From positions 111,573 through 175,572 of the forward strand of contig CAJUCD010000001.1 of the NCBI GenBank assembly GCA_910585045.1: a stretch of DNA of 64,000 bases. Direction: 5' to 3'. Made by a program: the position numbers and the translations under genes. This document shows positions 1 to 64,000 of the stretch, one piece after another. The notes below the pieces were generated by a model that made no database searches, was not told where the DNA came from, and saw nothing but the letters and a program-made list of their open reading frames with translations. Every line of letters starts with the position of its first letter. Within the stretch, counting starts at the first letter, position 1. This DNA comes from an uncultured Bacilli bacterium. Lineage in GTDB: Bacteria > Bacillota_I > Bacilli_A > RF39 > UBA660.

Positions 1-333
1 AATTTTACTATTTGTAGTACAAGCTATAAATTGATTTTTTAGGTTACATAAATTATTACTAGATATGCTGTTTACTTTTTTTACAGATTGGTAATATATA
101 TTTTTTTGATATAATTCATAGTTATTGCCATATTTTAATAAATAAAAAATATTTTCTTTTTCAATATAAACTCCGTGTAGACTACTTTTATTGTCATTTA
201 ATTTATAAGAATATAAATAATCACTTAATTTAGTGCTTGTTAAAATAGGACTTATCGTAGTTTGAATGCGGAAATTATAGATACAAAAAATAAGTGTTAT
301 AATACTTAATATTAGAAGAATATTTCTTTTCAT
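1..333 (-). CDS. hypothetical membrane-anchored protein, N-terminal part only (gene runs off the window)
   Basis: The minus-strand frame is open from the ATG at 333 (AGAGG upstream) to the window edge. It begins MKRNILLILSIITLIFCIY, a hydrophobic anchor. It is absent from the ORF track because it has no stop codon in the window. Confidence 0.4.
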   Translation of the reverse strand, partial: MKRNILLILSIITLIFCIYNFRIQTTISPILTSTKLSDYLYSYKLNDNKSSLHGVYIEKENIFYLLKYGNNYELYQKNIYYQSVKKVNSISSNNLCNLKNQFIACTTNSKI

Positions 334-378
334 AAGAGCCTCTAATATAATTATAGTAACACTTATATTTTTTTATGT

Positions 379-1095
379 TTATTTTATAGGATGATGTAAT
401 ATTTTATCATATGGGCGAGGATAGTTTTCAGGTGTACTTTGAATTTTAGTTATTTTAATAATTGTGCGAGCACTGTTTTCAATTGGAAGCATAAATTCAT
501 TTATATTAACTAGCTTACCTCCTAAGGCTTTAATTGTAGATTCACTTTCTTCTAACTCATTAGTAACATTTCCTTTTAAAGGAATGAAATATCCATTTAA
601 TGATAGATATGGCAAAGATAATTCTGCTAATATGCGAAGATGAGCGACAGCTCTAGATGTAATAATGTCAAAATATTCAAAATATTTAGATCCTAATTCT
701 TCTGCACGACCATGTAGGCATGTTATGTCTTGAAGATTTAATCTTTTTATTACAGTTTCTAAAAAAGAAATTTTTTTATTATTTGAATCTAATAAAGTTA
801 TTTCTAAATTAGGAAAGAAGATTTTTAAGACTAGGCCTGGAAAACCAGCACCTGTGCCAATATCTAAAAGTTTTAAATTTGATTTTAAATCGATTTCTTT
901 AGTAATTGTTAAAGAATCATAAAAATGCTTTAAATATATTTCAGAGTCGGTTTTTATAGCTGTTAAATTAAACTTTTGATTATATTCTAATAGAATATTT
1001 TTATATATTTCTAATGCTTCTAATTGTTCCTCTGTTGGATTTATATTTATTTTAGCTAATTCTTGTACAAATTCTGTAATATTCATTGGGCTCAC
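379..1095 (-). CDS. rsmG: 16S rRNA (guanine527-N7)-methyltransferase RsmG/GidB
   Basis: SAM-binding motif DIGTGAGFPGL. Synteny with mnmG and mnmE. The ATG at 1086 with AGGTGA 5 nt upstream is the more likely start. Confidence 0.9.
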   Translation of the reverse strand: MSPMNITEFVQELAKININPTEEQLEALEIYKNILLEYNQKFNLTAIKTDSEIYLKHFYDSLTITKEIDLKSNLKLLDIGTGAGFPGLVLKIFFPNLEITLLDSNNKKISFLETVIKRLNLQDITCLHGRAEELGSKYFEYFDIITSRAVAHLRILAELSLPYLSLNGYFIPLKGNVTNELEESESTIKALGGKLVNINEFMLPIENSARTIIKITKIQSTPENYPRPYDKILHHPIK

Positions 1096-1149
1096 CTACT
1101 CTCATTATAGCATATATTATTATTTATAAAAAGCGGAATAATTAAGCTT

Positions 1150-3015
1150 TTACTTGTTATATTTTTTCTTTAAATAAACAGATAATATGGATAAATCAGA
1201 GGGATTTACTCCAGATATTCTTGCTGCTTGTCCCATAGTAACTGGCCTTACTTTTTCCAGTTTTTGTCTTGCTTCACTTGCTAAATTTCCAACATCTTGA
1301 TAATCAATATCTTTAGGTATTTCTTTTTCCTCTAATTTTAACATTTTTTCTGCTTCTTTATATGCTTTAGCAATATATCCTTCATACTTTACTTCTATTT
1401 CTACTTCTTCTAATATTGAAGGAGAAGCATCTAATGAAATAAAATTTTTTAAAAACTCAATATTAATCTCTGGTCTTTTTAATAAAATATATAATGACGT
1501 ACTAAAAGTTGGTACTTCTAAATTATTATTTTTAAATATTTCTTTAGTATCATTATTTAATGATATATTATGCGTGCTTAAAGTGTTTTTAATAGCTTTA
1601 ATTTGCGATTTTTTGGCTATTAATTTTTGATATCTTTCTTCATCAATAGTACCATTTTGATAACCAATTTCTCTTAAACGTAAATCAGCATTGTCATGAC
1701 GAAGAATAAGTCTAAACTCAGCTCGACTTGTCAGCATACGATATGGTTCACCAGTACCTTTGGTGACTAAATCATCAATTAATACACCTATATATGCTTC
1801 ATTTCTTTTTAGCACTAATGGCTCAATTCCCTTTAATTTATGATGAGCATTAATTCCAGCGATAAGTCCTTGGGCAGCTGCTTCTTCATAGCCGCTGGTA
1901 CCATTTATTTGGCCGGCAGTAAAAAGATTCTCGATTATTTTATTCTCTAAAGATGACTTCATTTCTAGAGGATCAATTGCATCATATTCGATAGCATATG
2001 CATATTTTGTTATTTCAGCATTTTCTAATCCTTTTAATGAATGAACCATTTTCTCTTGAACATCTCTAGGCATTGAAGTAGAAAAACCTTGTAAATACCA
2101 TTCATCATAATGTAAACTTTCTGGTTCTAAAAATAATTGATGGCGTTCTTTATCTGCAAACCGAACTATTTTATCTTCGATGGAAGGACAGTATCTAGGT
2201 CCTACGCCTGTTACATGACCGCCATACATTGCAGATTGATTTAAATTGTTTCTAATTATTTCATGAGTCTTTTCATTAGTATATAATAAATAGCATTTTT
2301 CTTGATTATTTATCTCATATTGGGGTTCTATATCATGAGAAAATGTATAATACTTTTTATCACCATTCTCTTCATTCATTTTTGTAAAATCAATACTAGA
2401 TTTCTTGATGCGAGGAGGAGTTCCTGTTTTTAATCTTTGAATGGTTAATCCTAATTTTTTTAAATTATCACTTAGATAATTACTTCTTTTTTCACCATGT
2501 GGTCCTCCAGGAGTATTTTCAGAGCCAATTAAAATATTACCTTTAGTATATGTTCCTGTGGTTAAAATAACAGTTTTACCTTCTATTTTTGTTCCATTTT
2601 CTAGTATAACACCTGTTACTTTATGGTTGTTTGTTATAATATCTTCAACCATACCTTCGATAATTTCTAGATTTGCAGTTTTTCTTAATGTTTCTAGCAT
2701 TATCTTAGGATATGTTATTTTATCTGCTTGGGCTCTTAAACTTCTAACGGCAGGACCCTTTCCATTATTAAGCATTTTGATTTGAAAATGGGATTGATCT
2801 GCAACAACTCCCATAATACCGCCTAAAGCATCTATTTCTCTTACAATAATTCCTTTAGCAGTTCCTCCAATTGAAGGATTACAAGGCATATCAGCAATAT
2901 TTTTAATATTAGAGGTAACTAATAGAGTTTTTAGACCTAAAACAGCACTTATATGAGCTGCTTCACAGCCTGCATGGCCTCCTCCTACTACAATACAATC
3001 ATACATTTGGTTCAA
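1150..3015 (-). CDS. mnmG: tRNA uridine 5-carboxymethylaminomethyl modification enzyme MnmG/GidA
   Basis: N-terminal FAD fold VVGGGHAGCEAA, 621 aa, full-length GidA-like sequence, and synteny. Confidence 0.95.
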   Translation of the reverse strand: MNQMYDCIVVGGGHAGCEAAHISAVLGLKTLLVTSNIKNIADMPCNPSIGGTAKGIIVREIDALGGIMGVVADQSHFQIKMLNNGKGPAVRSLRAQADKITYPKIMLETLRKTANLEIIEGMVEDIITNNHKVTGVILENGTKIEGKTVILTTGTYTKGNILIGSENTPGGPHGEKRSNYLSDNLKKLGLTIQRLKTGTPPRIKKSSIDFTKMNEENGDKKYYTFSHDIEPQYEINNQEKCYLLYTNEKTHEIIRNNLNQSAMYGGHVTGVGPRYCPSIEDKIVRFADKERHQLFLEPESLHYDEWYLQGFSTSMPRDVQEKMVHSLKGLENAEITKYAYAIEYDAIDPLEMKSSLENKIIENLFTAGQINGTSGYEEAAAQGLIAGINAHHKLKGIEPLVLKRNEAYIGVLIDDLVTKGTGEPYRMLTSRAEFRLILRHDNADLRLREIGYQNGTIDEERYQKLIAKKSQIKAIKNTLSTHNISLNNDTKEIFKNNNLEVPTFSTSLYILLKRPEINIEFLKNFISLDASPSILEEVEIEVKYEGYIAKAYKEAEKMLKLEEKEIPKDIDYQDVGNLASEARQKLEKVRPVTMGQAARISGVNPSDLSILSVYLKKKYNK

Positions 3016-3045
3016 CTTCTTTCATTTGATTAATTTGGTTAGTTT

Positions 3046-3540
3046 TTATAAGTTTTTTTCATAATAATTAAATAAGCCATCATTATCGCTCCAATTAAAT
3101 GTAGATAGCTTTTTATATCCTAATTTTTCAAAAAGGGTATTCATTTTTATATTTTTTACTTCAGTATCAGCTTTTATTAAAAATATATTATTTTTAAGAG
3201 CTAATTCTTCAACATATTTTAGAAATGATATTGCAATGCCTAACTTCCGATAATTTTTATCTACTCCTAGTCTATGCATGATATAAGCTTCTTTTTTAGT
3301 TGTATTTGAAACACGTTCATATTCATTTTCTGTGTCTTTTTCTGCACATATGAAACCTATAACTTTACTTTCTTTTTCGTAAACATATAGCGCGTTACAT
3401 GCAATATCATTTAAAAAGTCTTCTTCTATTGGATATTTATCATGCCACTGAGGATTTCCTTCCTTTTTCATATCCGCGACTATTTCTTTTGTTATTCGCA
3501 TTATTGATAATATATCATTTTCTGTTGCTAAACGAATCAT
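3046..3540 (-). CDS. GNAT family N-acetyltransferase
   Basis: Acetyl-CoA binding motif RLGVDKNYRKLGIAISF. The start at MIRLATEND (3540) avoids overlap with mnmE. Confidence 0.75.
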   Translation of the reverse strand: MIRLATENDILSIMRITKEIVADMKKEGNPQWHDKYPIEEDFLNDIACNALYVYEKESKVIGFICAEKDTENEYERVSNTTKKEAYIMHRLGVDKNYRKLGIAISFLKYVEELALKNNIFLIKADTEVKNIKMNTLFEKLGYKKLSTFNWSDNDGLFNYYEKNL

Positions 3541-3548
3541 ATTTGTTC

Positions 3549-4895
3549 CTACTTTCCTAAACAAAATTTACTAAATAAAGTATCAAGTAATTCATCTTGA
3601 TAAATTTCTCCTGTTATTTCGCCTAAAGCATCCCATGCTGCTTTAATATCTATTGCTAACATATCAACAGGAATTCCTTTAGTAACATTTGCTAATGCAT
3701 TTTCTATATGAGTTAAAGAAGTGGTTATTAAACTTATAACTCTTGTGCTTGATATTAATTCTAAGTTAGATGTTGCAATACCATCTAAATCAAATAATTC
3801 AATTATTTTAGCTTTTAGACTATCTAAGCCACTATCTTCTTTGGTATTTCCATATATAATATTATCGTCACTTAAATTTATTTTTAAAGGTAAATCTGAC
3901 TTATTAATAAATGTAATATGAGTTTTAGAAGATGTTTTTGTCATTAATTCTCGGTCTGATTCGGTTAATGGCTCATTACCATTCAAAACATGAATAATTA
4001 AGTCAGCGGTATCAATAGTTTCTAAAGATTTATCAACTCCAATTTGTTCAACAATATCTTTAGTTTGCCTAATTCCAGCAGTATCAATAAATTTAAGGCG
4101 AATTCCTTTTAATTCAATACTGCCTTCGACTATATCCCTAGTAGTGCCTGCAATATCAGTTACGATAGCTTTTTGTTCACCTAGAAATGCATTTAGAATA
4201 CTACTTTTACCAACGTTAGGTCGTCCAACTAAGGCAACTTTTATTCCACTCTCTACTATTTTTCCAATTCTTGATTCTGCTAAAAGCGTATTTAATTCAT
4301 TTTTTATAATATTAAGTTTAGTAGGAATATTTTCGAGAGTTATTTCTAGGGCATCTTCATATTCTGGATAATCAATATTTACTTCTATATTAGCTAATAA
4401 CTCGACAATAATATCCCGAACTTTAGATATTTTACGAGATACTTTTCCACTCATGGTATTTAAAGCTAATTTTCGTTCTAAATCGGTAGTAGAATTTAAT
4501 AAATTACTTACTGCTTCAGCGGCTGTTAAATCAAGACGGCCATTTAAAAAGGCTCTTTTGGTAAATTCCCCTTTTTCGGCAAGACGAATTCCGTTAGCTA
4601 AAAGTATCTCTAATATTTTTTTAGTAGTAGCAATGCCTCCATGACAATTAATTTCTACAATATCTTCAGTAGTATATGTTTTAGGGGCTTTAAATACGCT
4701 TACTAAGACTTCATCAATTATTTCTTTGTTATTTATAATATGGCCATAATGAATAGTATGGCTGGCAACTTTAGTTAAATCTTTGCCATCAAAAAGACTA
4801 GCAGTTTTCTCAATAGCATCAGGACCACTTATTCTTATTATAGATATAGCTCCTACACCTAAAGCTGTTGAAATGGCACATATAGTATCAGACAT
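3549..4895 (-). CDS. mnmE: tRNA modification GTPase MnmE/TrmE
   Basis: G1 motif GRPNVGKSS, DTAG, NKSD, and the C-terminal CLGK tail typical of MnmE. Confidence 0.95.
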   Translation of the reverse strand: MSDTICAISTALGVGAISIIRISGPDAIEKTASLFDGKDLTKVASHTIHYGHIINNKEIIDEVLVSVFKAPKTYTTEDIVEINCHGGIATTKKILEILLANGIRLAEKGEFTKRAFLNGRLDLTAAEAVSNLLNSTTDLERKLALNTMSGKVSRKISKVRDIIVELLANIEVNIDYPEYEDALEITLENIPTKLNIIKNELNTLLAESRIGKIVESGIKVALVGRPNVGKSSILNAFLGEQKAIVTDIAGTTRDIVEGSIELKGIRLKFIDTAGIRQTKDIVEQIGVDKSLETIDTADLIIHVLNGNEPLTESDRELMTKTSSKTHITFINKSDLPLKINLSDDNIIYGNTKEDSGLDSLKAKIIELFDLDGIATSNLELISSTRVISLITTSLTHIENALANVTKGIPVDMLAIDIKAAWDALGEITGEIYQDELLDTLFSKFCLGK

Positions 4896-4965
4896 AATTA
4901 GTCACTTCCTTTTAAGCGCCTTTATTATAGCATTTTTTAGCTTATTTTACAAATTACTTTTAATC

Positions 4966-5778
4966 TTATTTTATCAGAATTATAACGATGTAACTTATGA
5001 TACTGGTACTCACATTACTAAGAAAATTGACACAATCATTGTTAATAAATTTGAAGCCTTTATAATATTTAGTTTTTATTTGACAATGTTCTTCACGTTC
5101 AGTTATTTGAAGGCATTTTTGACACTTATATTTTACTTGGATGGTAGAGCCTAAAACACTATCAACAATGGTACCTAGAAAACCACTAAGTAATATTGCT
5201 AGAAAAGAGGAAAACTGATGATAAAAAATATAAAATATACTACTAATTATTAAAGAACCTATCAAAGATAAGCATATACCTAAAAGGCTAATATTTCCTG
5301 ATAAACCTTTTATGCTTTTTTTAAATGTTAATATATTAATTGGCGGGCGTTTTGATAACACCCCTATATCAGATGCTAGAGAATCAGAAAGAGATTCAGC
5401 CATAATGCTAGCATAAATTATTAAATAGATGAAGTTATTAGTAAATCCATATATTATAATAAAAAGTGTTCCTAATCCCACATTTGCTAAAATTTGATAT
5501 ATATCTTTTTTGTGAGGTTTTTTAATTATATCATGATTAATTTCAATTTTTTTGATTGCTCCTATTTTATTACCTATTAAAGTGCCTAAAAAAACTAAAA
5601 CTAAAATCAAATAAGAAATAATTCCTCCAAAATAAGTAATTAAGCAAGCAAATATAAAAGCACATAATAAAGCACTGGTAGTAAGAGCCTTTTTGATATA
5701 AGCTAAAATGGTTAACAGTAAACTTAAAGTGATACTTAATATTATATTCATGTTACTCCTTATATGGCTAAAAGCCAT
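4966..5778 (-). CDS. DUF92/TMEM19 (VTE6-like) polytopic membrane protein with C-terminal Cys/His cluster
   Basis: Multi-TM protein. The DSVLGSTIQ motif is followed by CQKC...HC...C. It overlaps the upstream kinase-like gene by 19 nt. Confidence 0.55.
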   Translation of the reverse strand: MAFSHIRSNMNIILSITLSLLLTILAYIKKALTTSALLCAFIFACLITYFGGIISYLILVLVFLGTLIGNKIGAIKKIEINHDIIKKPHKKDIYQILANVGLGTLFIIIYGFTNNFIYLIIYASIMAESLSDSLASDIGVLSKRPPINILTFKKSIKGLSGNISLLGICLSLIGSLIISSIFYIFYHQFSSFLAILLSGFLGTIVDSVLGSTIQVKYKCQKCLQITEREEHCQIKTKYYKGFKFINNDCVNFLSNVSTSIISYIVIILIK

Positions 5779-6410
5779 GATATGAGTGCTAAACCTAATG
5801 GTAAAGTGAGATTATCAAAGCCTTTTACGCCTATTAATTCTAAAATACTTGCACTAATACTTATTATTAATATTTCATAGATGCTATAAGATAGATGATA
5901 ATTTTTAGTGATTATTAATGTTAATAAAAATGTAATTATAATAATTGTTAATGAACCAAAATAAGTTTTAGTAGTGTTTTTAATTTTATATTGAGGAATT
6001 TTAGAGCCAATGAATGGAGCTATACCATCTCCCAAAACCATTGCTAAAATACCTATTCCATAAAATGGTAAAAAATCGTGGTTGAGTACAGTTATCATAC
6101 TTAAAATAGTAAAACTTATTGCATAATATATGGTCCCTTTAGATTCTTTGTCTGGGCGTTCCATAGATTTTAAAAAATTAGTTTTGTAAGAAATATAGTT
6201 TATGAAAATAAATGTTAAAGGTGGTATCATAAGATGATAAGTAAAACTAAAAAAATATATCATAATAAACCATGATAAACCAACCATTATATGAATAATT
6301 TTACGAGATATCTCATTTTTTAGTGAATATTTTCTTTTTATTAACTCTGTTATTATTATGACTAATGATATATAAGTATAAGTTAATATATACCCTATTA
6401 CTGTTCTCAT
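5760..6410 (-). CDS. CTP-dependent polyprenol/phytol/dolichol-kinase-like membrane protein (CdsA superfamily)
   Basis: Membrane protein of about six TM segments with a GDGIAPFIGSKIP motif resembling the cytidylyltransferase/dolichol kinase family. Confidence 0.5.
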   Translation of the reverse strand: MRTVIGYILTYTYISLVIIITELIKRKYSLKNEISRKIIHIMVGLSWFIMIYFFSFTYHLMIPPLTFIFINYISYKTNFLKSMERPDKESKGTIYYAISFTILSMITVLNHDFLPFYGIGILAMVLGDGIAPFIGSKIPQYKIKNTTKTYFGSLTIIIITFLLTLIITKNYHLSYSIYEILIISISASILELIGVKGFDNLTLPLGLALISWLLAI

Positions 6411-6451
6411 ATTTACCTCTTAATATATTATATCATATATTATTAATTTAA

Positions 6452-6482
6452 GAAAACCTCGAAAAAATATATTTTTCGAGGT
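6452..6482 (-). terminator. rho-independent terminator after rpsI
   Basis: Perfect stem CCTCGAAAAA / TTTTTCGAGG with a 6-nt loop and a T-run on the minus strand. Confidence 0.65.
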
Positions 6483-6499
6483 ATACATTGAACAAAATA

Positions 6500-6916
6500 T
6501 TATCTTTTTGAGAATTGTGGTGCACGACGAGCTTTTTTAAGTCCGTATTTTTTACGTTCTTTAACTCTTGCATCACGAGTTAAGAAACCATTAGCTTTTA
6601 AAATCTTACGATATGAATCTTCTCTTGTTTGATCAGTATTAGCATCAAATTTAAGTAAAGCTCTTGCAATACCTAAACGAATAGCTCCTGCTTGACCAGA
6701 GTATCCGCCACCTTTTACAGTAACTTCGATATCAAAACGATTTTCATTGTCAGTAGCAGTTAATGGTTGTTTTAAATCCATTACAAGAATTTGGTTTGGA
6801 AAATATTCATTTACATCTGTTCCGTTTACAATAATATTTCCTGTTCCGCCTGTAATTCTTACTGATGCAGAACTTCTTTTACGACGACCTGTTGCAGTCC
6901 ATACTTGTTTAGCCAT
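6500..6916 (-). CDS. rpsI: 30S ribosomal protein S9
   Basis: [19 protein letters not shown] and the C-terminal [12 protein letters not shown]. Confidence 0.95.
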
Positions 6917-6927
6917 TAATTTACCTC

Positions 6928-7359
6928 CTAATCAATTTTAAGCTCTGTTGGTTTTTGAGCTTCATGTTTGTGATCAGCATTGCTGTATACAAATAATTTT
7001 TTACCCATTGCTCTTCCAAGAGGTCCATGAGGAAGCATACCTTTAACAGCTCTTTCAATCATTTCTTCTGGATATTTCTCAATCATTGTTTTTGCATTTC
7101 TTTCTCTTAATCCTCCTGGATAACCAGAGTGATTGTAATACATCTTATCTTCTAGTTTGTTTCCAGTTAAATTAACCTTTGATGCATTAATGATAATTAC
7201 ATAATCTCCACAATCTACATGAGGTGTATAAGTAACTTTATGTTTACCTCTTAAAATTGTAGCAGCTTTAGTAGCAATACGACCTAAAGTTTTACCTTCA
7301 GCATCAATTACATACCATTTACGTTCAATGTTTTCTTTTTTTTGCATGAATGTCTTCAT
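6928..7359 (-). CDS. rplM: 50S ribosomal protein L13
   Basis: Typical L13 sequence ([16 protein letters not shown]) and the rplM-rpsI operon arrangement. Confidence 0.95.
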
Positions 7360-7473
7360 AACACTTTATCCTTCCATTATCGTTTTCCCTACTTTTGCTT
7401 TCCCAGGGCTTGGTAGTTCCAACAAATAAAATGTACCATTTAAAATTATATGTAAATTATATGGTTTTGTCAA
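7360..7473 (-). promoter_or_regulatory. sigma-A promoter plus roughly 78-nt rplM leader (possible ribosomal-protein leader structure)
   Basis: On the minus strand, TTGACA (7468-7473), a 17-nt spacer, then TATAAT (7445-7450). The leader contains a CCCT...AGGG / CTAC...GTAG pairing. Confidence 0.5.
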
Positions 7474-7533
7474 ATAGAAAATGAGCTTTTTTCATATATT
7501 TACAATATTTTTTACGATTTTTAATTATAATTG

Positions 7534-8136
7534 TTATTTTTCGCCAGTAAATACTTTGATTACGCAAGAAAATTTATATAAAATATTATTGGAATGATTG
7601 ATTGCTATACTTTTTCCTAAGGCTTTTCCTCCTATAGTTAAAGCAGCAATAATACTTGTTATAATTAAACTAACATAAAATATATTGAAATTTAATTTAT
7701 TTGCTAATAATATAGCTATAGTTCCAGCGGCAGTACCAGATAATATTCCACAAATATCACCAATTACATCATTACAGAAACTTGATACTTTGGAGTTATT
7801 AGCGATTAGTTTTAAAGCTGTTTTTGCACCACTTACTTTTTTAGCAGCCATAGAATGAAATACTTTTTTATCAGCAACTGTAACAGAAATACCAACCATA
7901 TCAAAAACAATACCTAATACTATAAATATTAAGACTATTAAAATACTTAAAGTTAAATTGATGTCTTTTAAGGCTGATTCTGAAAAAATTGACATAATAA
8001 AAGTTATCATAAATGCTGTTAGGGTAATAGTTATAATCCATTTATAATCTGCTTTTAAATTAACATTTTTATTTTGTTTATTTGCTTTTTTATTATATTG
8101 TTCTTTATTTTTTTTATCTTTCATATTATCACACAA
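7534..8136 (-). CDS. small 4-TM membrane protein with lysine-rich N-terminus (possible OapA-like / stand-alone DUF21-like)
   Basis: About 200 aa. Basic N-terminal tail, four hydrophobic segments, and a loop AAKKVSGAKTALKLIANNSKVSSFCNDVIGDI reminiscent of the CNNM/DUF21 TM domain. It lies directly downstream of the large ncRNA candidate with no terminator between them. Confidence 0.55.
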   Translation of the reverse strand: MCDNMKDKKNKEQYNKKANKQNKNVNLKADYKWIITITLTAFMITFIMSIFSESALKDINLTLSILIVLIFIVLGIVFDMVGISVTVADKKVFHSMAAKKVSGAKTALKLIANNSKVSSFCNDVIGDICGILSGTAAGTIAILLANKLNFNIFYVSLIITSIIAALTIGGKALGKSIAINHSNNILYKFSCVIKVFTGEK

Positions 8137-8144
8137 TTAAAATA

Positions 8145-8714
8145 GAAATGGCGATTAAAATAATAAACTTTGCGACTTAAGGTCAGGTTGGATTTCCCTT
8201 ATTCTTACCTAGGCGTTACCACATAGGCCGTTCCCATTTAAAAGAATAAATAAGAAGTTACCTCTCTTATTACCTGATTGCCACTTAGTACACACTGCAA
8301 TCTTATTTTAATATGCACTCTAGGAGTTTTCCTCGACAATACCCCCATTACTAATGCTTTTTTGCAGATAGCGTTTCAAAAAGCAATACTCCTCTTAAAC
8401 ATGTACACGCCAAGATTCGCTGTCATTTATCCCCGATATCCACGCAAGCCAAGCTACGCTACTCATAACTTTCGCCAAAAGTAGGTTTAATCCTAGTTCG
8501 TAGAAAATTAAGTTTTCCACAAAGATAGGTCTCCACGATAAATTGGGACGGTTGCCATATGCCATTATGATCGCCCAAAAAATCTACATTTCCAGCACTC
8601 ACCCTAAACTGGGCGTAAAAAGCAAGCACCAGAAGCTTCACAGATGTGCTCTTTAACGGTCTTTTAAACCCGTCTTCGTAATATGTATTGACTAGAATAA
8701 TGTGCCATCTCGTT
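8145..8714 (-). ncRNA. large structured non-coding RNA candidate, about 570 nt (OLE-like?)
   Basis: A 640-bp ORF-poor gap in a tightly packed genome, visibly richer in G+C than its flanks, with its own promoter. Nested helices include 8355-8385, 8249-8271 and 8199-8206/8242-8249. It has neither the RNase P nor the tmRNA signature. Confidence 0.6.
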
Positions 8715-8721
8715 GTTATAG

Positions 8722-8750
8722 ATTATATCATATTTTATTTATTTTGCAAA
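8722..8750 (-). promoter_or_regulatory. sigma-A promoter with extended -10 for the ncRNA
   Basis: On the minus strand, TTGCAA, 16 nt, then TGATATAAT, located just after the truA stop. Confidence 0.45.
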
Positions 8751-8776
8751 TATGCATTAAAAATGCTTTACATAAG

Positions 8777-9502
8777 TTATTTGTATAACACTTTATTTAG
8801 ATATAGACCACTCGGTAAGGCTGTACTGAATTGTTTTGGCTTTTCTGGATTATCTAAAGCTTCTTTAATTTCTTCGATAGTATTTTTTTTAGTACTAACA
8901 TCAAGCATAGCTCCTACTAAATTACGGACCATGTAGCGGTAGAAACTTTGACCTACGAAACTTATTTCTAAAATATTTTTTTTGATACGAAAACTAATAT
9001 CATAAATGATGCAATCATAATTAGTGCGTGAACCAGAGACAAAATTTTTAAAATTATGGACACCAAGAAATAATTTTGCACATTTTTTCATGCTTTTAAT
9101 ATCAATATTATAGTTTGGTTGTAAAGTGTAGTCTTCAAGAAATGGGTCAAATTCTCTAAGGTTTATTTTATAAATATATTCCTTTTTTAAGACATTAAAT
9201 CGAGCATGAAAATTATTAGGTACAATTGATACTTTAGTAATATAAATGTATGGTTTTACTAAACTATTTAAAGCTAATTTTAAATGTTCTTCATCAATGG
9301 TTATATCTAAACTAAAAGAAGCTTGCTGGTCATAAGCATGAACTCCTCGATCAGTTCTACCTGCACCTTTTATGATTACTTCTTTTTTATTAATGATGGT
9401 TAATGCTTCTTCTAATGTTTTTTGAACAGAGGGATTTTCATTTAATCTTTGAAAGCCATAAAACTTTGAACCATCATATTTCATACTAATTAAATAATGC
9501 AT
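8777..9502 (-). CDS. truA: tRNA pseudouridine(38-40) synthase TruA
   Basis: Catalytic motif GAGRTDRGVHA, 241 aa. Confidence 0.9.
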   Translation of the reverse strand: MHYLISMKYDGSKFYGFQRLNENPSVQKTLEEALTIINKKEVIIKGAGRTDRGVHAYDQQASFSLDITIDEEHLKLALNSLVKPYIYITKVSIVPNNFHARFNVLKKEYIYKINLREFDPFLEDYTLQPNYNIDIKSMKKCAKLFLGVHNFKNFVSGSRTNYDCIIYDISFRIKKNILEISFVGQSFYRYMVRNLVGAMLDVSTKKNTIEEIKEALDNPEKPKQFSTALPSGLYLNKVLYK

Positions 9503-9503
9503 A

Positions 9504-10121
9504 TTATTCTCCTTTTAAGCGGTAAATAGCTTTTAATAAATCTAAAACATTTTTATAATCTGCAATTTTAATATTACGTTCACGCATCATATTTATAAAC
9601 TTTGTAATTTCAGGTTTATTAGCGATATTTGATAAATTAAAATATTCTTCTTTTGAATAATTGTTAATAACTCCATTTTTATCAACATTAATAATTTCAT
9701 CAGCAATATCCCATAAAAAAGTTATATCATTAGTTAATATTAGAATTGTTTTATGATATTCTTGGGATAGTTTACGGAATAAACGCTTAAAATTCTCTTT
9801 TTCTTTATAATTTAAACCTTTTTCGAAATAGTCTAAAATTATATAATCTTTATTTTCGATAAGAGCTCTCGCAAGCATGATTCTTTTTATTTCTGATTCA
9901 GATAAGTCCTCTGACTTTTTAGTTAAATATGATTCATCTAAAAATACCATTTTTAAAGAAGCAAGTGATTTAGGACTATTTAAAAACGTTTCTGTAGTTC
10001 CAGGAAATCGATACTCTGTTATAATTCGATAATTATCATTATTAGTGGTTACATTAATGTTACCAGTTAAACCATATATTTTTTCCGTTGGTTTAGTATT
10101 TAATAAAATTGCTACTTCCAT
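9504..10121 (-). CDS. EcfA-like ABC ATPase homologue with degenerate catalytic motifs
   Basis: The signature LSGGQ is replaced by LSESE, Walker B by ILDYFE, and the H-loop by LTND. There is no Walker A. The C-terminal PEITKFINMMRERNI resembles the EcfA tail. The gene sits in the ecfA position upstream of truA. Confidence 0.6.
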   Translation of the reverse strand: MEVAILLNTKPTEKIYGLTGNINVTTNNDNYRIITEYRFPGTTETFLNSPKSLASLKMVFLDESYLTKKSEDLSESEIKRIMLARALIENKDYIILDYFEKGLNYKEKENFKRLFRKLSQEYHKTILILTNDITFLWDIADEIINVDKNGVINNYSKEEYFNLSNIANKPEITKFINMMRERNIKIADYKNVLDLLKAIYRLKGE

Positions 10122-10795
10122 AATTCTTCAACCAGACTTTCATTATCAAAAAATAATTTTGAGACAACATTGTAATACTTAAGACCACTAGATAACTCTA
10201 CAATAAAAGGAAGATTAAAGCCTAGTTTTTTAATGAGTGTTTCTTCTTTTAAAACAATTTTAGTTTCCCCTTCTATTACAATTTCATTGTTATAAATAAT
10301 TATTAAAAAAGGGAGTAATAATGTTTCTTCAGTTTCGCTTGTATAGTTAATAATTCTTTTATTTTGTCTTCTTAAAAATTCTATTATTTTATTTTGAAAT
10401 TCTTTTGATACATATGTAAACATATTCATAAATGCTATTATTTTTTTAGTGCTAAATATACTACTTATTATAATAATTTTATATTCATCTTCTTTGGTAA
10501 AAGTTGTTTTGCTTAATAAGTATTCACAGTCAAAAAAATTTAAAATATCTTGTGGAATGTCTCTAATGTTAAAATTACTCACTTTATATATTACAGTACA
10601 GCCTTGGTTTAAAAGCTCAATAGTATCTTTTGTATAATTATAATTAGATGGTATTAAAATAGTTGTATCTATATCAAAGATAGTTTTTCCATTTATGCTA
10701 AGTATTTTTTCCATTGTATCACCACTTATTAATAATAATAGCAGAGTTTTTGTTTTTTTGAAAGATAAAATTAGGACACTTTTTAAAGTGTCCAA
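10112..10795 (-). CDS. second EcfA-like degenerate ABC ATPase homologue
   Basis: No Walker A or signature motif, but an EcfA-type C-terminus (LGFNLPFIVELSSGLKYY). It overlaps the downstream paralogue by 10 nt. The likely start is MEKILSING at 10712. Confidence 0.5.
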   Translation of the reverse strand: MDTLKSVLILSFKKTKTLLLLLISGDTMEKILSINGKTIFDIDTTILIPSNYNYTKDTIELLNQGCTVIYKVSNFNIRDIPQDILNFFDCEYLLSKTTFTKEDEYKIIIISSIFSTKKIIAFMNMFTYVSKEFQNKIIEFLRRQNKRIINYTSETEETLLLPFLIIIYNNEIVIEGETKIVLKEETLIKKLGFNLPFIVELSSGLKYYNVVSKLFFDNESLVEELWK

Positions 10796-11287
10796 TTAGT
10801 TTACAATATAGGGATTATTTATGGTGCCATTTCCTCCTGAAATAGAAAGATTTGAAATTAAATTTATGACTGGACGTACACCAAGTATGTTACCAGTTCC
10901 ATAGAAACCGCCTATATTACCATTTGAATTTATAGCTAATATAACAGCGCTATAGTTAATTGAATCATGATACCACCAGCACGGAGACATAGTCCAGTAA
11001 TCTTGACCATTATATAAATAGTATAGAGAGTTATCGTCTGATCTTCCGCCTGCATATATTACTTCATCTAATGTTATAAATCCTATTTTCAATGTGTATA
11101 TATCATTTTCATAACAACTGAGCGTTGGTGCATTAACATTTCTTCTTTCTAATGGCGCATAATGGAATGTACTACTTGATGCACTTGACCATGTTGACCC
11201 ACTTTGAACATTTCTGTCATTACAGTATTTTCCATCTGCTATTTTTTATTCGTAATTTTTTAAATTTGTATTGAACCATTTCTCCAT
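10796..11287 (-). pseudogene. remnant of a larger surface/secreted protein gene (C-terminal GVRPVINL-type domain)
   Basis: The 98-aa track ORF extends upstream in frame (KIADGKYCNDRNVQSG...) to an in-frame TAA. That stop is preceded by a 13-codon stub, MEKWFNTNLKNYE. There is no proper N-terminus. Confidence 0.45.
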
Positions 11288-11424
11288 AAAAAAAGTAAGG
11301 TTGTAAGCTTAAAATTTGGATACATTAAGCACCTTACATATTTATTATAATACATTTTTTTCAAAAGAAAAAGACTATTAACAAAATTTTATTTTGTCAA
11401 CAGTCTGAGGTTACTAACGTAGCC

Positions 11425-11634
11425 TTATTTTTCTTGTTCTAAACCATATTTACGGTTGAATTTCTCAATTGTACCAGTTTTCTTTACTTTACCTTGAGCT
11501 CCTGTATAGAATGGATGACATTCACTACAAACTTCAACTTGAATATTTTCTTTTGTTGAACGAGTTTTAAATGATGCTCCACAAGCACATGTAATAGTAG
11601 TTTCCTTAGTTTCTGGATGTAATCCTTTTTTCAT
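11425..11634 (-). CDS. rpmE: 50S ribosomal protein L31 (Zn-ribbon type A)
   Basis: MKKGLHPE start with a GGGAGGG RBS. CxC...CxxC motif. Confidence 0.9.
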
Positions 11635-11736
11635 GTTTAGTCCCTCCCGCCATATCAATTTTTTTGACATAGTAATTAATTCGTCTTAAGTATTATACCA
11701 TATTTTTTGGAGTTTACAAGTGGAAACAGTAAAATA

Positions 11737-12414
11737 TTATTCATTAAGTACTGTTTTTATTTTTTGATATATATTCTTGTGTCCTTCATAATTTATGTAA
11801 TGACTTGTGGCTGTTAAAAAATATTCGTCATGATTAGATATTTCAGATATATCAATAAATTTAAATCCATTAGATAGAGATATATCTCTTATAATTGCAT
11901 TTACCTTATTTATTACAAGCTCATCTTGGTGTTTAGTTTTATATATTCCAATTACAATGACTTTATTGTGATTAAGCATTTTTATCATACTTAATAATTC
12001 CTCTAAGTCACTTTGATATTCAGTTTTTATTTGATTAGTTATTTTTTTGTTAGCTAATTCATCTAAACCAATTGCAATAGTTAGAATATCTGCTTCATTT
12101 ATTGCTCTTTGAATTTCTATATTTTCATTTTTAATAGAAATTGTTTTATTTTCTTTTATTTCATATATTAATTCTTTAATGGTTTTGTTAGCTCCTGCAA
12201 ATTCATAAATATATTTTTTTAGTTTATGGGTTTTTTTATAGTCTTCTTGTAAGTAATCATTAAAACTATAGCCTTCAATGTTGTATGGCGTCATGCCAAG
12301 TGATAATCCGTCTCCTAAACTTACAATTATTATTTCATCATTTCTAGTGTAAAAGTATATCATAATAGATAATAATGCTCCTAGGATTGTAATGATTATT
12401 ATCTTCTTTTTCAT
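11737..12414 (-). CDS. SGNH/GDSL-family hydrolase with N-terminal membrane anchor
   Basis: An N-terminal TM segment followed by a VSLGDGLSLG block (GDS motif). Confidence 0.65.
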   Translation of the reverse strand: MKKKIIIITILGALLSIMIYFYTRNDEIIIVSLGDGLSLGMTPYNIEGYSFNDYLQEDYKKTHKLKKYIYEFAGANKTIKELIYEIKENKTISIKNENIEIQRAINEADILTIAIGLDELANKKITNQIKTEYQSDLEELLSMIKMLNHNKVIVIGIYKTKHQDELVINKVNAIIRDISLSNGFKFIDISEISNHDEYFLTATSHYINYEGHKNIYQKIKTVLNE

Positions 12415-12447
12415 ATTGGCACCTCAAAAAAAATATAGTTTGTTATA

Positions 12448-13701
12448 CTATATTTCTTTTAATTCAATTTTAGCACCAACATTAGTTAATTTTTCAGTTA
12501 TATTTTCATATCCTCTTAAAATATGTTCAACATCTGTAATAGTAGTTATTCCTTCAGCAATTAAACCAGCGATAACCAAAGCTGCTCCACCTCTTAAGTC
12601 TGTAGCAATAACATCGCAACCTTTTAATTTAGTTGGTCCTTTAATTATAGCACTCATACCATTCACTTGAATATTAGCTCCCATTTTATTTAATGAAGGA
12701 ACATGACCCATTCTGTTTTCCCAGATAGTTTCCTCAAATAAAGAAGTTCCTGTACTTTGAGTTAATAATACACTCATGGGTTGTCCTATATCAGTTGGAA
12801 TGCCAGGATAAACAAGCGTTTTAATATTTATAGCTTTTAATTCACTTACTTTACTAATAGAGATGGAGTCTTTATTAATAATTAAATTAGAGCCCATTTC
12901 TTTTAGCTTAGTTGTTAAAGATTCTAAATGTTCAGGAATAATATTTTTTATGGTTAAATTAGTGCCACATAAGGCACCCAAGATTAAATATGTTCCTGCC
13001 TCAATGCGATCTGGTAATACCGAAATTTCAGCGCCGTGTAATGTCTCTACACCAATTATAGTTATTTCATCTGTTCCAGCGCCAGTTATTTTAGCCCCCA
13101 TATTATTTAAGAAATTAGCTATATTATTTATTTCGGCCTCTTTGGCAGCATTATGAATAATAGTTTTACCTTCTGCTAAAACACTAGCTAGCATTATATT
13201 TATAGTAGCTCCAACACTTTGAAAACGAAGATAAATATCTGTTCCAACTAATTTATCAGCAGATAAAATATATTTATCGCCTTCTATTTCTACTTTGACA
13301 CCAAGTGCTTTAAAACCATCTATATGCATATCAATAGGTCTAGAACCTATATTGCATCCTCCAGGAATATATATTTCGACATTTTTTTGACGACCTAATA
13401 GAGCTCCCATAAAATAATATGAAGCCCGAAGACGACTTGAGTAGCTATTATCAATTACCTTATTATTTAAGTTGGTACTATCAATTGTTAGTTCATTATC
13501 TTTAATTTTTACGTTACAATTTAATAATTCTAAAATATCTATTAAAGCATCTCGATCTGAGATATTTGGTACATTTTTAATTGTAGATTCGCCTGATGCT
13601 AGTATTGCTGCTGGAATTAAAGCTACAGCACTATTTTTGGCTCCTCCAATTTCAATATTTCCAGAAAGTATATTATTTCCTTCAATTATCATTTGTTTCA
13701 T
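12448..13701 (-). CDS. murA: UDP-N-acetylglucosamine 1-carboxyvinyltransferase
   Basis: GGAKNSAV, active-site GGCNIGSRPID, 417 aa. Confidence 0.95.
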   Translation of the reverse strand: MKQMIIEGNNILSGNIEIGGAKNSAVALIPAAILASGESTIKNVPNISDRDALIDILELLNCNVKIKDNELTIDSTNLNNKVIDNSYSSRLRASYYFMGALLGRQKNVEIYIPGGCNIGSRPIDMHIDGFKALGVKVEIEGDKYILSADKLVGTDIYLRFQSVGATINIMLASVLAEGKTIIHNAAKEAEINNIANFLNNMGAKITGAGTDEITIIGVETLHGAEISVLPDRIEAGTYLILGALCGTNLTIKNIIPEHLESLTTKLKEMGSNLIINKDSISISKVSELKAINIKTLVYPGIPTDIGQPMSVLLTQSTGTSLFEETIWENRMGHVPSLNKMGANIQVNGMSAIIKGPTKLKGCDVIATDLRGGAALVIAGLIAEGITTITDVEHILRGYENITEKLTNVGAKIELKEI

Positions 13702-13906
13702 TTTAACACACCCTTACTCCTAAGAAAAGTTTAGTATAAGTTAGGCACTTATACTATCTTTTATGATTTTTATTTTTTTTGGTGCTAATTAATTTTTAAT
13801 AAATTACCAAATATACTATATCTTATAAAATCATATTTTGTCAATCATTTTAGAAAGTTACAGAATAATTGAATAAAATTATTACTTATTCACTTAATTA
13901 AGTTAG

Positions 13907-14416
13907 GTGATTATTTTGAAAAAAGGTATTATATTTTTGTTTATTATAAGTTTAATTTTATTATTTAGTAGTAAAGAAAAAGACATCCTTATTCCGGGTA
14001 ATGCTATTAGGTTTAGAGTAATTGCTAATAGTAATTCACTTGAGGACCAAAATAAAAAGAAAATTATTAAATCAGAAATAGAACAAGAGGTTTATAAGCT
14101 CATTAGTAATAGTGATAAGAGTGAAATTAAAGATATTATAAATGATAATATGGAAAAGATTGATGAAATTGTTAAAAGTTTTAATGTGCCTTATCAAATT
14201 AACTATGGATTAAATTATTTTCCTAGTAAAAACTATAAAGGAGTTTTATATCAAGCTGGAAATTATGAATCTTTAGTTATTACTTTAGGTGAAGGATTAG
14301 GGGCTAATTTTTGGTGTGTTTTATTTCCGCCTTTATGTTTGCTTGATAATGAAACTGAAGATGTAAGTGAAGTAGAATATAAATTTTATGTAAAAAAAAT
14401 ATTAGATGAGTTCTAA
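13907..14416 (+). CDS. spoIIR: stage II sporulation protein R
   Basis: IRFRVIANSNSLEDQNKK and the C-terminal NFWCVLFPPLCL are typical of SpoIIR. The TTG at 13916, downstream of AGGTGA, is the probable start. Confidence 0.85.
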   Translation: MIILKKGIIFLFIISLILLFSSKEKDILIPGNAIRFRVIANSNSLEDQNKKKIIKSEIEQEVYKLISNSDKSEIKDIINDNMEKIDEIVKSFNVPYQINYGLNYFPSKNYKGVLYQAGNYESLVITLGEGLGANFWCVLFPPLCLLDNETEDVSEVEYKFYVKKILDEF

Positions 14417-14457
14417 GTTAAGAGCCTCTTAAATAAATTTTTTTAGGAGGCTTTTTT

Positions 14458-14991
14458 ATGAAGGAGATATTTAGTATTTTTTTAATTGGAATTGCACTTA
14501 GTATGGATACATTTTCTTTATCTTTAACAATAGGCATGTTTGATACTTCTAATAGAAAAGCTTTAAAGCTTGCTTTAATAGTCGGTATTATGCACTTTGT
14601 AATGCCTTTTATAGGTATGATACTTGGGGATGAGTTGATTCATTTATTAGGGCTTAAATGTGATATTTTATTGGGATTTATTTTATTATTTATTGCTATT
14701 CAAATAATAATTGATATTATAAAAAAGAAAGAAGAACAATTTAATTTAAATTTATTAGGGATGATTTTTTTTGCTATAGGAGTTAGTTTAGATAGTTTTT
14801 CTGTAGGATTAGGTTTGCGAGCTATTACTAGTAATATTTATATAGCAATGGTTATATTTGCAGGATGTAGTTTTTTATTTACTTTTACTGGTGTTATTGT
14901 GGGAAGATATGCTAATAAAATACTTGGAATGTATGCTAATATTGTAGGAGCACTTATTTTAATAATTTTGGGTTTAATGCATTTATTATAA
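14458..14991 (+). CDS. mntP: manganese efflux pump MntP (DUF204 repeat)
   Basis: Duplicated SMDTFSLSL / SLDSFSVGLGL motifs and about six TM segments. Confidence 0.8.
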   Translation: MKEIFSIFLIGIALSMDTFSLSLTIGMFDTSNRKALKLALIVGIMHFVMPFIGMILGDELIHLLGLKCDILLGFILLFIAIQIIIDIIKKKEEQFNLNLLGMIFFAIGVSLDSFSVGLGLRAITSNIYIAMVIFAGCSFLFTFTGVIVGRYANKILGMYANIVGALILIILGLMHLL

Positions 14992-15019
14992 AAAAAACTA
15001 TCAAAATTGATAGTTTAAA
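14992..15019. terminator. bidirectional terminator between mntP and a convergent ORF
   Basis: Stem AAACTATCA / TGATAGTTT with a 4-nt loop, flanked by an A-run and a T-run. Confidence 0.5.
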
Positions 15020-15419
15020 GTTTTGGAACTTCTGATAATAAAGCAGCTTTTTCTTTTTCAATTGTTTCACTAGCTGATTCTAAAGTATAATTAGAATTTA
15101 GTGCACATAATAGTTCGGTGCCTCTAGTGGAAAGCAATGAAACATTTCTTATTACATGTCCTCGTATATGTTCTGGTAAATCATTTATTATGCTTACTAT
15201 TGAATCCATTGATACATATGGTACAGGCGTATCACAAATTACCATTGATGGTTTTTCAAGAGCAGATACTATAGTAAAACTTATAGGTAAACATATCAAA
15301 GATTTTTGATCTTTTAATAATTGTTCAAAAATTCCTCTGTTACATTCTGGAACTATTTTCTCACTTTGTTTTCTTAGTTCATTTATTAATTCTTCCATAG
15401 AAAAATTCTCCCCTTTCAA
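15015..15419 (-). CDS. hypothetical cytoplasmic protein
   Basis: 134-aa ORF with no motif I recognise. Confidence 0.45.
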   Translation of the reverse strand: MKGENFSMEELINELRKQSEKIVPECNRGIFEQLLKDQKSLICLPISFTIVSALEKPSMVICDTPVPYVSMDSIVSIINDLPEHIRGHVIRNVSLLSTRGTELLCALNSNYTLESASETIEKEKAALLSEVPKL

Positions 15420-15473
15420 ATGCTGTTTATATTAACATATTTGTTGGGGATTGTCAAATAGAATTGAAGGCTA

Positions 15474-17012
15474 TTATTTGCTTTCAATTCGTGTAAATAA
15501 GATTTCTGGTTTATTTAAAATATTATTTGTTTGTAAAGCTCCAAATTTAGTAATACTATTATAATCTGTGATAGTTGTATTTAGTTGCTTAAAAATGTTT
15601 TCACATGTTGTAGGGATAAAAGGACTTAGTAATATAGTACAGATTCTAATTGATTCTAATAAATTATATAGTACTGTAGCAAGGCGCTCTTTTTTTGATT
15701 TATCTTTAGCTAAAGACCAAGGTGTAGTTTCATCAATATATTTATTGCACTTTCTTAATACTTCCATTATTTCTTCAATAGCTTCGCCTACTTTTAATTC
15801 ATTCATTTTTTCATCAACAATATCTTTAAGGGCTAAAACACTACTTTTTAAATCATTATCTATGTTATCAGAAATATTAGGATTTAAAACTATACCATCA
15901 AAGTACTTGTGAGACATACTTATGGTTCTATTAACTAAATTACCTAAATTATTAGCTAAATCTGAGTTAGTACGGGAAATTAAGGCTTCTTCTGAAAAAT
16001 TACCATCACTACCAAATGGAACTTCTCTTAAAGCGTAATAGCGGACAGCATCTACACCATATGAATTGATGTATTCACGAGGGTCTTTATAATTCCCTAA
16101 ACTTTTAGATATTTTACCACCATCTATTTTTAGCCAACCATGACCAAAAACTTGCTTTGGAAGTGGTAAATTTAAGGCCATTAATAAACAAGGCCATATA
16201 ATAACATGAAAACGTACTATTTCCTTTCCTACCAAATGAAGGTCGGCAGGCCAAAACTTCTGATATAAAGAATTTTCACAATTTGGATAGCCAAGAGAAG
16301 TAATGTAGTTAGATAAGGCATCTACCCATACATATACTACATGATTAGTATCAAAATCTACAGGAACTCCCCATTTAAATGAAGTTCTAGACACACATAA
16401 GTCTTCTAATCCAGGATTTATAAAATTATTTAGCATTTCATTTTTACGAGATAAAGGCAAAATGAAATTAGGATTTTTTTCATAAAACTCTACTAATCTT
16501 TTTTGATATTTTGAAAGTTTAAAGAAATATGCTTCTTCGCTTACTTCTTTAACTGGGCGACCACAATCAGGACAGTTTCCTTCAATTAGTTGACTTTCAG
16601 TCCAGAATGATTCACATGGTATACAGTATAAACCTTTGTATTCTCCTTTATATATATCACCTTGGTCATATAATTGTTTAAATATCTTTTGAACAGCTTC
16701 TTCATGGTTTTTGTCAGTAGTTCTGATAAAGTAGTCATATGAAATGTTAAGAGAAGACCATAAATCTTTGGCATTTTCAATTATTTTATCTACATATTCT
16801 TTCGGAGTTACTCCTTTTTCAGCAGCTTTTTTCTCTATTTTTTCGCCATGTTCATCTGAACCAGTTTGAAAAAAAACCTCATAGCCAGTTAACCTTTTAT
16901 ATCTGGATATAGCATCAGCGATAATAGTTGTATAGCAATGTCCTATGTGAAATTCAGCACTAGGATAATATATAGGTGTTGTAATATAATATTTTTTGTT
17001 CATTTTATTCAC
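15474..17012 (-). CDS. metG: methionine--tRNA ligase (short form, no C-terminal tRNA-binding domain)
   Basis: HIGH motif (FHIGH), KISKS, and Zn knuckle CPDCG. Confidence 0.95.
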   Translation of the reverse strand: MNKMNKKYYITTPIYYPSAEFHIGHCYTTIIADAISRYKRLTGYEVFFQTGSDEHGEKIEKKAAEKGVTPKEYVDKIIENAKDLWSSLNISYDYFIRTTDKNHEEAVQKIFKQLYDQGDIYKGEYKGLYCIPCESFWTESQLIEGNCPDCGRPVKEVSEEAYFFKLSKYQKRLVEFYEKNPNFILPLSRKNEMLNNFINPGLEDLCVSRTSFKWGVPVDFDTNHVVYVWVDALSNYITSLGYPNCENSLYQKFWPADLHLVGKEIVRFHVIIWPCLLMALNLPLPKQVFGHGWLKIDGGKISKSLGNYKDPREYINSYGVDAVRYYALREVPFGSDGNFSEEALISRTNSDLANNLGNLVNRTISMSHKYFDGIVLNPNISDNIDNDLKSSVLALKDIVDEKMNELKVGEAIEEIMEVLRKCNKYIDETTPWSLAKDKSKKERLATVLYNLLESIRICTILLSPFIPTTCENIFKQLNTTITDYNSITKFGALQTNNILNKPEILFTRIESK

Positions 17013-17021
17013 TCTTTTCTT

Positions 17022-17639
17022 CTATAATATATTTTTTAATTCACTTAAATCTTTAATGGTTGTAACACTTTTAGTTGTATCTGAGCTTGTTAAATATATG
17101 GCCTCTAAGCCAGCGTTTATAGCTCCTTCGATATCTATTTTATAATTATCTCCAATCATTAAACACTCTGATGGCAAATGATTACCAATTGCTTGCATAA
17201 AACTTTCTCGAGATGGTTTAATAAAATCATCACCACCATAAATTTCCTTAAAATAGTGGTACATTCGGGCAGTTTTTAGTCTTTCTGTTTGGGAATCTTT
17301 AAACCAATTAGTTAAAATAACTAGTTCATATTTCTTGCTTAAATATGATAACGTATCATTAATATCACTATTTTCTTCACTCATATTTCCTAAATATTTT
17401 AGCCATGTATTAAGATATTCTGTAGGTAAATCAATGTTCATAGATTTTTTGGCATGTTCTTGAAAATTAGCAATTGTATATTTATTGTAATGATTTTCAT
17501 ATGTTTCGCATAAACTATCAATTTTAATAGGGGAATAAGGAAGGTTATACTCTTTAGTAGCCTTTTTTATAGCAGCAGTATATTCTGGTTTCCATGGTAT
17601 TAATGTATCATCTAAATCAAATATTATTCTTTTTATCAT
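17022..17639 (-). CDS. HAD-superfamily hydrolase
   Basis: Motif I FDLDDTL and motif IV MIGDNYKIDIEGA. Confidence 0.8.
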   Translation of the reverse strand: MIKRIIFDLDDTLIPWKPEYTAAIKKATKEYNLPYSPIKIDSLCETYENHYNKYTIANFQEHAKKSMNIDLPTEYLNTWLKYLGNMSEENSDINDTLSYLSKKYELVILTNWFKDSQTERLKTARMYHYFKEIYGGDDFIKPSRESFMQAIGNHLPSECLMIGDNYKIDIEGAINAGLEAIYLTSSDTTKSVTTIKDLSELKNIL

Positions 17640-17654
17640 ATTTATTTCTCCTTT

Positions 17655-17855
17655 AAAAACAAATAAAAACCATAAACTAAGGACGCTGTTATAAGCGCGG
17701 TACCACCTTAATTCATGATTTTTTCATGCACTTTAAGCTCTTAACGCGAGTTAAACGTTTAAACTCCAGAGTCATCTTCCATATCTTTTTATATTCGTTT
17801 GCATCAAACCACGAACTTTCTTAAATAAATTGATATGTACTCATTCCTTCAACAT
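17655..17855 (-). promoter_or_regulatory. T-box riboswitch leader, Met specifier (AUG)
   Basis: On the minus strand, the T-box sequence AAGGTGGTACCGCG, the specifier-loop context GGAAGAUGACUCUGGAG, and a terminator helix followed by a U-run. It lies upstream of the HAD-metG operon. Confidence 0.85.
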
Positions 17856-17913
17856 TTAATTTCTTTTATTATATTATATTTTTGAATAAAGTGCAAGTTG
17901 CAAATTTTTAACA

Positions 17914-18435
17914 CTATATATCTAATTTTTTAGCAAAGATACTTGCTACTAGTTTACCAACAGTTAATTCATTTGTTAATTCTTTTTCATTATATAATAT
18001 AACTAAGCCAATACTGTCATTAAGAGATATGACTGGAATATAAATAAAATTTCCTAATAGTTCAATATTTTCTAATTTAAAAAGATAATTTTCACGGCTA
18101 ACTGTTTCACGACCTTCAATAATATTTAAGTAATCACTTGTAATTGCTTTATTAATTATACTTTTGTCAATTCCACTGCAAGCAATTATTTTTTCTCGGT
18201 CTGTTATCATTGTTTTATAATTAAAATCATTGTATATTAATTCACATAAAGAGGCAGCTAAATCACTAGTATTATTAAGACGAAAATGTTTTTTTAAAAT
18301 AATACTATCACTTTCGGTAAATATTTCTACATTTTCGCCATCACGTATTCCTAAATTTCTTCTTATTTCTTTAGGAATTACAATTCTACCTAGCTCATCA
18401 ATTCTTCTTACAACTCCAGTTGATTTCAACTTCAA
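17914..18435 (-). CDS. spoVT: stage V sporulation transcription regulator SpoVT (AbrB N-domain plus GAF-like C-domain)
   Basis: TGVVRRIDELGRIVIPKEIRRNLGIRDGE, 173 aa, and the mfd-spoVT synteny seen in Bacillus. Confidence 0.85.
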   Translation of the reverse strand: MKLKSTGVVRRIDELGRIVIPKEIRRNLGIRDGENVEIFTESDSIILKKHFRLNNTSDLAASLCELIYNDFNYKTMITDREKIIACSGIDKSIINKAITSDYLNIIEGRETVSRENYLFKLENIELLGNFIYIPVISLNDSIGLVILYNEKELTNELTVGKLVASIFAKKLDI

Positions 18436-18494
18436 TACAACTCCATTTCTAATATTAATATTTGCTAATTATGAAATTTTATACTATATAAAAA

Positions 18495-18531
18495 AAGACT
18501 ATTATTTTTTTTTAATTTGTAAAATAGTCTT
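18495..18531 (-). terminator. terminator after mfd
   Basis: Stem AAGACTATT / AATAGTCTT with T-runs on both strands. Confidence 0.55.
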
Positions 18532-18534
18532 TTT

Positions 18535-18550
18535 TATTTCCCGGGAAATA
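18535..18550. other. Noc-binding site (NBS) palindrome TATTTCCCGGGAAATA
   Basis: Perfect 16-bp match to the B. subtilis NBS. Intergenic, between mfd and spoVT. Confidence 0.75.
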
Positions 18551-18562
18551 ATTGTTAGTAAG

Positions 18563-21500
18563 TTAAATATATGATTTTATTAATTCTAGTAAAGGAACAA
18601 AAGTATAAAGAAAGTGTTTATCATCTTTTTTTAGCATTAATGATATTTTTATTCTTTTGTTTTGATATTTATATTTTAAATTAGGATTAATTGTGTATGA
18701 TTCTAAAAATAGTTTGTCTGCTTTTATTTTATTAGATATGTCTTCAGGTAATTCTAGTTCAATTAGATTACGATTTTGAATTACTCTTTTAATATTTAAA
18801 CTTTTTGCTAATTTTTCAAACCATTCCTCATACATGTATATTATAATTTCTTCACTTACTTTACCAAAACGGTCTTCTAACTCCTCTTTTATTTGAGCAA
18901 GTTTTTCTTTTGAATCTATTTCATTTATTTTACTATGAATTTCAATTTTTATTTCATCATCAGCAATATATTCATCACTTATGTGAGTACTTACATTAAC
19001 TAGAGCAGGAGCTGAATCATCTTCAGGAATTATTTCTTCACCTTTTAGCCTTTTCATTTCTTCTTCTATCATTTGCATATATAAGTTTATACCCACAGAA
19101 TCTACAAAACCTGCTTGCTCACTTCCTAAGATATCGCCTGCACCTCTAATAGATAAGTCTCGCATTGCAATTCGATATCCACTTCCTAATTCAGTGAATT
19201 CTTTTATAGCTTCAAGTCTTTTAATTGCTATTTCATTTAAAATTTTACTTTTATCATATAACAAATAAGCATAAGCAATTTTATTACTGCGGCCAACACG
19301 ACCTCTTATTTGATATAGTTGTGATAAGCCAAAATGGTCAGCATTATATATAATTAATGTATTAGCATTTGGAATATCTATACCTGTTTCTATAATAGTT
19401 GTACACACTAAAATATCATATTTATATTCAATAAAGCTTTCCATTATGTCTTCTAATTCTTGTTTTGTCATACGACCATGAGCACTTACTATTCGGGCTT
19501 CTGGTACTAATTCGCTTATTTTTCTTTTGATGCTCTCTAAATGCTCTATATTATTATATAATATAAATACTTGTCCTTGACGGGATAATTCCTTATATAT
19601 AGCATCTTTAACAATTAAATCTTGTTCTTCTAAAACGTAAGTTTGGATAGGATATCTGTTTACAGGCGCTGTATCAATTACTGATAAATCTCTTAGTCCT
19701 GACATTGCCATTTTTAAAGTACGAGGAATTGGAGTTGCAGACAAAGTTAAAACGTTTACATCTGTTTTGTATTTTTTGATTTTTTCTTTATGAGTTACAC
19801 CAAATCTTTGCTCTTCATCTACTATTAATAAACCTAATTTTTGGAATTTCACATCATCACTTAAGAGACGATGGGTACCAAAAACAATATCTATTTTACC
19901 ATTTTCAAGTTCTGTTATTATTCTTTTCGTTTCTTTAGCACTTGTAAATCGATTTAATAAAGCTATATTTACAGGATAATCTTTAAATCGGTTTAATGCT
20001 GCATTATATTGTTGTTTAGATAAAATTGTTGTGGGACAAAGATAAAATACTTGTTTATTATTAACAATAGCTTTAAACATAGCACGAAATGCCACTTCCG
20101 TTTTACCAAATCCTACATCGCCACATAATAAACGGTCCATAGGTACTTTGTCTTGTAAATCTTTGTCGATTTCATTGATTGCTTTTTCTTGGTCACGAGT
20201 AGGGGAATATTGGAAACTAGATGCAAATTCCTTTTCTAGTTCGTAAGTCTCATAAACATCTCCCTTTAGAGCTTTTCTTTCAGCATATAGTTTTAGCAGT
20301 TCTTCAGATATATCTTTGATTCTTTTTTCAACACTTCTTTTGGTTTTGGCCCAGGATGTAGAGCTTAGTTTATTTATTTTTGGTTTTAAACCATCTTTAT
20401 TAGCATATTTTAAAATAGTATTAATTTTTTCAACTGGTATATAAACTTTATCGTTTCCATCATATAAAATTTCTAGATAATCTTTTTTTAACCCATTTGT
20501 TGTTAAAGTTTTAATTCCATTATATATACCAATACCATGAGCCATGTGAACTACATAATCTCCTAAATTTAAAGCATTTAAATCTTTAATTTTACGGCCT
20601 ATTTTATAACTATTTTTATACTTTATTTCTTGCTTTGTAACATTTTCTATATCATTCTCAGTTATTATAACATATTTTTCAAAAATAAAACCTTTAGGAA
20701 AAAATTTAGGTATAACTTTGTGAGGAACAGTAATATTCTCTTTAATTATTCTTCTTTGATTTTCTTTGGATAAATAAAAAATAATATTATATCCTTTCTT
20801 GTGCCATATTACAGTTTGATCTTTTAAACGTTCCAAATTAGAGTTGAAGTTTGTTAGTTCTTGACTACTAAAATTTAAATAGTTTGAATTTGTAATTTTG
20901 TTATCAAGAAAATTAATATATATATTTTCTTTGGGATTTATCTCATCCATAGAAAACATAAATTTAGTATTTGAGTCTAAATTGTTAGCTACACGAAATT
21001 CAAACATTTCTTCTTCTAGTTTTTGATAACTAGCCTTTATACGATTTTCATCTATAATGATTACTATGGCTTCTTTTGTGTAATCATATAAGCTGGATTT
21101 TTCTTCTGTTTTGATTTCACCATTAGAAATTAAATTTATTTCTGTTATATTTTCTATAGATTTTTGGGTATTTTCATCAAAGTATCTTATAGAATCAATA
21201 CTGTTACCAAAAAACTCTATTCTAATAGGATGTTCATTTAAGGTGATAAAAATATCTATAACAAAACCTCTGATGGCATATTCGCCTGTTGATGTTACAA
21301 TACTTTCACGTTTATAATCTAATTCTTCTAATATTCTAATTAATTTTTCACGATTTATTTCTTCGCCTACTTTAAGCTTAATGTTAAGTTTATTTTTTAC
21401 TTTTGAAGATGTTAGATATTTTAAATATCCCATGAGATTGGTAACTATTATATTTGGTGAATTTGTTATATGTTCTAGAGTTTCAATACGAGTAGTTTTT

Positions 21501-21748
21501 AGTTCGGGAGAAATAGCAAGAGCTTGGCTAGTTAAGAAGTCATCCATCGGAAAAAGATAGACATTATCATTAAATGTTTTTAAACCTGCAAAAAAGTTGT
21601 TAGCCTCATAAAGTGTACTTGTTAAAACTATTATATCTTTTTGTTGTTCACGATAAATTTGATCCACGTAAAGATAAGCTAACTCTTTTGTTAGCCCCAT
21701 AATTGTAATGTTATTTTCATATTTAAAATACGAACTTAAAAAATCCAT
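18563..21748 (-). CDS. mfd: transcription-repair coupling factor
   Basis: 1061 aa with helicase motifs GDVGFGKTEV and DEEQRFGV, and pth-mfd synteny. Confidence 0.95.
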   Translation of the reverse strand: MDFLSSYFKYENNITIMGLTKELAYLYVDQIYREQQKDIIVLTSTLYEANNFFAGLKTFNDNVYLFPMDDFLTSQALAISPELKTTRIETLEHITNSPNIIVTNLMGYLKYLTSSKVKNKLNIKLKVGEEINREKLIRILEELDYKRESIVTSTGEYAIRGFVIDIFITLNEHPIRIEFFGNSIDSIRYFDENTQKSIENITEINLISNGEIKTEEKSSLYDYTKEAIVIIIDENRIKASYQKLEEEMFEFRVANNLDSNTKFMFSMDEINPKENIYINFLDNKITNSNYLNFSSQELTNFNSNLERLKDQTVIWHKKGYNIIFYLSKENQRRIIKENITVPHKVIPKFFPKGFIFEKYVIITENDIENVTKQEIKYKNSYKIGRKIKDLNALNLGDYVVHMAHGIGIYNGIKTLTTNGLKKDYLEILYDGNDKVYIPVEKINTILKYANKDGLKPKINKLSSTSWAKTKRSVEKRIKDISEELLKLYAERKALKGDVYETYELEKEFASSFQYSPTRDQEKAINEIDKDLQDKVPMDRLLCGDVGFGKTEVAFRAMFKAIVNNKQVFYLCPTTILSKQQYNAALNRFKDYPVNIALLNRFTSAKETKRIITELENGKIDIVFGTHRLLSDDVKFQKLGLLIVDEEQRFGVTHKEKIKKYKTDVNVLTLSATPIPRTLKMAMSGLRDLSVIDTAPVNRYPIQTYVLEEQDLIVKDAIYKELSRQGQVFILYNNIEHLESIKRKISELVPEARIVSAHGRMTKQELEDIMESFIEYKYDILVCTTIIETGIDIPNANTLIIYNADHFGLSQLYQIRGRVGRSNKIAYAYLLYDKSKILNEIAIKRLEAIKEFTELGSGYRIAMRDLSIRGAGDILGSEQAGFVDSVGINLYMQMIEEEMKRLKGEEIIPEDDSAPALVNVSTHISDEYIADDEIKIEIHSKINEIDSKEKLAQIKEELEDRFGKVSEEIIIYMYEEWFEKLAKSLNIKRVIQNRNLIELELPEDISNKIKADKLFLESYTINPNLKYKYQNKRIKISLMLKKDDKHFLYTFVPLLELIKSYI

Positions 21749-21757
21749 ATGACCTCC

Positions 21758-22321
21758 TTACTGGGAATTGCCATTATATTTATTCATTAATTCATTTATA
21801 TTATGTACTAGAAAATCATTTAGAATACTATTGAGAGTAGGATATATTTCCTTGATTATCTCTAGTTCTTTTGAATTTAATTTACCTAAAACATAATCCT
21901 TAGTATCAAAGTTTTTATTATGAGATATGCCAACTTTAAGTCTTGCAAAGGATGTAGTTCCTAATTCCTCAATAACCGATTTAATACCATTATGACCACC
22001 AGCTGAGCTATTTGTTTTAAGGCGATATTTTCCTAAAGGTAAGTCTAAATCATCATGAATTATTAAAATATCTTTAACATCTATTTTAAAAAAGTTAGAA
22101 CATTCCTTAATAGCTCGACCTGATAAATTCATGTAAGTAGATGGCTTTAAAAAATGAACTTTTTCATTATTAATTATAATATTTGTATATAGACCATTAA
22201 ACTTTAATTGCCAATTAACATTACTAACACTTAAATAATTGTCTACTACCATAAATCCAATATTGTGTCGTGTATTCTCATATTCTTTACCTGGATTTCC
22301 TAAACCAACTATAAGTTTCAT
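21758..22321 (-). CDS. pth: peptidyl-tRNA hydrolase
   Basis: LIVGLGNPGKEYENTRHNIGF. Confidence 0.95.
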   Translation of the reverse strand: MKLIVGLGNPGKEYENTRHNIGFMVVDNYLSVSNVNWQLKFNGLYTNIIINNEKVHFLKPSTYMNLSGRAIKECSNFFKIDVKDILIIHDDLDLPLGKYRLKTNSSAGGHNGIKSVIEELGTTSFARLKVGISHNKNFDTKDYVLGKLNSKELEIIKEIYPTLNSILNDFLVHNINELMNKYNGNSQ

Positions 22322-22326
22322 TTTAT

Positions 22327-23037
22327 TTACTCCTTTCGGAAAATGTTTTGATAAGTTTTTGTTTGTCGATTAATTATTTTGCTATTTATTTTTACACCAA
22401 ATTTAGCATTTTTAACAAATTTCAGCAGTATCATTATAGCACAGTCTTGAGGTTTTGTATAAATAAATTCTATTTCTTTTACATGAAGATTGTATTTATT
22501 AGCTAAAATTAAAATCTCTTCAAGGCGTTCAGGTCTATGTACTAGATAGAATTTACCATTATTTTTAAGTAAAAAACTAGCATTTTCAATGATCTCTTCT
22601 AATGTTATTGTTAGTTCATGCCTTGCTATGGCTTTTTCCTGATTAGAATTTATTAATGAATTTTTGGCAATTTTAAAAAAAGGAGGATTACATGTAACTA
22701 TATCAAAATTATTTCCCGGGAAATAATTGTTAATAACTTTGGCATTAATATTTAACATTTTAATCTTAGATGATAATTTATTATATTTGATACTTTTATT
22801 AGCTAAATTATAAATTGATTTCTGGATTTCAACACCTATAATATTTATGTCATGTTTAGAGGCTAAAATTAAAGGCAGTGGAGCATTACCACTACACAAA
22901 TCTATTAATTTTCTATCACTTTTTTTAATATCCACAAATTCACTTAGTAATAATGAATCTAAAGAAAACTTAAATTTTTCTTCGTCCTGATAAATTTTTA
23001 GACCATAATCAAATAAATCATTAATAATTATACTCAT
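22327..23037 (-). CDS. tRNA (adenine-N6)-methyltransferase, YabB/TrmN6-like
   Basis: SAM motif DLCSGNA and N6-MTase motif TCNPPFF. Confidence 0.7.
   Translation of the reverse strand: MSIIINDLFDYGLKIYQDEEKFKFSLDSLLLSEFVDIKKSDRKLIDLCSGNAPLPLILASKHDINIIGVEIQKSIYNLANKSIKYNKLSSKIKMLNINAKVINNYFPGNNFDIVTCNPPFFKIAKNSLINSNQEKAIARHELTITLEEIIENASFLLKNNGKFYLVHRPERLEEILILANKYNLHVKEIEFIYTKPQDCAIMILLKFVKNAKFGVKINSKIINRQTKTYQNIFRKE
22710..22725. other. Noc-binding site palindrome TATTTCCCGGGAAATA (inside a CDS)
   Basis: Perfect 16-mer. It shares 24 identical bp with the copy at 18535. Confidence 0.75.
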
Positions 23038-23822
23038 TTGGAATCATCTAATTTCACTTCAATACGTTCATTATCAATAATTACTTTATAACTTCTATTT
23101 AAAATATCACGACTTACTACTTGGCCTTTGCCAGATGGAGTTTCAACATATTCTCCTAAATCTGGAAGTCCAATACTACAATTTTGATATTCACTGTCCT
23201 CATAAGTAAGACAGCATAAAAGTCTTCCGCATAAACCATTTATTTTGGTAGGATTTAAAGCAATTCCTTGATTTTTGGCCATATTCATAGAAACTGAATC
23301 TATATGGTTTAGGAAATTAGCACAACATATCTTTTGACCACATGGTCCAACTCCACCAATTTCCCTTGCTTTATCACGCGCTCCTATTTGACGTAACTCT
23401 ATTCTCGTGCGATAAATACTCGCAAGTTTTTTAGCTAATTCCCGGAAATCTATTCGTTCATCTGCTAGAAAATTAAAAATTAGTTGTTTACGGTCAAAAG
23501 TAAAACTAGCATTAATTATTTTCATATCTAAATTTAATTCTTTTACTATCTCTCGACAATCACGTAGGGCTTTTTCCGAATCTTTAAGATTTTTTAAGTA
23601 TTGTTCATAATCATTTTTAGTAGATATGCGAATAATTTCTTTTAATTCATCAACATTTTTGATAGTACTACTATCGATTTGGCTTACTACTTTGCCAAAC
23701 TGTTCACCTTTTTCGGTTTTTGTAATGACGGTAACATTAATAGGACATTTAACTGCACTTTTAAAATTATAAATCTTACCATTATCTTTAAAGTTAACAC
23801 CATATATGTAATTTTTATTCAT
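23034..23822 (-). CDS. ricT: PSP1-domain regulator RicT/YaaT (stage 0 sporulation protein)
   Basis: Cys-rich PSP1 C-terminal region GPCGQKICCANFL...GRLLCCLTYE, downstream of holB as in Bacillus. Confidence 0.85.
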   Translation of the reverse strand: MNKNYIYGVNFKDNGKIYNFKSAVKCPINVTVITKTEKGEQFGKVVSQIDSSTIKNVDELKEIIRISTKNDYEQYLKNLKDSEKALRDCREIVKELNLDMKIINASFTFDRKQLIFNFLADERIDFRELAKKLASIYRTRIELRQIGARDKAREIGGVGPCGQKICCANFLNHIDSVSMNMAKNQGIALNPTKINGLCGRLLCCLTYEDSEYQNCSIGLPDLGEYVETPSGKGQVVSRDILNRSYKVIIDNERIEVKLDDSK

Positions 23823-24678
23823 GAGTACCTCGCATTTCTATAACTAATTTGTCTAAAATTAATTCAATGTTTACATTATAACTCATTTCATTTAAAATTG
23901 TAGTTAATATTTGTAATTTTTTATTAATTAGATCTAAAGAATCAGTTACCTGATATATATTTGTAAGTTCTTCTTCAAATTGTTTACCTAAAATTTTTAG
24001 AAAATAGTTATGATATATGTTAAAGAGAAATTTTAAAAATATTATTACTTCTTTTCGCTCTGGATAATTATTTAAAATTAATACTTTATTATTTATATAA
24101 TCTGTACTGTATAATTTATCTAAATAGTTTATAATTGTTCTTTTGTATTTTTCATAAGTTTCTTCATCAATTTCTAATTTATCAGTTAACTTTTTGACTT
24201 CATAGTTTAATACTAAAGTTTGACACCTACTTTTTATTGTATCCATCATACTATCTTTACTTGTTGTAAGAAAAAATCCTAGAATTCCTGAGGTTGGTTC
24301 TTCAACAAATTTTAACATGGAATTGGCACTGCTGGCATTAAGTTTATCAGCATATTTAATTATATATGTATTATAAGTGCTATAAATTGGCATAGTTCCA
24401 AAATCTATTTTTAAGTCTTCTATTTGTTGTTTTTTAATGCTTGTCCCATCAGGTTCAATTATTTTAAGACTAGGTAGATTATTTTTGTTTATTAAATTAC
24501 AAAGATTACACGTAGAACAATTTGTTTTGTATTCTTCAGGACAATTTAAAGTTTTTATTAAATCTTTTAGGTCTTTTAGAGCTCGTTCAATATTATTTGT
24601 TTCAATTAAATAAGCGTGAGCTAACTTATTCTCACGTTTTCTATTTAAAATTTCTAATAATACTTCATTTTGAAACAT
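23815..24678 (-). CDS. holB: DNA polymerase III subunit delta-prime
   Basis: LAHAYLI N-terminus, Zn module CSTCNLC, and synteny. Confidence 0.8.
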   Translation of the reverse strand: MFQNEVLLEILNRKRENKLAHAYLIETNNIERALKDLKDLIKTLNCPEEYKTNCSTCNLCNLINKNNLPSLKIIEPDGTSIKKQQIEDLKIDFGTMPIYSTYNTYIIKYADKLNASSANSMLKFVEEPTSGILGFFLTTSKDSMMDTIKSRCQTLVLNYEVKKLTDKLEIDEETYEKYKRTIINYLDKLYSTDYINNKVLILNNYPERKEVIIFLKFLFNIYHNYFLKILGKQFEEELTNIYQVTDSLDLINKKLQILTTILNEMSYNVNIELILDKLVIEMRGTHE

Positions 24679-24690
24679 CTAGGTCACCTA

Positions 24691-24885
24691 CTAAATTATA
24701 AAATATGTTACTACTAATCCAATAATTCCAGGAGAGCCCAAAAGACTTACTAGAATTATAGTTAAAGCGTTTATTGGAATAAATATATCTATAGAAGATA
24801 ATATAAGGTTTATTCCATATAACATTACAAAGGCAATACATATTTTTCTTAATAATTTTATTATTTTTTTGGTCATATTTATCAC
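24691..24885 (-). CDS. bofA: BofA-like pro-sigma-K processing inhibitor (two-TM small protein)
   Basis: 64 aa, two TM segments, LGSPGIIGL motif, located after recR as in Bacillus. Confidence 0.6.
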   Translation of the reverse strand: MINMTKKIIKLLRKICIAFVMLYGINLILSSIDIFIPINALTIILVSLLGSPGIIGLVVTYFII

Positions 24886-24912
24886 ATTAAACTATATGAT
24901 AAAATTTACTCT

Positions 24913-25515
24913 TTATTCCGAAATTTTCTTGCGGTCCTCTAAAGCTTTTTCTAAAGTTACATTGTCTAAATAGTCAATGTCAGCACCAATTGGGATTCCA
25001 TATGATAGTCTGGAAATAGTTACATTTTTACTTTCAAGAATCTTTTTGATATACAAGGTTGTGGCTTCACCTTCAATAGTAGGCTTTAAAGCCAAAATAA
25101 GCTCTACTTCTTTTAATTTACTTACTCTATTTTCTAAGGATGCTAAATTTATATCTTCAGGTCCAATATCATCAATAGGAGAAATTAAACCATTTAGAAC
25201 ATGATAAGTACCTTTAAATTTACCAGATTTTTCGAAAGAAAATACGCTTTTGTAGTCTTCTACTACACAAATAAGATTTTGATTTCTGTTTTCAGAATTG
25301 CATATGTCACATATTTCGTTGTCAGTAATATGTCCACATATTGTACATCTTGTTAGATTATTCTTGGCATTTATTAGTGTTTTACTAAATTCCTCTATTT
25401 CTTCATTGTTAAATTCGATTGTGGCTATTGCTAATCTCTCAGCACTTCTTTCGCCGATTCCTGGAAGTTTTTTATAATAATTAATTAACTTTTCTAAATC
25501 AATGGGAAAGTTCAT
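24913..25515 (-). CDS. recR: recombination protein RecR
   Basis: HhH LPGIGERSAERLA, Zn finger CTICGH...CDIC, and a Toprim domain. Confidence 0.95.
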   Translation of the reverse strand: MNFPIDLEKLINYYKKLPGIGERSAERLAIATIEFNNEEIEEFSKTLINAKNNLTRCTICGHITDNEICDICNSENRNQNLICVVEDYKSVFSFEKSGKFKGTYHVLNGLISPIDDIGPEDINLASLENRVSKLKEVELILALKPTIEGEATTLYIKKILESKNVTISRLSYGIPIGADIDYLDNVTLEKALEDRKKISE

Positions 25516-25814
25516 TAAAATAGCCCACCTAAATTTGCGCCATAGTTTCCTAGTTTGCTTTCTAGTTCCTTATCTACAGCTTCATTGGCTTTATTTAGAG
25601 CAATTTTTATCATATCTTCAAGCATTTCTTTGTCATCATCTTCAATAGGTCCAGTGAAAGTAATAGTTACTTTTTCAACTTCTTTTTTGCCATTTATCTT
25701 TACAGTTACCCACTCTGATACTCCTTCAAAACTACTATTATTTATTTCCTCTTTCTTTTTTGTAATATCTCTTTGCATTTTTTGGGCTTGAGCCATTATT
25801 TGTTGCATATTCAT
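25515..25814 (-). CDS. nucleoid-associated protein YbaB/EbfC
   Basis: About 99 aa, MQQIMAQAQKMQ start, and dnaX-ybaB-recR synteny. Confidence 0.9.
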   Translation of the reverse strand: MNMQQIMAQAQKMQRDITKKKEEINNSSFEGVSEWVTVKINGKKEVEKVTITFTGPIEDDDKEMLEDMIKIALNKANEAVDKELESKLGNYGANLGGLF

Positions 25815-25833
25815 TTTTAATTCCTTCTTTCTA

Positions 25834-27435
25834 TTATTCTATTTCTATTTTATCTTTATCAAATATTTCTAATGCTGTTTTTTCAATATTGTTTATTTCT
25901 GGTTCTTCTTTTACTTCTTCTGTTGGTTCATCCATTAATACATATGGTACTTTATTTTTTAAATTATTTATATATATTAATTTTTCTTCTTGCCATTTTT
26001 TATCTGTTATAGCTATAAATTTATAGTTTAAATCAAATAATTTTTTAAATGTATTTTTTATATTTTCTAATTCTTTATTAATTAAATTTACTGAGCCATC
26101 TAGATTGTTAGTTAAAATGGCAATAGAATCACTAGCAGCGGCTATATTAGTATCAATTAATAGATTCATTAATGATTTATTATCTAAATTTCTAATAAAT
26201 TGTGGCCATTTAGCCTTTAAATCTTGGAGTCTGTCTTTACTTGCTAAAGCTAAACAATTATTTATTCTAATTTTTATTAATGAACTTATATCTTTTTCTT
26301 CCACGGCTTCTAATGGTTTAGGAACTGGCTTTTCTATTACTGGTGAAATATTTTCTACCTCTGCCTTACTTTCTACATTTGAAATTGAATTTTGACTTGT
26401 AGCATTTTTCATATATTTTAGTAAAGTAATTTCAATTAACAAGTAAGGGTCTATATTGATATTAATATAATTAGAAATATCTGCGAGTTCAAATGCCATT
26501 TCTTTTAATTCTTTATATGATAATCCTTCATTAATATTGTCTTTTTTAATAGAAATAGCAAGTTCTTCAATCTTTTCTAACATTTTTTTGATGAAAAGTT
26601 TATAATCAATTGCTAATTCTTTAAAATTCTTTATTAAATTATCAAATGTATCAATATCATTTTCTAATATTGTTTTAAATAAATTATTAATTTGTTTTTT
26701 GGATATCGAACCAAAATGGGAAATTACTTCTTCAATAGTTATCTCTGAGCTTTGAGATGATAACTGATCTAATATACTTAAAGCGTCTCTTAGACCACCA
26801 TCACTTATATAAGCAATTTCTTCCAAAGCTTCTTGGGTTATTTTAATATTTTCCTCTTGAACAACATAGGATAGGCGTCTAATTATATTATCTATTGTTA
26901 TTTTATGAAAATCAAAGCGTTGACATCTTGATAAAATAGTTATTGGTACAGCTTCAATATTTGTTGTTGCTAAAATGAAAACAATGTGTTTTGGTGGTTC
27001 TTCTAAAGTTAATAACAGAGCGTTAAAGGCACTGGTACTAAGCATGTGAACCTCATCTATAATATATACCTTATATTTTGAATAAGCGGGGGCTAATTTA
27101 ATATTATTAATTATTTCCCTGATTTCTTCAACGCCATTATTAGATGCTGCATCTATTTCTATAATATCAGCATTTTCTTTAAAATGATTGCAGCTATCGC
27201 AATTATTGCATGGACCATTATCTGTAGGATTTAAACAATTTATGGCTTTAGCAAAAACTTTGGCTGTACTAGTTTTTCCTGTTCCTCTAGGTCCCGAAAA
27301 AATATAAGCATGAGATATTTTTGAGTTTTTAATTGAATTTCTTAAAATGGAAGTCATATAATCTTGTCCAATTATACTAGAAAAATCATCTGGTCTATAT
27401 TTACGATAAAGTACTTTGTAATCCATTTTAATCAC
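25834..27435 (-). CDS. dnaX: DNA polymerase III subunit gamma/tau
   Basis: GPRGTGKTS, Zn module CNNCDSC, and DEVHML. Confidence 0.95.
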   Translation of the reverse strand: MIKMDYKVLYRKYRPDDFSSIIGQDYMTSILRNSIKNSKISHAYIFSGPRGTGKTSTAKVFAKAINCLNPTDNGPCNNCDSCNHFKENADIIEIDAASNNGVEEIREIINNIKLAPAYSKYKVYIIDEVHMLSTSAFNALLLTLEEPPKHIVFILATTNIEAVPITILSRCQRFDFHKITIDNIIRRLSYVVQEENIKITQEALEEIAYISDGGLRDALSILDQLSSQSSEITIEEVISHFGSISKKQINNLFKTILENDIDTFDNLIKNFKELAIDYKLFIKKMLEKIEELAISIKKDNINEGLSYKELKEMAFELADISNYININIDPYLLIEITLLKYMKNATSQNSISNVESKAEVENISPVIEKPVPKPLEAVEEKDISSLIKIRINNCLALASKDRLQDLKAKWPQFIRNLDNKSLMNLLIDTNIAAASDSIAILTNNLDGSVNLINKELENIKNTFKKLFDLNYKFIAITDKKWQEEKLIYINNLKNKVPYVLMDEPTEEVKEEPEINNIEKTALEIFDKDKIEIE

Positions 27436-27457
27436 CTATTTAATTATATCATAATAG

Positions 27458-27883
27458 TTATCGTTTGTCTCGTCGCAATTTGAAGAAATCACTTAAATAT
27501 TGGCTATATTCCTCTTTTTGCATACTATTGTTCGTTTCGACAAATTTTGTTTTATTATATTCTTTTTTATTATTTGGTTTACTTAATAAGTAATAAACAT
27601 TCTGAATTCTTGATTGTTTAATAATATTTTCACAAATACTACATGGTTTTAAAGTTACATATAAATCGCAATCATTTAAACGCCAGTCTTTCAATTTTCT
27701 GCTAGCTTTTGAAATTACTAACACTTCTGCGTGATTGCAAACATTATTAGTTTTTTCTTTAGTATTAAATGCTTTGGCGATAATTTTATTATTTTTTACA
27801 ATGAGAGCACTAACAGGAACATCTTGATGCTTTGTAGCTTTTTTGGCAAGCTTCATTAATATATTATAATATTTATCATTCAT
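27458..27883 (-). CDS. tadA: tRNA-specific adenosine deaminase
   Basis: HAE...PCSIC deaminase Zn motifs. The start at MNDKYY has a GGAGG RBS. The track extension overlaps the SRP RNA. Confidence 0.85.
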   Translation of the reverse strand: MNDKYYNILMKLAKKATKHQDVPVSALIVKNNKIIAKAFNTKEKTNNVCNHAEVLVISKASRKLKDWRLNDCDLYVTLKPCSICENIIKQSRIQNVYYLLSKPNNKKEYNKTKFVETNNSMQKEEYSQYLSDFFKLRRDKR

Positions 27884-27904
27884 AAAAATACCTCCATAAA
27901 AAAA

Positions 27905-27975
27905 GTGCACACAAATAGGGATTGATGTGGCTGCTACTTTCCAGTCCTGACCAAGTTACAATATATTTGTTGCAC
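27905..27975 (-). ncRNA. ffs: minimal signal recognition particle RNA (small SRP / 4.5S-like)
   Basis: The minus strand reads GGTCAGGACTGGAAAGTAGCAGCC, the conserved domain IV with a GGAA tetraloop. The closing helix is GTGCAACAAATA / TATTTGTGTGCAC, followed by a U-run. It sits upstream of tadA-dnaX, the same neighbourhood as scr in Bacillus. Confidence 0.75.
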
Positions 27976-28015
27976 GTTATTAATTTATCATACTTTTAAT
28001 TTTTTTTCAAGTATA

Positions 28016-28031
28016 TGTTTCACGTGGAACA
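28016..28031. other. parS site 1 (TGTTTCACGTGGAACA)
   Basis: Reverse complement of the B. subtilis parS TGTTCCACGTGAAACA. Confidence 0.85.
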
Positions 28032-28103
28032 TATTTTTTACAATATTTATAAATTTCATATTATTTTTTTATGCAAATTTAATTTTCAAGACATTTAAAA
28101 CAA

Positions 28104-28119
28104 TGTTTCACGTGAAACA
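28104..28119. other. parS site 2 (TGTTTCACGTGAAACA, perfect palindrome)
   Basis: Matches the consensus TGTTNCACGTGAAACA. The palindrome extends to 22 bp. Confidence 0.85.
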
Positions 28120-28390
28120 TTGTTAATAACTCGAGATTTTTCAACATTTTTTAAACTTTTAAAGATGTTATATGTTGTACTTTTTAAAAGTTTGCAATTA
28201 ATTTATTTTAAAAGTTAAATTTGCCTATGTAAGCAATCAGTTTTATTCCTTTTAATTTAAAAATAGAAATTAAAGTATATTTTATAACGTTTTATATAAA
28301 ATTTTATTTTTTCATTTTAGAATATAATAATTTTAAATATATAACTTATCATATTTTTTTAGGTTAATTTAATAATATTTTTCACTACAA

Positions 28391-28406
28391 TGTTTCACGT
28401 GAAACA
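28391..28406. other. parS site 3
   Basis: Same 24-bp block as site 2. Confidence 0.85.
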
Positions 28407-28407
28407 T

Positions 28408-28416
28408 TGTGGATAA
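28408..28416 (-). other. perfect DnaA box (TTATCCACA on minus strand) abutting parS site 3
   Basis: TGTGGATAA on the plus strand, 1 bp after the parS palindrome. Confidence 0.5.
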
Positions 28417-28574
28417 TTTTAATTTAATTATTTATAATTATATTTTAATTACAAAGAAGGGTAGGTTATTAGACGTTTTAATATTAATCATTAGATATTA
28501 TGCAATAAGATTTTATTATTATTTTAAAAACTTCAGGATTCTTTACTTTTCGAATTAACTGCATAGCTGAAAAA

Positions 28575-28590
28575 TGTTTCACGTGAAACA
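28575..28590. other. parS site 4
   Basis: TGTTTCACGTGAAACA, a perfect palindrome. Confidence 0.85.
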
Positions 28591-28672
28591 TTTTCTAATT
28601 TTCCACCATTTTTATAGTTACTAACATTTTCTTCTATAAAAATTAATATAAATTTAGTTAAAAAAAATAATG

Positions 28673-31111
28673 CTATTCAGCATTATCTTCTATTAATTCT
28701 TCTTCTGGTTGTTTTTCTACTAAGCTTATAGTTGAAACATATTGTTCATCTTTTAAATTTATTAATCTAACACCTTGAGTTACGCGTCCTAAAGTATTGA
28801 TTTGTTCTAAAGACATTCTCATAGTTGTGCCAGTGTTTGTCATTATTACTAATTCTTTATCTTCATCAACAACTTTAACTGCTGCAATATTACCATTCTT
28901 ATCAGTTATATTTAAAGCTTTTACACCTTTTGAACCGCGGCTTGTTTCTCTAAATTCGCTAACTAAGGTCTTTTTTCCATATCCTTTTATAGTTACTAAC
29001 AATAAATTATCTTCTTCTGTTACTACTTCAGCACATACGCATTTCGTTCCGTCTAAATTAATTCCTTTTACACCACTGGCTGTTCTACCCATTGCGCGAA
29101 TCTTATCTTCTTTAAATTTAACCATACGGCCTTGTTCGCTGCCTAATAATACATAATTATCTCCATTTGTTTTCTTAACAGCAATTAATTCATCGCTTTC
29201 TTTTAGACTTATACAAATTTTACCTGACGTACGTATGTTCTCGAATTCGCTAATTGCAGTCTTTTTAACTAAGCCCTTTTTAGTAGCAAATAACAAGAAT
29301 TTAGCCTGTTCATCTGGTGAAACACTAATCATTGAGCTTATACTTTCATTTTTCTCAATTGGAAGCAAGTTTATTATTGGTAAACCTTTAGATTGTCTAT
29401 TAAATTCAGGAATTTCATAACCTTTTAAGCGATATACTTTTCCTTTATTAGTAAAGAAGAATAAGTAATCATGTGAAGATAGATTTATCATTTGTTCTAC
29501 AAAGTCTTCTTCATTAGTTGTCATTCCTTTAACTCCCATACCGCCTCTTTTTTGGGCTTTAAAGGTATCACTGGTTGTTCTTTTTATGTAGCCTTTATTT
29601 GTAAGAGCAATTAAAATGTTTTCTTCTGGAATTAGTGATTCATCTTCAATAAATTCTATAGCTGTCATATCTATATCTGTACGACGTTTATCTCCATATT
29701 TATCTTTTATTTCTTGAAGTTCTTCTTTGATTATATTTAGTACTTTTTCTTCTGATGCTAAAATTGATCTTAATTCATCAATTAAAGCTAATAGTTCTCG
29801 AAGTTCTGCTTCAACTTTTTCTCTTTCTAAACCAGTTAAGCGACGGAGTTTCATTTCAAGAATTGCTTCTGCTTGAACTTCAGAAAGCCCAAATTTGCTC
29901 ATTAAAGCCTCTTTTGCGGCCTCATCAGACTCAGCACCTCTAATTACCTTAATAACCTCGTCAATGTGGTCTAAAGCTATTTTTAAGCCCTCTAAAATGT
30001 GAACTCTTTTTTCAGCTTTATCTAAATCAAATTGTGTTCTTCTAATTATAACTTCTTTTTGGTGGTCAATATATTTAGATATAATATCTTTTAACCCTAA
30101 AGTTTTAGGGACGCCATTATCTAACATTAAGAATATAATACCATATGTTGTTTGGAAAGATGTATGTTTATATAACTTATTTAGTATTACTTGAGCGTTG
30201 GCATCTTTTCTTAAAGTAATGGTTATTTTAACGCCATCTTTTAAATCTACATGATAGTCTGTAATACCATCTAAAACTTTATTATGGACTAATTCTGCGA
30301 CTTTATTTTTTAATTCAAGAGTATTTACTCCATATGGTACTTCATCAATTACTATATATTCACGACCATTTTTTTCTTCAATTTGAGCTCTAGAACGTAT
30401 AGTAATACTGCCTCGTCCTGTTTCATAGGCTTTTTTAATACCACTATTGCCTAAAATTATAGCTCCTGTTGGAAAATCTGGACCTTTAATATGCTCCATT
30501 AAGCCCATTGTATCTATTTCTGGATTATCAATGTATGCAATACAGCCATCAATAACTTCGCCTAAATTGTGAGGTGGTATATTGGTAGCCATACCAACTG
30601 CTATACCCATAGTACCATTTACTAAGATATTAGGAAATCTTGCTGGTAATACTTCTGGTTCTTTTGTAGTCTCATCATAATTAGGATTAAAATTAACTGT
30701 ATTTTTATTAATATCACGCAATAATTCCATTGATACTTTTGCTAATTTAGCTTCAGTATAACGGTAAGCGGCAGCGCCATCTCCTTCGATATTACCAAAG
30801 TTACCATGACCATCAACTAGCATATAACGATAATTAAAATCTTGAGCCATTCTTACCATTGCTTCATATATACTTGAATCACCATGAGGATGGTATTTAC
30901 CCATAACATCACCAACAATTGTGGCTGATTTACGATGTTGTTTATCAGGAGTTAAACCATTTTGTAGCATATCATATAAAATTCGGCGATGTACAGGTTT
31001 TAAACCATCTCTTAAGTCTGGTAAGGCACGAGATACGATAACACTCATGGAATACTCTAAAAAAGATTTTCTTACTTCTTCTACTATATTATTTTTTTCT
31101 AATTTATCCAT
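28673..31111 (-). CDS. gyrA: DNA gyrase subunit A
   Basis: 812 aa with active-site region AAAYRYTEA. Confidence 0.97.
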
Positions 31112-31121
31112 TTTTTACCTC

Positions 31122-33038
<1,917 letters not shown>

Positions 33039-34127
33039 TTACTCCTCCATTACTTTGCCATTTTCTACTTTAAAAATCTTGGCTGTTTTTAATAAATCTG
33101 AATTAACATTATCTATTTCGGTAGTAGTTATAAATATTTGTAATTCACTATCAATTAAATTTAAAATATTGTTAATTTTTACTTTATCCAATTCGCTAAA
33201 TAAGTCATCTAATATTAAAATTGGCTTTTTGTTTAAAACTGCATCTATATTTTTAATTTCAGCTAATTTAAAAGCAATAACACTATTTTTCTGTTCACCA
33301 ACTGATGAATACTCTTTTACTATTTCTTTATCAATTATAAATTCAATATCATCATGTTGCGGACCAAATAATGTTTTACCAAGAATTATTTCCCGGGAAA
33401 TATTTTTGGCATACATATTTAGTAATTGTTCTTTCTTTTTCCCTTTATATTCACTTTTGTAATTAATGGACAAATGTCCTTTTTGAGTTATTTTGTAATA
33501 TATATCAGAAATATAAGAATTTATATTGTTTATAAACTCCTCTCTTATCGACACTATCTTTAAACCAAGGTCTACTAATTGGGCAGTTAGAATATCTAAA
33601 AAGTCATTTTGATATATATTCTTTTTATTTAAAGCTTTTAAGTAAGAATTTCTCTGTTTTAAAATCTTATTATAATTAGTTAAATAATTTAAATAAGTAC
33701 TATTGATTCCAGAAATTTCAATATTTAAAAGTCTTCTTCGTGTCATAGGAGTATCTTTTATAATTTTTAAATCATCAGGGCTAAATAAAATTATATTAAC
33801 TTTGGTAATATAATCACTTACTTTAGCTATTTTATTATTATCTATTTTTATTCTTTTACCTGTGTCACTTATTATTAGTTTGTAATTATTAAAAATATTA
33901 TCTTTAATTAATCCTTCAATTTTAGCAATATTTTTACCTTTTTTAATTACTACATCTTCACTGCCTAAGCGAAAAGTTTTGGTAAATCCTAATATATATA
34001 TAGCTTCAACTAAATTGGTTTTACCCATGCCATTTAATCCATATATTATATTAGTTTTATTAGAAAACTTAATTTCTAGGGATTCGTAATTGCGAAAATT
34101 TAATAACTTTAAACTTGTAATTTCCAT
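33039..34127 (-). CDS. recF: DNA replication and repair protein RecF
   Basis: Walker A GLNGMGKTN, signature SVGEQK, and LILDD. Confidence 0.95.
   Translation of the reverse strand: MEITSLKLLNFRNYESLEIKFSNKTNIIYGLNGMGKTNLVEAIYILGFTKTFRLGSEDVVIKKGKNIAKIEGLIKDNIFNNYKLIISDTGKRIKIDNNKIAKVSDYITKVNIILFSPDDLKIIKDTPMTRRRLLNIEISGINSTYLNYLTNYNKILKQRNSYLKALNKKNIYQNDFLDILTAQLVDLGLKIVSIREEFINNINSYISDIYYKITQKGHLSINYKSEYKGKKKEQLLNMYAKNISREIILGKTLFGPQHDDIEFIIDKEIVKEYSSVGEQKNSVIAFKLAEIKNIDAVLNKKPILILDDLFSELDKVKINNILNLIDSELQIFITTTEIDNVNSDLLKTAKIFKVENGKVMEE
33387..33402. other. Noc-binding site palindrome TATTTCCCGGGAAATA (inside recF)
   Basis: Third perfect 16-mer in the window. Confidence 0.75.
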
Positions 34128-34216
34128 TTTTACCCCCTATAGTCTTAAATTTTAAATTACAGGCATTTTTATGTACTCCTATACCTAGATTAATTATATC
34201 ATAAAAAAAGACCTTT

Positions 34217-34666
34217 TTAAAGGAATTTTTTACTATTTCGACCTCTAAGTGCAGATTCAAGACGAGTTGCGCGCATAACTTGTTTATCAAATATACTATA
34301 ACTCTGATTAATATGGACTTTTTGATAAGATTTAAATAGAATTTCGACTTCATTGCCATCAGGATAGTAATTTAAAATATTATTTAATGAAACCCAAACA
34401 CACTCTTTATTACGGATAGAATGAGTAGGAATAAAAATTAAATTATTAATCTCATTTAAAAGAATTGGAGGTTTATAGGAAGATCCTGTTAAATAAGAAC
34501 TTCCTTTTTGACGTCCTTCTAAAGTAGAACCATTTAGTTGACAATTACGAGATAGTATTTCTAAAGGGGTTTCATCAACAATTAGTTCTTTATCGCTTTC
34601 TATAACAATGCTATTTTCAGAACCTGGAATAATAGCTAAGGTATCTAAAGTAATTAAATATGGCAT
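34217..34666 (-). CDS. ComK-family protein (short form)
   Basis: EILSRNCQLNGSTLEGRQKGSSYLTGSSYKPPILLNEINNLIFIPTHS aligns with the B. subtilis ComK core IVDRSCRFFGSSYAGRKAGTYEVTKISHKPPIMVDPSNQIFLFPT. Confidence 0.7.
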   Translation of the reverse strand: MPYLITLDTLAIIPGSENSIVIESDKELIVDETPLEILSRNCQLNGSTLEGRQKGSSYLTGSSYKPPILLNEINNLIFIPTHSIRNKECVWVSLNNILNYYPDGNEVEILFKSYQKVHINQSYSIFDKQVMRATRLESALRGRNSKKFL

Positions 34667-34754
34667 AAAAAAATGCCTCCTTTCATATAAAATATGTTTG
34701 TTATATCATATGAAGGGCGCATATTTTGTCGAATTGTGAATAAAATAACTTAAA

Positions 34755-35873
34755 TTAATATGTTTTAATTGGTAATATTAGTTGAATAAGAGATTCATCA
34801 GTTAAAGATTTAACTATTAATGGTTTAACATCACTATTTAGAAGTAATAATATTTCTTCTTCTGCTAAAGTTTTTATAGCCTCAAGCATATATTTTGAAG
34901 AAAATGAAATTTCTAGTTTTTCTTTATTATTAGTTTCAATTGTTAATTGTTCTTCAACCTTACCAATTTCTGATACATAAGAATTAATAATCATTTTAGT
35001 ATTTTCTAAGGACATTTTAACAATATTTTTGTCTTTACCTTGAGTAAGTAAAGCAGCACGATCAATGGCATCATTAAATTCTTTTTTGTTAACTTTGATT
35101 ATATAAGCAAATTCACTTGGAATTAAGTTTGAAGTATTAGGATATGTTCCACTTAATAAATTTGTTTGAAAGTTAATATTTTTATATTTAAATAAAGCTT
35201 TATTGTTAAATATGTGGATTTCTATATCTGATTCATCAGTAATGATTCTTTCTAATTCCATAATATTTTTACCTGGAATAACTATTTCTGTTTCTTTTTC
35301 AATGTTACTAGATAATTTGATATTCTTTTTAGCTAATCGATATGAGTCAGTAGCTACTGTTTCTAAAACATCACGTGTAAATTTGAAATTAACTCCTGTT
35401 AAAATTGGTTTTAATTCTTGGTTAGAAATAGCAAATACTGTTTGATTAATGATTGTTTTAAATATGTCGCCAGCAATGGTTATTGGTTCTTTACTTTCTT
35501 CTAATTTAACATCTGGATAATCATTTATATCTAAGCAATTTAAATTATATTGATTATTATCAGTATAAATCTTAATTTTTAAGCCATCTATTACTTTAAA
35601 ATTAATAGTATCACTAGGCATTTTACGAACTATATCTAAAATGTATTTACTTTGAATAATAATGCCACCTAAGGAGTCTATTTCTTTAATGTCTTTTGCT
35701 TCAATAAGAACTTTGATAGTTAGTTCAGAATCGCTTGCTGTTAAGTATAAGCCTTCGCTTTTTAATTCAAATTTGATTCCATTTAAAACAGGTATAACGT
35801 TTTTAGTAGATATTGCTCTAATTACATTATTTAATCCTTCTAAAATTATATTTTTTTCAATTGTAAATTTCAT
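34755..35873 (-). CDS. dnaN: DNA polymerase III beta sliding clamp
   Basis: 372 aa in the position after dnaA, with a typical clamp sequence. Confidence 0.95.
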   Translation of the reverse strand: MKFTIEKNIILEGLNNVIRAISTKNVIPVLNGIKFELKSEGLYLTASDSELTIKVLIEAKDIKEIDSLGGIIIQSKYILDIVRKMPSDTINFKVIDGLKIKIYTDNNQYNLNCLDINDYPDVKLEESKEPITIAGDIFKTIINQTVFAISNQELKPILTGVNFKFTRDVLETVATDSYRLAKKNIKLSSNIEKETEIVIPGKNIMELERIITDESDIEIHIFNNKALFKYKNINFQTNLLSGTYPNTSNLIPSEFAYIIKVNKKEFNDAIDRAALLTQGKDKNIVKMSLENTKMIINSYVSEIGKVEEQLTIETNNKEKLEISFSSKYMLEAIKTLAEEEILLLLNSDVKPLIVKSLTDESLIQLILPIKTY

Positions 35874-36018
35874 ATTTATTCCTTCTTTCTATTTTTATTA
35901 GTATTTATAATGCTGTTAATAATGTTTGTAACTCTTATTTTATTAGTATTTATGGGACTATTTTAAGATTTTAGTTGTTAGTAAATAGTCTTTTATAAAC
36001 ATTTAATTAATTTGTTAT
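35874..36018. other. dnaA-dnaN spacer: candidate DNA unwinding part of a bipartite oriC
   Basis: Extremely AT-rich. It holds two copies of the 16-bp direct repeat TTTTATTAGTATTTAT (35893-35908 and 35938-35953) and a near-consensus box TTATCTACA at the dnaA stop. Confidence 0.4.
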
Positions 36019-37377
36019 CTACAATTTGGATTTTATCTCCTTTATTGTGTGCTCTAAATCATTATTGGTTAAGAGCTCTTTTTCAATTTTATCACAAGCA
36101 AATATGACAGTTGAATGATCACGACCACCAAATTCTAAGCCTATTCTTGGGAATGTTTCATCCGTTTCCATACGGCATAGATACATTGCTAATTGTCTTG
36201 GATGAGCGACTTTGTTGCTTCTTTTCTTGCCTTTTAAGTCATCAATAGTAATATTGTAATGGTCAGCGACAGCTTTTTGAATTTTAGTAATGTTATTGTT
36301 AGAATAGATGTTCTTATTAACAAATTCTTTTAAAGCTTCACAAGTGAATTCTAAATCTATTGATTTAGGAACTATAATAGCTGTATAGGCCATTAGACGA
36401 TTTACAGCTCCTTCTAGGAAACGGACATCATTTTGGCAGGCATTGGCTATATATTCAATACTTTCTTCTTTTATTAAGTTAGCAATGTTGGTATTTTCGA
36501 GTTTTTTTCGGATAATTCGACATCTTAAGTCGAAATCTGGGGGATAAATATCTACTGGTAAACCCCACATAAACCTTGAACGTAAACGTTCTTCAAGAAT
36601 TTTTAAATCGTCTGGAGAACGGTCGCTGCTGATAATTATCTGTTTATTAGATTGATGTAAGTAATTAAATGTGTTAAAAAATTCTTGTTGGGTTTTTTCA
36701 GCACCTACTAAGTATTGGATGTCATCAATTATTAAGACATCAACATTTCGGTATTTATTTTTAAATTCTGTTGCATATTCTATAGTGTTTTTAGCATTAT
36801 CAGGGTTAGCAATATTAGTGTATTCTGTCATAAATTCATCACAAGTACAATATAATACTTTTCGATTAGAATTTTCAGTAATGAAATTTCCTATAGCATG
36901 CATTAAGTGTGTTTTTCCTAAACCGCTTTTACCGTATATAAATAGAGGATTATGAATTCTTCCTGGAGCTTCTGCAACAGCCATAGCGGCTACTTTAGCT
37001 AAACGGTTAGTATCTCCTACTACGAAATTGTTAAAATTAAGATTAGGATTTAAATTAGTATTAAAGTTATTGTTTGTAACTTCATTGTTATCCACAGTAG
37101 GAGGTATACTTATTTGAGTTAGTTCTTCTTCTAAAATAAAATTAATATCATAGGATATATTAGTAATATGATATAAAGTTTTCTCTATTAATGAGTAGTA
37201 ATTATCTCCAAGCATTTTTTTGTGGATTTCCATGGGTACTTCAAAAGTTATTTTAGTATCTGTTATACTAACTATTTTTAAATCATTGAACCATGCATGG
37301 AATGATGCTGGATTAATTTCTTTATATATATTTTCTAGAAAGATTTTTAATAAATCTTCGTTCTCCAAAAACCTCAC
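36019..37377 (-). CDS. dnaA: chromosomal replication initiator protein DnaA
   Basis: Walker A GKSGLGKTH and the domain IV motif GGRDHSTV. Confidence 0.97.
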   Translation of the reverse strand: MRFLENEDLLKIFLENIYKEINPASFHAWFNDLKIVSITDTKITFEVPMEIHKKMLGDNYYSLIEKTLYHITNISYDINFILEEELTQISIPPTVDNNEVTNNNFNTNLNPNLNFNNFVVGDTNRLAKVAAMAVAEAPGRIHNPLFIYGKSGLGKTHLMHAIGNFITENSNRKVLYCTCDEFMTEYTNIANPDNAKNTIEYATEFKNKYRNVDVLIIDDIQYLVGAEKTQQEFFNTFNYLHQSNKQIIISSDRSPDDLKILEERLRSRFMWGLPVDIYPPDFDLRCRIIRKKLENTNIANLIKEESIEYIANACQNDVRFLEGAVNRLMAYTAIIVPKSIDLEFTCEALKEFVNKNIYSNNNITKIQKAVADHYNITIDDLKGKKRSNKVAHPRQLAMYLCRMETDETFPRIGLEFGGRDHSTVIFACDKIEKELLTNNDLEHTIKEIKSKL

Positions 37378-37920
37378 CCCGCTGTCTAGCCTTGTTTAAC
37401 AAGATAATTGTATCGCATTTTAGTTTTAATTTAAACCCTAAAATTAAAAATGTTTATTATTAACATGTTATAAACATCTTTTTGCCCTTATTCTACCTTA
37501 TAAAAAGATATTTATCAACACTATTCACAAAATTTTAATGGTCTGTATTAACAATTAACAAATGATTTTTTGACTTTAAATGTTGATATTGTTAATAATT
37601 TGTAAAAAATGATATTTTTTGTCAGGAAATACCAGGTTCTGTTGGTAAGAATGATTTGTTAATAACTTAGCATTTATAAACATTTTATTGGATTTTAGCT
37701 GTTAATAAATAGTTTGACATTAATTGTTGTAAATATTTAATTGTTTATAGTTTGTTTATATTAAAAGTTATCCACATTATCCACAATTTAGTGTTTATAA
37801 CTTGATCTGTAAAGGCATATTGTTAAATTTAAAAATTCTATTTAATTAATCTTGAATAAAATATTTTTTAAATTAAGATTGTTAAAAAAAGTTTAAAAAG
37901 GAGAGTTTAGTATAAAAAAC
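37378..37920. other. oriC upstream region with DnaA-box cluster
   Basis: Two abutting perfect boxes TTATCCACA (37768-37776 and 37777-37785), TTATCAACA at 37512-37520, and several TGTTAATAA / TGTTTATAA degenerate boxes. The gene-strand switch occurs here. Confidence 0.7.
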
Positions 37921-37949
37921 TTGACTATCTTTCAATAAAATATTATAAT
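37921..37949 (+). promoter_or_regulatory. sigma-A promoter of rpmH
   Basis: TTGACT, 17 nt, TATAAT. Confidence 0.6.
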
Positions 37950-37984
37950 TAAACCACTTGAATTTTTTGAGGGAGGTGCAAGTT

Positions 37985-38107
37985 ATGAAGAGAACATATC
38001 AACCTAATAATCGTAAAAAAGCTAAGAAGCATGGATTTTTTGCTCGTAAGGAAACTAATATCTTAAAAAATAGACGTAAAAAAGGTCGTAAAGTTTTATG
38101 TAAGTAA
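37985..38107 (+). CDS. rpmH: 50S ribosomal protein L34 (40 aa)
   Basis: [22 protein letters not shown]...GRKVL with a GAGGGAGG RBS. Too short to appear in the ORF track. Confidence 0.9.
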
Positions 38108-38134
38108 CCACTATTTTTAAGTGGTGTTTTTTTT
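38107..38134 (+). terminator. weak terminator/attenuator between rpmH and rnpA
   Basis: 6-bp stem ACCACT / AGTGGT followed by T8. Confidence 0.35.
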
Positions 38135-38161
38135 CGGAATATTTATTGGATGTGAAAAAAT

Positions 38162-38485
38162 TTGAAAAAGTATGAAATTGTAAAGAAAAATACAGATTTT
38201 AATGATATAATTAATACAGGAAGATGCATTCGTAATAAGTATTATAGTATTTATTATAAGGATAGTGAAGATGAATTTCCAAAGTTTGGTTTAGCTGTTA
38301 GTAAAAAATGTGGTAATGCCGTAGATAGAAATAAAATAAAAAGACAACTTAGAAATATAATTGATGATAATAAGAAATTGTTTTCAATTAAGATGAATTA
38401 TATTATAATGGTAAGGAAAGAAATACTTAACGTATCTTACCTGCAAATGGAAGAACAGTTAATTAATTTGATGAAGAAAGGATAA
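38162..38485 (+). CDS. rnpA: ribonuclease P protein component
   Basis: TTG start, basic 107-aa protein, and rpmH-rnpA synteny. Confidence 0.9.
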   Translation: MKKYEIVKKNTDFNDIINTGRCIRNKYYSIYYKDSEDEFPKFGLAVSKKCGNAVDRNKIKRQLRNIIDDNKKLFSIKMNYIIMVRKEILNVSYLQMEEQLINLMKKG

Positions 38486-38487
38486 TT

Positions 38488-39489
38488 ATGAAAAAATTTA
38501 AAATAGGTATTTTAGCATTGATGGTATTTTCACTTACAGCTTGTGGAAATAGTAATTATATTTTAGAGGATAAAAAGCCTGTTCAAAGCGAGGAGACAGG
38601 ACAGATTTTACAAAAGGATATTTTATGTAAGCCTGAGGATAAAGAGTTAGATGAATTATATACGAAATATAAGGATCAAACTAAAATTCCATATGAGGAA
38701 TTACCTCTTTGTAGTGATTTTAAGTTATCTAGTAATAAATCTAGTGGTATTTGGGAAGGTATATTTGTTAAACCCTTAGCTTATGTTATTTTAAAATTTG
38801 GAAGCTTACTTAATAGTTTTGGTTTATCTGTAATTTTAATAGGTTTGGCTATAAGGTTAATATTAATGCCTATTTCTAGAAAGACGATGAAACAATCTCT
38901 TAATATGAAAAAAGCTCAACCAGAATTAGCAAGAATTGAGAAAAAGTATGCTAATAAAAATGATAATGAGGCAATGATTGCCAAATCTCAAGAAATGATG
39001 ATGGTTTATAAAAAATATAATATTAGTCCTTTTGGAAGTTGTTTATTAGCTTTTGTGCAATTGCCTTTATTCTTTGCCTTTTTGCAAGCGATTAATAGGA
39101 CACCAGCAATATTTGAAGATGAATTTTTAGGTTTAACTTTGGGTAAAACACCAATGGTTGGATTATTTAATTCTCATGAATGGGCATATATTATTATAAT
39201 AGTACTTATTATTCTTACTACTTATTTATCTTTTAAGAATGCTATGACTTCAAATCAGATGGGTAATCCTGAAATGGAACGTCAGATGCAATTTATGTTT
39301 AAGTTTATGATTATTATGATTTCAGTGGCTTCTTTATATTTATCAACTGCCATAGCTTTGTATTGGATTGCTACAAATGGTTTTGTAGTAGTTCAAAACT
39401 GGATATTTAAAAAGCTTGATCTTAAAGAAGAACAAAGAGATATGATTATTAAACCAAAAAAAGATAATGGTAAAAAGAAAGGTAAGTAA
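38488..39489 (+). CDS. yidC: membrane protein insertase YidC/SpoIIIJ (lipoprotein form)
   Basis: Lipobox LTACGN and the conserved region PISRKTMKQSLNMKKAQPEL. Confidence 0.9.
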   Translation: MKKFKIGILALMVFSLTACGNSNYILEDKKPVQSEETGQILQKDILCKPEDKELDELYTKYKDQTKIPYEELPLCSDFKLSSNKSSGIWEGIFVKPLAYVILKFGSLLNSFGLSVILIGLAIRLILMPISRKTMKQSLNMKKAQPELARIEKKYANKNDNEAMIAKSQEMMMVYKKYNISPFGSCLLAFVQLPLFFAFLQAINRTPAIFEDEFLGLTLGKTPMVGLFNSHEWAYIIIIVLIILTTYLSFKNAMTSNQMGNPEMERQMQFMFKFMIIMISVASLYLSTAIALYWIATNGFVVVQNWIFKKLDLKEEQRDMIIKPKKDNGKKKGK

Positions 39490-39492
39490 TTT

Positions 39493-40101
39493 ATGAATGT
39501 AGTAAAAGAAGTAGCAAAATCAAAAGATGAAGCATTAAATTTAGTGTTAAAAAAATTAAATGCTCAAGAAAAAGAAGTTGTTTATCAATTTTTGGAGAAT
39601 AAGGGTGGCTTTTTAAAAGGTACAACTTATGAATGTACAGGTTTTTTGAAACTAGATATTATTGAAGATGCTCAAGAATTTTTAAAAGGTATTTTAAATG
39701 CTATGGGTATTGATGCTAATATTGAAGTTAGTATAAAAGATGAAATTACTACATTGAAAATCTATTCTTCAAATAATCCGATAATTATAGGAAAAAATGG
39801 GCAAAATCTAGAGGCTTTAACAACTTTAGTTAGACTTTATGTGAAAAATTTGGCTAATAATGGGCCACGGATTATGCTTGATGTTGAAGATTATAAGGAT
39901 AGACAAATTAAAAAATTGGAGCGTTTAGCAAGAAATTTAGCAAAAGAAGTTATGAAAACTAAAATTTCAATAGAAATGGATAATATGAATTCTTATGAGA
40001 GAAGGATTGTTCATAATGTTTTGTCAGAATTTAGTAATATAAGTACAGAAAGTGTTGGGGAAGAACCTAATAGACATATAGTTATTAAGTATGTAGATTA
40101 G
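39493..40101 (+). CDS. jag: RNA-binding protein Jag/KhpB (KH plus R3H)
   Basis: R3H motif YERRIVHNVL and its position after yidC. Confidence 0.9.
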   Translation: MNVVKEVAKSKDEALNLVLKKLNAQEKEVVYQFLENKGGFLKGTTYECTGFLKLDIIEDAQEFLKGILNAMGIDANIEVSIKDEITTLKIYSSNNPIIIGKNGQNLEALTTLVRLYVKNLANNGPRIMLDVEDYKDRQIKKLERLARNLAKEVMKTKISIEMDNMNSYERRIVHNVLSEFSNISTESVGEEPNRHIVIKYVD

Positions 40102-40106
40102 GTGTG

Positions 40107-40133
40107 GTCATCAGAAAATTGATGACTTTTTTA
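40107..40133 (+). terminator. rho-independent terminator after jag
   Basis: Stem GTCATC / GATGAC followed by a T-run. Confidence 0.6.
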
Positions 40134-40180
40134 TTTGCTTAATAAATTATATTAAATATAATTGTTTTTTAGGTTATTAC

Positions 40181-41173
40181 ATGTTATACTTGTGGGTGTT
40201 TTTAGGAAGTGAATTTATGATAGGATGGATATTGTTAATTATATTGGGATTTGTTTTATTGATATTGGGTGCTAATTTTTTAGTTGATGGGGCTAGTAAA
40301 ATTGCAAAAATATTTCATATTCCAGAAATAATAATCGGTTTAACTATTGTGTCAATTGGAACTTCTATGCCTGAGCTTTTTGTTAGTGTAACGTCTGCTA
40401 TGGAAAATTATTCGGATATGGCTATAGGTAATGTAGTTGGTAGTAATATTTGTAATCTATTTTTAATATTAGGTTTATCTTCTATAATTAGATCAATTAA
40501 GTTTAAGAAAGAAACAAGTTTTATAGATATTCCAATGTGTTTGTTTTTTTCAGCTATTTTTTGGATTTTTTGTAATACTGGTGGTGGAGTTTCAAGAATT
40601 GAAGGATTGGGATTAATATTTTTGTTTTTAATTTTTATTGGATATACTGTTTTTATGAGTATTAGAGGAATGAATATGGTGGCATCAGAAAATAAAAAAA
40701 ATACTATGCAAGTTAGTAAATTTTCTTTTTTTCAGAATGTTTTATTGGTTATAATTGGAATAGTTGCTTTAAAGTATGGTGGGGATTTTGTAGTAGATAA
40801 TGCTGTTTTAATTGCAAAGAAGTTTAATATAAGTGAAGCTATAATTAGTTTAACTATTTTGGCAGTTGGAACTAGTTTACCAGAGCTTGTGACTAGTGTC
40901 GCAGCAGCTTTTAAAGGTAATAGTGATATTGCAATTGGAAATATTATTGGCTCTAATATTTTTAATGTTTTACTGATTATTGGAGTTGCAGCGGTTATAA
41001 GTCCAATTAGTTATAATTCTCTTTATAATCTTAATATAGGTATTTTGTTGTTTGGAACTGTATTATTAGCTTTGTTTCCTTTTATTAAACCAAAAGATGA
41101 GATGAGTAGATTTAATGGCATAATTTTTGTGATATTGTATGGTACTTATATGGGGCTTTTATTTTTTAGGTAA
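40181..41173 (+). CDS. Ca2+/Na+ antiporter, CaCA (YrbG) family
   Basis: Two alpha-repeats, GTSMPELFVS and GTSLPELVTS. The likely start is MIGWILL at 40217. Confidence 0.85.
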   Translation: MLYLWVFLGSEFMIGWILLIILGFVLLILGANFLVDGASKIAKIFHIPEIIIGLTIVSIGTSMPELFVSVTSAMENYSDMAIGNVVGSNICNLFLILGLSSIIRSIKFKKETSFIDIPMCLFFSAIFWIFCNTGGGVSRIEGLGLIFLFLIFIGYTVFMSIRGMNMVASENKKNTMQVSKFSFFQNVLLVIIGIVALKYGGDFVVDNAVLIAKKFNISEAIISLTILAVGTSLPELVTSVAAAFKGNSDIAIGNIIGSNIFNVLLIIGVAAVISPISYNSLYNLNIGILLFGTVLLALFPFIKPKDEMSRFNGIIFVILYGTYMGLLFFR

Positions 41174-41242
41174 AACTTTGACTATTGAGTGTTTAGGAGC
41201 ACCTCATATTTTTTAAGTCATATATTATTATAGGTGATTTAT

Positions 41243-41548
41243 ATGGATGAAAGAGCACGAAAGAAGATTGTAATTGATCCAGGGCATGGTGGGGAAGACC
41301 CTGGAACTAGTGCTAATGGAATAGTAGAAAAAGATTATACTTTGCAAATAAGTAAGTATATGGCAGATAGGTTAAGCGATTTAGGAATAGAAAATGCTTT
41401 GACTAGAGATGCTGATGTTACTTTGAGTTCTACAGATAGACCTAAGAAGGCTCAAAGTTTATTTGGTAGTGGAAGTGATGTTATTTTGGTATCTAATCAC
41501 ATAAATGCAGGTGGAGGAGATAATCGTTGTGTAACAAAACCTGTATAA
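41243..41548 (+). pseudogene. 5' fragment of split N-acetylmuramoyl-L-alanine amidase (CwlC-like, no signal peptide)
   Basis: IVIDPGHGGEDPGT...LVSNHINAGGG (Amidase_3). The reading frame then runs into element DNA and stops after 10 foreign codons. Confidence 0.85.
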
Positions 41549-41632
41549 CAATTAAAGCTAATAGAGTTTGATTTAGTCAAACTTTATTTTTTCGTTCATT
41601 TATTTTATCATAGTAGCATGAAAGGAGAATTT

Positions 41633-42307
41633 ATGAACAAATCTTATAAATACAAAGATTCTTTTTACTTTTTTGATCATGATATTTTTAATGATATGTT
41701 TAATAGAAAATGTAATAAGGATAGATTAATGATTAAAGATATGGAAGAACAGTTAGCAAATGTTATTAATGTATCAAAAGATACAGTTCATAGTTGGCGT
41801 TATAAAACTTATAGTCCTAATGATTTAAATCTTGTTAACGATATAGCAAATTATTTTGGGTATGAAAAGGATGTACTATTGTGTAAGAAGGGTGGAGATG
41901 CAAAAATGAAGAAAATGTCAGATATTGAATTGATGTCGGTAAAAAGGGTATATGAATCAATAATAGAATTTTTAGAATATTTCTACAAAACAGATGGGTT
42001 TAATGACTTATGGTTTGATTTTGAAAAAATTGATCCCTCGTTAAGAGAAGAAAAATTATGGGAAATCGCTGAAAAAGAGCATGATAAGGTAATGCTGTCT
42101 TTAAAAAAGGAATATCCTATTATTAGAAAAATACAAATTTATACTGATTTAAGTAATTTTATTTATAATGATTTATATGACATATATGATGGAAAATTAA
42201 CCTATGCATATAGATTTGAAGCGATACCTGATGGAAATCCAACAACTGATGAAGATTATACAAAAGCATATAAAAAGTTAAATGAAATAATTGATTCATA
42301 TTGTTGA
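41633..42307 (+). CDS. XRE-type HTH protein with uncharacterised C-terminal domain
   Basis: HTH-like segment QLANVINVSKDTVHSWRY. It is the first gene inside the element. Confidence 0.5.
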   Translation: MNKSYKYKDSFYFFDHDIFNDMFNRKCNKDRLMIKDMEEQLANVINVSKDTVHSWRYKTYSPNDLNLVNDIANYFGYEKDVLLCKKGGDAKMKKMSDIELMSVKRVYESIIEFLEYFYKTDGFNDLWFDFEKIDPSLREEKLWEIAEKEHDKVMLSLKKEYPIIRKIQIYTDLSNFIYNDLYDIYDGKLTYAYRFEAIPDGNPTTDEDYTKAYKKLNEIIDSYC

Positions 42308-42421
42308 AAATTTATTAAATTCTATTTAATTTTAGGTAATTAAGTAGATTTTTTTATGAAACTTATTTTTAAAAATGAAGTTTTAATTTTCTTAGTATCT
42401 AATAAATCTTAAAAGTATTGT

Positions 42422-42483
42422 CCTAGCCAGCACTGAAAACTTACTCCCGCTAAGTTTTCTATAGTGGGAAAATTCCCAAACCC
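42422..42483 (+). repeat. left copy of a roughly 65-bp structured inverted repeat flanking the AbiE cassette
   Basis: Hairpins GAAAACTTA(7 nt)TAAGTTTTC and GGGAA-AA-TTCCC. About 75 percent identical to the reverse complement of 44011-44078. Confidence 0.6.
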
Positions 42484-42578
42484 TTTAAAAATATTTTTTT
42501 AACAAATTAATATATTACCATTTACTCTTGTTCCACAAAATGTTACAATGTAGGTACGAGAGTAAAGCGGTGAAAAAT

Positions 42579-43166
42579 ATGAGCAATAAAGAAAAAGTAA
42601 TTGAATTTTTAAATAGTAATCATGGATATATTACTACTGCAGAATTTTTAACATTGGGTATGAGTAAACCTTTAATTCAAAAATTTTTAAATGAAGGATT
42701 AATTGAAAGAGTAAGTTATGGTTTATATATGGATAATAAAATATTAAAAGATGAATATTTTATTTTACAAAAGAAATATCCACTAGCAATATTTTCTTAT
42801 AATACTGCACTACATATTCTTAACTTAACAAATAGAACTCCAATGCAAATAGATATAACTGTTCCTAGAAATAAGAAAGTACGAGGAGATTATAATATTC
42901 ATAGAGTTGCAGAGAAATTTTACAATATTGGAATAATCGAAACCCTAAGTCCAAGTGGAAATCCAGTAAAAATATATAATGCCGAGAGGTGTATTTGTGA
43001 TATGTTAAGAACTGAAGGAGAATTTGATTTAGAACTTCAAAATAGAGTTTTAGATTATTATTTCCATAGTAAAGATAAAGATATTGATAAATTATTAGAA
43101 TATGCGAAGATCTTTAATATTTATGACAAGATTAATACAATCGTGGAGGTAATGATGAAATGGTAG
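42579..43166 (+). CDS. abiEi: type IV toxin-antitoxin system AbiEi-family antitoxin/transcriptional regulator
   Basis: N-terminal wHTH (HGYITTAEFLTLGMSKPLIQKFLNEGLIERVSYGLY). Overlaps the downstream NTase toxin gene by 7 nt. Confidence 0.75.
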   Translation: MSNKEKVIEFLNSNHGYITTAEFLTLGMSKPLIQKFLNEGLIERVSYGLYMDNKILKDEYFILQKKYPLAIFSYNTALHILNLTNRTPMQIDITVPRNKKVRGDYNIHRVAEKFYNIGIIETLSPSGNPVKIYNAERCICDMLRTEGEFDLELQNRVLDYYFHSKDKDIDKLLEYAKIFNIYDKINTIVEVMMKW

Positions 43167-44011
43167 AAGAAAAGATTAAATTAAAAGCAAAAGAACTCGA
43201 AGAAAAGTATAATTTAAATTACTACGAATCATTACAAAGATTTATGTTTGAAAGAATATTAGAAAGAATATCTGTTTCAGAATATCAAGATAACTTTATA
43301 TTAAAAGGGGGATTATTACTTGCTGCAATGTTTGGTGTAGAAAACAGAACAACAAAAGATATGGATACTACAATTATTGGTATAGATATTTCAAAGGATA
43401 AAATGGTAAATGTTTTAAATGAGATATTATCTATTGATTTAAATGATGAAGTTAAATTTGATATTGTAAGTATTACTGATATAAGAGAAGAAGATGACTA
43501 TGGTGGAAATAAATATCATATTACTGGTAGAGTAAATAGTACTAAAGTGAATTTAGAAATTGATATATCAACTGGTGACAAAGTAACACCAAAAGAATTG
43601 AAATTTAAATATCCTTTATTATTTGAAGATAGAAGTATTTTAATCAATAGCTATAATATTGAAACTATACTAGCTGAAAAAATAGAAACTGTTTTAAGAC
43701 GTGGAAAATATAATAGCAGAATGAAAGATTATTATGACATATATTTCTTTTTAACAAAGATAAAAAATGAAATTAATATAAATATATTAAAAGATGCAAT
43801 TAATAATACTTTTACTAAAAGAGATTCTTTTGAATACTTAAATGATTATCGTGAAATTATTAAATCAATCATTGATAGTGATAGAATAAAAACAAATTGG
43901 AAATATTATTCGAAGAAGAATAGTTATGCAAACAATCTAAAAGTAGATCAAATAATGATTTTACTAAACGATTTTATAAAAGAATTAAATTTAGAATTAG
44001 TAACAGTATAG
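43160..44011 (+). CDS. abiEii: AbiEii/AbiGii-family nucleotidyltransferase toxin
   Basis: DUF1814-like FILKGGLLLAAMFG...RTTKDMD NTase core, 283 aa. Confidence 0.75.
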   Translation: MVEEKIKLKAKELEEKYNLNYYESLQRFMFERILERISVSEYQDNFILKGGLLLAAMFGVENRTTKDMDTTIIGIDISKDKMVNVLNEILSIDLNDEVKFDIVSITDIREEDDYGGNKYHITGRVNSTKVNLEIDISTGDKVTPKELKFKYPLLFEDRSILINSYNIETILAEKIETVLRRGKYNSRMKDYYDIYFFLTKIKNEININILKDAINNTFTKRDSFEYLNDYREIIKSIIDSDRIKTNWKYYSKKNSYANNLKVDQIMILLNDFIKELNLELVTV

Positions 44012-44078
44012 GGATTGGGAAACTTCCCATAATATGCGAAAAGTGCTTGTGGGAGGAACTTTTCAATACTTGCTAAGC
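44011..44078 (-). repeat. right (inverted) copy of the structured repeat
   Basis: Hairpins GAAAAGT(13 nt)ACTTTTC and GGGAA-AC-TTCCC. There is a compensatory C-G to G-C change in stem 1 relative to the left copy. Confidence 0.6.
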
Positions 44079-44093
44079 AAAGAAGGTGAAGTA

Positions 44094-44910
44094 ATGAATG
44101 AGCAGTATTTAGATTCTGAAGTCAATGAATATATAGAAATAAAAAGTGATAAATCTGATTTAGAATCAAAATGGGAAATGGCAATTGGACTACAAAAAGT
44201 TGATAATTTAACACCTTCTAAAAATATGAAAGATTTAGTAAAATTAAACATTGAAAATGAAATATCAATCGATGAATTATAAAACAAACTGAAGAATTAC
44301 TATGATGATCTAAATGATAGCTATAATAGAGATGAGTACGAATGTGATTTTGTATCATTAAGAATCATGCAAATGATACAAAATAATATGTTCTTTTTAA
44401 CAATAGATTTTTATAAATATGTTCATTACTTTTTATTTAAAGATGTCTATAAGTTTGCCGGTAAATTTAGAGAAGTTAACATTTCAAAAGATGAAGAAAT
44501 ATTAAACGGAGATACAGTAGTATATTGCGATTATAATAGAATTGGAGATTATCTTATTTATGATTTTTCAGATAAAAGACAAGAAGATTATAAAGAGTTA
44601 AATGCATTAGATAAAATAATAAGTATATCTAATTTTACTTCTTGTATTTGGCAAGTACATCCTTTTATGGAAGGTAATACTCGAACAACAGCAATATTTA
44701 TAATTAAATATTTAAAAGATCTAGGTTATAATATTAATTATTCTTTGTTTAAAGACAATTCAAAATATTTTAGGAATGCATTAATTAGAAGCAACTAGTA
44801 ATGATAACTTAAGTATAAAAGAAGATAATAGTTATTTAATTAAGTTTTATGAGAATTTGTTATTAGGTAAAAATAATAATTTGAATATTGAATATATAAT
44901 GGTTAAATGA
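44094..44910 (+). pseudogene. Fic/DOC-family protein gene inactivated by one in-frame TAA and one frameshift
   Basis: Fic motif HPFMEGNTRT. The ORFs 44034-44282 and 44367-44798 are in the same frame, separated by the TAA at 44280. The C-terminal remainder (ATSNDNLS...FYENLL) continues in the +1 frame to 44910. Confidence 0.7.
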
Positions 44911-44979
44911 ATGATAAAATAATAAAAGGGATAATTGTCAAATAGTGTGTGTAGATACAAAAAAGTGATAATTATTGAA

Positions 44980-45012
44980 ATAGTCAATGTGAATAGCATT
45001 GGCTATTTTTTT
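44980..45012 (+). terminator. rho-independent terminator
   Basis: Stem ATAGTCAATG / CATTGGCTAT followed by T7. Confidence 0.6.
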
Positions 45013-45091
45013 GTGTAATTTTATAAAAACTCCTTTTTAAAATTTGGAAAATATGATAAAATAATAAAGTAAGGAAAGTAAGGAATTAAGT

Positions 45092-45319
45092 ATGAAAAAT
45101 GATAATGAATTGTTAGCAAGTGCTAAAATCACCTCTAAGGGGCAAATTACGGTTCCTAAAAATATAAGAGATATGTTAGAGGTAACTGATGGAGATTCAA
45201 TAGTTTTCTTTAAAGATCAAAATAGTAATATACATATAATAAGTAAAAAGAATTTGAAAGTCTCACCTGAAGATAATAAGCCGTCCATAATTGTACGAGG
45301 GGGTAAAAAAAATGGATAA
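45092..45319 (+). CDS. AbrB/MazE/SpoVT-family small DNA-binding protein
   Basis: SKGQITVPKNIRDMLEVTDGDSIVF. Overlaps the hsdM start by 8 nt. Confidence 0.7.
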   Translation: MKNDNELLASAKITSKGQITVPKNIRDMLEVTDGDSIVFFKDQNSNIHIISKKNLKVSPEDNKPSIIVRGGKKNG

Positions 45320-46883
45320 TATTAAAGAAAAAGAAAGAGAAGAATTACATAAAACTATATGGAAGATTGCTGAGGAACTTAGAGGTTCCGTTGATGGCTG
45401 GGATTTCAAACAATATGTTTTAGGCTTATTGTTTTATAGATTTATATCAGAAAATGTTGAAAATTACGCAAATAAAATTCAGCAAGAATATGGAATTAAA
45501 AACTTTGAATATAAAAACATTACAGATGCTCTTGCAGAAAATGGTAGAGAACAACTTATTGAAGAAAAAGGTTTTTATATAAGGCCCTCTGAATTATTCT
45601 GTAATGTAAGAAAAAATGCAAAAAACAACAAAGATTTAAATATTACTATAAATAAAATATTTAAAAATATAGAAAATTCTTCAAAAGGGCATAAATCAGA
45701 AAAAGATGTTAAGGGCTTATTTGATGATTTTAATGTAAATGATAATAAGTTAGGAGCAACAGTAGAAGAAAGGAATGCACATCTGGTTAAAATGCTTGAT
45801 GCAATAGGAAGTTTAAAATTAGGTGATTATAAAGAAAATACTATTGATGCTTTTGGAGATGCTTATGAATATTTAATGACTATGTATGCTTCAAGTGCTG
45901 GAAAATCTGGAGGAGAGTTTTTTACTCCTCAAGAAGTAGGCGAATTGCTCGCAAGAATAACTCTAATAGGTAAAACAGAAATAAATAAAGTGTATGACCC
46001 CGCCTGCGGTTCGGGATCGCTATTACTAAAATTCGCTAAGGTATTGGGAGAAGTTAATGTAAAAAAAGGGTACTATGGTCAAGAAATAAATTTAACTACT
46101 TATAATTTAGCAAGAATTAATATGTTTTTACATGATATTAACTATACTAAATTTGATATTGCACGAGGAGATACTTTAACTAATCCTAAACATTGGGATT
46201 ATGAACCTTTTGATGCAATTGTTTCTAATCCACCATATTCAACTAGATGGGCTGGGAAATCGGATCCTACACTAATTAATGATGAAAGATTTTCTCCCGC
46301 TGGAATCTTGGCTCCAGAGTCAAAGGCAGACCTTGCATTTACTATGCATATGCTTCATTGGCTTTCAGAACAAGGAACTGCTGCAATAGTACAATTTCCT
46401 GGAGTTTTATATAGGGGCGGGGCTGAGCAAAAAATCAGAAAATATATGGTAGATAATAATTTTGTAGATGCTGTTATACAATTGCCAAGTGATTTGTTTT
46501 TTGGTACCTCAATTTCAACATGTATTTTGGTTTTAAAGAAAAATAAAAATAATAATGATATTCTATTTATAGATGCTTCTAAAGAATTTGTTCGAAGTAC
46601 AAATAAAAATAAATTGTCAGATGAAAATATTAGTAATATTTTAAAGTTAATTGTTAATAGGCAAGAAATTGAAGGTAAATCGACAGTTGTATCAAATGAT
46701 ATAGTTTCAAATAGTTGTTACAATCTTTCAGTTAGTTCTTATTTAAAAATAATTGATAATGAACCCAAAATAGATATTGAAACACTTAATAATAATATAA
46801 AAAAAATTGTTGCAAAACAGCATCAGATTAGAGTAGAACTGGATCAAATAATATCTGAAATAGAAGGTAATTATTATGAGTAG
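45312..46883 (+). CDS. hsdM: type I restriction-modification system methyltransferase subunit
   Basis: Motif I DPACGSGSLL and motif IV VSNPPYS. The ATG at 45312 gives the typical MDNIKEKE...LWKIAEELRG start. Confidence 0.9.
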   Translation: MDNIKEKEREELHKTIWKIAEELRGSVDGWDFKQYVLGLLFYRFISENVENYANKIQQEYGIKNFEYKNITDALAENGREQLIEEKGFYIRPSELFCNVRKNAKNNKDLNITINKIFKNIENSSKGHKSEKDVKGLFDDFNVNDNKLGATVEERNAHLVKMLDAIGSLKLGDYKENTIDAFGDAYEYLMTMYASSAGKSGGEFFTPQEVGELLARITLIGKTEINKVYDPACGSGSLLLKFAKVLGEVNVKKGYYGQEINLTTYNLARINMFLHDINYTKFDIARGDTLTNPKHWDYEPFDAIVSNPPYSTRWAGKSDPTLINDERFSPAGILAPESKADLAFTMHMLHWLSEQGTAAIVQFPGVLYRGGAEQKIRKYMVDNNFVDAVIQLPSDLFFGTSISTCILVLKKNKNNNDILFIDASKEFVRSTNKNKLSDENISNILKLIVNRQEIEGKSTVVSNDIVSNSCYNLSVSSYLKIIDNEPKIDIETLNNNIKKIVAKQHQIRVELDQIISEIEGNYYE

Positions 46884-48072
46884 ATTAAATGAATTAATAG
46901 AAAAATTGTGTCCAAATGGAGTCAAGTTTAATAAATTAAGTGATTTATTAGATTATATACAACCAACAAAGTATATAGTTAAGAGTACAAAATACAGTGA
47001 TGAAAACGAAATACCAGTTCTAACTGCTGGGCAGACTTTTGTTTTAGGATACACTAATGAGATACAAGGCGTTTATAATGCTAGTAGAAATAATCCTGTA
47101 ATTATATTTGACGATTTTACTACATCGTTTAAATGGGTAGATTTTAAATTTAAAGTTAAATCTTCTGCAATGAAAATACTTGTTCCAAAATGTGACATTA
47201 ATATGAGATATATTTACTATGCTATGCAATGTATAAAATATAAACCTAAAGAGCATAGCAGGCAATGGATTGCCAATTTTTCGCAAAACAATATTCCAGT
47301 GCCTCCACTAGAAGTACAGCAAGAAATTGTACATATACTAGATAAATTTACAGAACTTACAGCAGAACTTACAGCAGAACTTACAATCAGGAAACAGCAA
47401 TATAAATATTTTAATGATAAAATATTTGATTTAAGGAATAATACTAATACAAAAAAAGTGAAAATGTCAGATATATTAATATCATTAAAGACTGGCTTAA
47501 ACCCAAGAAAGTTTTTTGAATTAAATACTTCTGATGCAAATGCATATTATGTTACTGTAAGAGAAATTGGAAATAGAAAAGTTGATTATTTGCAAGCCAA
47601 AGATAGAATTAATCAATATGCTTTAAATAGAATAAATGAACGGTCAAATTTAGAAATAAATGATGTTTTATTTAGTGGAACTGGGACTATAGGTCGAGTT
47701 TCTTTAGTAGAAGAGGAACCTAAAAATTGGAATGTTAAAGAGGGAGTTTATATTTTAAAACCAAATTTGCAGAGAGTGAACCCTGTTTACTTAATGTACC
47801 TTATGCGTTCAAATTATATGAAAGATATATATTCAAATTATATAGTTGGGTCTCCTGTTTCAAGTATTCCAATGAAGGATTTAAAAAAATTAGAATTTAA
47901 TATACCATCACTTGAAGAACAGGAAAGGATAATAAAAATATTAGATGTGTTTGACAAATTATGTAATGATATATCCGATGGGCTGCCTGCTGAAATAGAG
48001 ATGAGAAAAAAACAGCATGAATATTATAGAAATAAATTACTAAATTTTAGCGAGGTGTTACCTAATGAATAG
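46876..48072 (+). CDS. hsdS: type I R-M specificity subunit (type IC-like central TAEL repeat)
   Basis: Two target-recognition halves separated by the conserved helix region ILDKFTELTAELTAELTIRKQQY. Operon position. Confidence 0.85.
   Translation: MSRLNELIEKLCPNGVKFNKLSDLLDYIQPTKYIVKSTKYSDENEIPVLTAGQTFVLGYTNEIQGVYNASRNNPVIIFDDFTTSFKWVDFKFKVKSSAMKILVPKCDINMRYIYYAMQCIKYKPKEHSRQWIANFSQNNIPVPPLEVQQEIVHILDKFTELTAELTAELTIRKQQYKYFNDKIFDLRNNTNTKKVKMSDILISLKTGLNPRKFFELNTSDANAYYVTVREIGNRKVDYLQAKDRINQYALNRINERSNLEINDVLFSGTGTIGRVSLVEEEPKNWNVKEGVYILKPNLQRVNPVYLMYLMRSNYMKDIYSNYIVGSPVSSIPMKDLKKLEFNIPSLEEQERIIKILDVFDKLCNDISDGLPAEIEMRKKQHEYYRNKLLNFSEVLPNE
47350..47385 (+). repeat. 12-bp tandem repeat (ACAGCAGAACTT x2 plus a partial copy) encoding TAEL units in hsdS
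   Basis: The sequence reads acagaactt-acagcagaactt-acagcagaactt-aca. Confidence 0.85.
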
Positions 48073-49162
48073 TTTTGATTCAATAGAAAACGTGGCTGAT
48101 AATATTAAATACTTTTTAGATTCAAAAAGTAGGAAAATAAATCTTGCAATATTGTATGCTTTTAATGCAACTGGTAAAACAAGAATATCAACAATTTTAA
48201 ATGAAACTAATCTAAATGAATGTTTATGCTACAATGCTTTTGTAGAAGATTATTTTACTTGGGACAATGAAAACTGTGTATTTCTTATAGATACAAATTC
48301 GTGGTTGGCAAATTTTATAAATGAACAAGGAATAGAGAATGATGTAATAGATAATTTTTCATACTTAGTCAATTCTAAACTGGAACCAAGTTTTAATTTA
48401 TCTGAAGGACAAATAGTTTTTAAGATAGCCAGTGGAGATGATGACTCTGCCGAGGGTATAAAAATTTCTAGAGGAGAAGAAAGTCTGTTTAGATGGTCTA
48501 TTTTTTACACTGTTTTAAGTACTGCATTAGATGTAATTAAAGATGATTTTGATGATCGTTTCACATCTTTGTTTAATGATTTAAAATATATAATTATAGA
48601 TGATCCAATTTCTTCCATAGATGATTCTAAAATTATTACGATGGCCCTTCAATTAGTGGATAAAATAAATAATGATGTTGATTTAAAACATCAAAATGCT
48701 AGTATTTTAATAACTACACACCATGCTTTATTTTATAATGTTTTATATAATTCTTTTAGAAGAAATAATAAAAAATTTAATTTTAAATCTTATATATTAT
48801 TAAAAAATGATAAAAATTATGAATTAAAAACTAAAGATGGAGATTCTCCTTTCGCTTATCATTTAACTATAATCTCTGAAATTAAAAATGCTATTGAAAG
48901 TGATAATATAAAAAAATATCACTTTAACTTATTTAGAACTCTATTGGAAAAAACTGCCAATTTTCTTGGATATCAAAATTGGGCAGATTGTATAAATTAT
49001 GAAAAAAGGTTTGAATTTGTAAGAATAATTAATTTATATAGTCATGGAAAACTTTCCGATTTAGAGTATGCCGAATTAACCTATGAAGATAAAGATAATT
49101 TTAAAAGCATTTTTAATCAGTTTTTAGATGAGTTTAAATGGTTTAAAGAAGGTGAAGTATAA
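48065..49162 (+). CDS. PrrC/RloC-like ABC-type NTPase, putative anticodon nuclease (AAA_13-like)
   Basis: Walker A AFNATGKTR, signature-like ISRGEES, Walker B YIIIDDPISSIDD, and C-terminal FRTLLEKTANFLGY...NLYSHG. The gene is wedged between hsdS and hsdR. Confidence 0.65.
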   Translation: MNSFDSIENVADNIKYFLDSKSRKINLAILYAFNATGKTRISTILNETNLNECLCYNAFVEDYFTWDNENCVFLIDTNSWLANFINEQGIENDVIDNFSYLVNSKLEPSFNLSEGQIVFKIASGDDDSAEGIKISRGEESLFRWSIFYTVLSTALDVIKDDFDDRFTSLFNDLKYIIIDDPISSIDDSKIITMALQLVDKINNDVDLKHQNASILITTHHALFYNVLYNSFRRNNKKFNFKSYILLKNDKNYELKTKDGDSPFAYHLTIISEIKNAIESDNIKKYHFNLFRTLLEKTANFLGYQNWADCINYEKRFEFVRIINLYSHGKLSDLEYAELTYEDKDNFKSIFNQFLDEFKWFKEGEV

Positions 49163-49163
49163 G

Positions 49164-52100
49164 ATGAATATAATTACAGAAAATGATAATACTACGGTTC
49201 TAGGGAAATATGTTCCTGTAACAAAATCAGATAAATCATATCAAAGTGAATCGGAATTAGAATATGAATTAATAAGGACATTATCTTGTCAAGGATATGA
49301 GTACCTCCAAATTAATAAAGATAGTGATTTTATTAATAATTTAAAAAAACAGCTAGAAAGATTAAATAATATTAAATTTACAAATAATGAATGGAATAAG
49401 ATTTACGATAATTATTTATCAAATAATAATGATGGAATTGTTGAGAAAACAAGAAAAGTGCAACAAGACTATATATTTCCTATTGAATTGGATAATGGCG
49501 AATTAAAAAATATTTATATAATAGATAAAGAAAACATACATAATAATTTTTTGCAAGTTATTAATCAATATATTAATAGTGACGGAAATTATAATAATAG
49601 ATATGATGTTTCCATTCTTGTAAATGGATTACCTTTGGTTCATTTAGAATTAAAAAGAAGAGGTATTGATTTAAGAGAAGCCTTTAATCAAATAGATAGA
49701 TACCAAAGGGACTCTTTTTGGGCTGGAACCGGATTATATGAATTTATTCAAATATTTGTAATAAGCAATGGGACTTATACTAAATATTATTCTAATACTA
49801 CTAGAGAATATCATATAAATAATAGTAAAATAAAGAAAAGCAATTCATTTGAATTTACTTCATATTGGGCAGATCAAGAGAATAATACTATAACTGATTT
49901 AATTGATTTTTGTAAAACATTTTTATCAAAGAGAACTTTATTAAACGTTTTAACTAAATATTGTGTATTTACATCAGATGAAGATTTGTTAGTTATGAGA
50001 CCATATCAAATTGTTGCTACTGAAAAAATAATTAACAAAATTGAAATAGCACATAATTATAAATGTTATGGTAGTGTAAAAGCAGGGGGATATATTTGGC
50101 ATACAACAGGTTCTGGAAAAACATTGACTTCCTTTAAAACTGCTCAAATTGCATCTAGCCTGGAATTTATAGATAAAGTATTATTTGTCGTCGATAGAAA
50201 AGATTTGGATTATCAGACCATGAAGGAATATGATCGTTTTAAAAAAGGTTGTGCTAATTCTAATAGTAGTACAAGCATTTTAGAAAAACAATTACGAGAT
50301 AAAGATTCTAAGATTATTATTACTACAATACAAAAATTAGATAGTTTTATCAAGAAAAATATTAACCATGAAGTTTTTTTGAAACATGTTGTATTTATTT
50401 TTGATGAATGTCATAGATCACAGTTTGGCGATATGCATGAAAATATTATAAGAAAATTTAAAAATTATTATATATTTGGGTTTACTGGAACTCCTATATT
50501 TGCAGATAATGCAATGATTAAAAAAGGAATATCTCAAACCACTGAGCAAATCTTTGGAGAAAGATTACATACATATACAATTGTAAATGCTATTAATGAT
50601 AAAAATGTTTTACCCTTTAGATATGAATATATTGGAAGAGTAGATATCAAAGACAATATCGAAGATGAAAAAGTATATGGCATTGATTTAGAAAAGGTAT
50701 ACAATAATAATACTAGAATAGAAAAGATTGTTAATTATATAATTAATTCCTATTCTACTAAGACAAAAACTAGTGAATCTTATGTTTATTCCGTATTAGA
50801 TAATGTGGTTGAAGTGGCTAGAAGCAAAAAAATTGAAGAAATAAAATCTAAAAAAAATATAAGCGGATTTAATTCTATATTTGCTGTTTCGTCAATTCCA
50901 ATGATAAAAAAATATTATGAAGAGTTTAAGAAACATAGTGAATCTAATTTAAAAATTGCACTAATATATTCTTATGGAGTAAATGAAGAAAATGGCTTTG
51001 TAGACGAAAACTCAGAATCTACAGAAAATTTATCTAAATCTGATAGAGATTTTTTAGAGTATGCCATAATAGATTACAATAAGATGTTTGGAACAAGCTA
51101 TGATACATCAGTAGAAAAATTTCAAAACTATTATAAAGATGTTTCATTAAGAATGAAAAACAAAGAAATAGATATTTTGCTTGTAGTAAATATGTTTTTA
51201 ACAGGATTTGATGCAAAAACTTTAAATACCTTATGGGTAGATAAAAATCTTAAATACCATGGATTAATTCAAGCCTTTTCTAGAACTAATAGAATTTTAA
51301 ACAGTGTTAAAACATTTGGGAATATCGTTTCATTTAGAAATTTAGAAAATGATTTAAATAATGCATTATCCTTATTTGGAGATAATAATGCTCATAGTGT
51401 AATTTTACTAAAATCATACGATAGTTATTATAATGGATATAGTGAGGATGGTTATTCATTTATAGGTTACCAAAGTTTAGTTGATGAGCTCAAGTCAAAA
51501 TACCCTTTGGGGATACCAATATTAGGTGAGCAAAATAAAAAGGATTTCATAAAATTATATGGGGCTATTTTGAAAGTTAGTAATATTTTATCATCATTTG
51601 ATCAATTTAAAGGAGAAGAGCTTCTAGAAGCAAGAGAAGTACAAGATTATCATTCTTTATATATTGATTTATATAATGAATTTAGAAATATATCAAAACG
51701 TGATAAAAAAGATATTACAGATGATATAACATTTGAAATGGAACTAATAAAATCAATAGAAGTTAATATTGATTATATACTATCATTGGTTAAGAAATAT
51801 CACGAATCTCATAATCAAGATAAAGAAATTTTAGTAACTATAAACAAAGCGATTATGTCAAGCCCTGATTTAAGAAATAAAAAAGATTTAATTCTAGCGT
51901 TTATTGATTCAATAAATGAAAATTCGGATGATATATATAGCGATTTTGAAATGTTTATGAATAGTAAAAAAAGAGAAGAATTAGATATTATAATTGCGGA
52001 AGAAAAATTGGATGTAGAAGAAACTTATAAATTTATTGAAAAATCTTTTCAAAATGGTGAAGTAAATTCCAATGGTACTGAATTATCAAATATTCTTCCT

Positions 52101-52214
52101 CCTATGAATATGTTTGATCCTGATCACAATAGGCAAAATACAAAAAATAGAGTTGTAAACAAATTGATAAATTTCTTTGAAAAATTTTTTTGCATATCTA
52201 GTAGTAAATTTTAA
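49164..52214 (+). CDS. hsdR: type I restriction enzyme endonuclease subunit
   Basis: Helicase motifs TTGSGKT and FDECHRSQ, about 1016 aa. ATG at 49164 with a GGTGAAG RBS. Confidence 0.9.
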   Translation: MNIITENDNTTVLGKYVPVTKSDKSYQSESELEYELIRTLSCQGYEYLQINKDSDFINNLKKQLERLNNIKFTNNEWNKIYDNYLSNNNDGIVEKTRKVQQDYIFPIELDNGELKNIYIIDKENIHNNFLQVINQYINSDGNYNNRYDVSILVNGLPLVHLELKRRGIDLREAFNQIDRYQRDSFWAGTGLYEFIQIFVISNGTYTKYYSNTTREYHINNSKIKKSNSFEFTSYWADQENNTITDLIDFCKTFLSKRTLLNVLTKYCVFTSDEDLLVMRPYQIVATEKIINKIEIAHNYKCYGSVKAGGYIWHTTGSGKTLTSFKTAQIASSLEFIDKVLFVVDRKDLDYQTMKEYDRFKKGCANSNSSTSILEKQLRDKDSKIIITTIQKLDSFIKKNINHEVFLKHVVFIFDECHRSQFGDMHENIIRKFKNYYIFGFTGTPIFADNAMIKKGISQTTEQIFGERLHTYTIVNAINDKNVLPFRYEYIGRVDIKDNIEDEKVYGIDLEKVYNNNTRIEKIVNYIINSYSTKTKTSESYVYSVLDNVVEVARSKKIEEIKSKKNISGFNSIFAVSSIPMIKKYYEEFKKHSESNLKIALIYSYGVNEENGFVDENSESTENLSKSDRDFLEYAIIDYNKMFGTSYDTSVEKFQNYYKDVSLRMKNKEIDILLVVNMFLTGFDAKTLNTLWVDKNLKYHGLIQAFSRTNRILNSVKTFGNIVSFRNLENDLNNALSLFGDNNAHSVILLKSYDSYYNGYSEDGYSFIGYQSLVDELKSKYPLGIPILGEQNKKDFIKLYGAILKVSNILSSFDQFKGEELLEAREVQDYHSLYIDLYNEFRNISKRDKKDITDDITFEMELIKSIEVNIDYILSLVKKYHESHNQDKEILVTINKAIMSSPDLRNKKDLILAFIDSINENSDDIYSDFEMFMNSKKREELDIIIAEEKLDVEETYKFIEKSFQNGEVNSNGTELSNILPPMNMFDPDHNRQNTKNRVVNKLINFFEKFFCISSSKF

Positions 52215-52503
52215 CATTTTATGATAGGATTATTATAGTCACTTGGGAATGTGACTAATGAAACATATAAACATATAGTGTCTTTTAATATAAAGACATA
52301 AATAGGTAAATAACCTATGATTTAAAGTTCAAAATATAAGAACTGGTTACATATTTATTCCAACAAACAAGTTTGGATAGTATTCCCTTGTTTTTGTAAT
52401 GGATTAATATGTCCAGTTCTTTTTACGTGTTCCTAAAAATACTGGTAAAGGAAGGAGGATAAAATGGAACTACTAGATTTGATAATCTTATATTGGAAAG
52501 ATA

Positions 52504-53016
52504 ATGAAAAAAGAAATAGAACCTTTTATAAATTTAGTAATACCAGAAGCAGTATTAGGAGATAATAGACTAACATTTTTAGAAAGAGTGTTATTAATTG
52601 AAATAGTGTCGCTATGTAAGAAAAATGGATATTGTTGGCCAACTAATAGATATTTTATGGGTAAGTTTGATTGCACAAAACCTACAATATCAAAAAGTAT
52701 AAGTAGTTTATCAAAATATAACTATATTGATATAGAAATCAATAATAGTGAAAAAAATAACGCAAAGAGAATAATTAGGTTATCTGAGGTATTAAAGAAA
52801 AGAATAACAAGTATTCAAGAAAATGCTAATGCTAGTATTCAAAATAATTTTAACCATTATAGTAAATATAAAAATAATAAAGAAGATATATTAAACGATA
52901 TTTATTCAGTTGATGATGAAGGTAATGAATATTGGCATGGAATAAAAATTGAATCAGAAAAAATGACAGATGAAGAAGTGAGAGAATTAGAAGATTTATT
53001 AAAAAAATTCAAGTAA
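52504..53016 (+). CDS. winged-helix DNA-binding protein of mobile-element type (replication/regulatory?)
   Basis: LTFLERVLLIEIVSLCKKNGYCWPTNRYFMGKFDCTKPTISKSISSL resembles phage/ICE HTH proteins. Confidence 0.5.
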   Translation: MKKEIEPFINLVIPEAVLGDNRLTFLERVLLIEIVSLCKKNGYCWPTNRYFMGKFDCTKPTISKSISSLSKYNYIDIEINNSEKNNAKRIIRLSEVLKKRITSIQENANASIQNNFNHYSKYKNNKEDILNDIYSVDDEGNEYWHGIKIESEKMTDEEVRELEDLLKKFK

Positions 53017-53076
53017 TAAAGGAGGAAAGAATAAATAATATGTGTAAACAAGTCATAAATTTAAATGAGGTGGCTT

Positions 53077-53169
53077 ATGTTTAATATAACTGAAACTTTT
53101 AAAAATGATTCTCCTAATTTTAATGAACTGGTATCTAAATATATAAAAAGTGTGATTAATAATGTCTGA
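53077..53169 (+). CDS. small ORF (30 aa) upstream of the recombinase
   Basis: GAGGTGG RBS. Overlaps the next small ORF via ATGTCTGA. Confidence 0.25.
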   Translation: MFNITETFKNDSPNFNELVSKYIKSVINNV

Positions 53170-53245
53170 CATCATAGATGTGTTAAGTTTAATGTGTTAT
53201 ACTATAAGTGGCTTTAATTTGTTATACAAAGAGAGAGGAGAGTAA
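53162..53245 (+). CDS. small ORF (27 aa) immediately upstream of the recombinase
   Basis: Translationally coupled chain ending 3 nt before the recombinase TTG start. Confidence 0.25.
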   Translation: MSDIIDVLSLMCYTISGFNLLYKERGE

Positions 53246-53248
53246 AAA

Positions 53249-54835
53249 TTGTATAACACTTTAATACAGATGCCAGAATATTATAGAGCAGGAATTTATA
53301 TAAGATTATCAGAAGCTGATGAAGGAAAATCTTACGAATCTGATAGTGAGAGTGTCCTTAATCAAAGAAATATACTAATGAATTATGTAAAAGAAAAAGG
53401 ATTTGTCTTTATTGATGAATATGTTGATGATGGTTATTCAGGTACTAACTTTGATAGACCTGGGTTTCAAAGACTAATTGATGACATAAAAAGTAAGAAA
53501 ATCAATTTAGTTATTGTTAAAGATATGTCTAGATTAGGTAGAGATCATATCCTAACAGGTTATTATGTAGAAAATTTTTTCCCTGAAAATGGAATAAGAT
53601 TTATTTCTATGCAAGAAGGATATGACAATGCTATTAACCAAGCTAGTAATGATTCATCAACATTTATATTTGCTTGTAATGATTATTATAGTAAACAAAA
53701 TTCTATTAAAATTCGTAATGTTCTAAATGATAAAAGAAGAAATGGTAAATTTATAGGTAGTATGCCAAGTTTCGGGTATTTAAGGGATCCTGAAGATAAA
53801 GGACACTTAATACCAGATCCAGAATATGCACCTGTAGTTAAGAAAATATTTGAAATGGCTTATAATGGAGTAGGATTATCTGATATAACTACTTATTTGA
53901 ATGACAATAAGATTAAAACACCAAGTAGTTTAAAAAGGAAAAATCCTAATTCTAAAGGTAAGTACAATGAAATGTGGACTATTTCTTCTGTTAAAAAGAT
54001 ATTAAAGAATCAGATGTATGTTGGTGATATGGTTCAAAGTACACAGACTAAAGTGTCATATAAATCTAAAAAGAAAAAGGATTTGCCAAAGAGTAATTGG
54101 GATGTAGTGCCTAACACTCATGAAGCTTTAGTTGATAGATATATATTTGAAAGTGTACAAAATAATGTTAAAAGAACTACCAAATCTAATGTTACTAATC
54201 GTGATAAGAGATTATTTGAAAACTTACTATACTGCAAAGAATGTGGTAATACTTTAACAGTATCTTATAGAAAGAATCATAATTATTGGACTATTAACTG
54301 TAATAGGTATTCAAGAGATCCTCGAAGAAGAATGTGTGAACCACATTTTAGTCCATATGATAAACTTGAAGTTGCTTTGCTAGAAGTTATCAAAAAGACT
54401 TGTAAAGAGTATATTGATAGTTTAAATATTACTGAACTATCTAAGGATGCAATAAGCAGTAAGAAGAAAGATAATCATGCTAATGAACAAATTAATGAGC
54501 TAAAGAAACGTGAAAAAGAATATGTAAGTAAATTGGATATGCTTTATCAAGATAAGTTTAAAGGTGTAATATCAGAAGAAACTTTTACAAGAATTACTAA
54601 AGATACAGAAAATTCATTGAATAAGATACGATATGAGATAGAAAAATTACGAAATAATAAAAAGGAAGAAAAAGTAAATAAAAATGACTTAAAAGAATAT
54701 GAAGATAAAATTAGAGAACTTATAAATATTGAAAATCCATCAAGAGAATTTTTACAAGCGTTAATAGATAAAATTATTATTGATAAAGATAGAAATGTTG
54801 AAATAATGTATAAATTTAGTATATTGAATAATTAA
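53249..54835 (+). CDS. large serine recombinase (integrase)
   Basis: N-terminal resolvase catalytic domain YIRLSEAD...DDGYSGTNFDRPGFQRL...VKDMSRLGRD, a recombinase domain, a Zn-ribbon CKECG...C, and a coiled-coil tail. Confidence 0.9.
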   Translation: MYNTLIQMPEYYRAGIYIRLSEADEGKSYESDSESVLNQRNILMNYVKEKGFVFIDEYVDDGYSGTNFDRPGFQRLIDDIKSKKINLVIVKDMSRLGRDHILTGYYVENFFPENGIRFISMQEGYDNAINQASNDSSTFIFACNDYYSKQNSIKIRNVLNDKRRNGKFIGSMPSFGYLRDPEDKGHLIPDPEYAPVVKKIFEMAYNGVGLSDITTYLNDNKIKTPSSLKRKNPNSKGKYNEMWTISSVKKILKNQMYVGDMVQSTQTKVSYKSKKKKDLPKSNWDVVPNTHEALVDRYIFESVQNNVKRTTKSNVTNRDKRLFENLLYCKECGNTLTVSYRKNHNYWTINCNRYSRDPRRRMCEPHFSPYDKLEVALLEVIKKTCKEYIDSLNITELSKDAISSKKKDNHANEQINELKKREKEYVSKLDMLYQDKFKGVISEETFTRITKDTENSLNKIRYEIEKLRNNKKEEKVNKNDLKEYEDKIRELINIENPSREFLQALIDKIIIDKDRNVEIMYKFSILNN

Positions 54836-54910
54836 AACTTTTTCCCAAGTCGGGAAGAAGTATAACATAAAATGATAAACTACTTATAAGCTGCATTAGA
54901 AGGTGGAGTA

Positions 54911-56200
54911 ATGAAAGCAAAAAAAGTATCAAGAATAAAAGATATCGAAGTTTTATTTGAAGTAATTAAAAATATGAAAGAATATAGAGAAAATAGCGAA
55001 AATGGGTTAGTTATATTATTAAATGGTTCATGGGGATCAGGGAAAACTACTTTTTTAAATGATTTTGAAAAGGCGATAAGTGAAAGTAGTGATTATGGGC
55101 TATTATGCAAATATAATTCCTACGAGTATGATTTTTATGAAACTGCTTATATTCCCTTTTTTTCAACGATTGAAGATAGATTAAAGTTGGGTAATAATTT
55201 TAATAAAATTGTAAAATGTTTAGGAAGAGATACATGTAATTTTTCTTTATCTACTTTATATATGGTGATTAATGCTATTACAAAAATTGTTAATGTAGAT
55301 TTAAACGATCTAAAAGATAATATGATAGAAATTCAAGAAGAAGATTACTTAAAGAATTTTAAAGATTTTAAAGAATGCAAAGAAGAAATAAAGAAAAAAT
55401 TAAAAAAGTTATGTAAAAAGAACACTCAAATATTTATTATAGATGAATTGGATAGATGTAAGCCAAGTTTTGCTATGGAAACTTTAGAAATTATTAAGCA
55501 TTTTTTTGATGTTGATAATTGCGTTTTTATTATAGCAGTAGATAAGATTCAATTACAAGAAGCAGCAAAAACAATATATGGGCAAGATATGGATAGTGAA
55601 AAGTATTTTAGTAAATTTTTTGACTATCAGCATAATTTATTTCCTTTAGATTTTTATGAAACTATAGACATTAATGATATAGAAGAAATAGATATTATAA
55701 TTAAGCAATCTGCAAAAATATTTGAATTTTTAGATGTATCAACTAGAGATAGTAAGAAAATTTTTAATGAATTTGTTATTAAATATAAAAATTTTACTGA
55801 GAATAATAATTCTTGGTCATTAGAGCAGTCGATATTTATGATTTTTTTATTAACATTAAAGTATATTGATTTATTATTTTATAATGAAATTTTACATGGT
55901 AATTATCCTCAATTTTCAAAAAAGCTAATTAATAGTTTAGAAAGCAAGCTAAATAATTACCATAGTTTATTGAATACAAAAATAGGTTCAGAAAACGAAA
56001 CTTTTGATAGTGTTCTAAGAAATCTTGATACATATTTTGATTGTCGTTATGTTGAGCTCCATCGAGCATATTATTCAGATTCTTTCAGAGGAGAAAAATA
56101 TCAAAGAGAAAAAAATGCTCTTATTAGTTTAATGAATTATGTCCCTCAAATTGAAGTAAATTTAACTTATAAGCAAACTATAAAAAGAATAATTAATTAG
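54911..56200 (+). CDS. KAP-family P-loop NTPase
   Basis: Walker A GSWGSGKTTF and Walker B IFIIDELDRC. It is the last gene before attR. Confidence 0.7.
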   Translation: MKAKKVSRIKDIEVLFEVIKNMKEYRENSENGLVILLNGSWGSGKTTFLNDFEKAISESSDYGLLCKYNSYEYDFYETAYIPFFSTIEDRLKLGNNFNKIVKCLGRDTCNFSLSTLYMVINAITKIVNVDLNDLKDNMIEIQEEDYLKNFKDFKECKEEIKKKLKKLCKKNTQIFIIDELDRCKPSFAMETLEIIKHFFDVDNCVFIIAVDKIQLQEAAKTIYGQDMDSEKYFSKFFDYQHNLFPLDFYETIDINDIEEIDIIIKQSAKIFEFLDVSTRDSKKIFNEFVIKYKNFTENNNSWSLEQSIFMIFLLTLKYIDLLFYNEILHGNYPQFSKKLINSLESKLNNYHSLLNTKIGSENETFDSVLRNLDTYFDCRYVELHRAYYSDSFRGEKYQREKNALISLMNYVPQIEVNLTYKQTIKRIIN

Positions 56201-56220
56201 TTACACAATGACTATCGCCA

Positions 56221-57162
56221 GGTGGAGATGGTGCTGAAATAATTTATTCTTTAAGAAATAGTGATAATTTATCTCGGACTATTGCTAATGAATTTGTTAA
56301 ATCTGGTCAAAATGTAAGAAAATATTATCAAAGAAGATTACCAAGCGATTCTAGTAAAGACTATTATTACATGCTTAGAAATACCCCTAACAATGAATCT
56401 ATAATTGTAGAATATGGTTTTGCAGATTCTAAAGGTGATGATGTTAATCAAATAAAAAATAATTGGAAAGAACTTACTGAGGCTGTTGTGAGGGCTTTGG
56501 CAAGTTATGTTGGTGTTCCTTATACGCCTCCAAATGGTCAAGGTAATATGGGCAATTATTATGTAGTAAAAAAAGGTGATACTTTATATGGAATTGCCCG
56601 TAGTTATGGAATTAGTTTAGATGAACTAAAAGCTGCTAATAATTTAACTAGTAATACATTGACAGTAGGAAGTACTCTTGTAATTCCTAGTAAGCAAAAC
56701 GAAAATACATCACAGGATTATTATATCGTTCAACCTGGAGATACATTGTATAAAATAGCAAATAAATATAATATGACTGTGAATGAATTAAAGACTTTAA
56801 ATAATTTAACTAATAATGTTCTCAATATTGGGCAAAGATTAAAAGTTGTTAAAAATGATATGCCAGCGGCTAATGTATATATAGTAAAATCTGGTGATTC
56901 TTTGTATAGTATTGCTAAACGTTATGGAGTGTCTGTTGATGAATTAAAACGAGTTAATAATAAGACTAGTAATTTGCTTACAATTGGAGAAAGTTTAAAA
57001 ATTCCTTTAGATAATCAAGATAATAATTATTATACAGTTAAATCTGGTGATTCTTTATGGTCGATATCTCAAAAGTTTAATACAACAGTTGATAATTTAA
57101 AAAGGTTAAATAATTTAAATAGTAATATTTTAAGCATTGGTATGAATCTGAAAATTTCTTAG
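56221..57162 (+). pseudogene. 3' fragment of the split amidase (rest of Amidase_3 domain plus four LysM repeats)
   Basis: The frame is open from GGDGAEIIYSLRN at 56221 and in frame with the track ORF 56371-57162. There are four YxVKxGDxLxxIAxxY LysM units. Confidence 0.85.
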
Positions 57163-57195
57163 AAACTTTACTTAATTGTAAAGTTTTTTCTTTTA
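57163..57195 (+). terminator. rho-independent terminator after the amidase
   Basis: Stem AAACTTTAC / GTAAAGTTT followed by a T-run. Confidence 0.6.
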
Positions 57196-57255
57196 ATTTT
57201 TTTTAATAACACATATATATGATCCTTTAAATTAATATTTTGGTGGTAAAAATAT

Positions 57256-57284
57256 TTGACTTTTTAAAATCTTTATGTTACTAT
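57256..57284 (+). promoter_or_regulatory. sigma-A-like promoter
   Basis: TTGACT, 17 nt, TACTAT with an upstream TG. Confidence 0.4.
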
Positions 57285-57311
57285 ACATTGTAAATTTTTA
57301 GGGGTGATTAT

Positions 57312-58586
57312 ATGGCTAGAGGGAGAAGGGAAGCGCCTAGAAATAAACAGGCCGTTAGAAATAGTTATTTATATTCAGCTGCAAATCAGGATTTAAAAAT
57401 AAGCGATAATAGTGAAGGATTTGTAGTAAGTAGAAAATTAAAAGAGAAAAAAAATAAAAAGCAGCCTAGAGCGTGGAAATTTGATTTTTTTAAGAAAAGA
57501 AATTTCAAATTATTTTTTAAACTTGGAACAATTTTAGTGACAAGTTTAGTGGGCTTAGTATTTTTAGCTAAAGGTTTTAGTGGTATAGTAAGTAATCTTG
57601 TGTTTGATAAAAGCGAAGATAATGATGATGATTTAGTTAAAAAGCCAAAAACTGAAATGGTTTCGTCAGAAAATAATTCGCATAGTGAAAATACTTTTGA
57701 TCTTTTTGAAACTTCTAAAATTTTTTGGGAAAATGGAAAACAGTTAAGTGATTTTATATACAAGCCAATAAATAATAATTATAGCTTGGATGAAGGTATA
57801 GAAATAAATTTTGATTTAATGCCTTCAGCAGATTCATCTCGAACATCAAATGTAACTTTGGATGTTGCTTTATCTCATGTAGAAGCTACACAGTCTGATT
57901 TTAATTTTTCAGAACTTACACCAGAAGAAAAAGTTGATTACTTAATGAATGAATTTGATTTAACTTTAGAACAGTTACAATCAATGCTTGGTGATATGAG
58001 TACTCAAGTAGCAAAAGAGCTTGCGCCGCCTATACAAAAATTAAGTGTTGAATCTAGTTCTTCTCCTAATATTATTCAATTAGATTTTTCAGAATACTAT
58101 AGATATGAAGGTACTGATGAAGCCTTAATGCAGGTTTATAATGTATCACCAGAGGAATGGGTTGTAATTTGTCAAACTTTATTACATGAAGCCGGACCAA
58201 AACATGGTTACATTGAGGCATTTGCAGTTACAACAACCCTTATAAATAGATTAGCGGCACAGCATAATAATATTTATTATATGCTTACTTATAAAGGACA
58301 ATATCAATCATATTTTGATGGATATTATAAAGAAATGGGAGATATCTATCAAGATATATATGCGGATAGTATGGCTGGCATTCGTGATGCATTTTATAAT
58401 TTTGCTATTAGTCAAAAAAGAATTCATAATGATTATGAGTTTAGAACTGGCGGTACTGGTAAATATTCACGATATTATACTGTTGGTGGTAATGAATATG
58501 GTATAACTAAATCTGACTCTTTTTATACGTATGTAGAATTTGATTTAACACCTTTACAAAATTTAGGGTTGACTTTAACTCCATAA
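57312..58586 (+). CDS. membrane-anchored protein with C-terminal SleB-like cell-wall hydrolase domain
   Basis: Basic N-terminus plus one TM segment. The C-terminal LLHEAGPKHGYIEAFAVTTTLINRL...GQYQSY resembles Hydrolase_2/SleB. Confidence 0.6.
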   Translation: MARGRREAPRNKQAVRNSYLYSAANQDLKISDNSEGFVVSRKLKEKKNKKQPRAWKFDFFKKRNFKLFFKLGTILVTSLVGLVFLAKGFSGIVSNLVFDKSEDNDDDLVKKPKTEMVSSENNSHSENTFDLFETSKIFWENGKQLSDFIYKPINNNYSLDEGIEINFDLMPSADSSRTSNVTLDVALSHVEATQSDFNFSELTPEEKVDYLMNEFDLTLEQLQSMLGDMSTQVAKELAPPIQKLSVESSSSPNIIQLDFSEYYRYEGTDEALMQVYNVSPEEWVVICQTLLHEAGPKHGYIEAFAVTTTLINRLAAQHNNIYYMLTYKGQYQSYFDGYYKEMGDIYQDIYADSMAGIRDAFYNFAISQKRIHNDYEFRTGGTGKYSRYYTVGGNEYGITKSDSFYTYVEFDLTPLQNLGLTLTP

Positions 58587-58733
58587 AATTAAATTTAAAT
58601 ACTGTTTTTAAAATAATTTCTCTTTACTTAAGAGAAATTTTTAGTTATAATATAAAAGGTACTTGATTAATTTTAATAATCATGCTATAATTTGAAATAA
58701 AAAATGTTTTTATGGATGAAAGCGGGATATATT

Positions 58734-61700
58734 ATGGCGAAGGGTAATGGTTCGATAAGTAGTGTAGATATCAATGGTTTTAGCGCAGATTTATCTCCTA
58801 AAGCAGTTGATTTATCTAGAAAATTAGAAAGTTTAAAAGAGTCTCAAAGGGAAATTGAAAAGCAGCTAGCAGAAATTTTAAAACAACGTGACGAGTTAAA
58901 AAAAGAGATTTTGGCAGTAGGTGCTATGGTCAAAAAAGATATTGATCGTACTTTTTCTTTGTATGCACAGAGTTTAATGAATGCATTTAATGGTTTTAGA
59001 GATGTAGATAATCCTATTATGCAAGAAGCAGTAGATGCTAAAGTGTCTTTATTAAGAGATTTGTACGTTATTAATAATACTTTTAATCCTGAAGAAGAAA
59101 TAGTAATTTTAAGTAATCGAATGGCTGTTAATGTTTCTCAGGCTGATAAAGCAGAAGAATTGTTAAGAGAAATAAATAAACCATTACCAAATATTAAAGA
59201 AGTTAAACCTGAGGTGCAGTCAGTTCCAAAAGCCTCAAAACCATCTGCTGCAAAAGCCTCTACATCCATTCCTAAAGCTCGAGGACGCAAAGCTCTTTCT
59301 CCAGAAATTAAAAGCAATAAGGCTTTTATAACAAAATTAGAAAAAGAACTTCAAAAATTGGAGGCTGATTCTTTAAAAAAAGAAGGTATTTTAGAGCCTG
59401 CTATTAATGGTAAAGAGATATTTGTTAATTTATTACCTGAATATAATGGTTTATATACGGCAGTTAAGATTCTTAGAGAAGCTAATGAAAGTAATTTATC
59501 TTTAGTTTCCACTTTAGATGTTGCATATTTACCAGAAGATATGCAAGCTGATTTTGAAAAAGCTCTTTCATCTACTACTTATTATAAGAAAAAATATTCT
59601 GAGCCACAAAGAATGGTTTCAGAAAATGCAAGTTTAATAGAAGGTTTAAAAGGATTTTTAAGTAATTTAGAGTCTGATATTCAAAATCATGTTGGTGTAG
59701 CAATTCCTAAAAATTCTATAGATAGTTTTGAACCACTTTCGATTGAAAGTCATGTATTACGTGATAATATTCTAGAGATGATAGATATTCTAAAAGATTC
59801 TAAGGGGCAACTTACTAATGTATGGAAATTAGGTAATGTAAAACGTACTCATGTTAATAGATTTAAAGAATTAGTAAAAGATTCTTATAAGGCTTTAGCT
59901 GTAGTTGCGCCTACTTTTATGGCTGTTTCAACTGTTAAAGATAATTTAGAAGTTTTAAAAGAATTAAATTCTGGCTTTGGAGATTTTTATCAAGAAAATG
60001 TAGATAATTTAGAACGTTTAAATGCTTATATTACAAGATATAATATTATTCTTTCTTCAATTGGTTTAGGAGCTAGCAGACTTAAAAAAGCATCTGATGG
60101 TGTTTTAATAGATAAAAATTTAATATCAGAATATGAGCAATCTTTAGAATTATTAAAAGAGAAAACAGTTCAAGAAGTTCCAGATTATTTAAAGAGTATT
60201 AACTTAGATTTTAAAGTAAATAATGATATATTATATTCTTCAAATACTATAGCTAGTCTTAAATCTTTTATAGAAGATAAAATAGAAGAACAAAGGTTGG
60301 CAACTCTTGCTAGGATAAAAGAAACTGAAAGATCAGAGTTTGTTAGAGATTTAGTTGATAGATATTTTGAAGAATTAAAACAAGGAATGTTTAATAAAAT
60401 AGTTTTGAATCCTAATTATATTAAGCAAAAATCTGAGAAACCAAAAGTATTAAAGAGAGTTTTAGAGTTACCTCCTAGTAGAGAAGAAAGAAGAGTTAAT
60501 AGAGCTTCAAATGTTACTACAGATAAAGTTATATATTTAGAAGAAAAATCTTTTTCAACTGTATCTGAAGAACAACTTTTGTTCAAATTGAAAGAAATAG
60601 CTAAAATTACAGATGAAGATGAAATGACTAAAGCTATAGCTGATTTAATAGGCGTTTCAATATCAAGTGAAGTTGAGCAAATAATTGAGGAATATAAAGA
60701 TTATGTTCCTAAAGATGGTTATGATTATGTTTTACCACAAACTAGAGCCAAGGTATTGTTAGAATTACCTTCTAGTAGAATAGAAACAAGATTACAAGAG
60801 CTTGGACAAGTAAAATCAGTTTTAGATCCAAACAAAATTATAGAGTTAGGTGCACTAAGTGGGCTTAGAGTAGGCTTATTGGAATTACCGCCAAGCAAAA
60901 AAGAGGTTAAATTAAAGGAAATTTCAGAATCAAATCAAATAGCTACTTCAACTAATGTTATAGAATTACCTTCATCAAGTATATTTGAACCTAAAGTATC
61001 TGAACCTACTATTAGTCAAACTACTGCTAATACAGCTGCCGAGACTTTAAAAGAAAGTTTAACTAAACCTCCTGTTTCGTCTATAAGTCAGGAAGCTAGT
61101 GGGGTTGTTAAAGCAAAAACTGTAGATGAGTTAGTTTTGCTTATTGAGTCTTATAATAAAGGCGCGGGTGTAGTTAATGCGCCAAGTGCAATTTCTGAAG
61201 AAAGCCAAGAAAAAGTTAGTTTGATTACTGATAAACTTCAAGCTATATTAGATATTAAAGATGCTAAAGTTCGTTCAGAAGCAATTAGGAATTTTAGAGT
61301 TAAAGAACCTGATATTTCAGTAAGATCTGTAGAAAATATTTTGGAAGAAGTCCATAATTATTATGATGTGGTATTTAATGGTGAAAATAAAGAACTTATT
61401 GCTAATCCTTTATCTCAACATGCGAATAAGTTAATTGCTTTATTGTATTCAGTAAATCCTGATGATAGAAATCGTTTAATTTCTGAATTATCATTATTTA
61501 GTCCTGAAGGTTCTCGTGAGTTAAGTGAGATAATTGATAGAGTAGAAAATTATAATCGTGTTCCAGTAGAACCTAAGAAGAAGTTAACTGAGAAAGAATT
61601 AAGTGAGAAGTTATTGGCTGCTTTAAATTCAAATGATGAAAATCAATTAAAAGATTTTTCAATATTTGGAGATTTAGGAGTAAGAAGAATTAATCCAGAA

Positions 61701-62573
61701 TCTAGTACCTTTGATTATAATTTATTGACTCCTGCTACGGAAAGTGCTGTAATAGCTAATTTTGAACCTGATGGTGGTTTAAGATATAAATTAAGAAGAC
61801 TTACTGAAAAAGCTTCTGGTAAAATAAAAGCAAAATGGAATAGTTTAGTAGAAGTTGGATTAAAAAACTGTTCGCCAGAAATGACAGCATTTGATACTAC
61901 TAAACAAGTTCTTAATAATATTAGAACACAAGTTGATGACAGTTTAAATGAGGCTACATATGGTGGAGATTCAAGTGATTTATCTGTTCCAACACTTCCA
62001 GGTGAGATTATTGCAAATAGTGCAAATTGTACTCCAGAGAAAGCTATAGAAAATTATAGATTTGTAATTATGGAGTTGAGCAGTTATCTTGATAAGGCAA
62101 GAGAAGCTGTAGATACTGAATTAGATCGCTATCCAAATCATCTTTGTACTGCTAAAAAAGCAAGAGTTCAAGATTTAAAATTACGCATTAATTTATGTAA
62201 AGAAAGAATTGCTTTATTGTTAATAGATTATTATGATAAAGCCAAGAAAGCTAATGATAATAATACTGCAAAAAGAATAGCAGCTTATATATTTTCTTTA
62301 ACATATGTTGATATGTTAGTATATGATAGTTTAGAAGAAGCTAAAACTGCTGTTAGTAGTATGATGTCCTTAACAGATGAAGAATTACATTCAGAATTGG
62401 TTTTGAGTAGACAAGCTATAGAAAGTGTTATTAAGAGTTTCCCAAAATATGGTGTTGATGAAAGAGATTCATATTATTTAAGTGTTTTAGAAGGTGCAAT
62501 TAATAATTTATCTAATGATGCAAGATATAGATTATCAGATAGTTTACCATATGTATTAAGCAGAAAAGTTTAA
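58734..62573 (+). CDS. very large (about 1279 aa) cytoplasmic coiled-coil protein with LELPPS repeats, function unknown
   Basis: No signal peptide or TM segment. Start at MAKGNGS. Contains a basic PKARGRKA segment and four (L/I)ELP(P/S)S motifs. Confidence 0.6.
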   Translation: MAKGNGSISSVDINGFSADLSPKAVDLSRKLESLKESQREIEKQLAEILKQRDELKKEILAVGAMVKKDIDRTFSLYAQSLMNAFNGFRDVDNPIMQEAVDAKVSLLRDLYVINNTFNPEEEIVILSNRMAVNVSQADKAEELLREINKPLPNIKEVKPEVQSVPKASKPSAAKASTSIPKARGRKALSPEIKSNKAFITKLEKELQKLEADSLKKEGILEPAINGKEIFVNLLPEYNGLYTAVKILREANESNLSLVSTLDVAYLPEDMQADFEKALSSTTYYKKKYSEPQRMVSENASLIEGLKGFLSNLESDIQNHVGVAIPKNSIDSFEPLSIESHVLRDNILEMIDILKDSKGQLTNVWKLGNVKRTHVNRFKELVKDSYKALAVVAPTFMAVSTVKDNLEVLKELNSGFGDFYQENVDNLERLNAYITRYNIILSSIGLGASRLKKASDGVLIDKNLISEYEQSLELLKEKTVQEVPDYLKSINLDFKVNNDILYSSNTIASLKSFIEDKIEEQRLATLARIKETERSEFVRDLVDRYFEELKQGMFNKIVLNPNYIKQKSEKPKVLKRVLELPPSREERRVNRASNVTTDKVIYLEEKSFSTVSEEQLLFKLKEIAKITDEDEMTKAIADLIGVSISSEVEQIIEEYKDYVPKDGYDYVLPQTRAKVLLELPSSRIETRLQELGQVKSVLDPNKIIELGALSGLRVGLLELPPSKKEVKLKEISESNQIATSTNVIELPSSSIFEPKVSEPTISQTTANTAAETLKESLTKPPVSSISQEASGVVKAKTVDELVLLIESYNKGAGVVNAPSAISEESQEKVSLITDKLQAILDIKDAKVRSEAIRNFRVKEPDISVRSVENILEEVHNYYDVVFNGENKELIANPLSQHANKLIALLYSVNPDDRNRLISELSLFSPEGSRELSEIIDRVENYNRVPVEPKKKLTEKELSEKLLAALNSNDENQLKDFSIFGDLGVRRINPESSTFDYNLLTPATESAVIANFEPDGGLRYKLRRLTEKASGKIKAKWNSLVEVGLKNCSPEMTAFDTTKQVLNNIRTQVDDSLNEATYGGDSSDLSVPTLPGEIIANSANCTPEKAIENYRFVIMELSSYLDKAREAVDTELDRYPNHLCTAKKARVQDLKLRINLCKERIALLLIDYYDKAKKANDNNTAKRIAAYIFSLTYVDMLVYDSLEEAKTAVSSMMSLTDEELHSELVLSRQAIESVIKSFPKYGVDERDSYYLSVLEGAINNLSNDARYRLSDSLPYVLSRKV

Positions 62574-62579
62574 AAAAAG

Positions 62580-62606
62580 ATTCTACATTTTAGTAGAATT
62601 TTTTTA
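62580..62606. terminator. bidirectional terminator
   Basis: Stem ATTCTAC / GTAGAAT with A- and T-runs on either side, between convergent genes. Confidence 0.6.
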
Positions 62607-63233
62607 GTATAATAATTTAATTCTTTTTCCTTTAATTTCGATAAATCCTTCTTCTTTTAAATATTTTAATTCTCTGGACATTGCGCTTCGATCAATAGCA
62701 AGATAATCTGCTAAATCTGTAAAATTAAAAGGAAGATATATGTATTTAGAATTATGTTTTTTGGAGATGATTTTAAAGTATTCTAAGAGTTTATTACGAA
62801 TAGTTTTTTTGGTTAGTATTTCTATTCTTTCGTTTTTTTCTTGAATTTTTTTGGATGTTATTTGAAGAAGGTTCTTTATAAATTGGTTATAGAAAGATTT
62901 ATTTGTTAAGTTACAATTAATTATATTATCATAATCGATTATAATTATTTCGGTATCTTCTTTTGCTATTATTTCATATTCTTTATTTTTAAGTGAACTT
63001 ATGAATGAGCCAAAAACATCTTGTTCTTCAAGCTCTTCTATTATTGTCCGTATTCCATTGTGATCTGTTCTAATAATTTGGAGATAACCGCTTGTAATAA
63101 TGCCAACTATATTGTCATTTTTTATTACAGATAATATGGTACTATCTTTTTTAAAGTGTAAAGTATTTGCTTCTAGCATAAGTAGTAGTTTCTCTTTGTT
63201 TTTACTATTAATATTATCAAATAAATATGTCAT
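62604..63233 (-). CDS. Crp/Fnr-family transcriptional regulator
   Basis: cNMP-binding-like N-domain and a C-terminal HTH (RSAMSRELKYLKEEGFI). Confidence 0.85.
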   Translation of the reverse strand: MTYLFDNINSKNKEKLLLMLEANTLHFKKDSTILSVIKNDNIVGIITSGYLQIIRTDHNGIRTIIEELEEQDVFGSFISSLKNKEYEIIAKEDTEIIIIDYDNIINCNLTNKSFYNQFIKNLLQITSKKIQEKNERIEILTKKTIRNKLLEYFKIISKKHNSKYIYLPFNFTDLADYLAIDRSAMSRELKYLKEEGFIEIKGKRIKLLY

Positions 63234-63272
63234 TTTACACCTCTTATTAAAATAATATCAAATTTTGTTAAA

Positions 63273-63288
63273 TGTTGCAATTGCAACA
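63273..63288. promoter_or_regulatory. perfect 16-bp palindrome TGTTGCAATTGCAACA in the crp-nrdD divergent intergenic region (candidate operator)
   Basis: Read directly from the sequence. It has the TGTTG-N6-CAACA architecture typical of Crp/Fnr-type sites. Confidence 0.45.
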
Positions 63289-63347
63289 ATGTGTATTTTT
63301 TAAGATATGCTATACTTAATTTGTTGTGAAGGAAGGATGAGTGTAGT

Positions 63348-64000
63348 ATGAAAATAATAAAAAGAGATGGACATATGGTAGATTATTCTCCAGAAAAGAT
63401 AGAGAATGCTATCATGAAAGCTAATTTGGAGGTAGAAGAAGAAGATCAAGCTTCACATACTCAAATTAGAAATATTGTTAAATATATTGAAAATCTTGGT
63501 AAAAAAAGAATGCTTGTTGAGGATATTCAAGATATTATTGAAAGAAAATTAATGAGTATAGGTAAATATGAATTAGCTAAAAAATATATTACTTATAGAT
63601 ATACAAGAGAATTAGTACGTAAAAGTAATACAACAGATTTAGCTATTAAAGAACTGATAGATGGAGAAAGTGAATATTGGAGTACTGAGAATTCTAATAA
63701 AGATGCTAAAGTAGTTACTACTCAAAGGGATTATTTAGCTGGTATTACAAGTACTGATATTACTAGAAGATTTTTACTTCCTGATGATATTGTAAGAGCT
63801 CATGATGCTGGTATAATTCATTTCCATGATGCAGATTACTTTGCTCAAAATGCGTTGCATAATTGTGATTTGATAAATTTAGATGATATGCTTCAAAATG
63901 GAACTAATATAAATGGTGTTATGATTGAGAAACCTCATAGATTTTTAACTGCTATGACTATTGCGACTCAACTTATAACAGCAGTAAATTCTAGTCAGTA
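63348..64000 (+). CDS. nrdD: anaerobic ribonucleoside-triphosphate reductase, N-terminal part (runs off window)
   Basis: ATP-cone start MKIIKRDGHMVDYSPEKI, then GIIHFHDADY. GAAGGAAGG RBS. Not in the ORF track because it has no stop codon in the window. Confidence 0.85.
   Translation, partial: MKIIKRDGHMVDYSPEKIENAIMKANLEVEEEDQASHTQIRNIVKYIENLGKKRMLVEDIQDIIERKLMSIGKYELAKKYITYRYTRELVRKSNTTDLAIKELIDGESEYWSTENSNKDAKVVTTQRDYLAGITSTDITRRFLLPDDIVRAHDAGIIHFHDADYFAQNALHNCDLINLDDMLQNGTNINGVMIEKPHRFLTAMTIATQLITAVNSSQ

Follow-up and report, generated by a model that had tools for sequence, protein, structure and literature searches.

Introduction

[quoted passage not shown] In size and conservation the class ranks near the top of the bacterial RNAs that are still enigmatic in their biochemical role, and recent structures suggest that the RNA may span the membrane. 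OLE dimers of Clostridium acetobutylicum and C. botulinum have been described by cryo-EM (PMC12286853, PMC12265935), with dimer contacts made by the A-rich loops of P4, by the kissing of P5.1 with P6.1 and by a P9 loop that is symmetrical (PMC12265935), and the stem of P3 and P3.1, whose published sum is typically 12 pairs, has been proposed to cross the membrane. In Halalkalibacterium halodurans, P13 together with P12.2 is the docking site of OapB, and the P13/P14.1 elements serve in OapB docking and in an RNA tertiary contact (PMC7936274). The partner protein OapA was characterized by Fernando and Breaker as CNNM-like, scoring just below true CNNM proteins, with a DxxxD motif, with four instead of three membrane helices and without the conserved CNNM proline, and the top structural match reported for H. 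halodurans OapA was 7M1U (PMC11332333). OLE variant 1 was assigned to TANB77 and variant 2 to RF39 (Fernando and Breaker 2024, PMC11332333), and both of these gut lineages were reported without OapB and OapC and often with trimmed OLE variants (PMC11332333).

Here we analyzed a stretch of 64 kb (referred to as the window) from an uncultured gut Bacilli MAG lineage, for which a sequence-only reading had proposed an OLE RNA, its consensus unconfirmed by eye, followed by an OapA-like partner. We found that the segment is almost certainly an OLE RNA gene followed by oapA for its membrane-protein partner. The locus is a known RNA-protein system in a non-canonical position, it is detectable with Rfam, and its host group has already been reported with OLE.

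Results

RNA family assignment of the truA-oapA spacer

The gap between the end of truA (8777) and the ATG of oapA (8124) was 652 bp with no inner ORF longer than 68 aa, in agreement with the roughly 640 bp without a credible ORF that had been noticed after truA. The G+C enrichment claimed for this spacer was also confirmed, with a GC content of 0.37-0.39 across 8150-8749, which was the peak of the 5-12 kb region, versus 0.19-0.35 in the other intervals there. The claim that most other spacers were under 100 bp was roughly true, but long gaps also existed at 27982-28672, an AT-rich spacer of 690 bp without ORF between the SRP RNA gene and gyrA, and at 37378-38161, a spacer of 784 bp between the divergent dnaA (36019-37377, minus) and rnpA (38162, plus).

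In the Rfam 15 scan of the whole window, RF01071 (OLE) matched the minus strand of the spacer with 366.6 bits and an E value of 4e-104 (gathering threshold of 50 bits), and the match of 593 nt spanned model positions 1-616 of 616, untruncated, so that the proposed OLE identity was borne out over the whole segment (Table 1). Among the highly conserved (upper-case) positions of the OLE consensus, 209/249 (84%) were identical in the window RNA, and the sole consensus element missing was a small, optional and weakly conserved hairpin at model positions 424-435, which was missing from the whole clade as well. The cmsearch that had been suggested with the OLE, ROOL, GOLLD, HEARO and raiA models matched OLE and none of the other four. 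Indeed, ROOL, GOLLD, HEARO, raiA and the L13 leader were matched neither in the window at gathering thresholds nor in 7400-9000 at E<=1, where the permissive Rfam rescan (E<=1) returned, besides OLE, only two chance snoRNA matches of about 19 bits. Because this rescan held no other substantial match, we excluded ROOL, GOLLD, HEARO, raiA and the L13 leader. Assignment to an OLE variant class from the Rfam score of 366.6 bits was considered and rejected, since the published classes are bit-score bins of the authors' own model and are not transferable.

Table 1. Coordinates of the OLE RNA, its helices, the promoters and the neighboring genes in the window.
Feature	Position	Strand	Basis or remark
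truA	8777..9502	minus	upstream neighbor; Pfam PseudoU_synth_1
ole promoter	8722..8749	minus	-35 TTGCAA 8749..8744, 16-nt spacer, extended -10 TG-A-TATAAT 8730..8722
OLE RNA, full RF01071 extent	8132..8724	minus	366.6 bits
OLE structured core, P1 5' strand to P1 3' strand	8711..8145	minus	567 nt
P1	8711..8704 with 8152..8145	minus	by eye, then counted
P2, CUAG palindromes	8699..8692 with 8323..8316	minus	by eye, then counted
P3	8690..8685 with 8342..8337	minus	by eye, then counted
P3.1	8682..8678 with 8351..8347	minus	P3/P3.1 stem encloses domain 1
OLE domain 1	8355..8674	minus	Rfam alignment projection
P4, A-rich loop UUUAAAAG	8674..8655	minus	domain 1
P5/P5.1, loop GCCCA (CGCCCAG)	8635..8589	minus	domain 1
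P6/P6.1, loop AAUGGCAU	8584..8537	minus	domain 1
P7	8529..8492	minus	domain 1
P8	8484..8459	minus	domain 1
P9 long arm, palindromic loop GUAC (GUGUACAU)	8450..8355	minus	domain 1
OLE domain 2 multi-stem junction, including P12.2	8153..8313	minus	Rfam projection and covariation
P13, one-nucleotide bulge (A), GUAA tetraloop	8270..8250	minus	domain 2
P14/P14.1, GUAA tetraloop	8249..8199	minus	domain 2
oapA	7534..8124	minus	196 aa from ATG 8124; 200 aa if TTG 8136
rplM promoter, perfect sigma-70-type TTGACA-17-TATAAT	7445..7473	minus	downstream of oapA, before rplM-rpsI
rplM	6928..7359	minus	downstream of oapA
rpsI	6500..6916	minus	after rplM
First terminator-like hairpin	6482..6456	minus	terminator scan

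Covariation and conservation of the fold

The Rfam alignment reproduced the window sequence exactly, and the Rfam structure was projected through the window row, which gave standard pairs in the window RNA at 133/155 consensus pairs; helix names were assigned from the loop descriptions in PMC12265935. The covariation alignment consisted of 71 complete, distinct OLE sequences from relatives. In these sequences 88.6% of the pair cells held standard pairs versus 39-46% when the 3' partner was slid by 1-3 columns, 115/155 pairs were changed on both sides (60-76 when slid), and the covariation score was 0.453 (0.09-0.12 when slid). None of 500 shuffles attained the observed covariation values. By these sliding and shuffling controls, the covariation in relatives for which the sequence-only reading had asked was present, with compensatory changes at the 115 pairs. 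P1, P2, P3 and P3.1 are unpaired in the Rfam model, and their pairs were picked out by eye in the window sequence and then counted in the 71 relatives: 88.3% of the cells were paired versus 39-48% when slid, with double changes in 18/27 pairs.

Three helices had been quoted from the letters of the spacer, two of which belong to the fold. AATAAGA/TCTTATT is P13, whose arms are joined by 5 consensus pairs, and TTATTCTT/AAGAATAA is P14 with 8 pairs, whereas both arms of TGCTTTTT/AAAAAGCA lie on the 3' side of P9 and share no consensus pair.

Between congeners, identity was 88-91% for OLE, 85-89% for rplM/rpsI, 78-81% for oapA and 72-76% for truA, and OLE was 100% identical across five independent assemblies. 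Judged by these identities, OLE is under purifying selection, as conserved as rplM/rpsI and more conserved than oapA or truA. Three-base periodicity was looked for in the conservation of OLE and none was found.

Loops of dimerization and protein binding

All four of the dimer contact elements, namely the P4, P5.1, P6.1 and P9 loops, were present in the window OLE, and the P5.1 and P6.1 loops were conserved among relatives. The center of the P9 loop was a self-complementary tetramer in 71/71 relatives, and these tetramers were of five kinds (GUAC, GGCC, AGCU, UAUA, UGCA); as read from the alignment, this pattern of five palindromes is what a homodimeric kissing loop predicts. Moreover, two CUAG palindromes near P2 were almost invariant in the 71 relatives, and they would be consistent with the palindromes bound by OapA, which have been mapped in or close to P2 and P4a. 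A GNRA loop was present at P13 in 67/71 relatives and at P14.1 in 70/71. An expanded P7 tip of 20-35 nt was seen in a subset of the OLE sequences (L037, L041, L055, L058, L059, L063 and others), where it held a conserved CCUAUAC...UGA(U/C)GG (alignment columns ~230-265) that does not occur in the window OLE.

Promoter and transcription unit

The claimed minus-strand promoter with an extended -10 was found upstream of the RNA (Table 1), with transcription predicted to start at ~8715 and P1 beginning at 8711. In 69/71 relatives P2 was preceded by a -10 box (at least 5/6 matches) whose distance from it was fixed, in most cases at 18-23 nt, and in 56 of the relatives the box carried the TG extension. 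This conserved distance indicates that OLE is a primary transcript starting a few nucleotides before P1. The start of oapA was located 8 nt past the end of the OLE model with no terminator between, as had been stated earlier, and the scan of the minus strand detected no terminator-like hairpin until the one after rpsI. In addition, a perfect sigma-70-type promoter was located between oapA and rplM-rpsI.

The OapA protein

Database entries of the protein start with MKDKK, i.e., at ATG 8124, and TTG 8136 is also open. Four hydrophobic segments were located at about 30-48, 58-79, 120-141 and 146-164, and the AlphaFold model (36-sequence alignment, mean pLDDT 84.6) had long helices at 27-52, 57-83, 110-144 and 148-176, which was consistent with the claimed four-TM protein. 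The claimed lysine-rich tail turned out to be the N-terminal end, where 10 of 28 residues are K/R, and conserved lysines were also present in the loop 85-112; these residues are candidates for the positively charged cluster with which OapA would bind RNA. DVIGD (DxxxD) was located at residues 119-123 with both aspartates invariant in 36 homologues, the containing stretch SSFCNDV-GD-CGI was invariant across relatives, and the protein had no proline. The profile comparison that had been suggested gave 22 bits for CNNM (PF01595), under the cut-off of 28.4 and thus sub-threshold as published for OapA. Among the PDB matches of the model (Foldseek), the best four were the archaeal CNNM protein MtCorB (7M1T with two chains, and 7M1U) and the membrane domain of bacterial CorC (7CFF), with probabilities of 0.91-1.0 and weak E values of 0.015-1, and the lower matches were noise. 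Searches by sequence (single protein, profile) found no PDB relatives, and NCBIfam had no OapA model, its lone match being spurious (16 bits).

Judged by the published hallmarks (PMC11332333), the identity of the 196-aa protein as OapA is supported, and the suggestion of an OapA-like partner agreed with every hallmark that was tested (helices, DxxxD, proline, CNNM, fold). A search for OapA homologues gave 7410 at E<=0.001, the nearest of which came from gut metagenomes and NCBI MAGs named 'Bacilli bacterium'.

Relatives and genomic setting of the ole-oapA pair

The identical locus was present in GCA_026338125.1 and several ENA assemblies, and it recurred in numerous assemblies from gut metagenomes. 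When one genome per GTDB species was scanned, 80 loci with OapA relatives were obtained, with the labels uncultured Bacilli, Tenericutes, Mollicutes, Clostridium sp. CAG:710 and Candidatus Scybalousia, the last two of which we take to be members of the GTDB order RF39. Directly upstream of the oapA homologue, a full OLE of 337-389 bits was found in 11/12 loci with Rfam, and OLE was found in 75/80 loci with an nhmmer profile. The order truA-ole-oapA-rplM was restricted to the closest relatives (L006-L009 and L022, OapA about 77-86% identical), and ole-oapA had other, unrelated neighbors in more distant relatives; therefore, within this lineage the two genes behave as a module that can move. It had been cautioned that the truA and rplM flanks differ from the isoprenoid/recN context, which was correct, and these flanks are confined to the closest relatives. 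No isoprenoid/DNA-repair neighborhood was found at the window locus, this being a common association and not a defining requirement, and our literature search found no paper linking OLE RNA with truA, rplM or rpsI. OapB (a KOW/SBB protein), OapC (YbxF, of the L7Ae family) and bS21 were not found within the 64-kb window.

In five related species (loci L043, L047, L066, L070 and L080) oapA was an orphan, an intact gene with DVIGD located at ~6000-6600 in the loci (2928-3494 in L066, 5519-6079 in L070), and no OLE was detected within 6 kb on either side of it (Rfam, E<=0.001). The spacer upstream of the orphan gene was <60 nt in L043, L047, L066 and L080, and in L070 the nearest same-strand ORF ended ~640 nt upstream. 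These species either have ole elsewhere in the genome or use OapA without OLE. In two further loci, L030 (4466-5884) and L079 (4719-6002), ole and oapA were split by an ORF of ~430-470 aa.

An exact 12-nt direct repeat, ATAACACTTTAT, flanks the pair at 7358-7369 (rplM start) and 8785-8796 (truA end). We considered it as an insertion scar and treated it as a coincidence, with about one such 12-mer expected by chance in 1.6 kb of AT-rich DNA and with the repeat absent at the same junctions in congeners L006 and L008.

Other features of the window

Directly after rpsI, two overlapping genes of multi-pass membrane proteins were located at 4966-6410, encoding a DUF92 protein (270 aa) and a 216-aa protein. 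Most assemblies of the species, though not every one, had these genes, and L002 had a prophage-like insert with an integrase instead. When an isoprenoid link was sought in these two genes, one was DUF92 and the 216-aa protein gave no family match at E<=5. Upstream of truA, a position usually occupied by ecfA1-ecfA2-ecfT in Bacilli, two overlapping ORFs of 205 and 227 aa were located at 9504-10795. They matched solely the C-terminal halves of ECF-transporter ATPase models, with scores far under the cut-offs, no ecfT followed them, and their identity to the counterparts conserved in congeners was 50-63%; they resemble remnants of EcfA that are degenerate or have been repurposed.

The window comprises the replication-origin region. 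One strand carries dnaA, dnaN, recF, gyrB and gyrA, and the opposite strand carries rnpA, yidC and the gene of a KH/R3H-domain protein (Jag/KhpB-like). The spacer between dnaA and rnpA, with two perfect DnaA boxes in tandem at 37768-37785, is the probable oriC. In the spacer before gyrA, which follows the SRP RNA (27896-27981, a standard Rfam match), palindromes TGTT(T/C)CACGTGAAACA were located at 28016, 28104, 28391 and 28575, where none is expected by chance, with no more of them in the 64 kb; from the B. subtilis consensus we take them to be parS (ParB-binding sites). A perfect DnaA box was also present at 28408-28416. A T-box leader (17676-17861, 114 bits), likewise a standard Rfam match, preceded the gene of a class I aminoacyl-tRNA synthetase (15474-17012). 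The region 42528-56200 was an island of defense and mobile elements, with an AbiEi/AbiEii toxin-antitoxin, a Fic protein, a MazE-like antitoxin, a type I restriction-modification system (hsdM, hsdS, an AAA_13 protein, hsdR), a DnaD-like HTH protein, a large serine recombinase and a KAP-family NTPase. In 57312-62573, no Pfam match at E<=0.001 was found for two large ORFs of 424 and 1289 aa.

Discussion

The case that had been named as refuting an RNA, a decayed protein-coding gene with GC-rich remnants, could account for the ORFs of 56-68 aa inside the spacer, but it was not upheld by the pattern of change: conservation has no period of three, compensatory changes occur at 115 base pairs, and an RNA covariance model matches with an E value of 4e-104. 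Since OLE is conserved above oapA and truA without such a period, a decayed protein gene was ruled out, and we assign this reading practically no probability. Another or undescribed large ornate RNA, of the ROOL, GOLLD, HEARO or raiA type and OLE-like in size and setting only, had been held out as an alternative and would suit the size of the segment; against it, the match extends across all 616 positions of the OLE model, no family scores better, the OLE-specific conserved loops are intact, and the permissive scan of 7400-9000 yielded nothing beyond OLE and the two chance snoRNA matches (~19 bits each), so that the chance of such an RNA is negligible.

The RNA might also be a relic in a reduced genome, transcribed only as a long 5' leader of oapA or read through into rplM-rpsI, with no functional particle. 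Such a reading would accord with RF39 and TANB77 being reported without OapB/OapC and often with a trimmed OLE (PMC11332333), and with the five sister species that have oapA and no OLE nearby. We consider it very unlikely, because the RNA has its full length and every stem, shows 88-91% identity between congeners and 100% in five independent assemblies, and covaries, with the dimerization loops kept through compensatory changes of the palindrome.

Under the preferred reading, an OLE RNA gene with its oapA, we propose the following by analogy with described OLE systems. An RNA of ~570 nt would be transcribed from ~8715 together with oapA, as for H. halodurans and Clostridium OLE (PMC12265935, PMC11332333). 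The RNA would fold as two domains linked by the P3/P3.1 stem, and it may dimerize through the A-rich P4 loops, through the loops of P5.1 and P6.1, which are complementary, and through the palindrome of the P9 loop. A dimer of OapA, a CNNM-like putative divalent-cation transporter, would anchor the RNA at the membrane, and the particle might aid tolerance of stresses, among them alcohol, cold, excess Mg2+ and growth on poor carbon sources (PMC12265935, PMC10898510). Further, a self-promoted ole-oapA cassette may have landed between truA and the rplM-rpsI operon in this lineage. That ole-oapA is a free-standing, self-promoted cassette which relocates in genomes and is placed here upstream of rplM-rpsI with possible read-through is a tentative idea that we hold to be rather improbable.

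The locus leaves the picture of OLE unchanged and is a standard member of the class. It adds a clean example of a private promoter together with 71 covarying relatives and five P9 kissing-loop palindromes, and it hints that ole-oapA moves as a unit and that oapA occurs at times without a nearby ole. If the cassette reading were true, there would be two possible natural experiments: a full OLE with the OapB-docking P13 in a group reported without OapB/OapC, and the five sister species with an intact oapA and no OLE nearby. They could show which of the OLE features function in the absence of accessory proteins and whether OapA works without the RNA.

Compared with the OLE RNA of H. halodurans, the genetic model, the window RNA has a similar size (~600 nt) and shares the conserved nucleotides, the stems P1-P15, the bulge and GNRA loop of P13, and the conserved UGAA-containing joining region beside P5, a k-turn site; oapA is immediately downstream in both, and both hosts are Bacillota. 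It differs in having its own promoter and truA/rplM flanks instead of a long polycistronic cluster of isoprenoid, DNA-repair and other genes, and in missing the hairpin at model positions 424-435; in P9 the loop reads GUAC here versus GGCC in the OLE consensus, and P7 is somewhat shorter than the consensus. The elements of the Clostridium OLE dimers, namely the A-rich P4, P5.1 GCCCA, P6.1 UGGC and the palindromic P9, are shared by the window RNA at the level of sequence, and P3 and P3.1 likewise form 11 pairs with an internal loop. Like the hosts of variants 1 and 2, the host here is an uncultured gut bacterium of low GC content that is known through metagenome assemblies, but the window OLE has retained P7 and P8, both absent from variant 2, as well as the P13 loop, which is often missing from variant 1. 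OapA resembles the CNNM Mg2+ transporters MpfA, CorB and CorC in its transmembrane fold, judged by the matches of the model and the weak Pfam CNNM score, and differs from them in its sub-cut-off CNNM match, in lacking the conserved proline and the CBS and CorC domains, and in having DxxxD and four instead of three membrane helices.

What the first reader, a model, noticed from the sequence alone, without database searches (positions are those of the whole stretch)
41243..57162. A cwlC-like amidase gene is split by a 14.7-kb serine-recombinase element, and excision would rebuild it in frame
**What the sequence shows**
- The Amidase_3 ORF breaks after HINAGGG at about 41516.
- It resumes at 56221 (GGDGAEIIYS...), followed by four LysM repeats.
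- Both junctions carry the same 9-bp core CAGGTGGAG in the same codon phase.
- Recombination within the core therefore gives cacataaatgCAGGTGGAGatggtgctgaa, which encodes HINAGGDGAEIIY.
- This resembles the HVNSGGGTGFESY block of B. subtilis CwlC.
- The two element-side arms are 15/17 inverted repeats. Joined, they form a 47-bp palindromic attP, the canonical large-serine-recombinase architecture.

**Why it matters**
- The amidase has no signal peptide, like the mother-cell lysis amidase CwlC.
- The genome encodes sporulation genes.
- The arrangement therefore resembles developmentally excised intervening elements such as skin in sigK and SPbeta in spsM.
- Here the interrupted gene would be a cell-wall amidase and the cargo is defence genes rather than a prophage.
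Basis: partly seen in the sequence, partly recalled or inferred. Interest (0 to 1): 0.8.

Follow-up and report, generated by a model that had tools for sequence, protein, structure and literature searches.

The report
Sporulation lysin gene split by defence island
A cell-wall amidase gene with a late-sporulation-type promoter is cut in two by a 14.7-kb mobile island carrying anti-phage genes, the same codon is cut in dozens of uncultured gut Bacilli species, and exact excision would rebuild the gene, much like the known DNA elements that are cut out of sporulation genes.

Summary
The split gene is real. Amidase_3 starts at 41243 and breaks at 41514. It resumes at 56223 and ends at 57162, with four LysM repeats. 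A 14,708-bp element lies between the halves. It carries a large serine recombinase (LSR), AbiE, type I RM with PrrC, and a KAP NTPase.

Conspecific empty sites, with flanks 99.96-100% identical, place the crossover at one GG dinucleotide (41513-14 / 56221-22). Excision rebuilds a 403-aa protein with HINAGGGDGAE, identical to a database protein. The deduced attP is 21-GG-21, and the family consensus is a perfect palindrome.

This is one member of a large family.
- 253 stretches in species-representative genomes encode a relative of the recombinase.
- 57 of the best 80 loci show the same amidase codon cut.
- Two unrelated LSR families cut the same gene at other conserved motifs.

The amidase has no signal peptide. 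It has a conserved AC-N16-CATAnnnTA (sigmaK-type) promoter in 27 species. The window also encodes SpoIIR and SpoVT.

Excision in the sporulating mother cell is therefore plausible but unproven. No attP was found in assemblies. This copy lacks the TnpV gene found in most relatives. A conserved 30-aa ORF is the candidate directionality factor.

I rate it a new variant of a known kind.

The parts
41201..41227 (+). sigmaK-type promoter candidate of the amidase: AC (41201-02), a 16-nt spacer, then CATATATTA (41219-27). SD AGGTGA lies at 41232-37.
   Evidence: CATAnnnTA sits at a fixed distance from the SD in 27 of 33 species. C at -17 occurs in 24 of 27 and TA at +7/+8 in 27 of 27. Binomial P is 3e-32 for the -10 motif and 2e-35 for the full motif against the background rate in 2.6 Mb. 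The scan found no sigma70-type site upstream. The rule that -35 is AC for sigmaK and ATA for sigmaE comes from PMC3789822.
41243..41514 (+). 5' part of the amidase gene (residues 1-91, ending ..SNHINAGG). As it stands, the ORF reads on into the element to a stop at 41548.
   Evidence: Identical to residues 1-91 of the intact P0001.
41513..41514 (+). Left copy of the GG crossover dinucleotide (attL).
   Evidence: Comparison of attL, attR and the empty-site attB.
41515..41535 (+). P' arm of attP (AGGAGATAATCGTTGTGTAAC).
   Evidence: Inverted repeat of the P arm, 17 of 21. Conserved in 31 related attL junctions.
41543..41558 (+). Conserved element-internal motif GTATAACAATTAAAGC. Its inverted copy lies in the recombinase leader. 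Role unknown.
   Evidence: Unique in the window on this strand. The motif pair is present in 23 of 27 complete elements and both copies are absent in 3 of 27.
41618..42307 (+). 229-aa protein with no family match (cluster C33, shared only with L056). It replaces TnpV + C3 of most relatives.
42528..44011 (+). AbiEi (42528..43166) and AbiEii (43160..44011) abortive-infection / toxin-antitoxin pair.
   Evidence: Pfam. PADLOC 5.9e-60 and 4.6e-90.
44034..44798 (+). Fic-like gene (PADLOC candidate PDC-S72) broken into two ORFs of 82 and 143 aa. Probably a pseudogene.
   Evidence: Both ORFs fall in cluster C5, whose members are typically 324 aa. Pfam Fic. PDC-S72 2.5e-43.
45092..52214 (+). AbrB/MazE-like small protein (45092..45319), then a type I restriction-modification operon: HsdM 45291..46883, HsdS 46876..48072, PrrC-like anticodon nuclease 48065..49162, HsdR 49128..52214.
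   Evidence: Pfam. PADLOC MTase_I 7e-123, Specificity_I 3e-97, PrrC 1.2e-96, REase_I E=0.
52504..53016 (+). C1: 170-aa HTH_36 / DnaD_N-like protein, like the N-terminal part of replication initiators. It lies just upstream of the recombinase module in 22 of 27 elements.
53040..53169 (+). Two tiny overlapping ORFs. A 14-aa ORF (53040..53084, MCKQVINLNEVAYV) has a stop that overlaps the start of a conserved 30-aa ORF (53077..53169, MFNITETFKNDSPNFNELVSKYIKSVINNV). The 30-aa ORF is the candidate recombination directionality factor.
   Evidence: The 30-32-aa ORF is present in 73 of 75 loci and keeps its length and frame through substitutions and a 2-codon insertion. Public pipelines call it as a gene. 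Upstream lies ATA-N16-CATAAAnTT, which is sigmaE-like but sits in a region conserved as a whole. 14-aa ORF. Known RDFs of such elements are tiny: GirX is 42 aa (PMC5595907) and CD1234 is 72 aa (PMC5025042).
53195..53248 (+). Recombinase promoter and leader: extended -10 TGtTATACT (53195-53203), an inverted copy of the 17-nt motif GGCTTTAATTTGTTATAC (53210-53227), an SD, and a TTG start.
   Evidence: Conserved across 53 distinct leaders.
53249..54835 (+). Large serine recombinase, 528 aa.
   Evidence: Resolvase, Recombinase and Zn_ribbon_recom domains. Ser21 in ..YIRLSEAD.. is invariant in 16 relatives. The closest characterised relatives are TnpX (PDB 2mhc, 3e-25) and TndX (33.6% identity).
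54911..56200 (+). KAP-family P-loop NTPase (PADLOC candidate defence protein PDC-S20).
56200..56220 (+). P arm of attP (GTTACACAATGACTATCGCCA).
   Evidence: Conserved in 57 related attR junctions in genomes and at least 64 in metagenome contigs.
56221..56222 (+). Right copy of the GG crossover dinucleotide (attR).
56223..57162 (+). 3' part of the amidase gene: the rest of Amidase_3 plus four LysM repeats.
   Evidence: Identical to the C-terminal part of P0001.

Best explanation
**What it is**
- The window holds one member of a large family of non-phage integrative elements.
- These elements are moved by a TnpX/TndX-clade large serine recombinase and carry variable anti-phage cargo.
- They insert at a GG dinucleotide inside the DNA that encodes the conserved catalytic motif SNHINAGG|GDGAE of an Amidase_3-LysM gene.
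- The hosts are small-genome, spore-forming gut Bacilli, probably of the RF39 type.

**Shown**
- The gene is cut at this position.
- Exact attL x attR recombination restores a 403-aa ORF that exists in nature.
- The same codon is cut in dozens of species.
- The target gene has no signal peptide and carries a conserved sigmaK-type promoter.

**Inferred**
- The amidase is a late mother-cell product. It would be either a CwlC-like lysin that frees the spore or a spore-envelope amidase.
- The element is excised in the terminally differentiated mother cell, so the gene can be expressed there.
- The forespore chromosome keeps the element. The island is therefore inherited at no cost to the host, as with skin, SPbeta and gin.

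**Hypothesis**
- The recombinase is made from its own sigmaA-like promoter.
- Direction and timing are set by the conserved 30-aa ORF just upstream, which is preceded by a sigmaE-like motif.
For: - **Empty sites and exact rebuild.**
- **Crossover.** A 2-bp GG overlap sits at the centre of symmetry of the attP. The family consensus attP, GTTACACAATGACTATCGCCA-GG-TGGCGATAGTCATTGTGTAAC, is a perfect palindrome.
- **Family size.** 253 relatives were found in species-representative genomes. 57 attR and 31 attL junctions lie at the same codon, while the amidase fragments are only 43-89% identical.
- **Promoter.** The sigmaK-type promoter is conserved in 27 of 33 upstream regions, P about 1e-32. The AC versus ATA rule is from PMC3789822.
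- **Precedent for the gene's role.** The sigmaK-dependent amidases CwlC and CwlH lyse the B. subtilis mother cell (PMC517825). C. difficile also has sigmaK-dependent amidases (PMC3789822).
- **Sporulating host.** SpoIIR and SpoVT are in the window. RF39 is predicted to sporulate (PMC10868615).
- **Fragments stay intact.** 56 of 60 C-terminal fragments are intact ORFs of 249-449 aa. The other 4 are cut by a third LSR element.
- **Convergent targeting.** Three unrelated LSR families target three motifs of this one gene.
- **Tiny conserved ORF.** It is present in 73 of 75 loci. Known RDFs in such elements are 42-72 aa (PMC5595907, PMC5025042).
- **Recombinase expression.** In C. difficile skin the recombinase is constitutive and the RDF is under sigmaE control (PMC5025042).
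Against: - No attP or circular junction was found. Metagenome contigs gave 0 attP against at least 64 attR, and IMG/VR gave none.
- No read-level data could be examined.
- Promoter assignment rests on a motif only. The host's sigK gene was not seen.
- This copy lacks TnpV and C3, which follow attL in 19 and 15 of 27 relatives.
- A weak hairpin with a T-run follows attL. The scan did not call it a terminator.
- The closest characterised recombinases, TnpX and TndX, are reported to excise without a directionality factor (Lyras 2004, cited in PMC3158075). Excision could therefore be untimed.
- The elements clearly move between species: a recombinase 96-99% identical sits next to amidase fragments 46% identical, and a 100% identical 5-kb stretch occurs in another context. 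Intact fragments could therefore reflect recent arrival and not selection.
- The sigmaE-like motif before the 30-aa ORF lies in a stretch conserved as a whole and overlaps a 14-aa ORF.
Confidence: 0.55

Rival explanations
1. This is an ordinary mobile defence island that knocks out a dispensable or redundant amidase. The conserved catalytic-motif DNA is simply a reliable landing site, as tRNA genes are for other islands. Excision happens only sporadically for transfer and is not tied to sporulation. Carriers live without this enzyme or use a paralogue.
For: - Clear horizontal spread.
- Empty and occupied sites exist in the same species.
- Some genomes have an intact paralogue beside the split or decayed copy: L074, L069 and L183.
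- No attP was found in assemblies.
- TnpX and TndX relatives need no directionality factor (PMC3158075).
Against: - It does not explain why three unrelated LSR families converge on one gene that carries a sigmaK-type promoter.
- It does not explain why nearly all fragments remain intact ORFs across dozens of species.
- Every experimentally studied LSR element inside a mother-cell sporulation gene is excised developmentally (PMC4191935, PMC5595907, PMC5025042).
Confidence: 0.32
2. This particular copy is locked in place. Having lost TnpV and C3 and gained other genes at its left end, it can no longer excise, so the amidase is permanently inactive in this strain.
For: - TnpV and C3 are absent here but present in most relatives.
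- TnpV was postulated to be Xis-like (PMC3158075).
- One cargo gene, the Fic-like gene, is already broken.
Against: - The recombinase, both att arms, the 30-aa ORF and the leader are all intact and close to the family consensus.
- The same TnpV-less architecture occurs in another species, L056.
- A 100% identical right end sits at a different site in L183, which indicates recent mobility.
- TnpX-type transposition does not need TnpV (Lyras 2004 title, in PMC3158075).
Confidence: 0.1
3. The arrangement is an assembly artefact or chimera that joins an island to a repeated amidase sequence.
For: Many related loci come from metagenome-assembled genomes, and one junction (L183) could be affected by a shared repeat.
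Against: - The same junctions, to the base, occur in at least 9 independent assemblies of this element.
- Equivalent junctions occur in about 57 species-representative genomes and at least 64 metagenome contigs.
- The empty site differs from the occupied site exactly as a 2-bp crossover predicts.
Confidence: 0.01

Closest known systems
gin element in gerE of Bacillus cereus ATCC 10987 (GirC recombinase + 42-aa GirX RDF)
   Same: - It is a non-prophage element that splits a late mother-cell gene.
- It uses a large serine recombinase.
- Its RDF is tiny and often unannotated.
- Exact excision rebuilds the ORF (PMC5595907).
   Different: - The target gene differs: an amidase, not the regulator gerE.
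- No homology to GirC or GirX was shown.
- The cargo here is anti-phage systems.
- The family is spread over dozens of species of an uncultured lineage.
- Excision here is untested.
skin elements in sigK (B. subtilis SpoIVCA; C. difficile CD1231 + RDF CD1234)
   Same: - An LSR element lies inside a mother-cell gene.
- In C. difficile the recombinase is constitutive, from a sigmaA promoter with inverted repeats around the start.
- A small sigmaE/SpoIIID-controlled RDF confines excision to the mother cell (PMC5025042).
- This is the layout I propose here.
   Different: - skin is a prophage remnant in a regulator gene whose rebuilding gates the sporulation programme.
- Here the split gene is a terminal effector (a lysin).
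- The element has no phage genes.
- The 17-nt motif fits the C. difficile SpoIIID box KRTAACARK only as a pattern match.
SPbeta prophage in spsM (SprA + SprB)
   Same: - The LSR is expressed constitutively.
- The RDF is under sporulation control.
- The element is kept in the spore genome and removed in the mother cell (PMC4191935, PMC5499854).
   Different: - SPbeta is an active phage of about 134 kb (size from my own knowledge).
- Here the elements are 4-15 kb with no virion genes.
Tn4451/Tn4453 and Tn5397-type clostridial elements (TnpX / TndX, TnpV)
   Same: - These hold the closest characterised recombinases: TnpX catalytic domain at 3e-25 and TndX at 33.6% identity.
- TnpV (PF14198) is present in 19 of 27 family members.
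- They also use a 2-bp crossover.
   Different: - Those elements use GA dinucleotides at many sites and carry Mob genes or conjugation genes (from my own knowledge, and PMC3158075).
- This family uses GG at one conserved protein-coding motif.
- No relaxase was seen in the clusters I annotated.
- The window copy lacks TnpV.
B. subtilis CwlC / CwlH mother-cell lysis amidases
   Same: - An N-terminal Amidase_3 catalytic domain with no signal peptide.
- sigmaK-type expression, shown for CwlC and CwlH (PMC517825) and inferred here.
   Different: - The C-terminal wall-binding module here is 4 LysM repeats. CwlC has a SPOR domain (my own knowledge).
- Orthology was not tested.
- The LysM repeats also score above threshold for the SafA/ExsA spore-coat LysM model, so a spore-envelope role is equally open.
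Heterocyst-specific excision elements of Anabaena (XisF fdxN element and others)
   Same: - Programmed excision of elements from genes needed only in a terminal cell type.
- Several elements can occur in one gene set.
- The NCBIfam XisF model is the best, though sub-threshold, named hit of the recombinase.
   Different: - A different phylum and a different developmental programme.
- The score of 90 bits is far below the 375-bit cutoff, so this recombinase is not a member of that family.

Membership tests
Large-serine-recombinase integrative element | Recombinase with an N-terminal resolvase catalytic domain, a recombinase domain and a zinc-ribbon/coiled-coil domain, and a conserved catalytic Ser | tested here: met
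   PF00239, PF07508 and PF13408 all score above their cutoffs. Ser21 in YIRLSEAD is invariant in 16 relatives.
Large-serine-recombinase integrative element | attL, attR and attB are related by exchange at a 2-bp crossover, with no target duplication beyond those 2 bp | tested here: met
   Empty sites L001-L006 compared with the window show that GG is the only overlap.
Large-serine-recombinase integrative element | attP of about 40-50 bp with imperfect inverted arms centred on the crossover | tested here: met
   21-GG-21 with 17 of 21 matches in the window. The family consensus is a perfect palindrome.
Large-serine-recombinase integrative element | Recombination activity demonstrated | not testable with these tools
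   There is only indirect evidence: occupied and empty sites in one species, and an identical element in two contexts.
Sporulation-specific gene-intervening element (skin / SPbeta / gin type) | The host is an endospore former | tested here: met
   SpoIIR (PF09551, 1e-31) and SpoVT are in the window. A SleB-type hydrolase lies nearby in L001. RF39 is predicted to sporulate (PMC10868615). Sporulation itself has not been observed, because the lineage is uncultured.
Sporulation-specific gene-intervening element (skin / SPbeta / gin type) | The interrupted gene is expressed only in the mother cell | tested here: inconclusive
   A conserved AC-N16-CATAnnnTA motif is present and no sigma70-type site was found. 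No expression data are available.
Sporulation-specific gene-intervening element (skin / SPbeta / gin type) | Exact excision restores a functional ORF | tested here: met
   The rebuilt ORF equals the natural 403-aa protein P0001 and has a full Amidase_3 match.
Sporulation-specific gene-intervening element (skin / SPbeta / gin type) | Excision occurs during sporulation, in the mother cell, and the element is retained in the spore | not testable with these tools
   No reads or cultures were available. No attP was found in assemblies.
Sporulation-specific gene-intervening element (skin / SPbeta / gin type) | A directionality factor under sporulation control | tested here: inconclusive
   A conserved 30-aa ORF with an upstream sigmaE-like motif is a candidate only.
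Tn4451/Tn5397-type LSR transposons | TnpX/TndX-like recombinase | tested here: inconclusive
   These are the best characterised hits, but identity is only about 33%.
Tn4451/Tn5397-type LSR transposons | TnpV and a mobilisation (Mob) gene on the element | tested here: not met
   The window element has neither. TnpV is present in 19 of 27 relatives. No relaxase was seen in the clusters I annotated.
Tn4451/Tn5397-type LSR transposons | Insertion at GA dinucleotides in many target sites | tested here: not met
   The crossover is GG at one conserved coding motif in nearly all loci.
Prophage | Virion structural, packaging and lysis genes | tested here: not met
   The window's element proteins have no such PHROG or Pfam hits. 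Elements as small as 4.2 kb exist.
CwlC orthologue | Amidase_3 without a signal peptide, plus a C-terminal SPOR domain | tested here: not met
   Amidase_3 starts at residue 9 and there is no leader. The C-terminal part is four LysM repeats and not SPOR. The protein may work like CwlC, but it cannot be filed as CwlC.

The most novel reading that the evidence does not exclude
In an uncultured order of gut Bacilli, one late-sporulation cell-wall amidase gene serves as a shared landing pad for at least three unrelated large-serine-recombinase element families. They insert at DPG|HGG, NAGG|GDGAE and the first LysM GD|TL. The elements ferry anti-phage defence systems between species. In the mother cell the gene is reassembled from two or three pieces by programmed excisions. 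Defence islands would thus be inherited through the spore at no cost, and spore release would depend on DNA rearrangement. The 30-aa peptide would be a new minimal directionality factor. The 17-nt motif pair would link the left end of the element to recombinase expression.
Probability: 0.4. Interest if true: 0.85.

Novelty: new variant of a known kind. Interest (0 to 1): 0.7.

Why it matters
**If excision is developmental**
- This would be the first intervening element reported in a mother-cell lysin-type gene.
- It would also be the first in the uncultured RF39-type Bacilli.
- It would be the first case where the cargo is systematically anti-phage defence.
- It would show that terminal differentiation offers mobile islands a free parking place on a much wider scale than the handful of Bacillus and Clostridium cases.
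- Multiply split genes, with two elements in one amidase in 10 of 80 loci, would be a new level of programmed rearrangement in Firmicutes.

**Whatever the timing**
- The family supplies a well-defined LSR, attB and attP set. It has a perfect 44-bp palindromic consensus attP, a GG core and many natural variants.
- It offers a candidate 30-aa directionality factor. Both are useful for recombinase engineering.
- It is a marker for finding defence systems in genomes that cannot be cultured.

Tried and rejected
Rejected. Empty sites show a GG crossover 3 bp away in register.
- **Search for attP or circular forms.** A strict degenerate attP pattern gave 0 hits in metagenome contigs and 0 in IMG/VR. 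A pattern for the P arm only gave 93 stretches. Of these, 64 were attR by my regex, several were attR with variant amidase codons, and none was attP. The family is therefore well represented in that collection but appears only in the integrated form.
- **RNA hairpin hiding the recombinase start codon (TGTTATACAA / TTGTATAACA).** The stem is nearly invariant, so there is no covariation to test. The fold is no better than shuffles, z = -1.0. Not supported.
- **RNA pairing between the attL-proximal motif and the recombinase leader.** I saw only one-sided changes and no compensatory pairs. The common variants are G.U-compatible or form a 1-nt bulge. Left as unexplained. DNA operator sites, including a SpoIIID-box-like TATAACAAT, are equally possible.
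- **Terminator after attL (41565-41592).** The scan did not call it, because the stem has fewer than 3 G-C pairs.
- **Forespore-type promoters.** I read the spoVT upstream sequence by eye as a check on consensus transfer. The result was ambiguous, so I did not use it.
- **Same-sample coexistence of empty and occupied sites.** The samples listed for the two forms did not overlap. Only 6 and 9 places were shown.
- **Literature.** Six targeted searches found no earlier description of an amidase or cwlC intervening element, or of this family. The library lacks most subscription journals.
- **Not used.** Structure prediction, fold search and the representative-protein search.

Full report
**1. The observation**

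The + strand carries an ORF that starts at ATG 41243. It is preceded by the SD AGGTGA at 41232-37. It encodes the first 91 residues of an Amidase_3 domain, ending ..VSNHINAGG. It then reads into unrelated sequence and stops at 41548.

The amidase frame resumes at about 56221 (..GGDGAEIIYSLRN..). It runs to 57162 through the rest of the catalytic domain and four LysM repeats.

CAGGTGGAG occurs exactly twice in the window, at 41508 and 56219, in the same codon phase. Joining there gives an in-frame 402-aa ORF with an end-to-end Amidase_3 match.

**2. The true junction**

A search with the rebuilt protein found P0001.

Its contigs, L001-L006, show the same synteny as the window: rpmH, rnpA, yidC, jag, a Na/Ca exchanger, the amidase, a 424-aa protein and a roughly 1280-aa protein. 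They carry no insertion. L001 is 99.96% identical to the window over 10.3 kb on the left and 100% identical over 7.8 kb on the right.

All six empty sites read ..CACATAAATGCAGGTGGTGGAGATGGTGCTGAA...
- attL agrees with this sequence only up to ..GCAGGTGG.
- attR agrees only from GGTGGAGAT.. onward.
- The shared stretch is a single GG, at 41513-14 and 56221-22.

That 2-bp overlap is the signature of serine-recombinase exchange. Joining at GG gives exactly P0001, with HINAGGGDGAE. All seven intact homologues I read have three glycines here.

The element is 14,708 bp. The deduced attP is GTTACACAATGACTATCGCCA-GG-AGGAGATAATCGTTGTGTAAC. It has two 21-bp arms that match at 17 of 21 positions, and the GG lies exactly at the centre of symmetry.

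**3. Content of the element**

All genes lie on the + strand.

| Coordinates | Product |
|---|---|
| 41618.. | 229-aa protein, no family match |
| 42528..44011 | AbiEi and AbiEii |
| 44034..44798 | Fic-like gene broken into two ORFs |
| 45092.. | AbrB/MazE-like small protein |
| 45291..52214 | Type I RM: HsdM, HsdS, PrrC-like nuclease, HsdR |
| 52504.. | 170-aa HTH_36 / DnaD_N-like protein (C1) |
| 53040.., 53077.. | Two tiny ORFs |
| 53249..54835 | Large serine recombinase |
| 54911.. | KAP NTPase |

PADLOC confirms AbiE, the type I RM subunits, PrrC (1e-96) and two candidate defence families. PHROGs finds no virion genes. G+C is 25.3% in the element against 27.8-28.0% in the flanks.

**4. 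A large family with one target**

The recombinase has thousands of relatives at 64-99% identity. A scan of one genome per species found 253 stretches that encode a relative.

The best 80 loci come from records titled uncultured Bacilli, Tenericutes, Mollicutes or Erysipelotrichaceae. They also include Clostridium sp. CAG:433, CAG:710 and CAG:762, Mycoplasma sp. CAG:472, and a circular 1.31-Mb chromosome. The sources are human, mouse, rabbit and goat guts. CAG-433 is a family of the order RF39 in GTDB (PMC8035907). The order of the window's own host was not determined.

The junctions are conserved across these loci.
- In 57 of the 80 loci a conserved P arm (GTTACACAwTGACyATCrsCA) is followed by GG and the host codons for G-G-D-G-A-E.
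- In 31 loci ..SNHINAGG is followed by the P' arm (GGCGATrGTCATTGTGTAAC).
- The consensus attP is a perfect 21-GG-21 palindrome.

The amidase fragments are only 43-89% identical to the window's, while the recombinases are 64-99% identical. For example, L009 is 96% against 46%, and L074 is 99% against 46%.

A 5,037-bp stretch 100% identical to the window's right end is joined, at the same GG, to a different sequence in L183. The elements therefore move between species.

Metagenome contigs add at least 64 more attR junctions.

**5. Family anatomy**

Twenty-six complete relatives are 4.2-14.4 kb long. The common layout, left to right, is:
- attL
- the motif GTATAACAATTAAAGCC
- TnpV (PF14198; 19 of 27 elements)
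- a 99-aa protein, C3 (15 of 27)
- variable cargo
- C1 (22 of 27)
- the tiny ORFs
- an extended -10 element
- a leader that holds the inverted copy of the 17-nt motif
- the recombinase (27 of 27)
- more cargo
- attR

The variable cargo includes type I RM, DUF4268, a Schlafen-type helicase, GmrSD, T5orf172, AbiE, Fic and Bro-N proteins.

The window's copy lacks TnpV and C3. L056 shares that left end.

The 30-32-aa ORF is present in 73 of 75 loci with sequence available. It keeps its frame and length through substitutions and a two-codon insertion. Public pipelines call it as a gene.

**6. The target gene looks like a late mother-cell gene**

The catalytic domain starts at residue 9, so there is no signal peptide.

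Upstream regions from 33 species cannot be aligned, apart from one motif at a fixed distance from the SD.
- CATAnnnTA is present in 27 of 33 regions.
- C lies at -17 in 24 of 27, and A at -18 in 18 of 27.
- The motif is therefore AC-N16-CATAnnnTA.
- Against its frequency in 2.6 Mb of the same loci, the binomial P is 3e-32 for the -10 motif and 2e-35 for the full motif.
- The negatives are mostly loci where another element sits at the 5' end of the gene.

In C. difficile and B. subtilis, sigmaE and sigmaK promoters share the -10 element and differ at -35, which is ATA for sigmaE and AC for sigmaK (PMC3789822). No sigma70-type site was found upstream in the window.

B. subtilis CwlC and CwlH are sigmaK/GerE-dependent amidases that lyse the mother cell (PMC517825). 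C. difficile has two sigmaK-dependent amidases proposed for the same role (PMC3789822).

The window itself encodes SpoIIR and SpoVT, and RF39 is predicted to sporulate (PMC10868615).

The LysM repeats also exceed the cutoff of the SafA/ExsA spore-coat LysM model. A spore-envelope role is therefore as open as mother-cell lysis.

**7. The same gene is hit by two more recombinase families**

- In L024, L032, L053, L067, L073 and L077, a recombinase only about 31% identical to ours ends just before an amidase fragment. That fragment starts at the HGG of the DPGHGG motif.
- In L018, L050, L057 and L072, a third recombinase (36-37% identical) sits in an element of 3.2-5.5 kb. This element cuts the first LysM repeat after ..V-K-x-G-D, and the gene resumes immediately after it.
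- Ten of the 80 loci therefore have the amidase in three pieces.
- Apart from those third-element cuts, 56 of 60 C-terminal fragments are intact ORFs of 249-449 aa with 3-6 LysM repeats.
- Decayed targets next to an intact paralogue also exist, in L183, L069 and L074.

**8. Mechanism**

*Shown.* The element integrated by serine-recombinase exchange at GG. Exact excision restores the gene. The family targets DNA that encodes a catalytic motif under strong protein-level constraint, which explains why it can enter many species.

*Inferred.* The amidase is transcribed late in the mother cell. Excision takes place there, where loss of the element does not affect inheritance. This matches skin, SPbeta and gin (PMC5025042, PMC4191935, PMC5595907).

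*Hypothesis.*
- The recombinase is made from its own extended -10 promoter, as CD1231 and SprA are.
- The 30-aa ORF is the directionality factor. GirX is 42 aa and CD1234 is 72 aa.
- Upstream of this ORF lies ATA-N16-CATAAAnTT, with ATA where the amidase promoter has AC. This is the sigmaE pattern.
- That whole stretch is conserved and overlaps a 14-aa ORF, so the motif is weak evidence.

*Main alternative.* The element could be an ordinary island in a dispensable gene. TnpX and TndX, the closest characterised recombinases, are reported to excise without a helper (PMC3158075). Untimed excision therefore cannot be excluded.

I put the developmental model at 0.55, plain insertional inactivation at about 0.32, and a locked copy at about 0.1.

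**9. What did not work**

- No attP was found in two collections.
- The proposed leader hairpin is not significant.
- The 17-nt motif pair co-occurs: both copies are present in 23 of 27 elements and both absent in 3 of 27. It shows no compensatory changes.
- The motif contains TATAACAAT, which fits the C. difficile SpoIIID box KRTAACARK (PMC5025042). That is a pattern match only.

**10. Novelty**

Six targeted literature searches found no report of an intervening element in an amidase or cwlC-like gene, or of this family.

The kind is known: an LSR element inside a sporulation gene. The new aspects are:
- the target gene
- the host lineage
- the systematic defence cargo
- the spread across dozens of species
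- the multiple independent insertions in one gene

I rate it a new variant of a known kind, with interest 0.7. The key step, timed excision, is still to be shown.

Noticed in passing
L024, L032, L053, L067, L073, L077 (e.g. L024:1611-3300): A second, unrelated large serine recombinase (about 31% identical) ends just upstream of an amidase fragment that starts at HGG of the DPGHGG motif. In these genomes the same amidase is cut at two places by two element families.
   Followed up: partly
L018:14226-18194; also L050, L057, L072: A third recombinase family (36-37% identical) sits in an element of 3.2-5.5 kb that cuts the first LysM repeat of the same amidase after ..VKxGD. The gene resumes right after the element. 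L067 has a similar recombinase followed by a LysM fragment about 2 kb downstream of its amidase.
   Followed up: partly
window 41543-41558 and 53210-53227: A 17-nt motif just inside attL has one inverted copy in the recombinase leader. Both copies are present in 23 of 27 elements and both are absent in 3. The leader copy is never a perfect complement: it has A-to-G changes or a 1-nt insertion. The function is unknown. It could be an operator, a SpoIIID-like box or an RNA pairing site.
   Followed up: partly
L183:1-5100 (SRR30218849): 5,037 bp that are 100% identical to the window's right end are joined at the same GG to ..TGCGGAAGTTGTGTG... This looks like a remnant of an amidase ('GAEVV'). 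An intact amidase paralogue lies 1.5 kb downstream. L069 shows a similar arrangement.
   Followed up: partly
L136, L140, L143, L173 (metagenome contigs): The conserved P arm and GG are followed by a conserved non-amidase sequence (..CGAGTTTACTTACCATT..TTTGATTGGG). This suggests a second conserved target for some family members.
   Followed up: no
window 8132-8724 (-): A full-length OLE RNA (Rfam RF01071, 367 bits).
   Followed up: no
window 17676-17861 (-) and 27896-27981 (-): A T-box leader at 17676-17861 and a small SRP RNA at 27896-27981.
   Followed up: no
window 13907-14416 (+) and 17914-18435 (-): SpoIIR and SpoVT homologues. These are direct evidence that the host keeps sporulation genes.
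   Followed up: partly
window 48065-49162 (+): A PrrC-type anticodon nuclease gene (PADLOC 1.2e-96) lies between hsdS and hsdR. This is the classic prr arrangement, here carried on a mobile island.
   Followed up: partly
window 44034-44798 (+): A Fic-like gene (PADLOC PDC-S72) is split into ORFs of 82 and 143 aa. Relatives are about 324 aa, so this copy is probably a pseudogene.
   Followed up: partly
window 53040-53084 (+): A 14-aa ORF (MCKQVINLNEVAYV) has a strong SD. Its stop codon overlaps the start of the conserved 30-aa ORF (ATGTTTAA), which suggests translational coupling. Similar peptides (M.K.[LV]INLNEVAYV) occur in relatives.
   Followed up: partly
window 34217-34666 (-): A ComK-family gene lies between dnaN and recF. 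The Pfam hit is on the identical gene in L001, in a small-genome gut bacterium. Natural competence could be one route for the spread of these relaxase-less islands.
   Followed up: no
window 57312-58586 and 58704-62573 (+): Two conserved proteins of 424 aa and 1289 aa directly downstream of the amidase have no Pfam or NCBIfam match.
   Followed up: no
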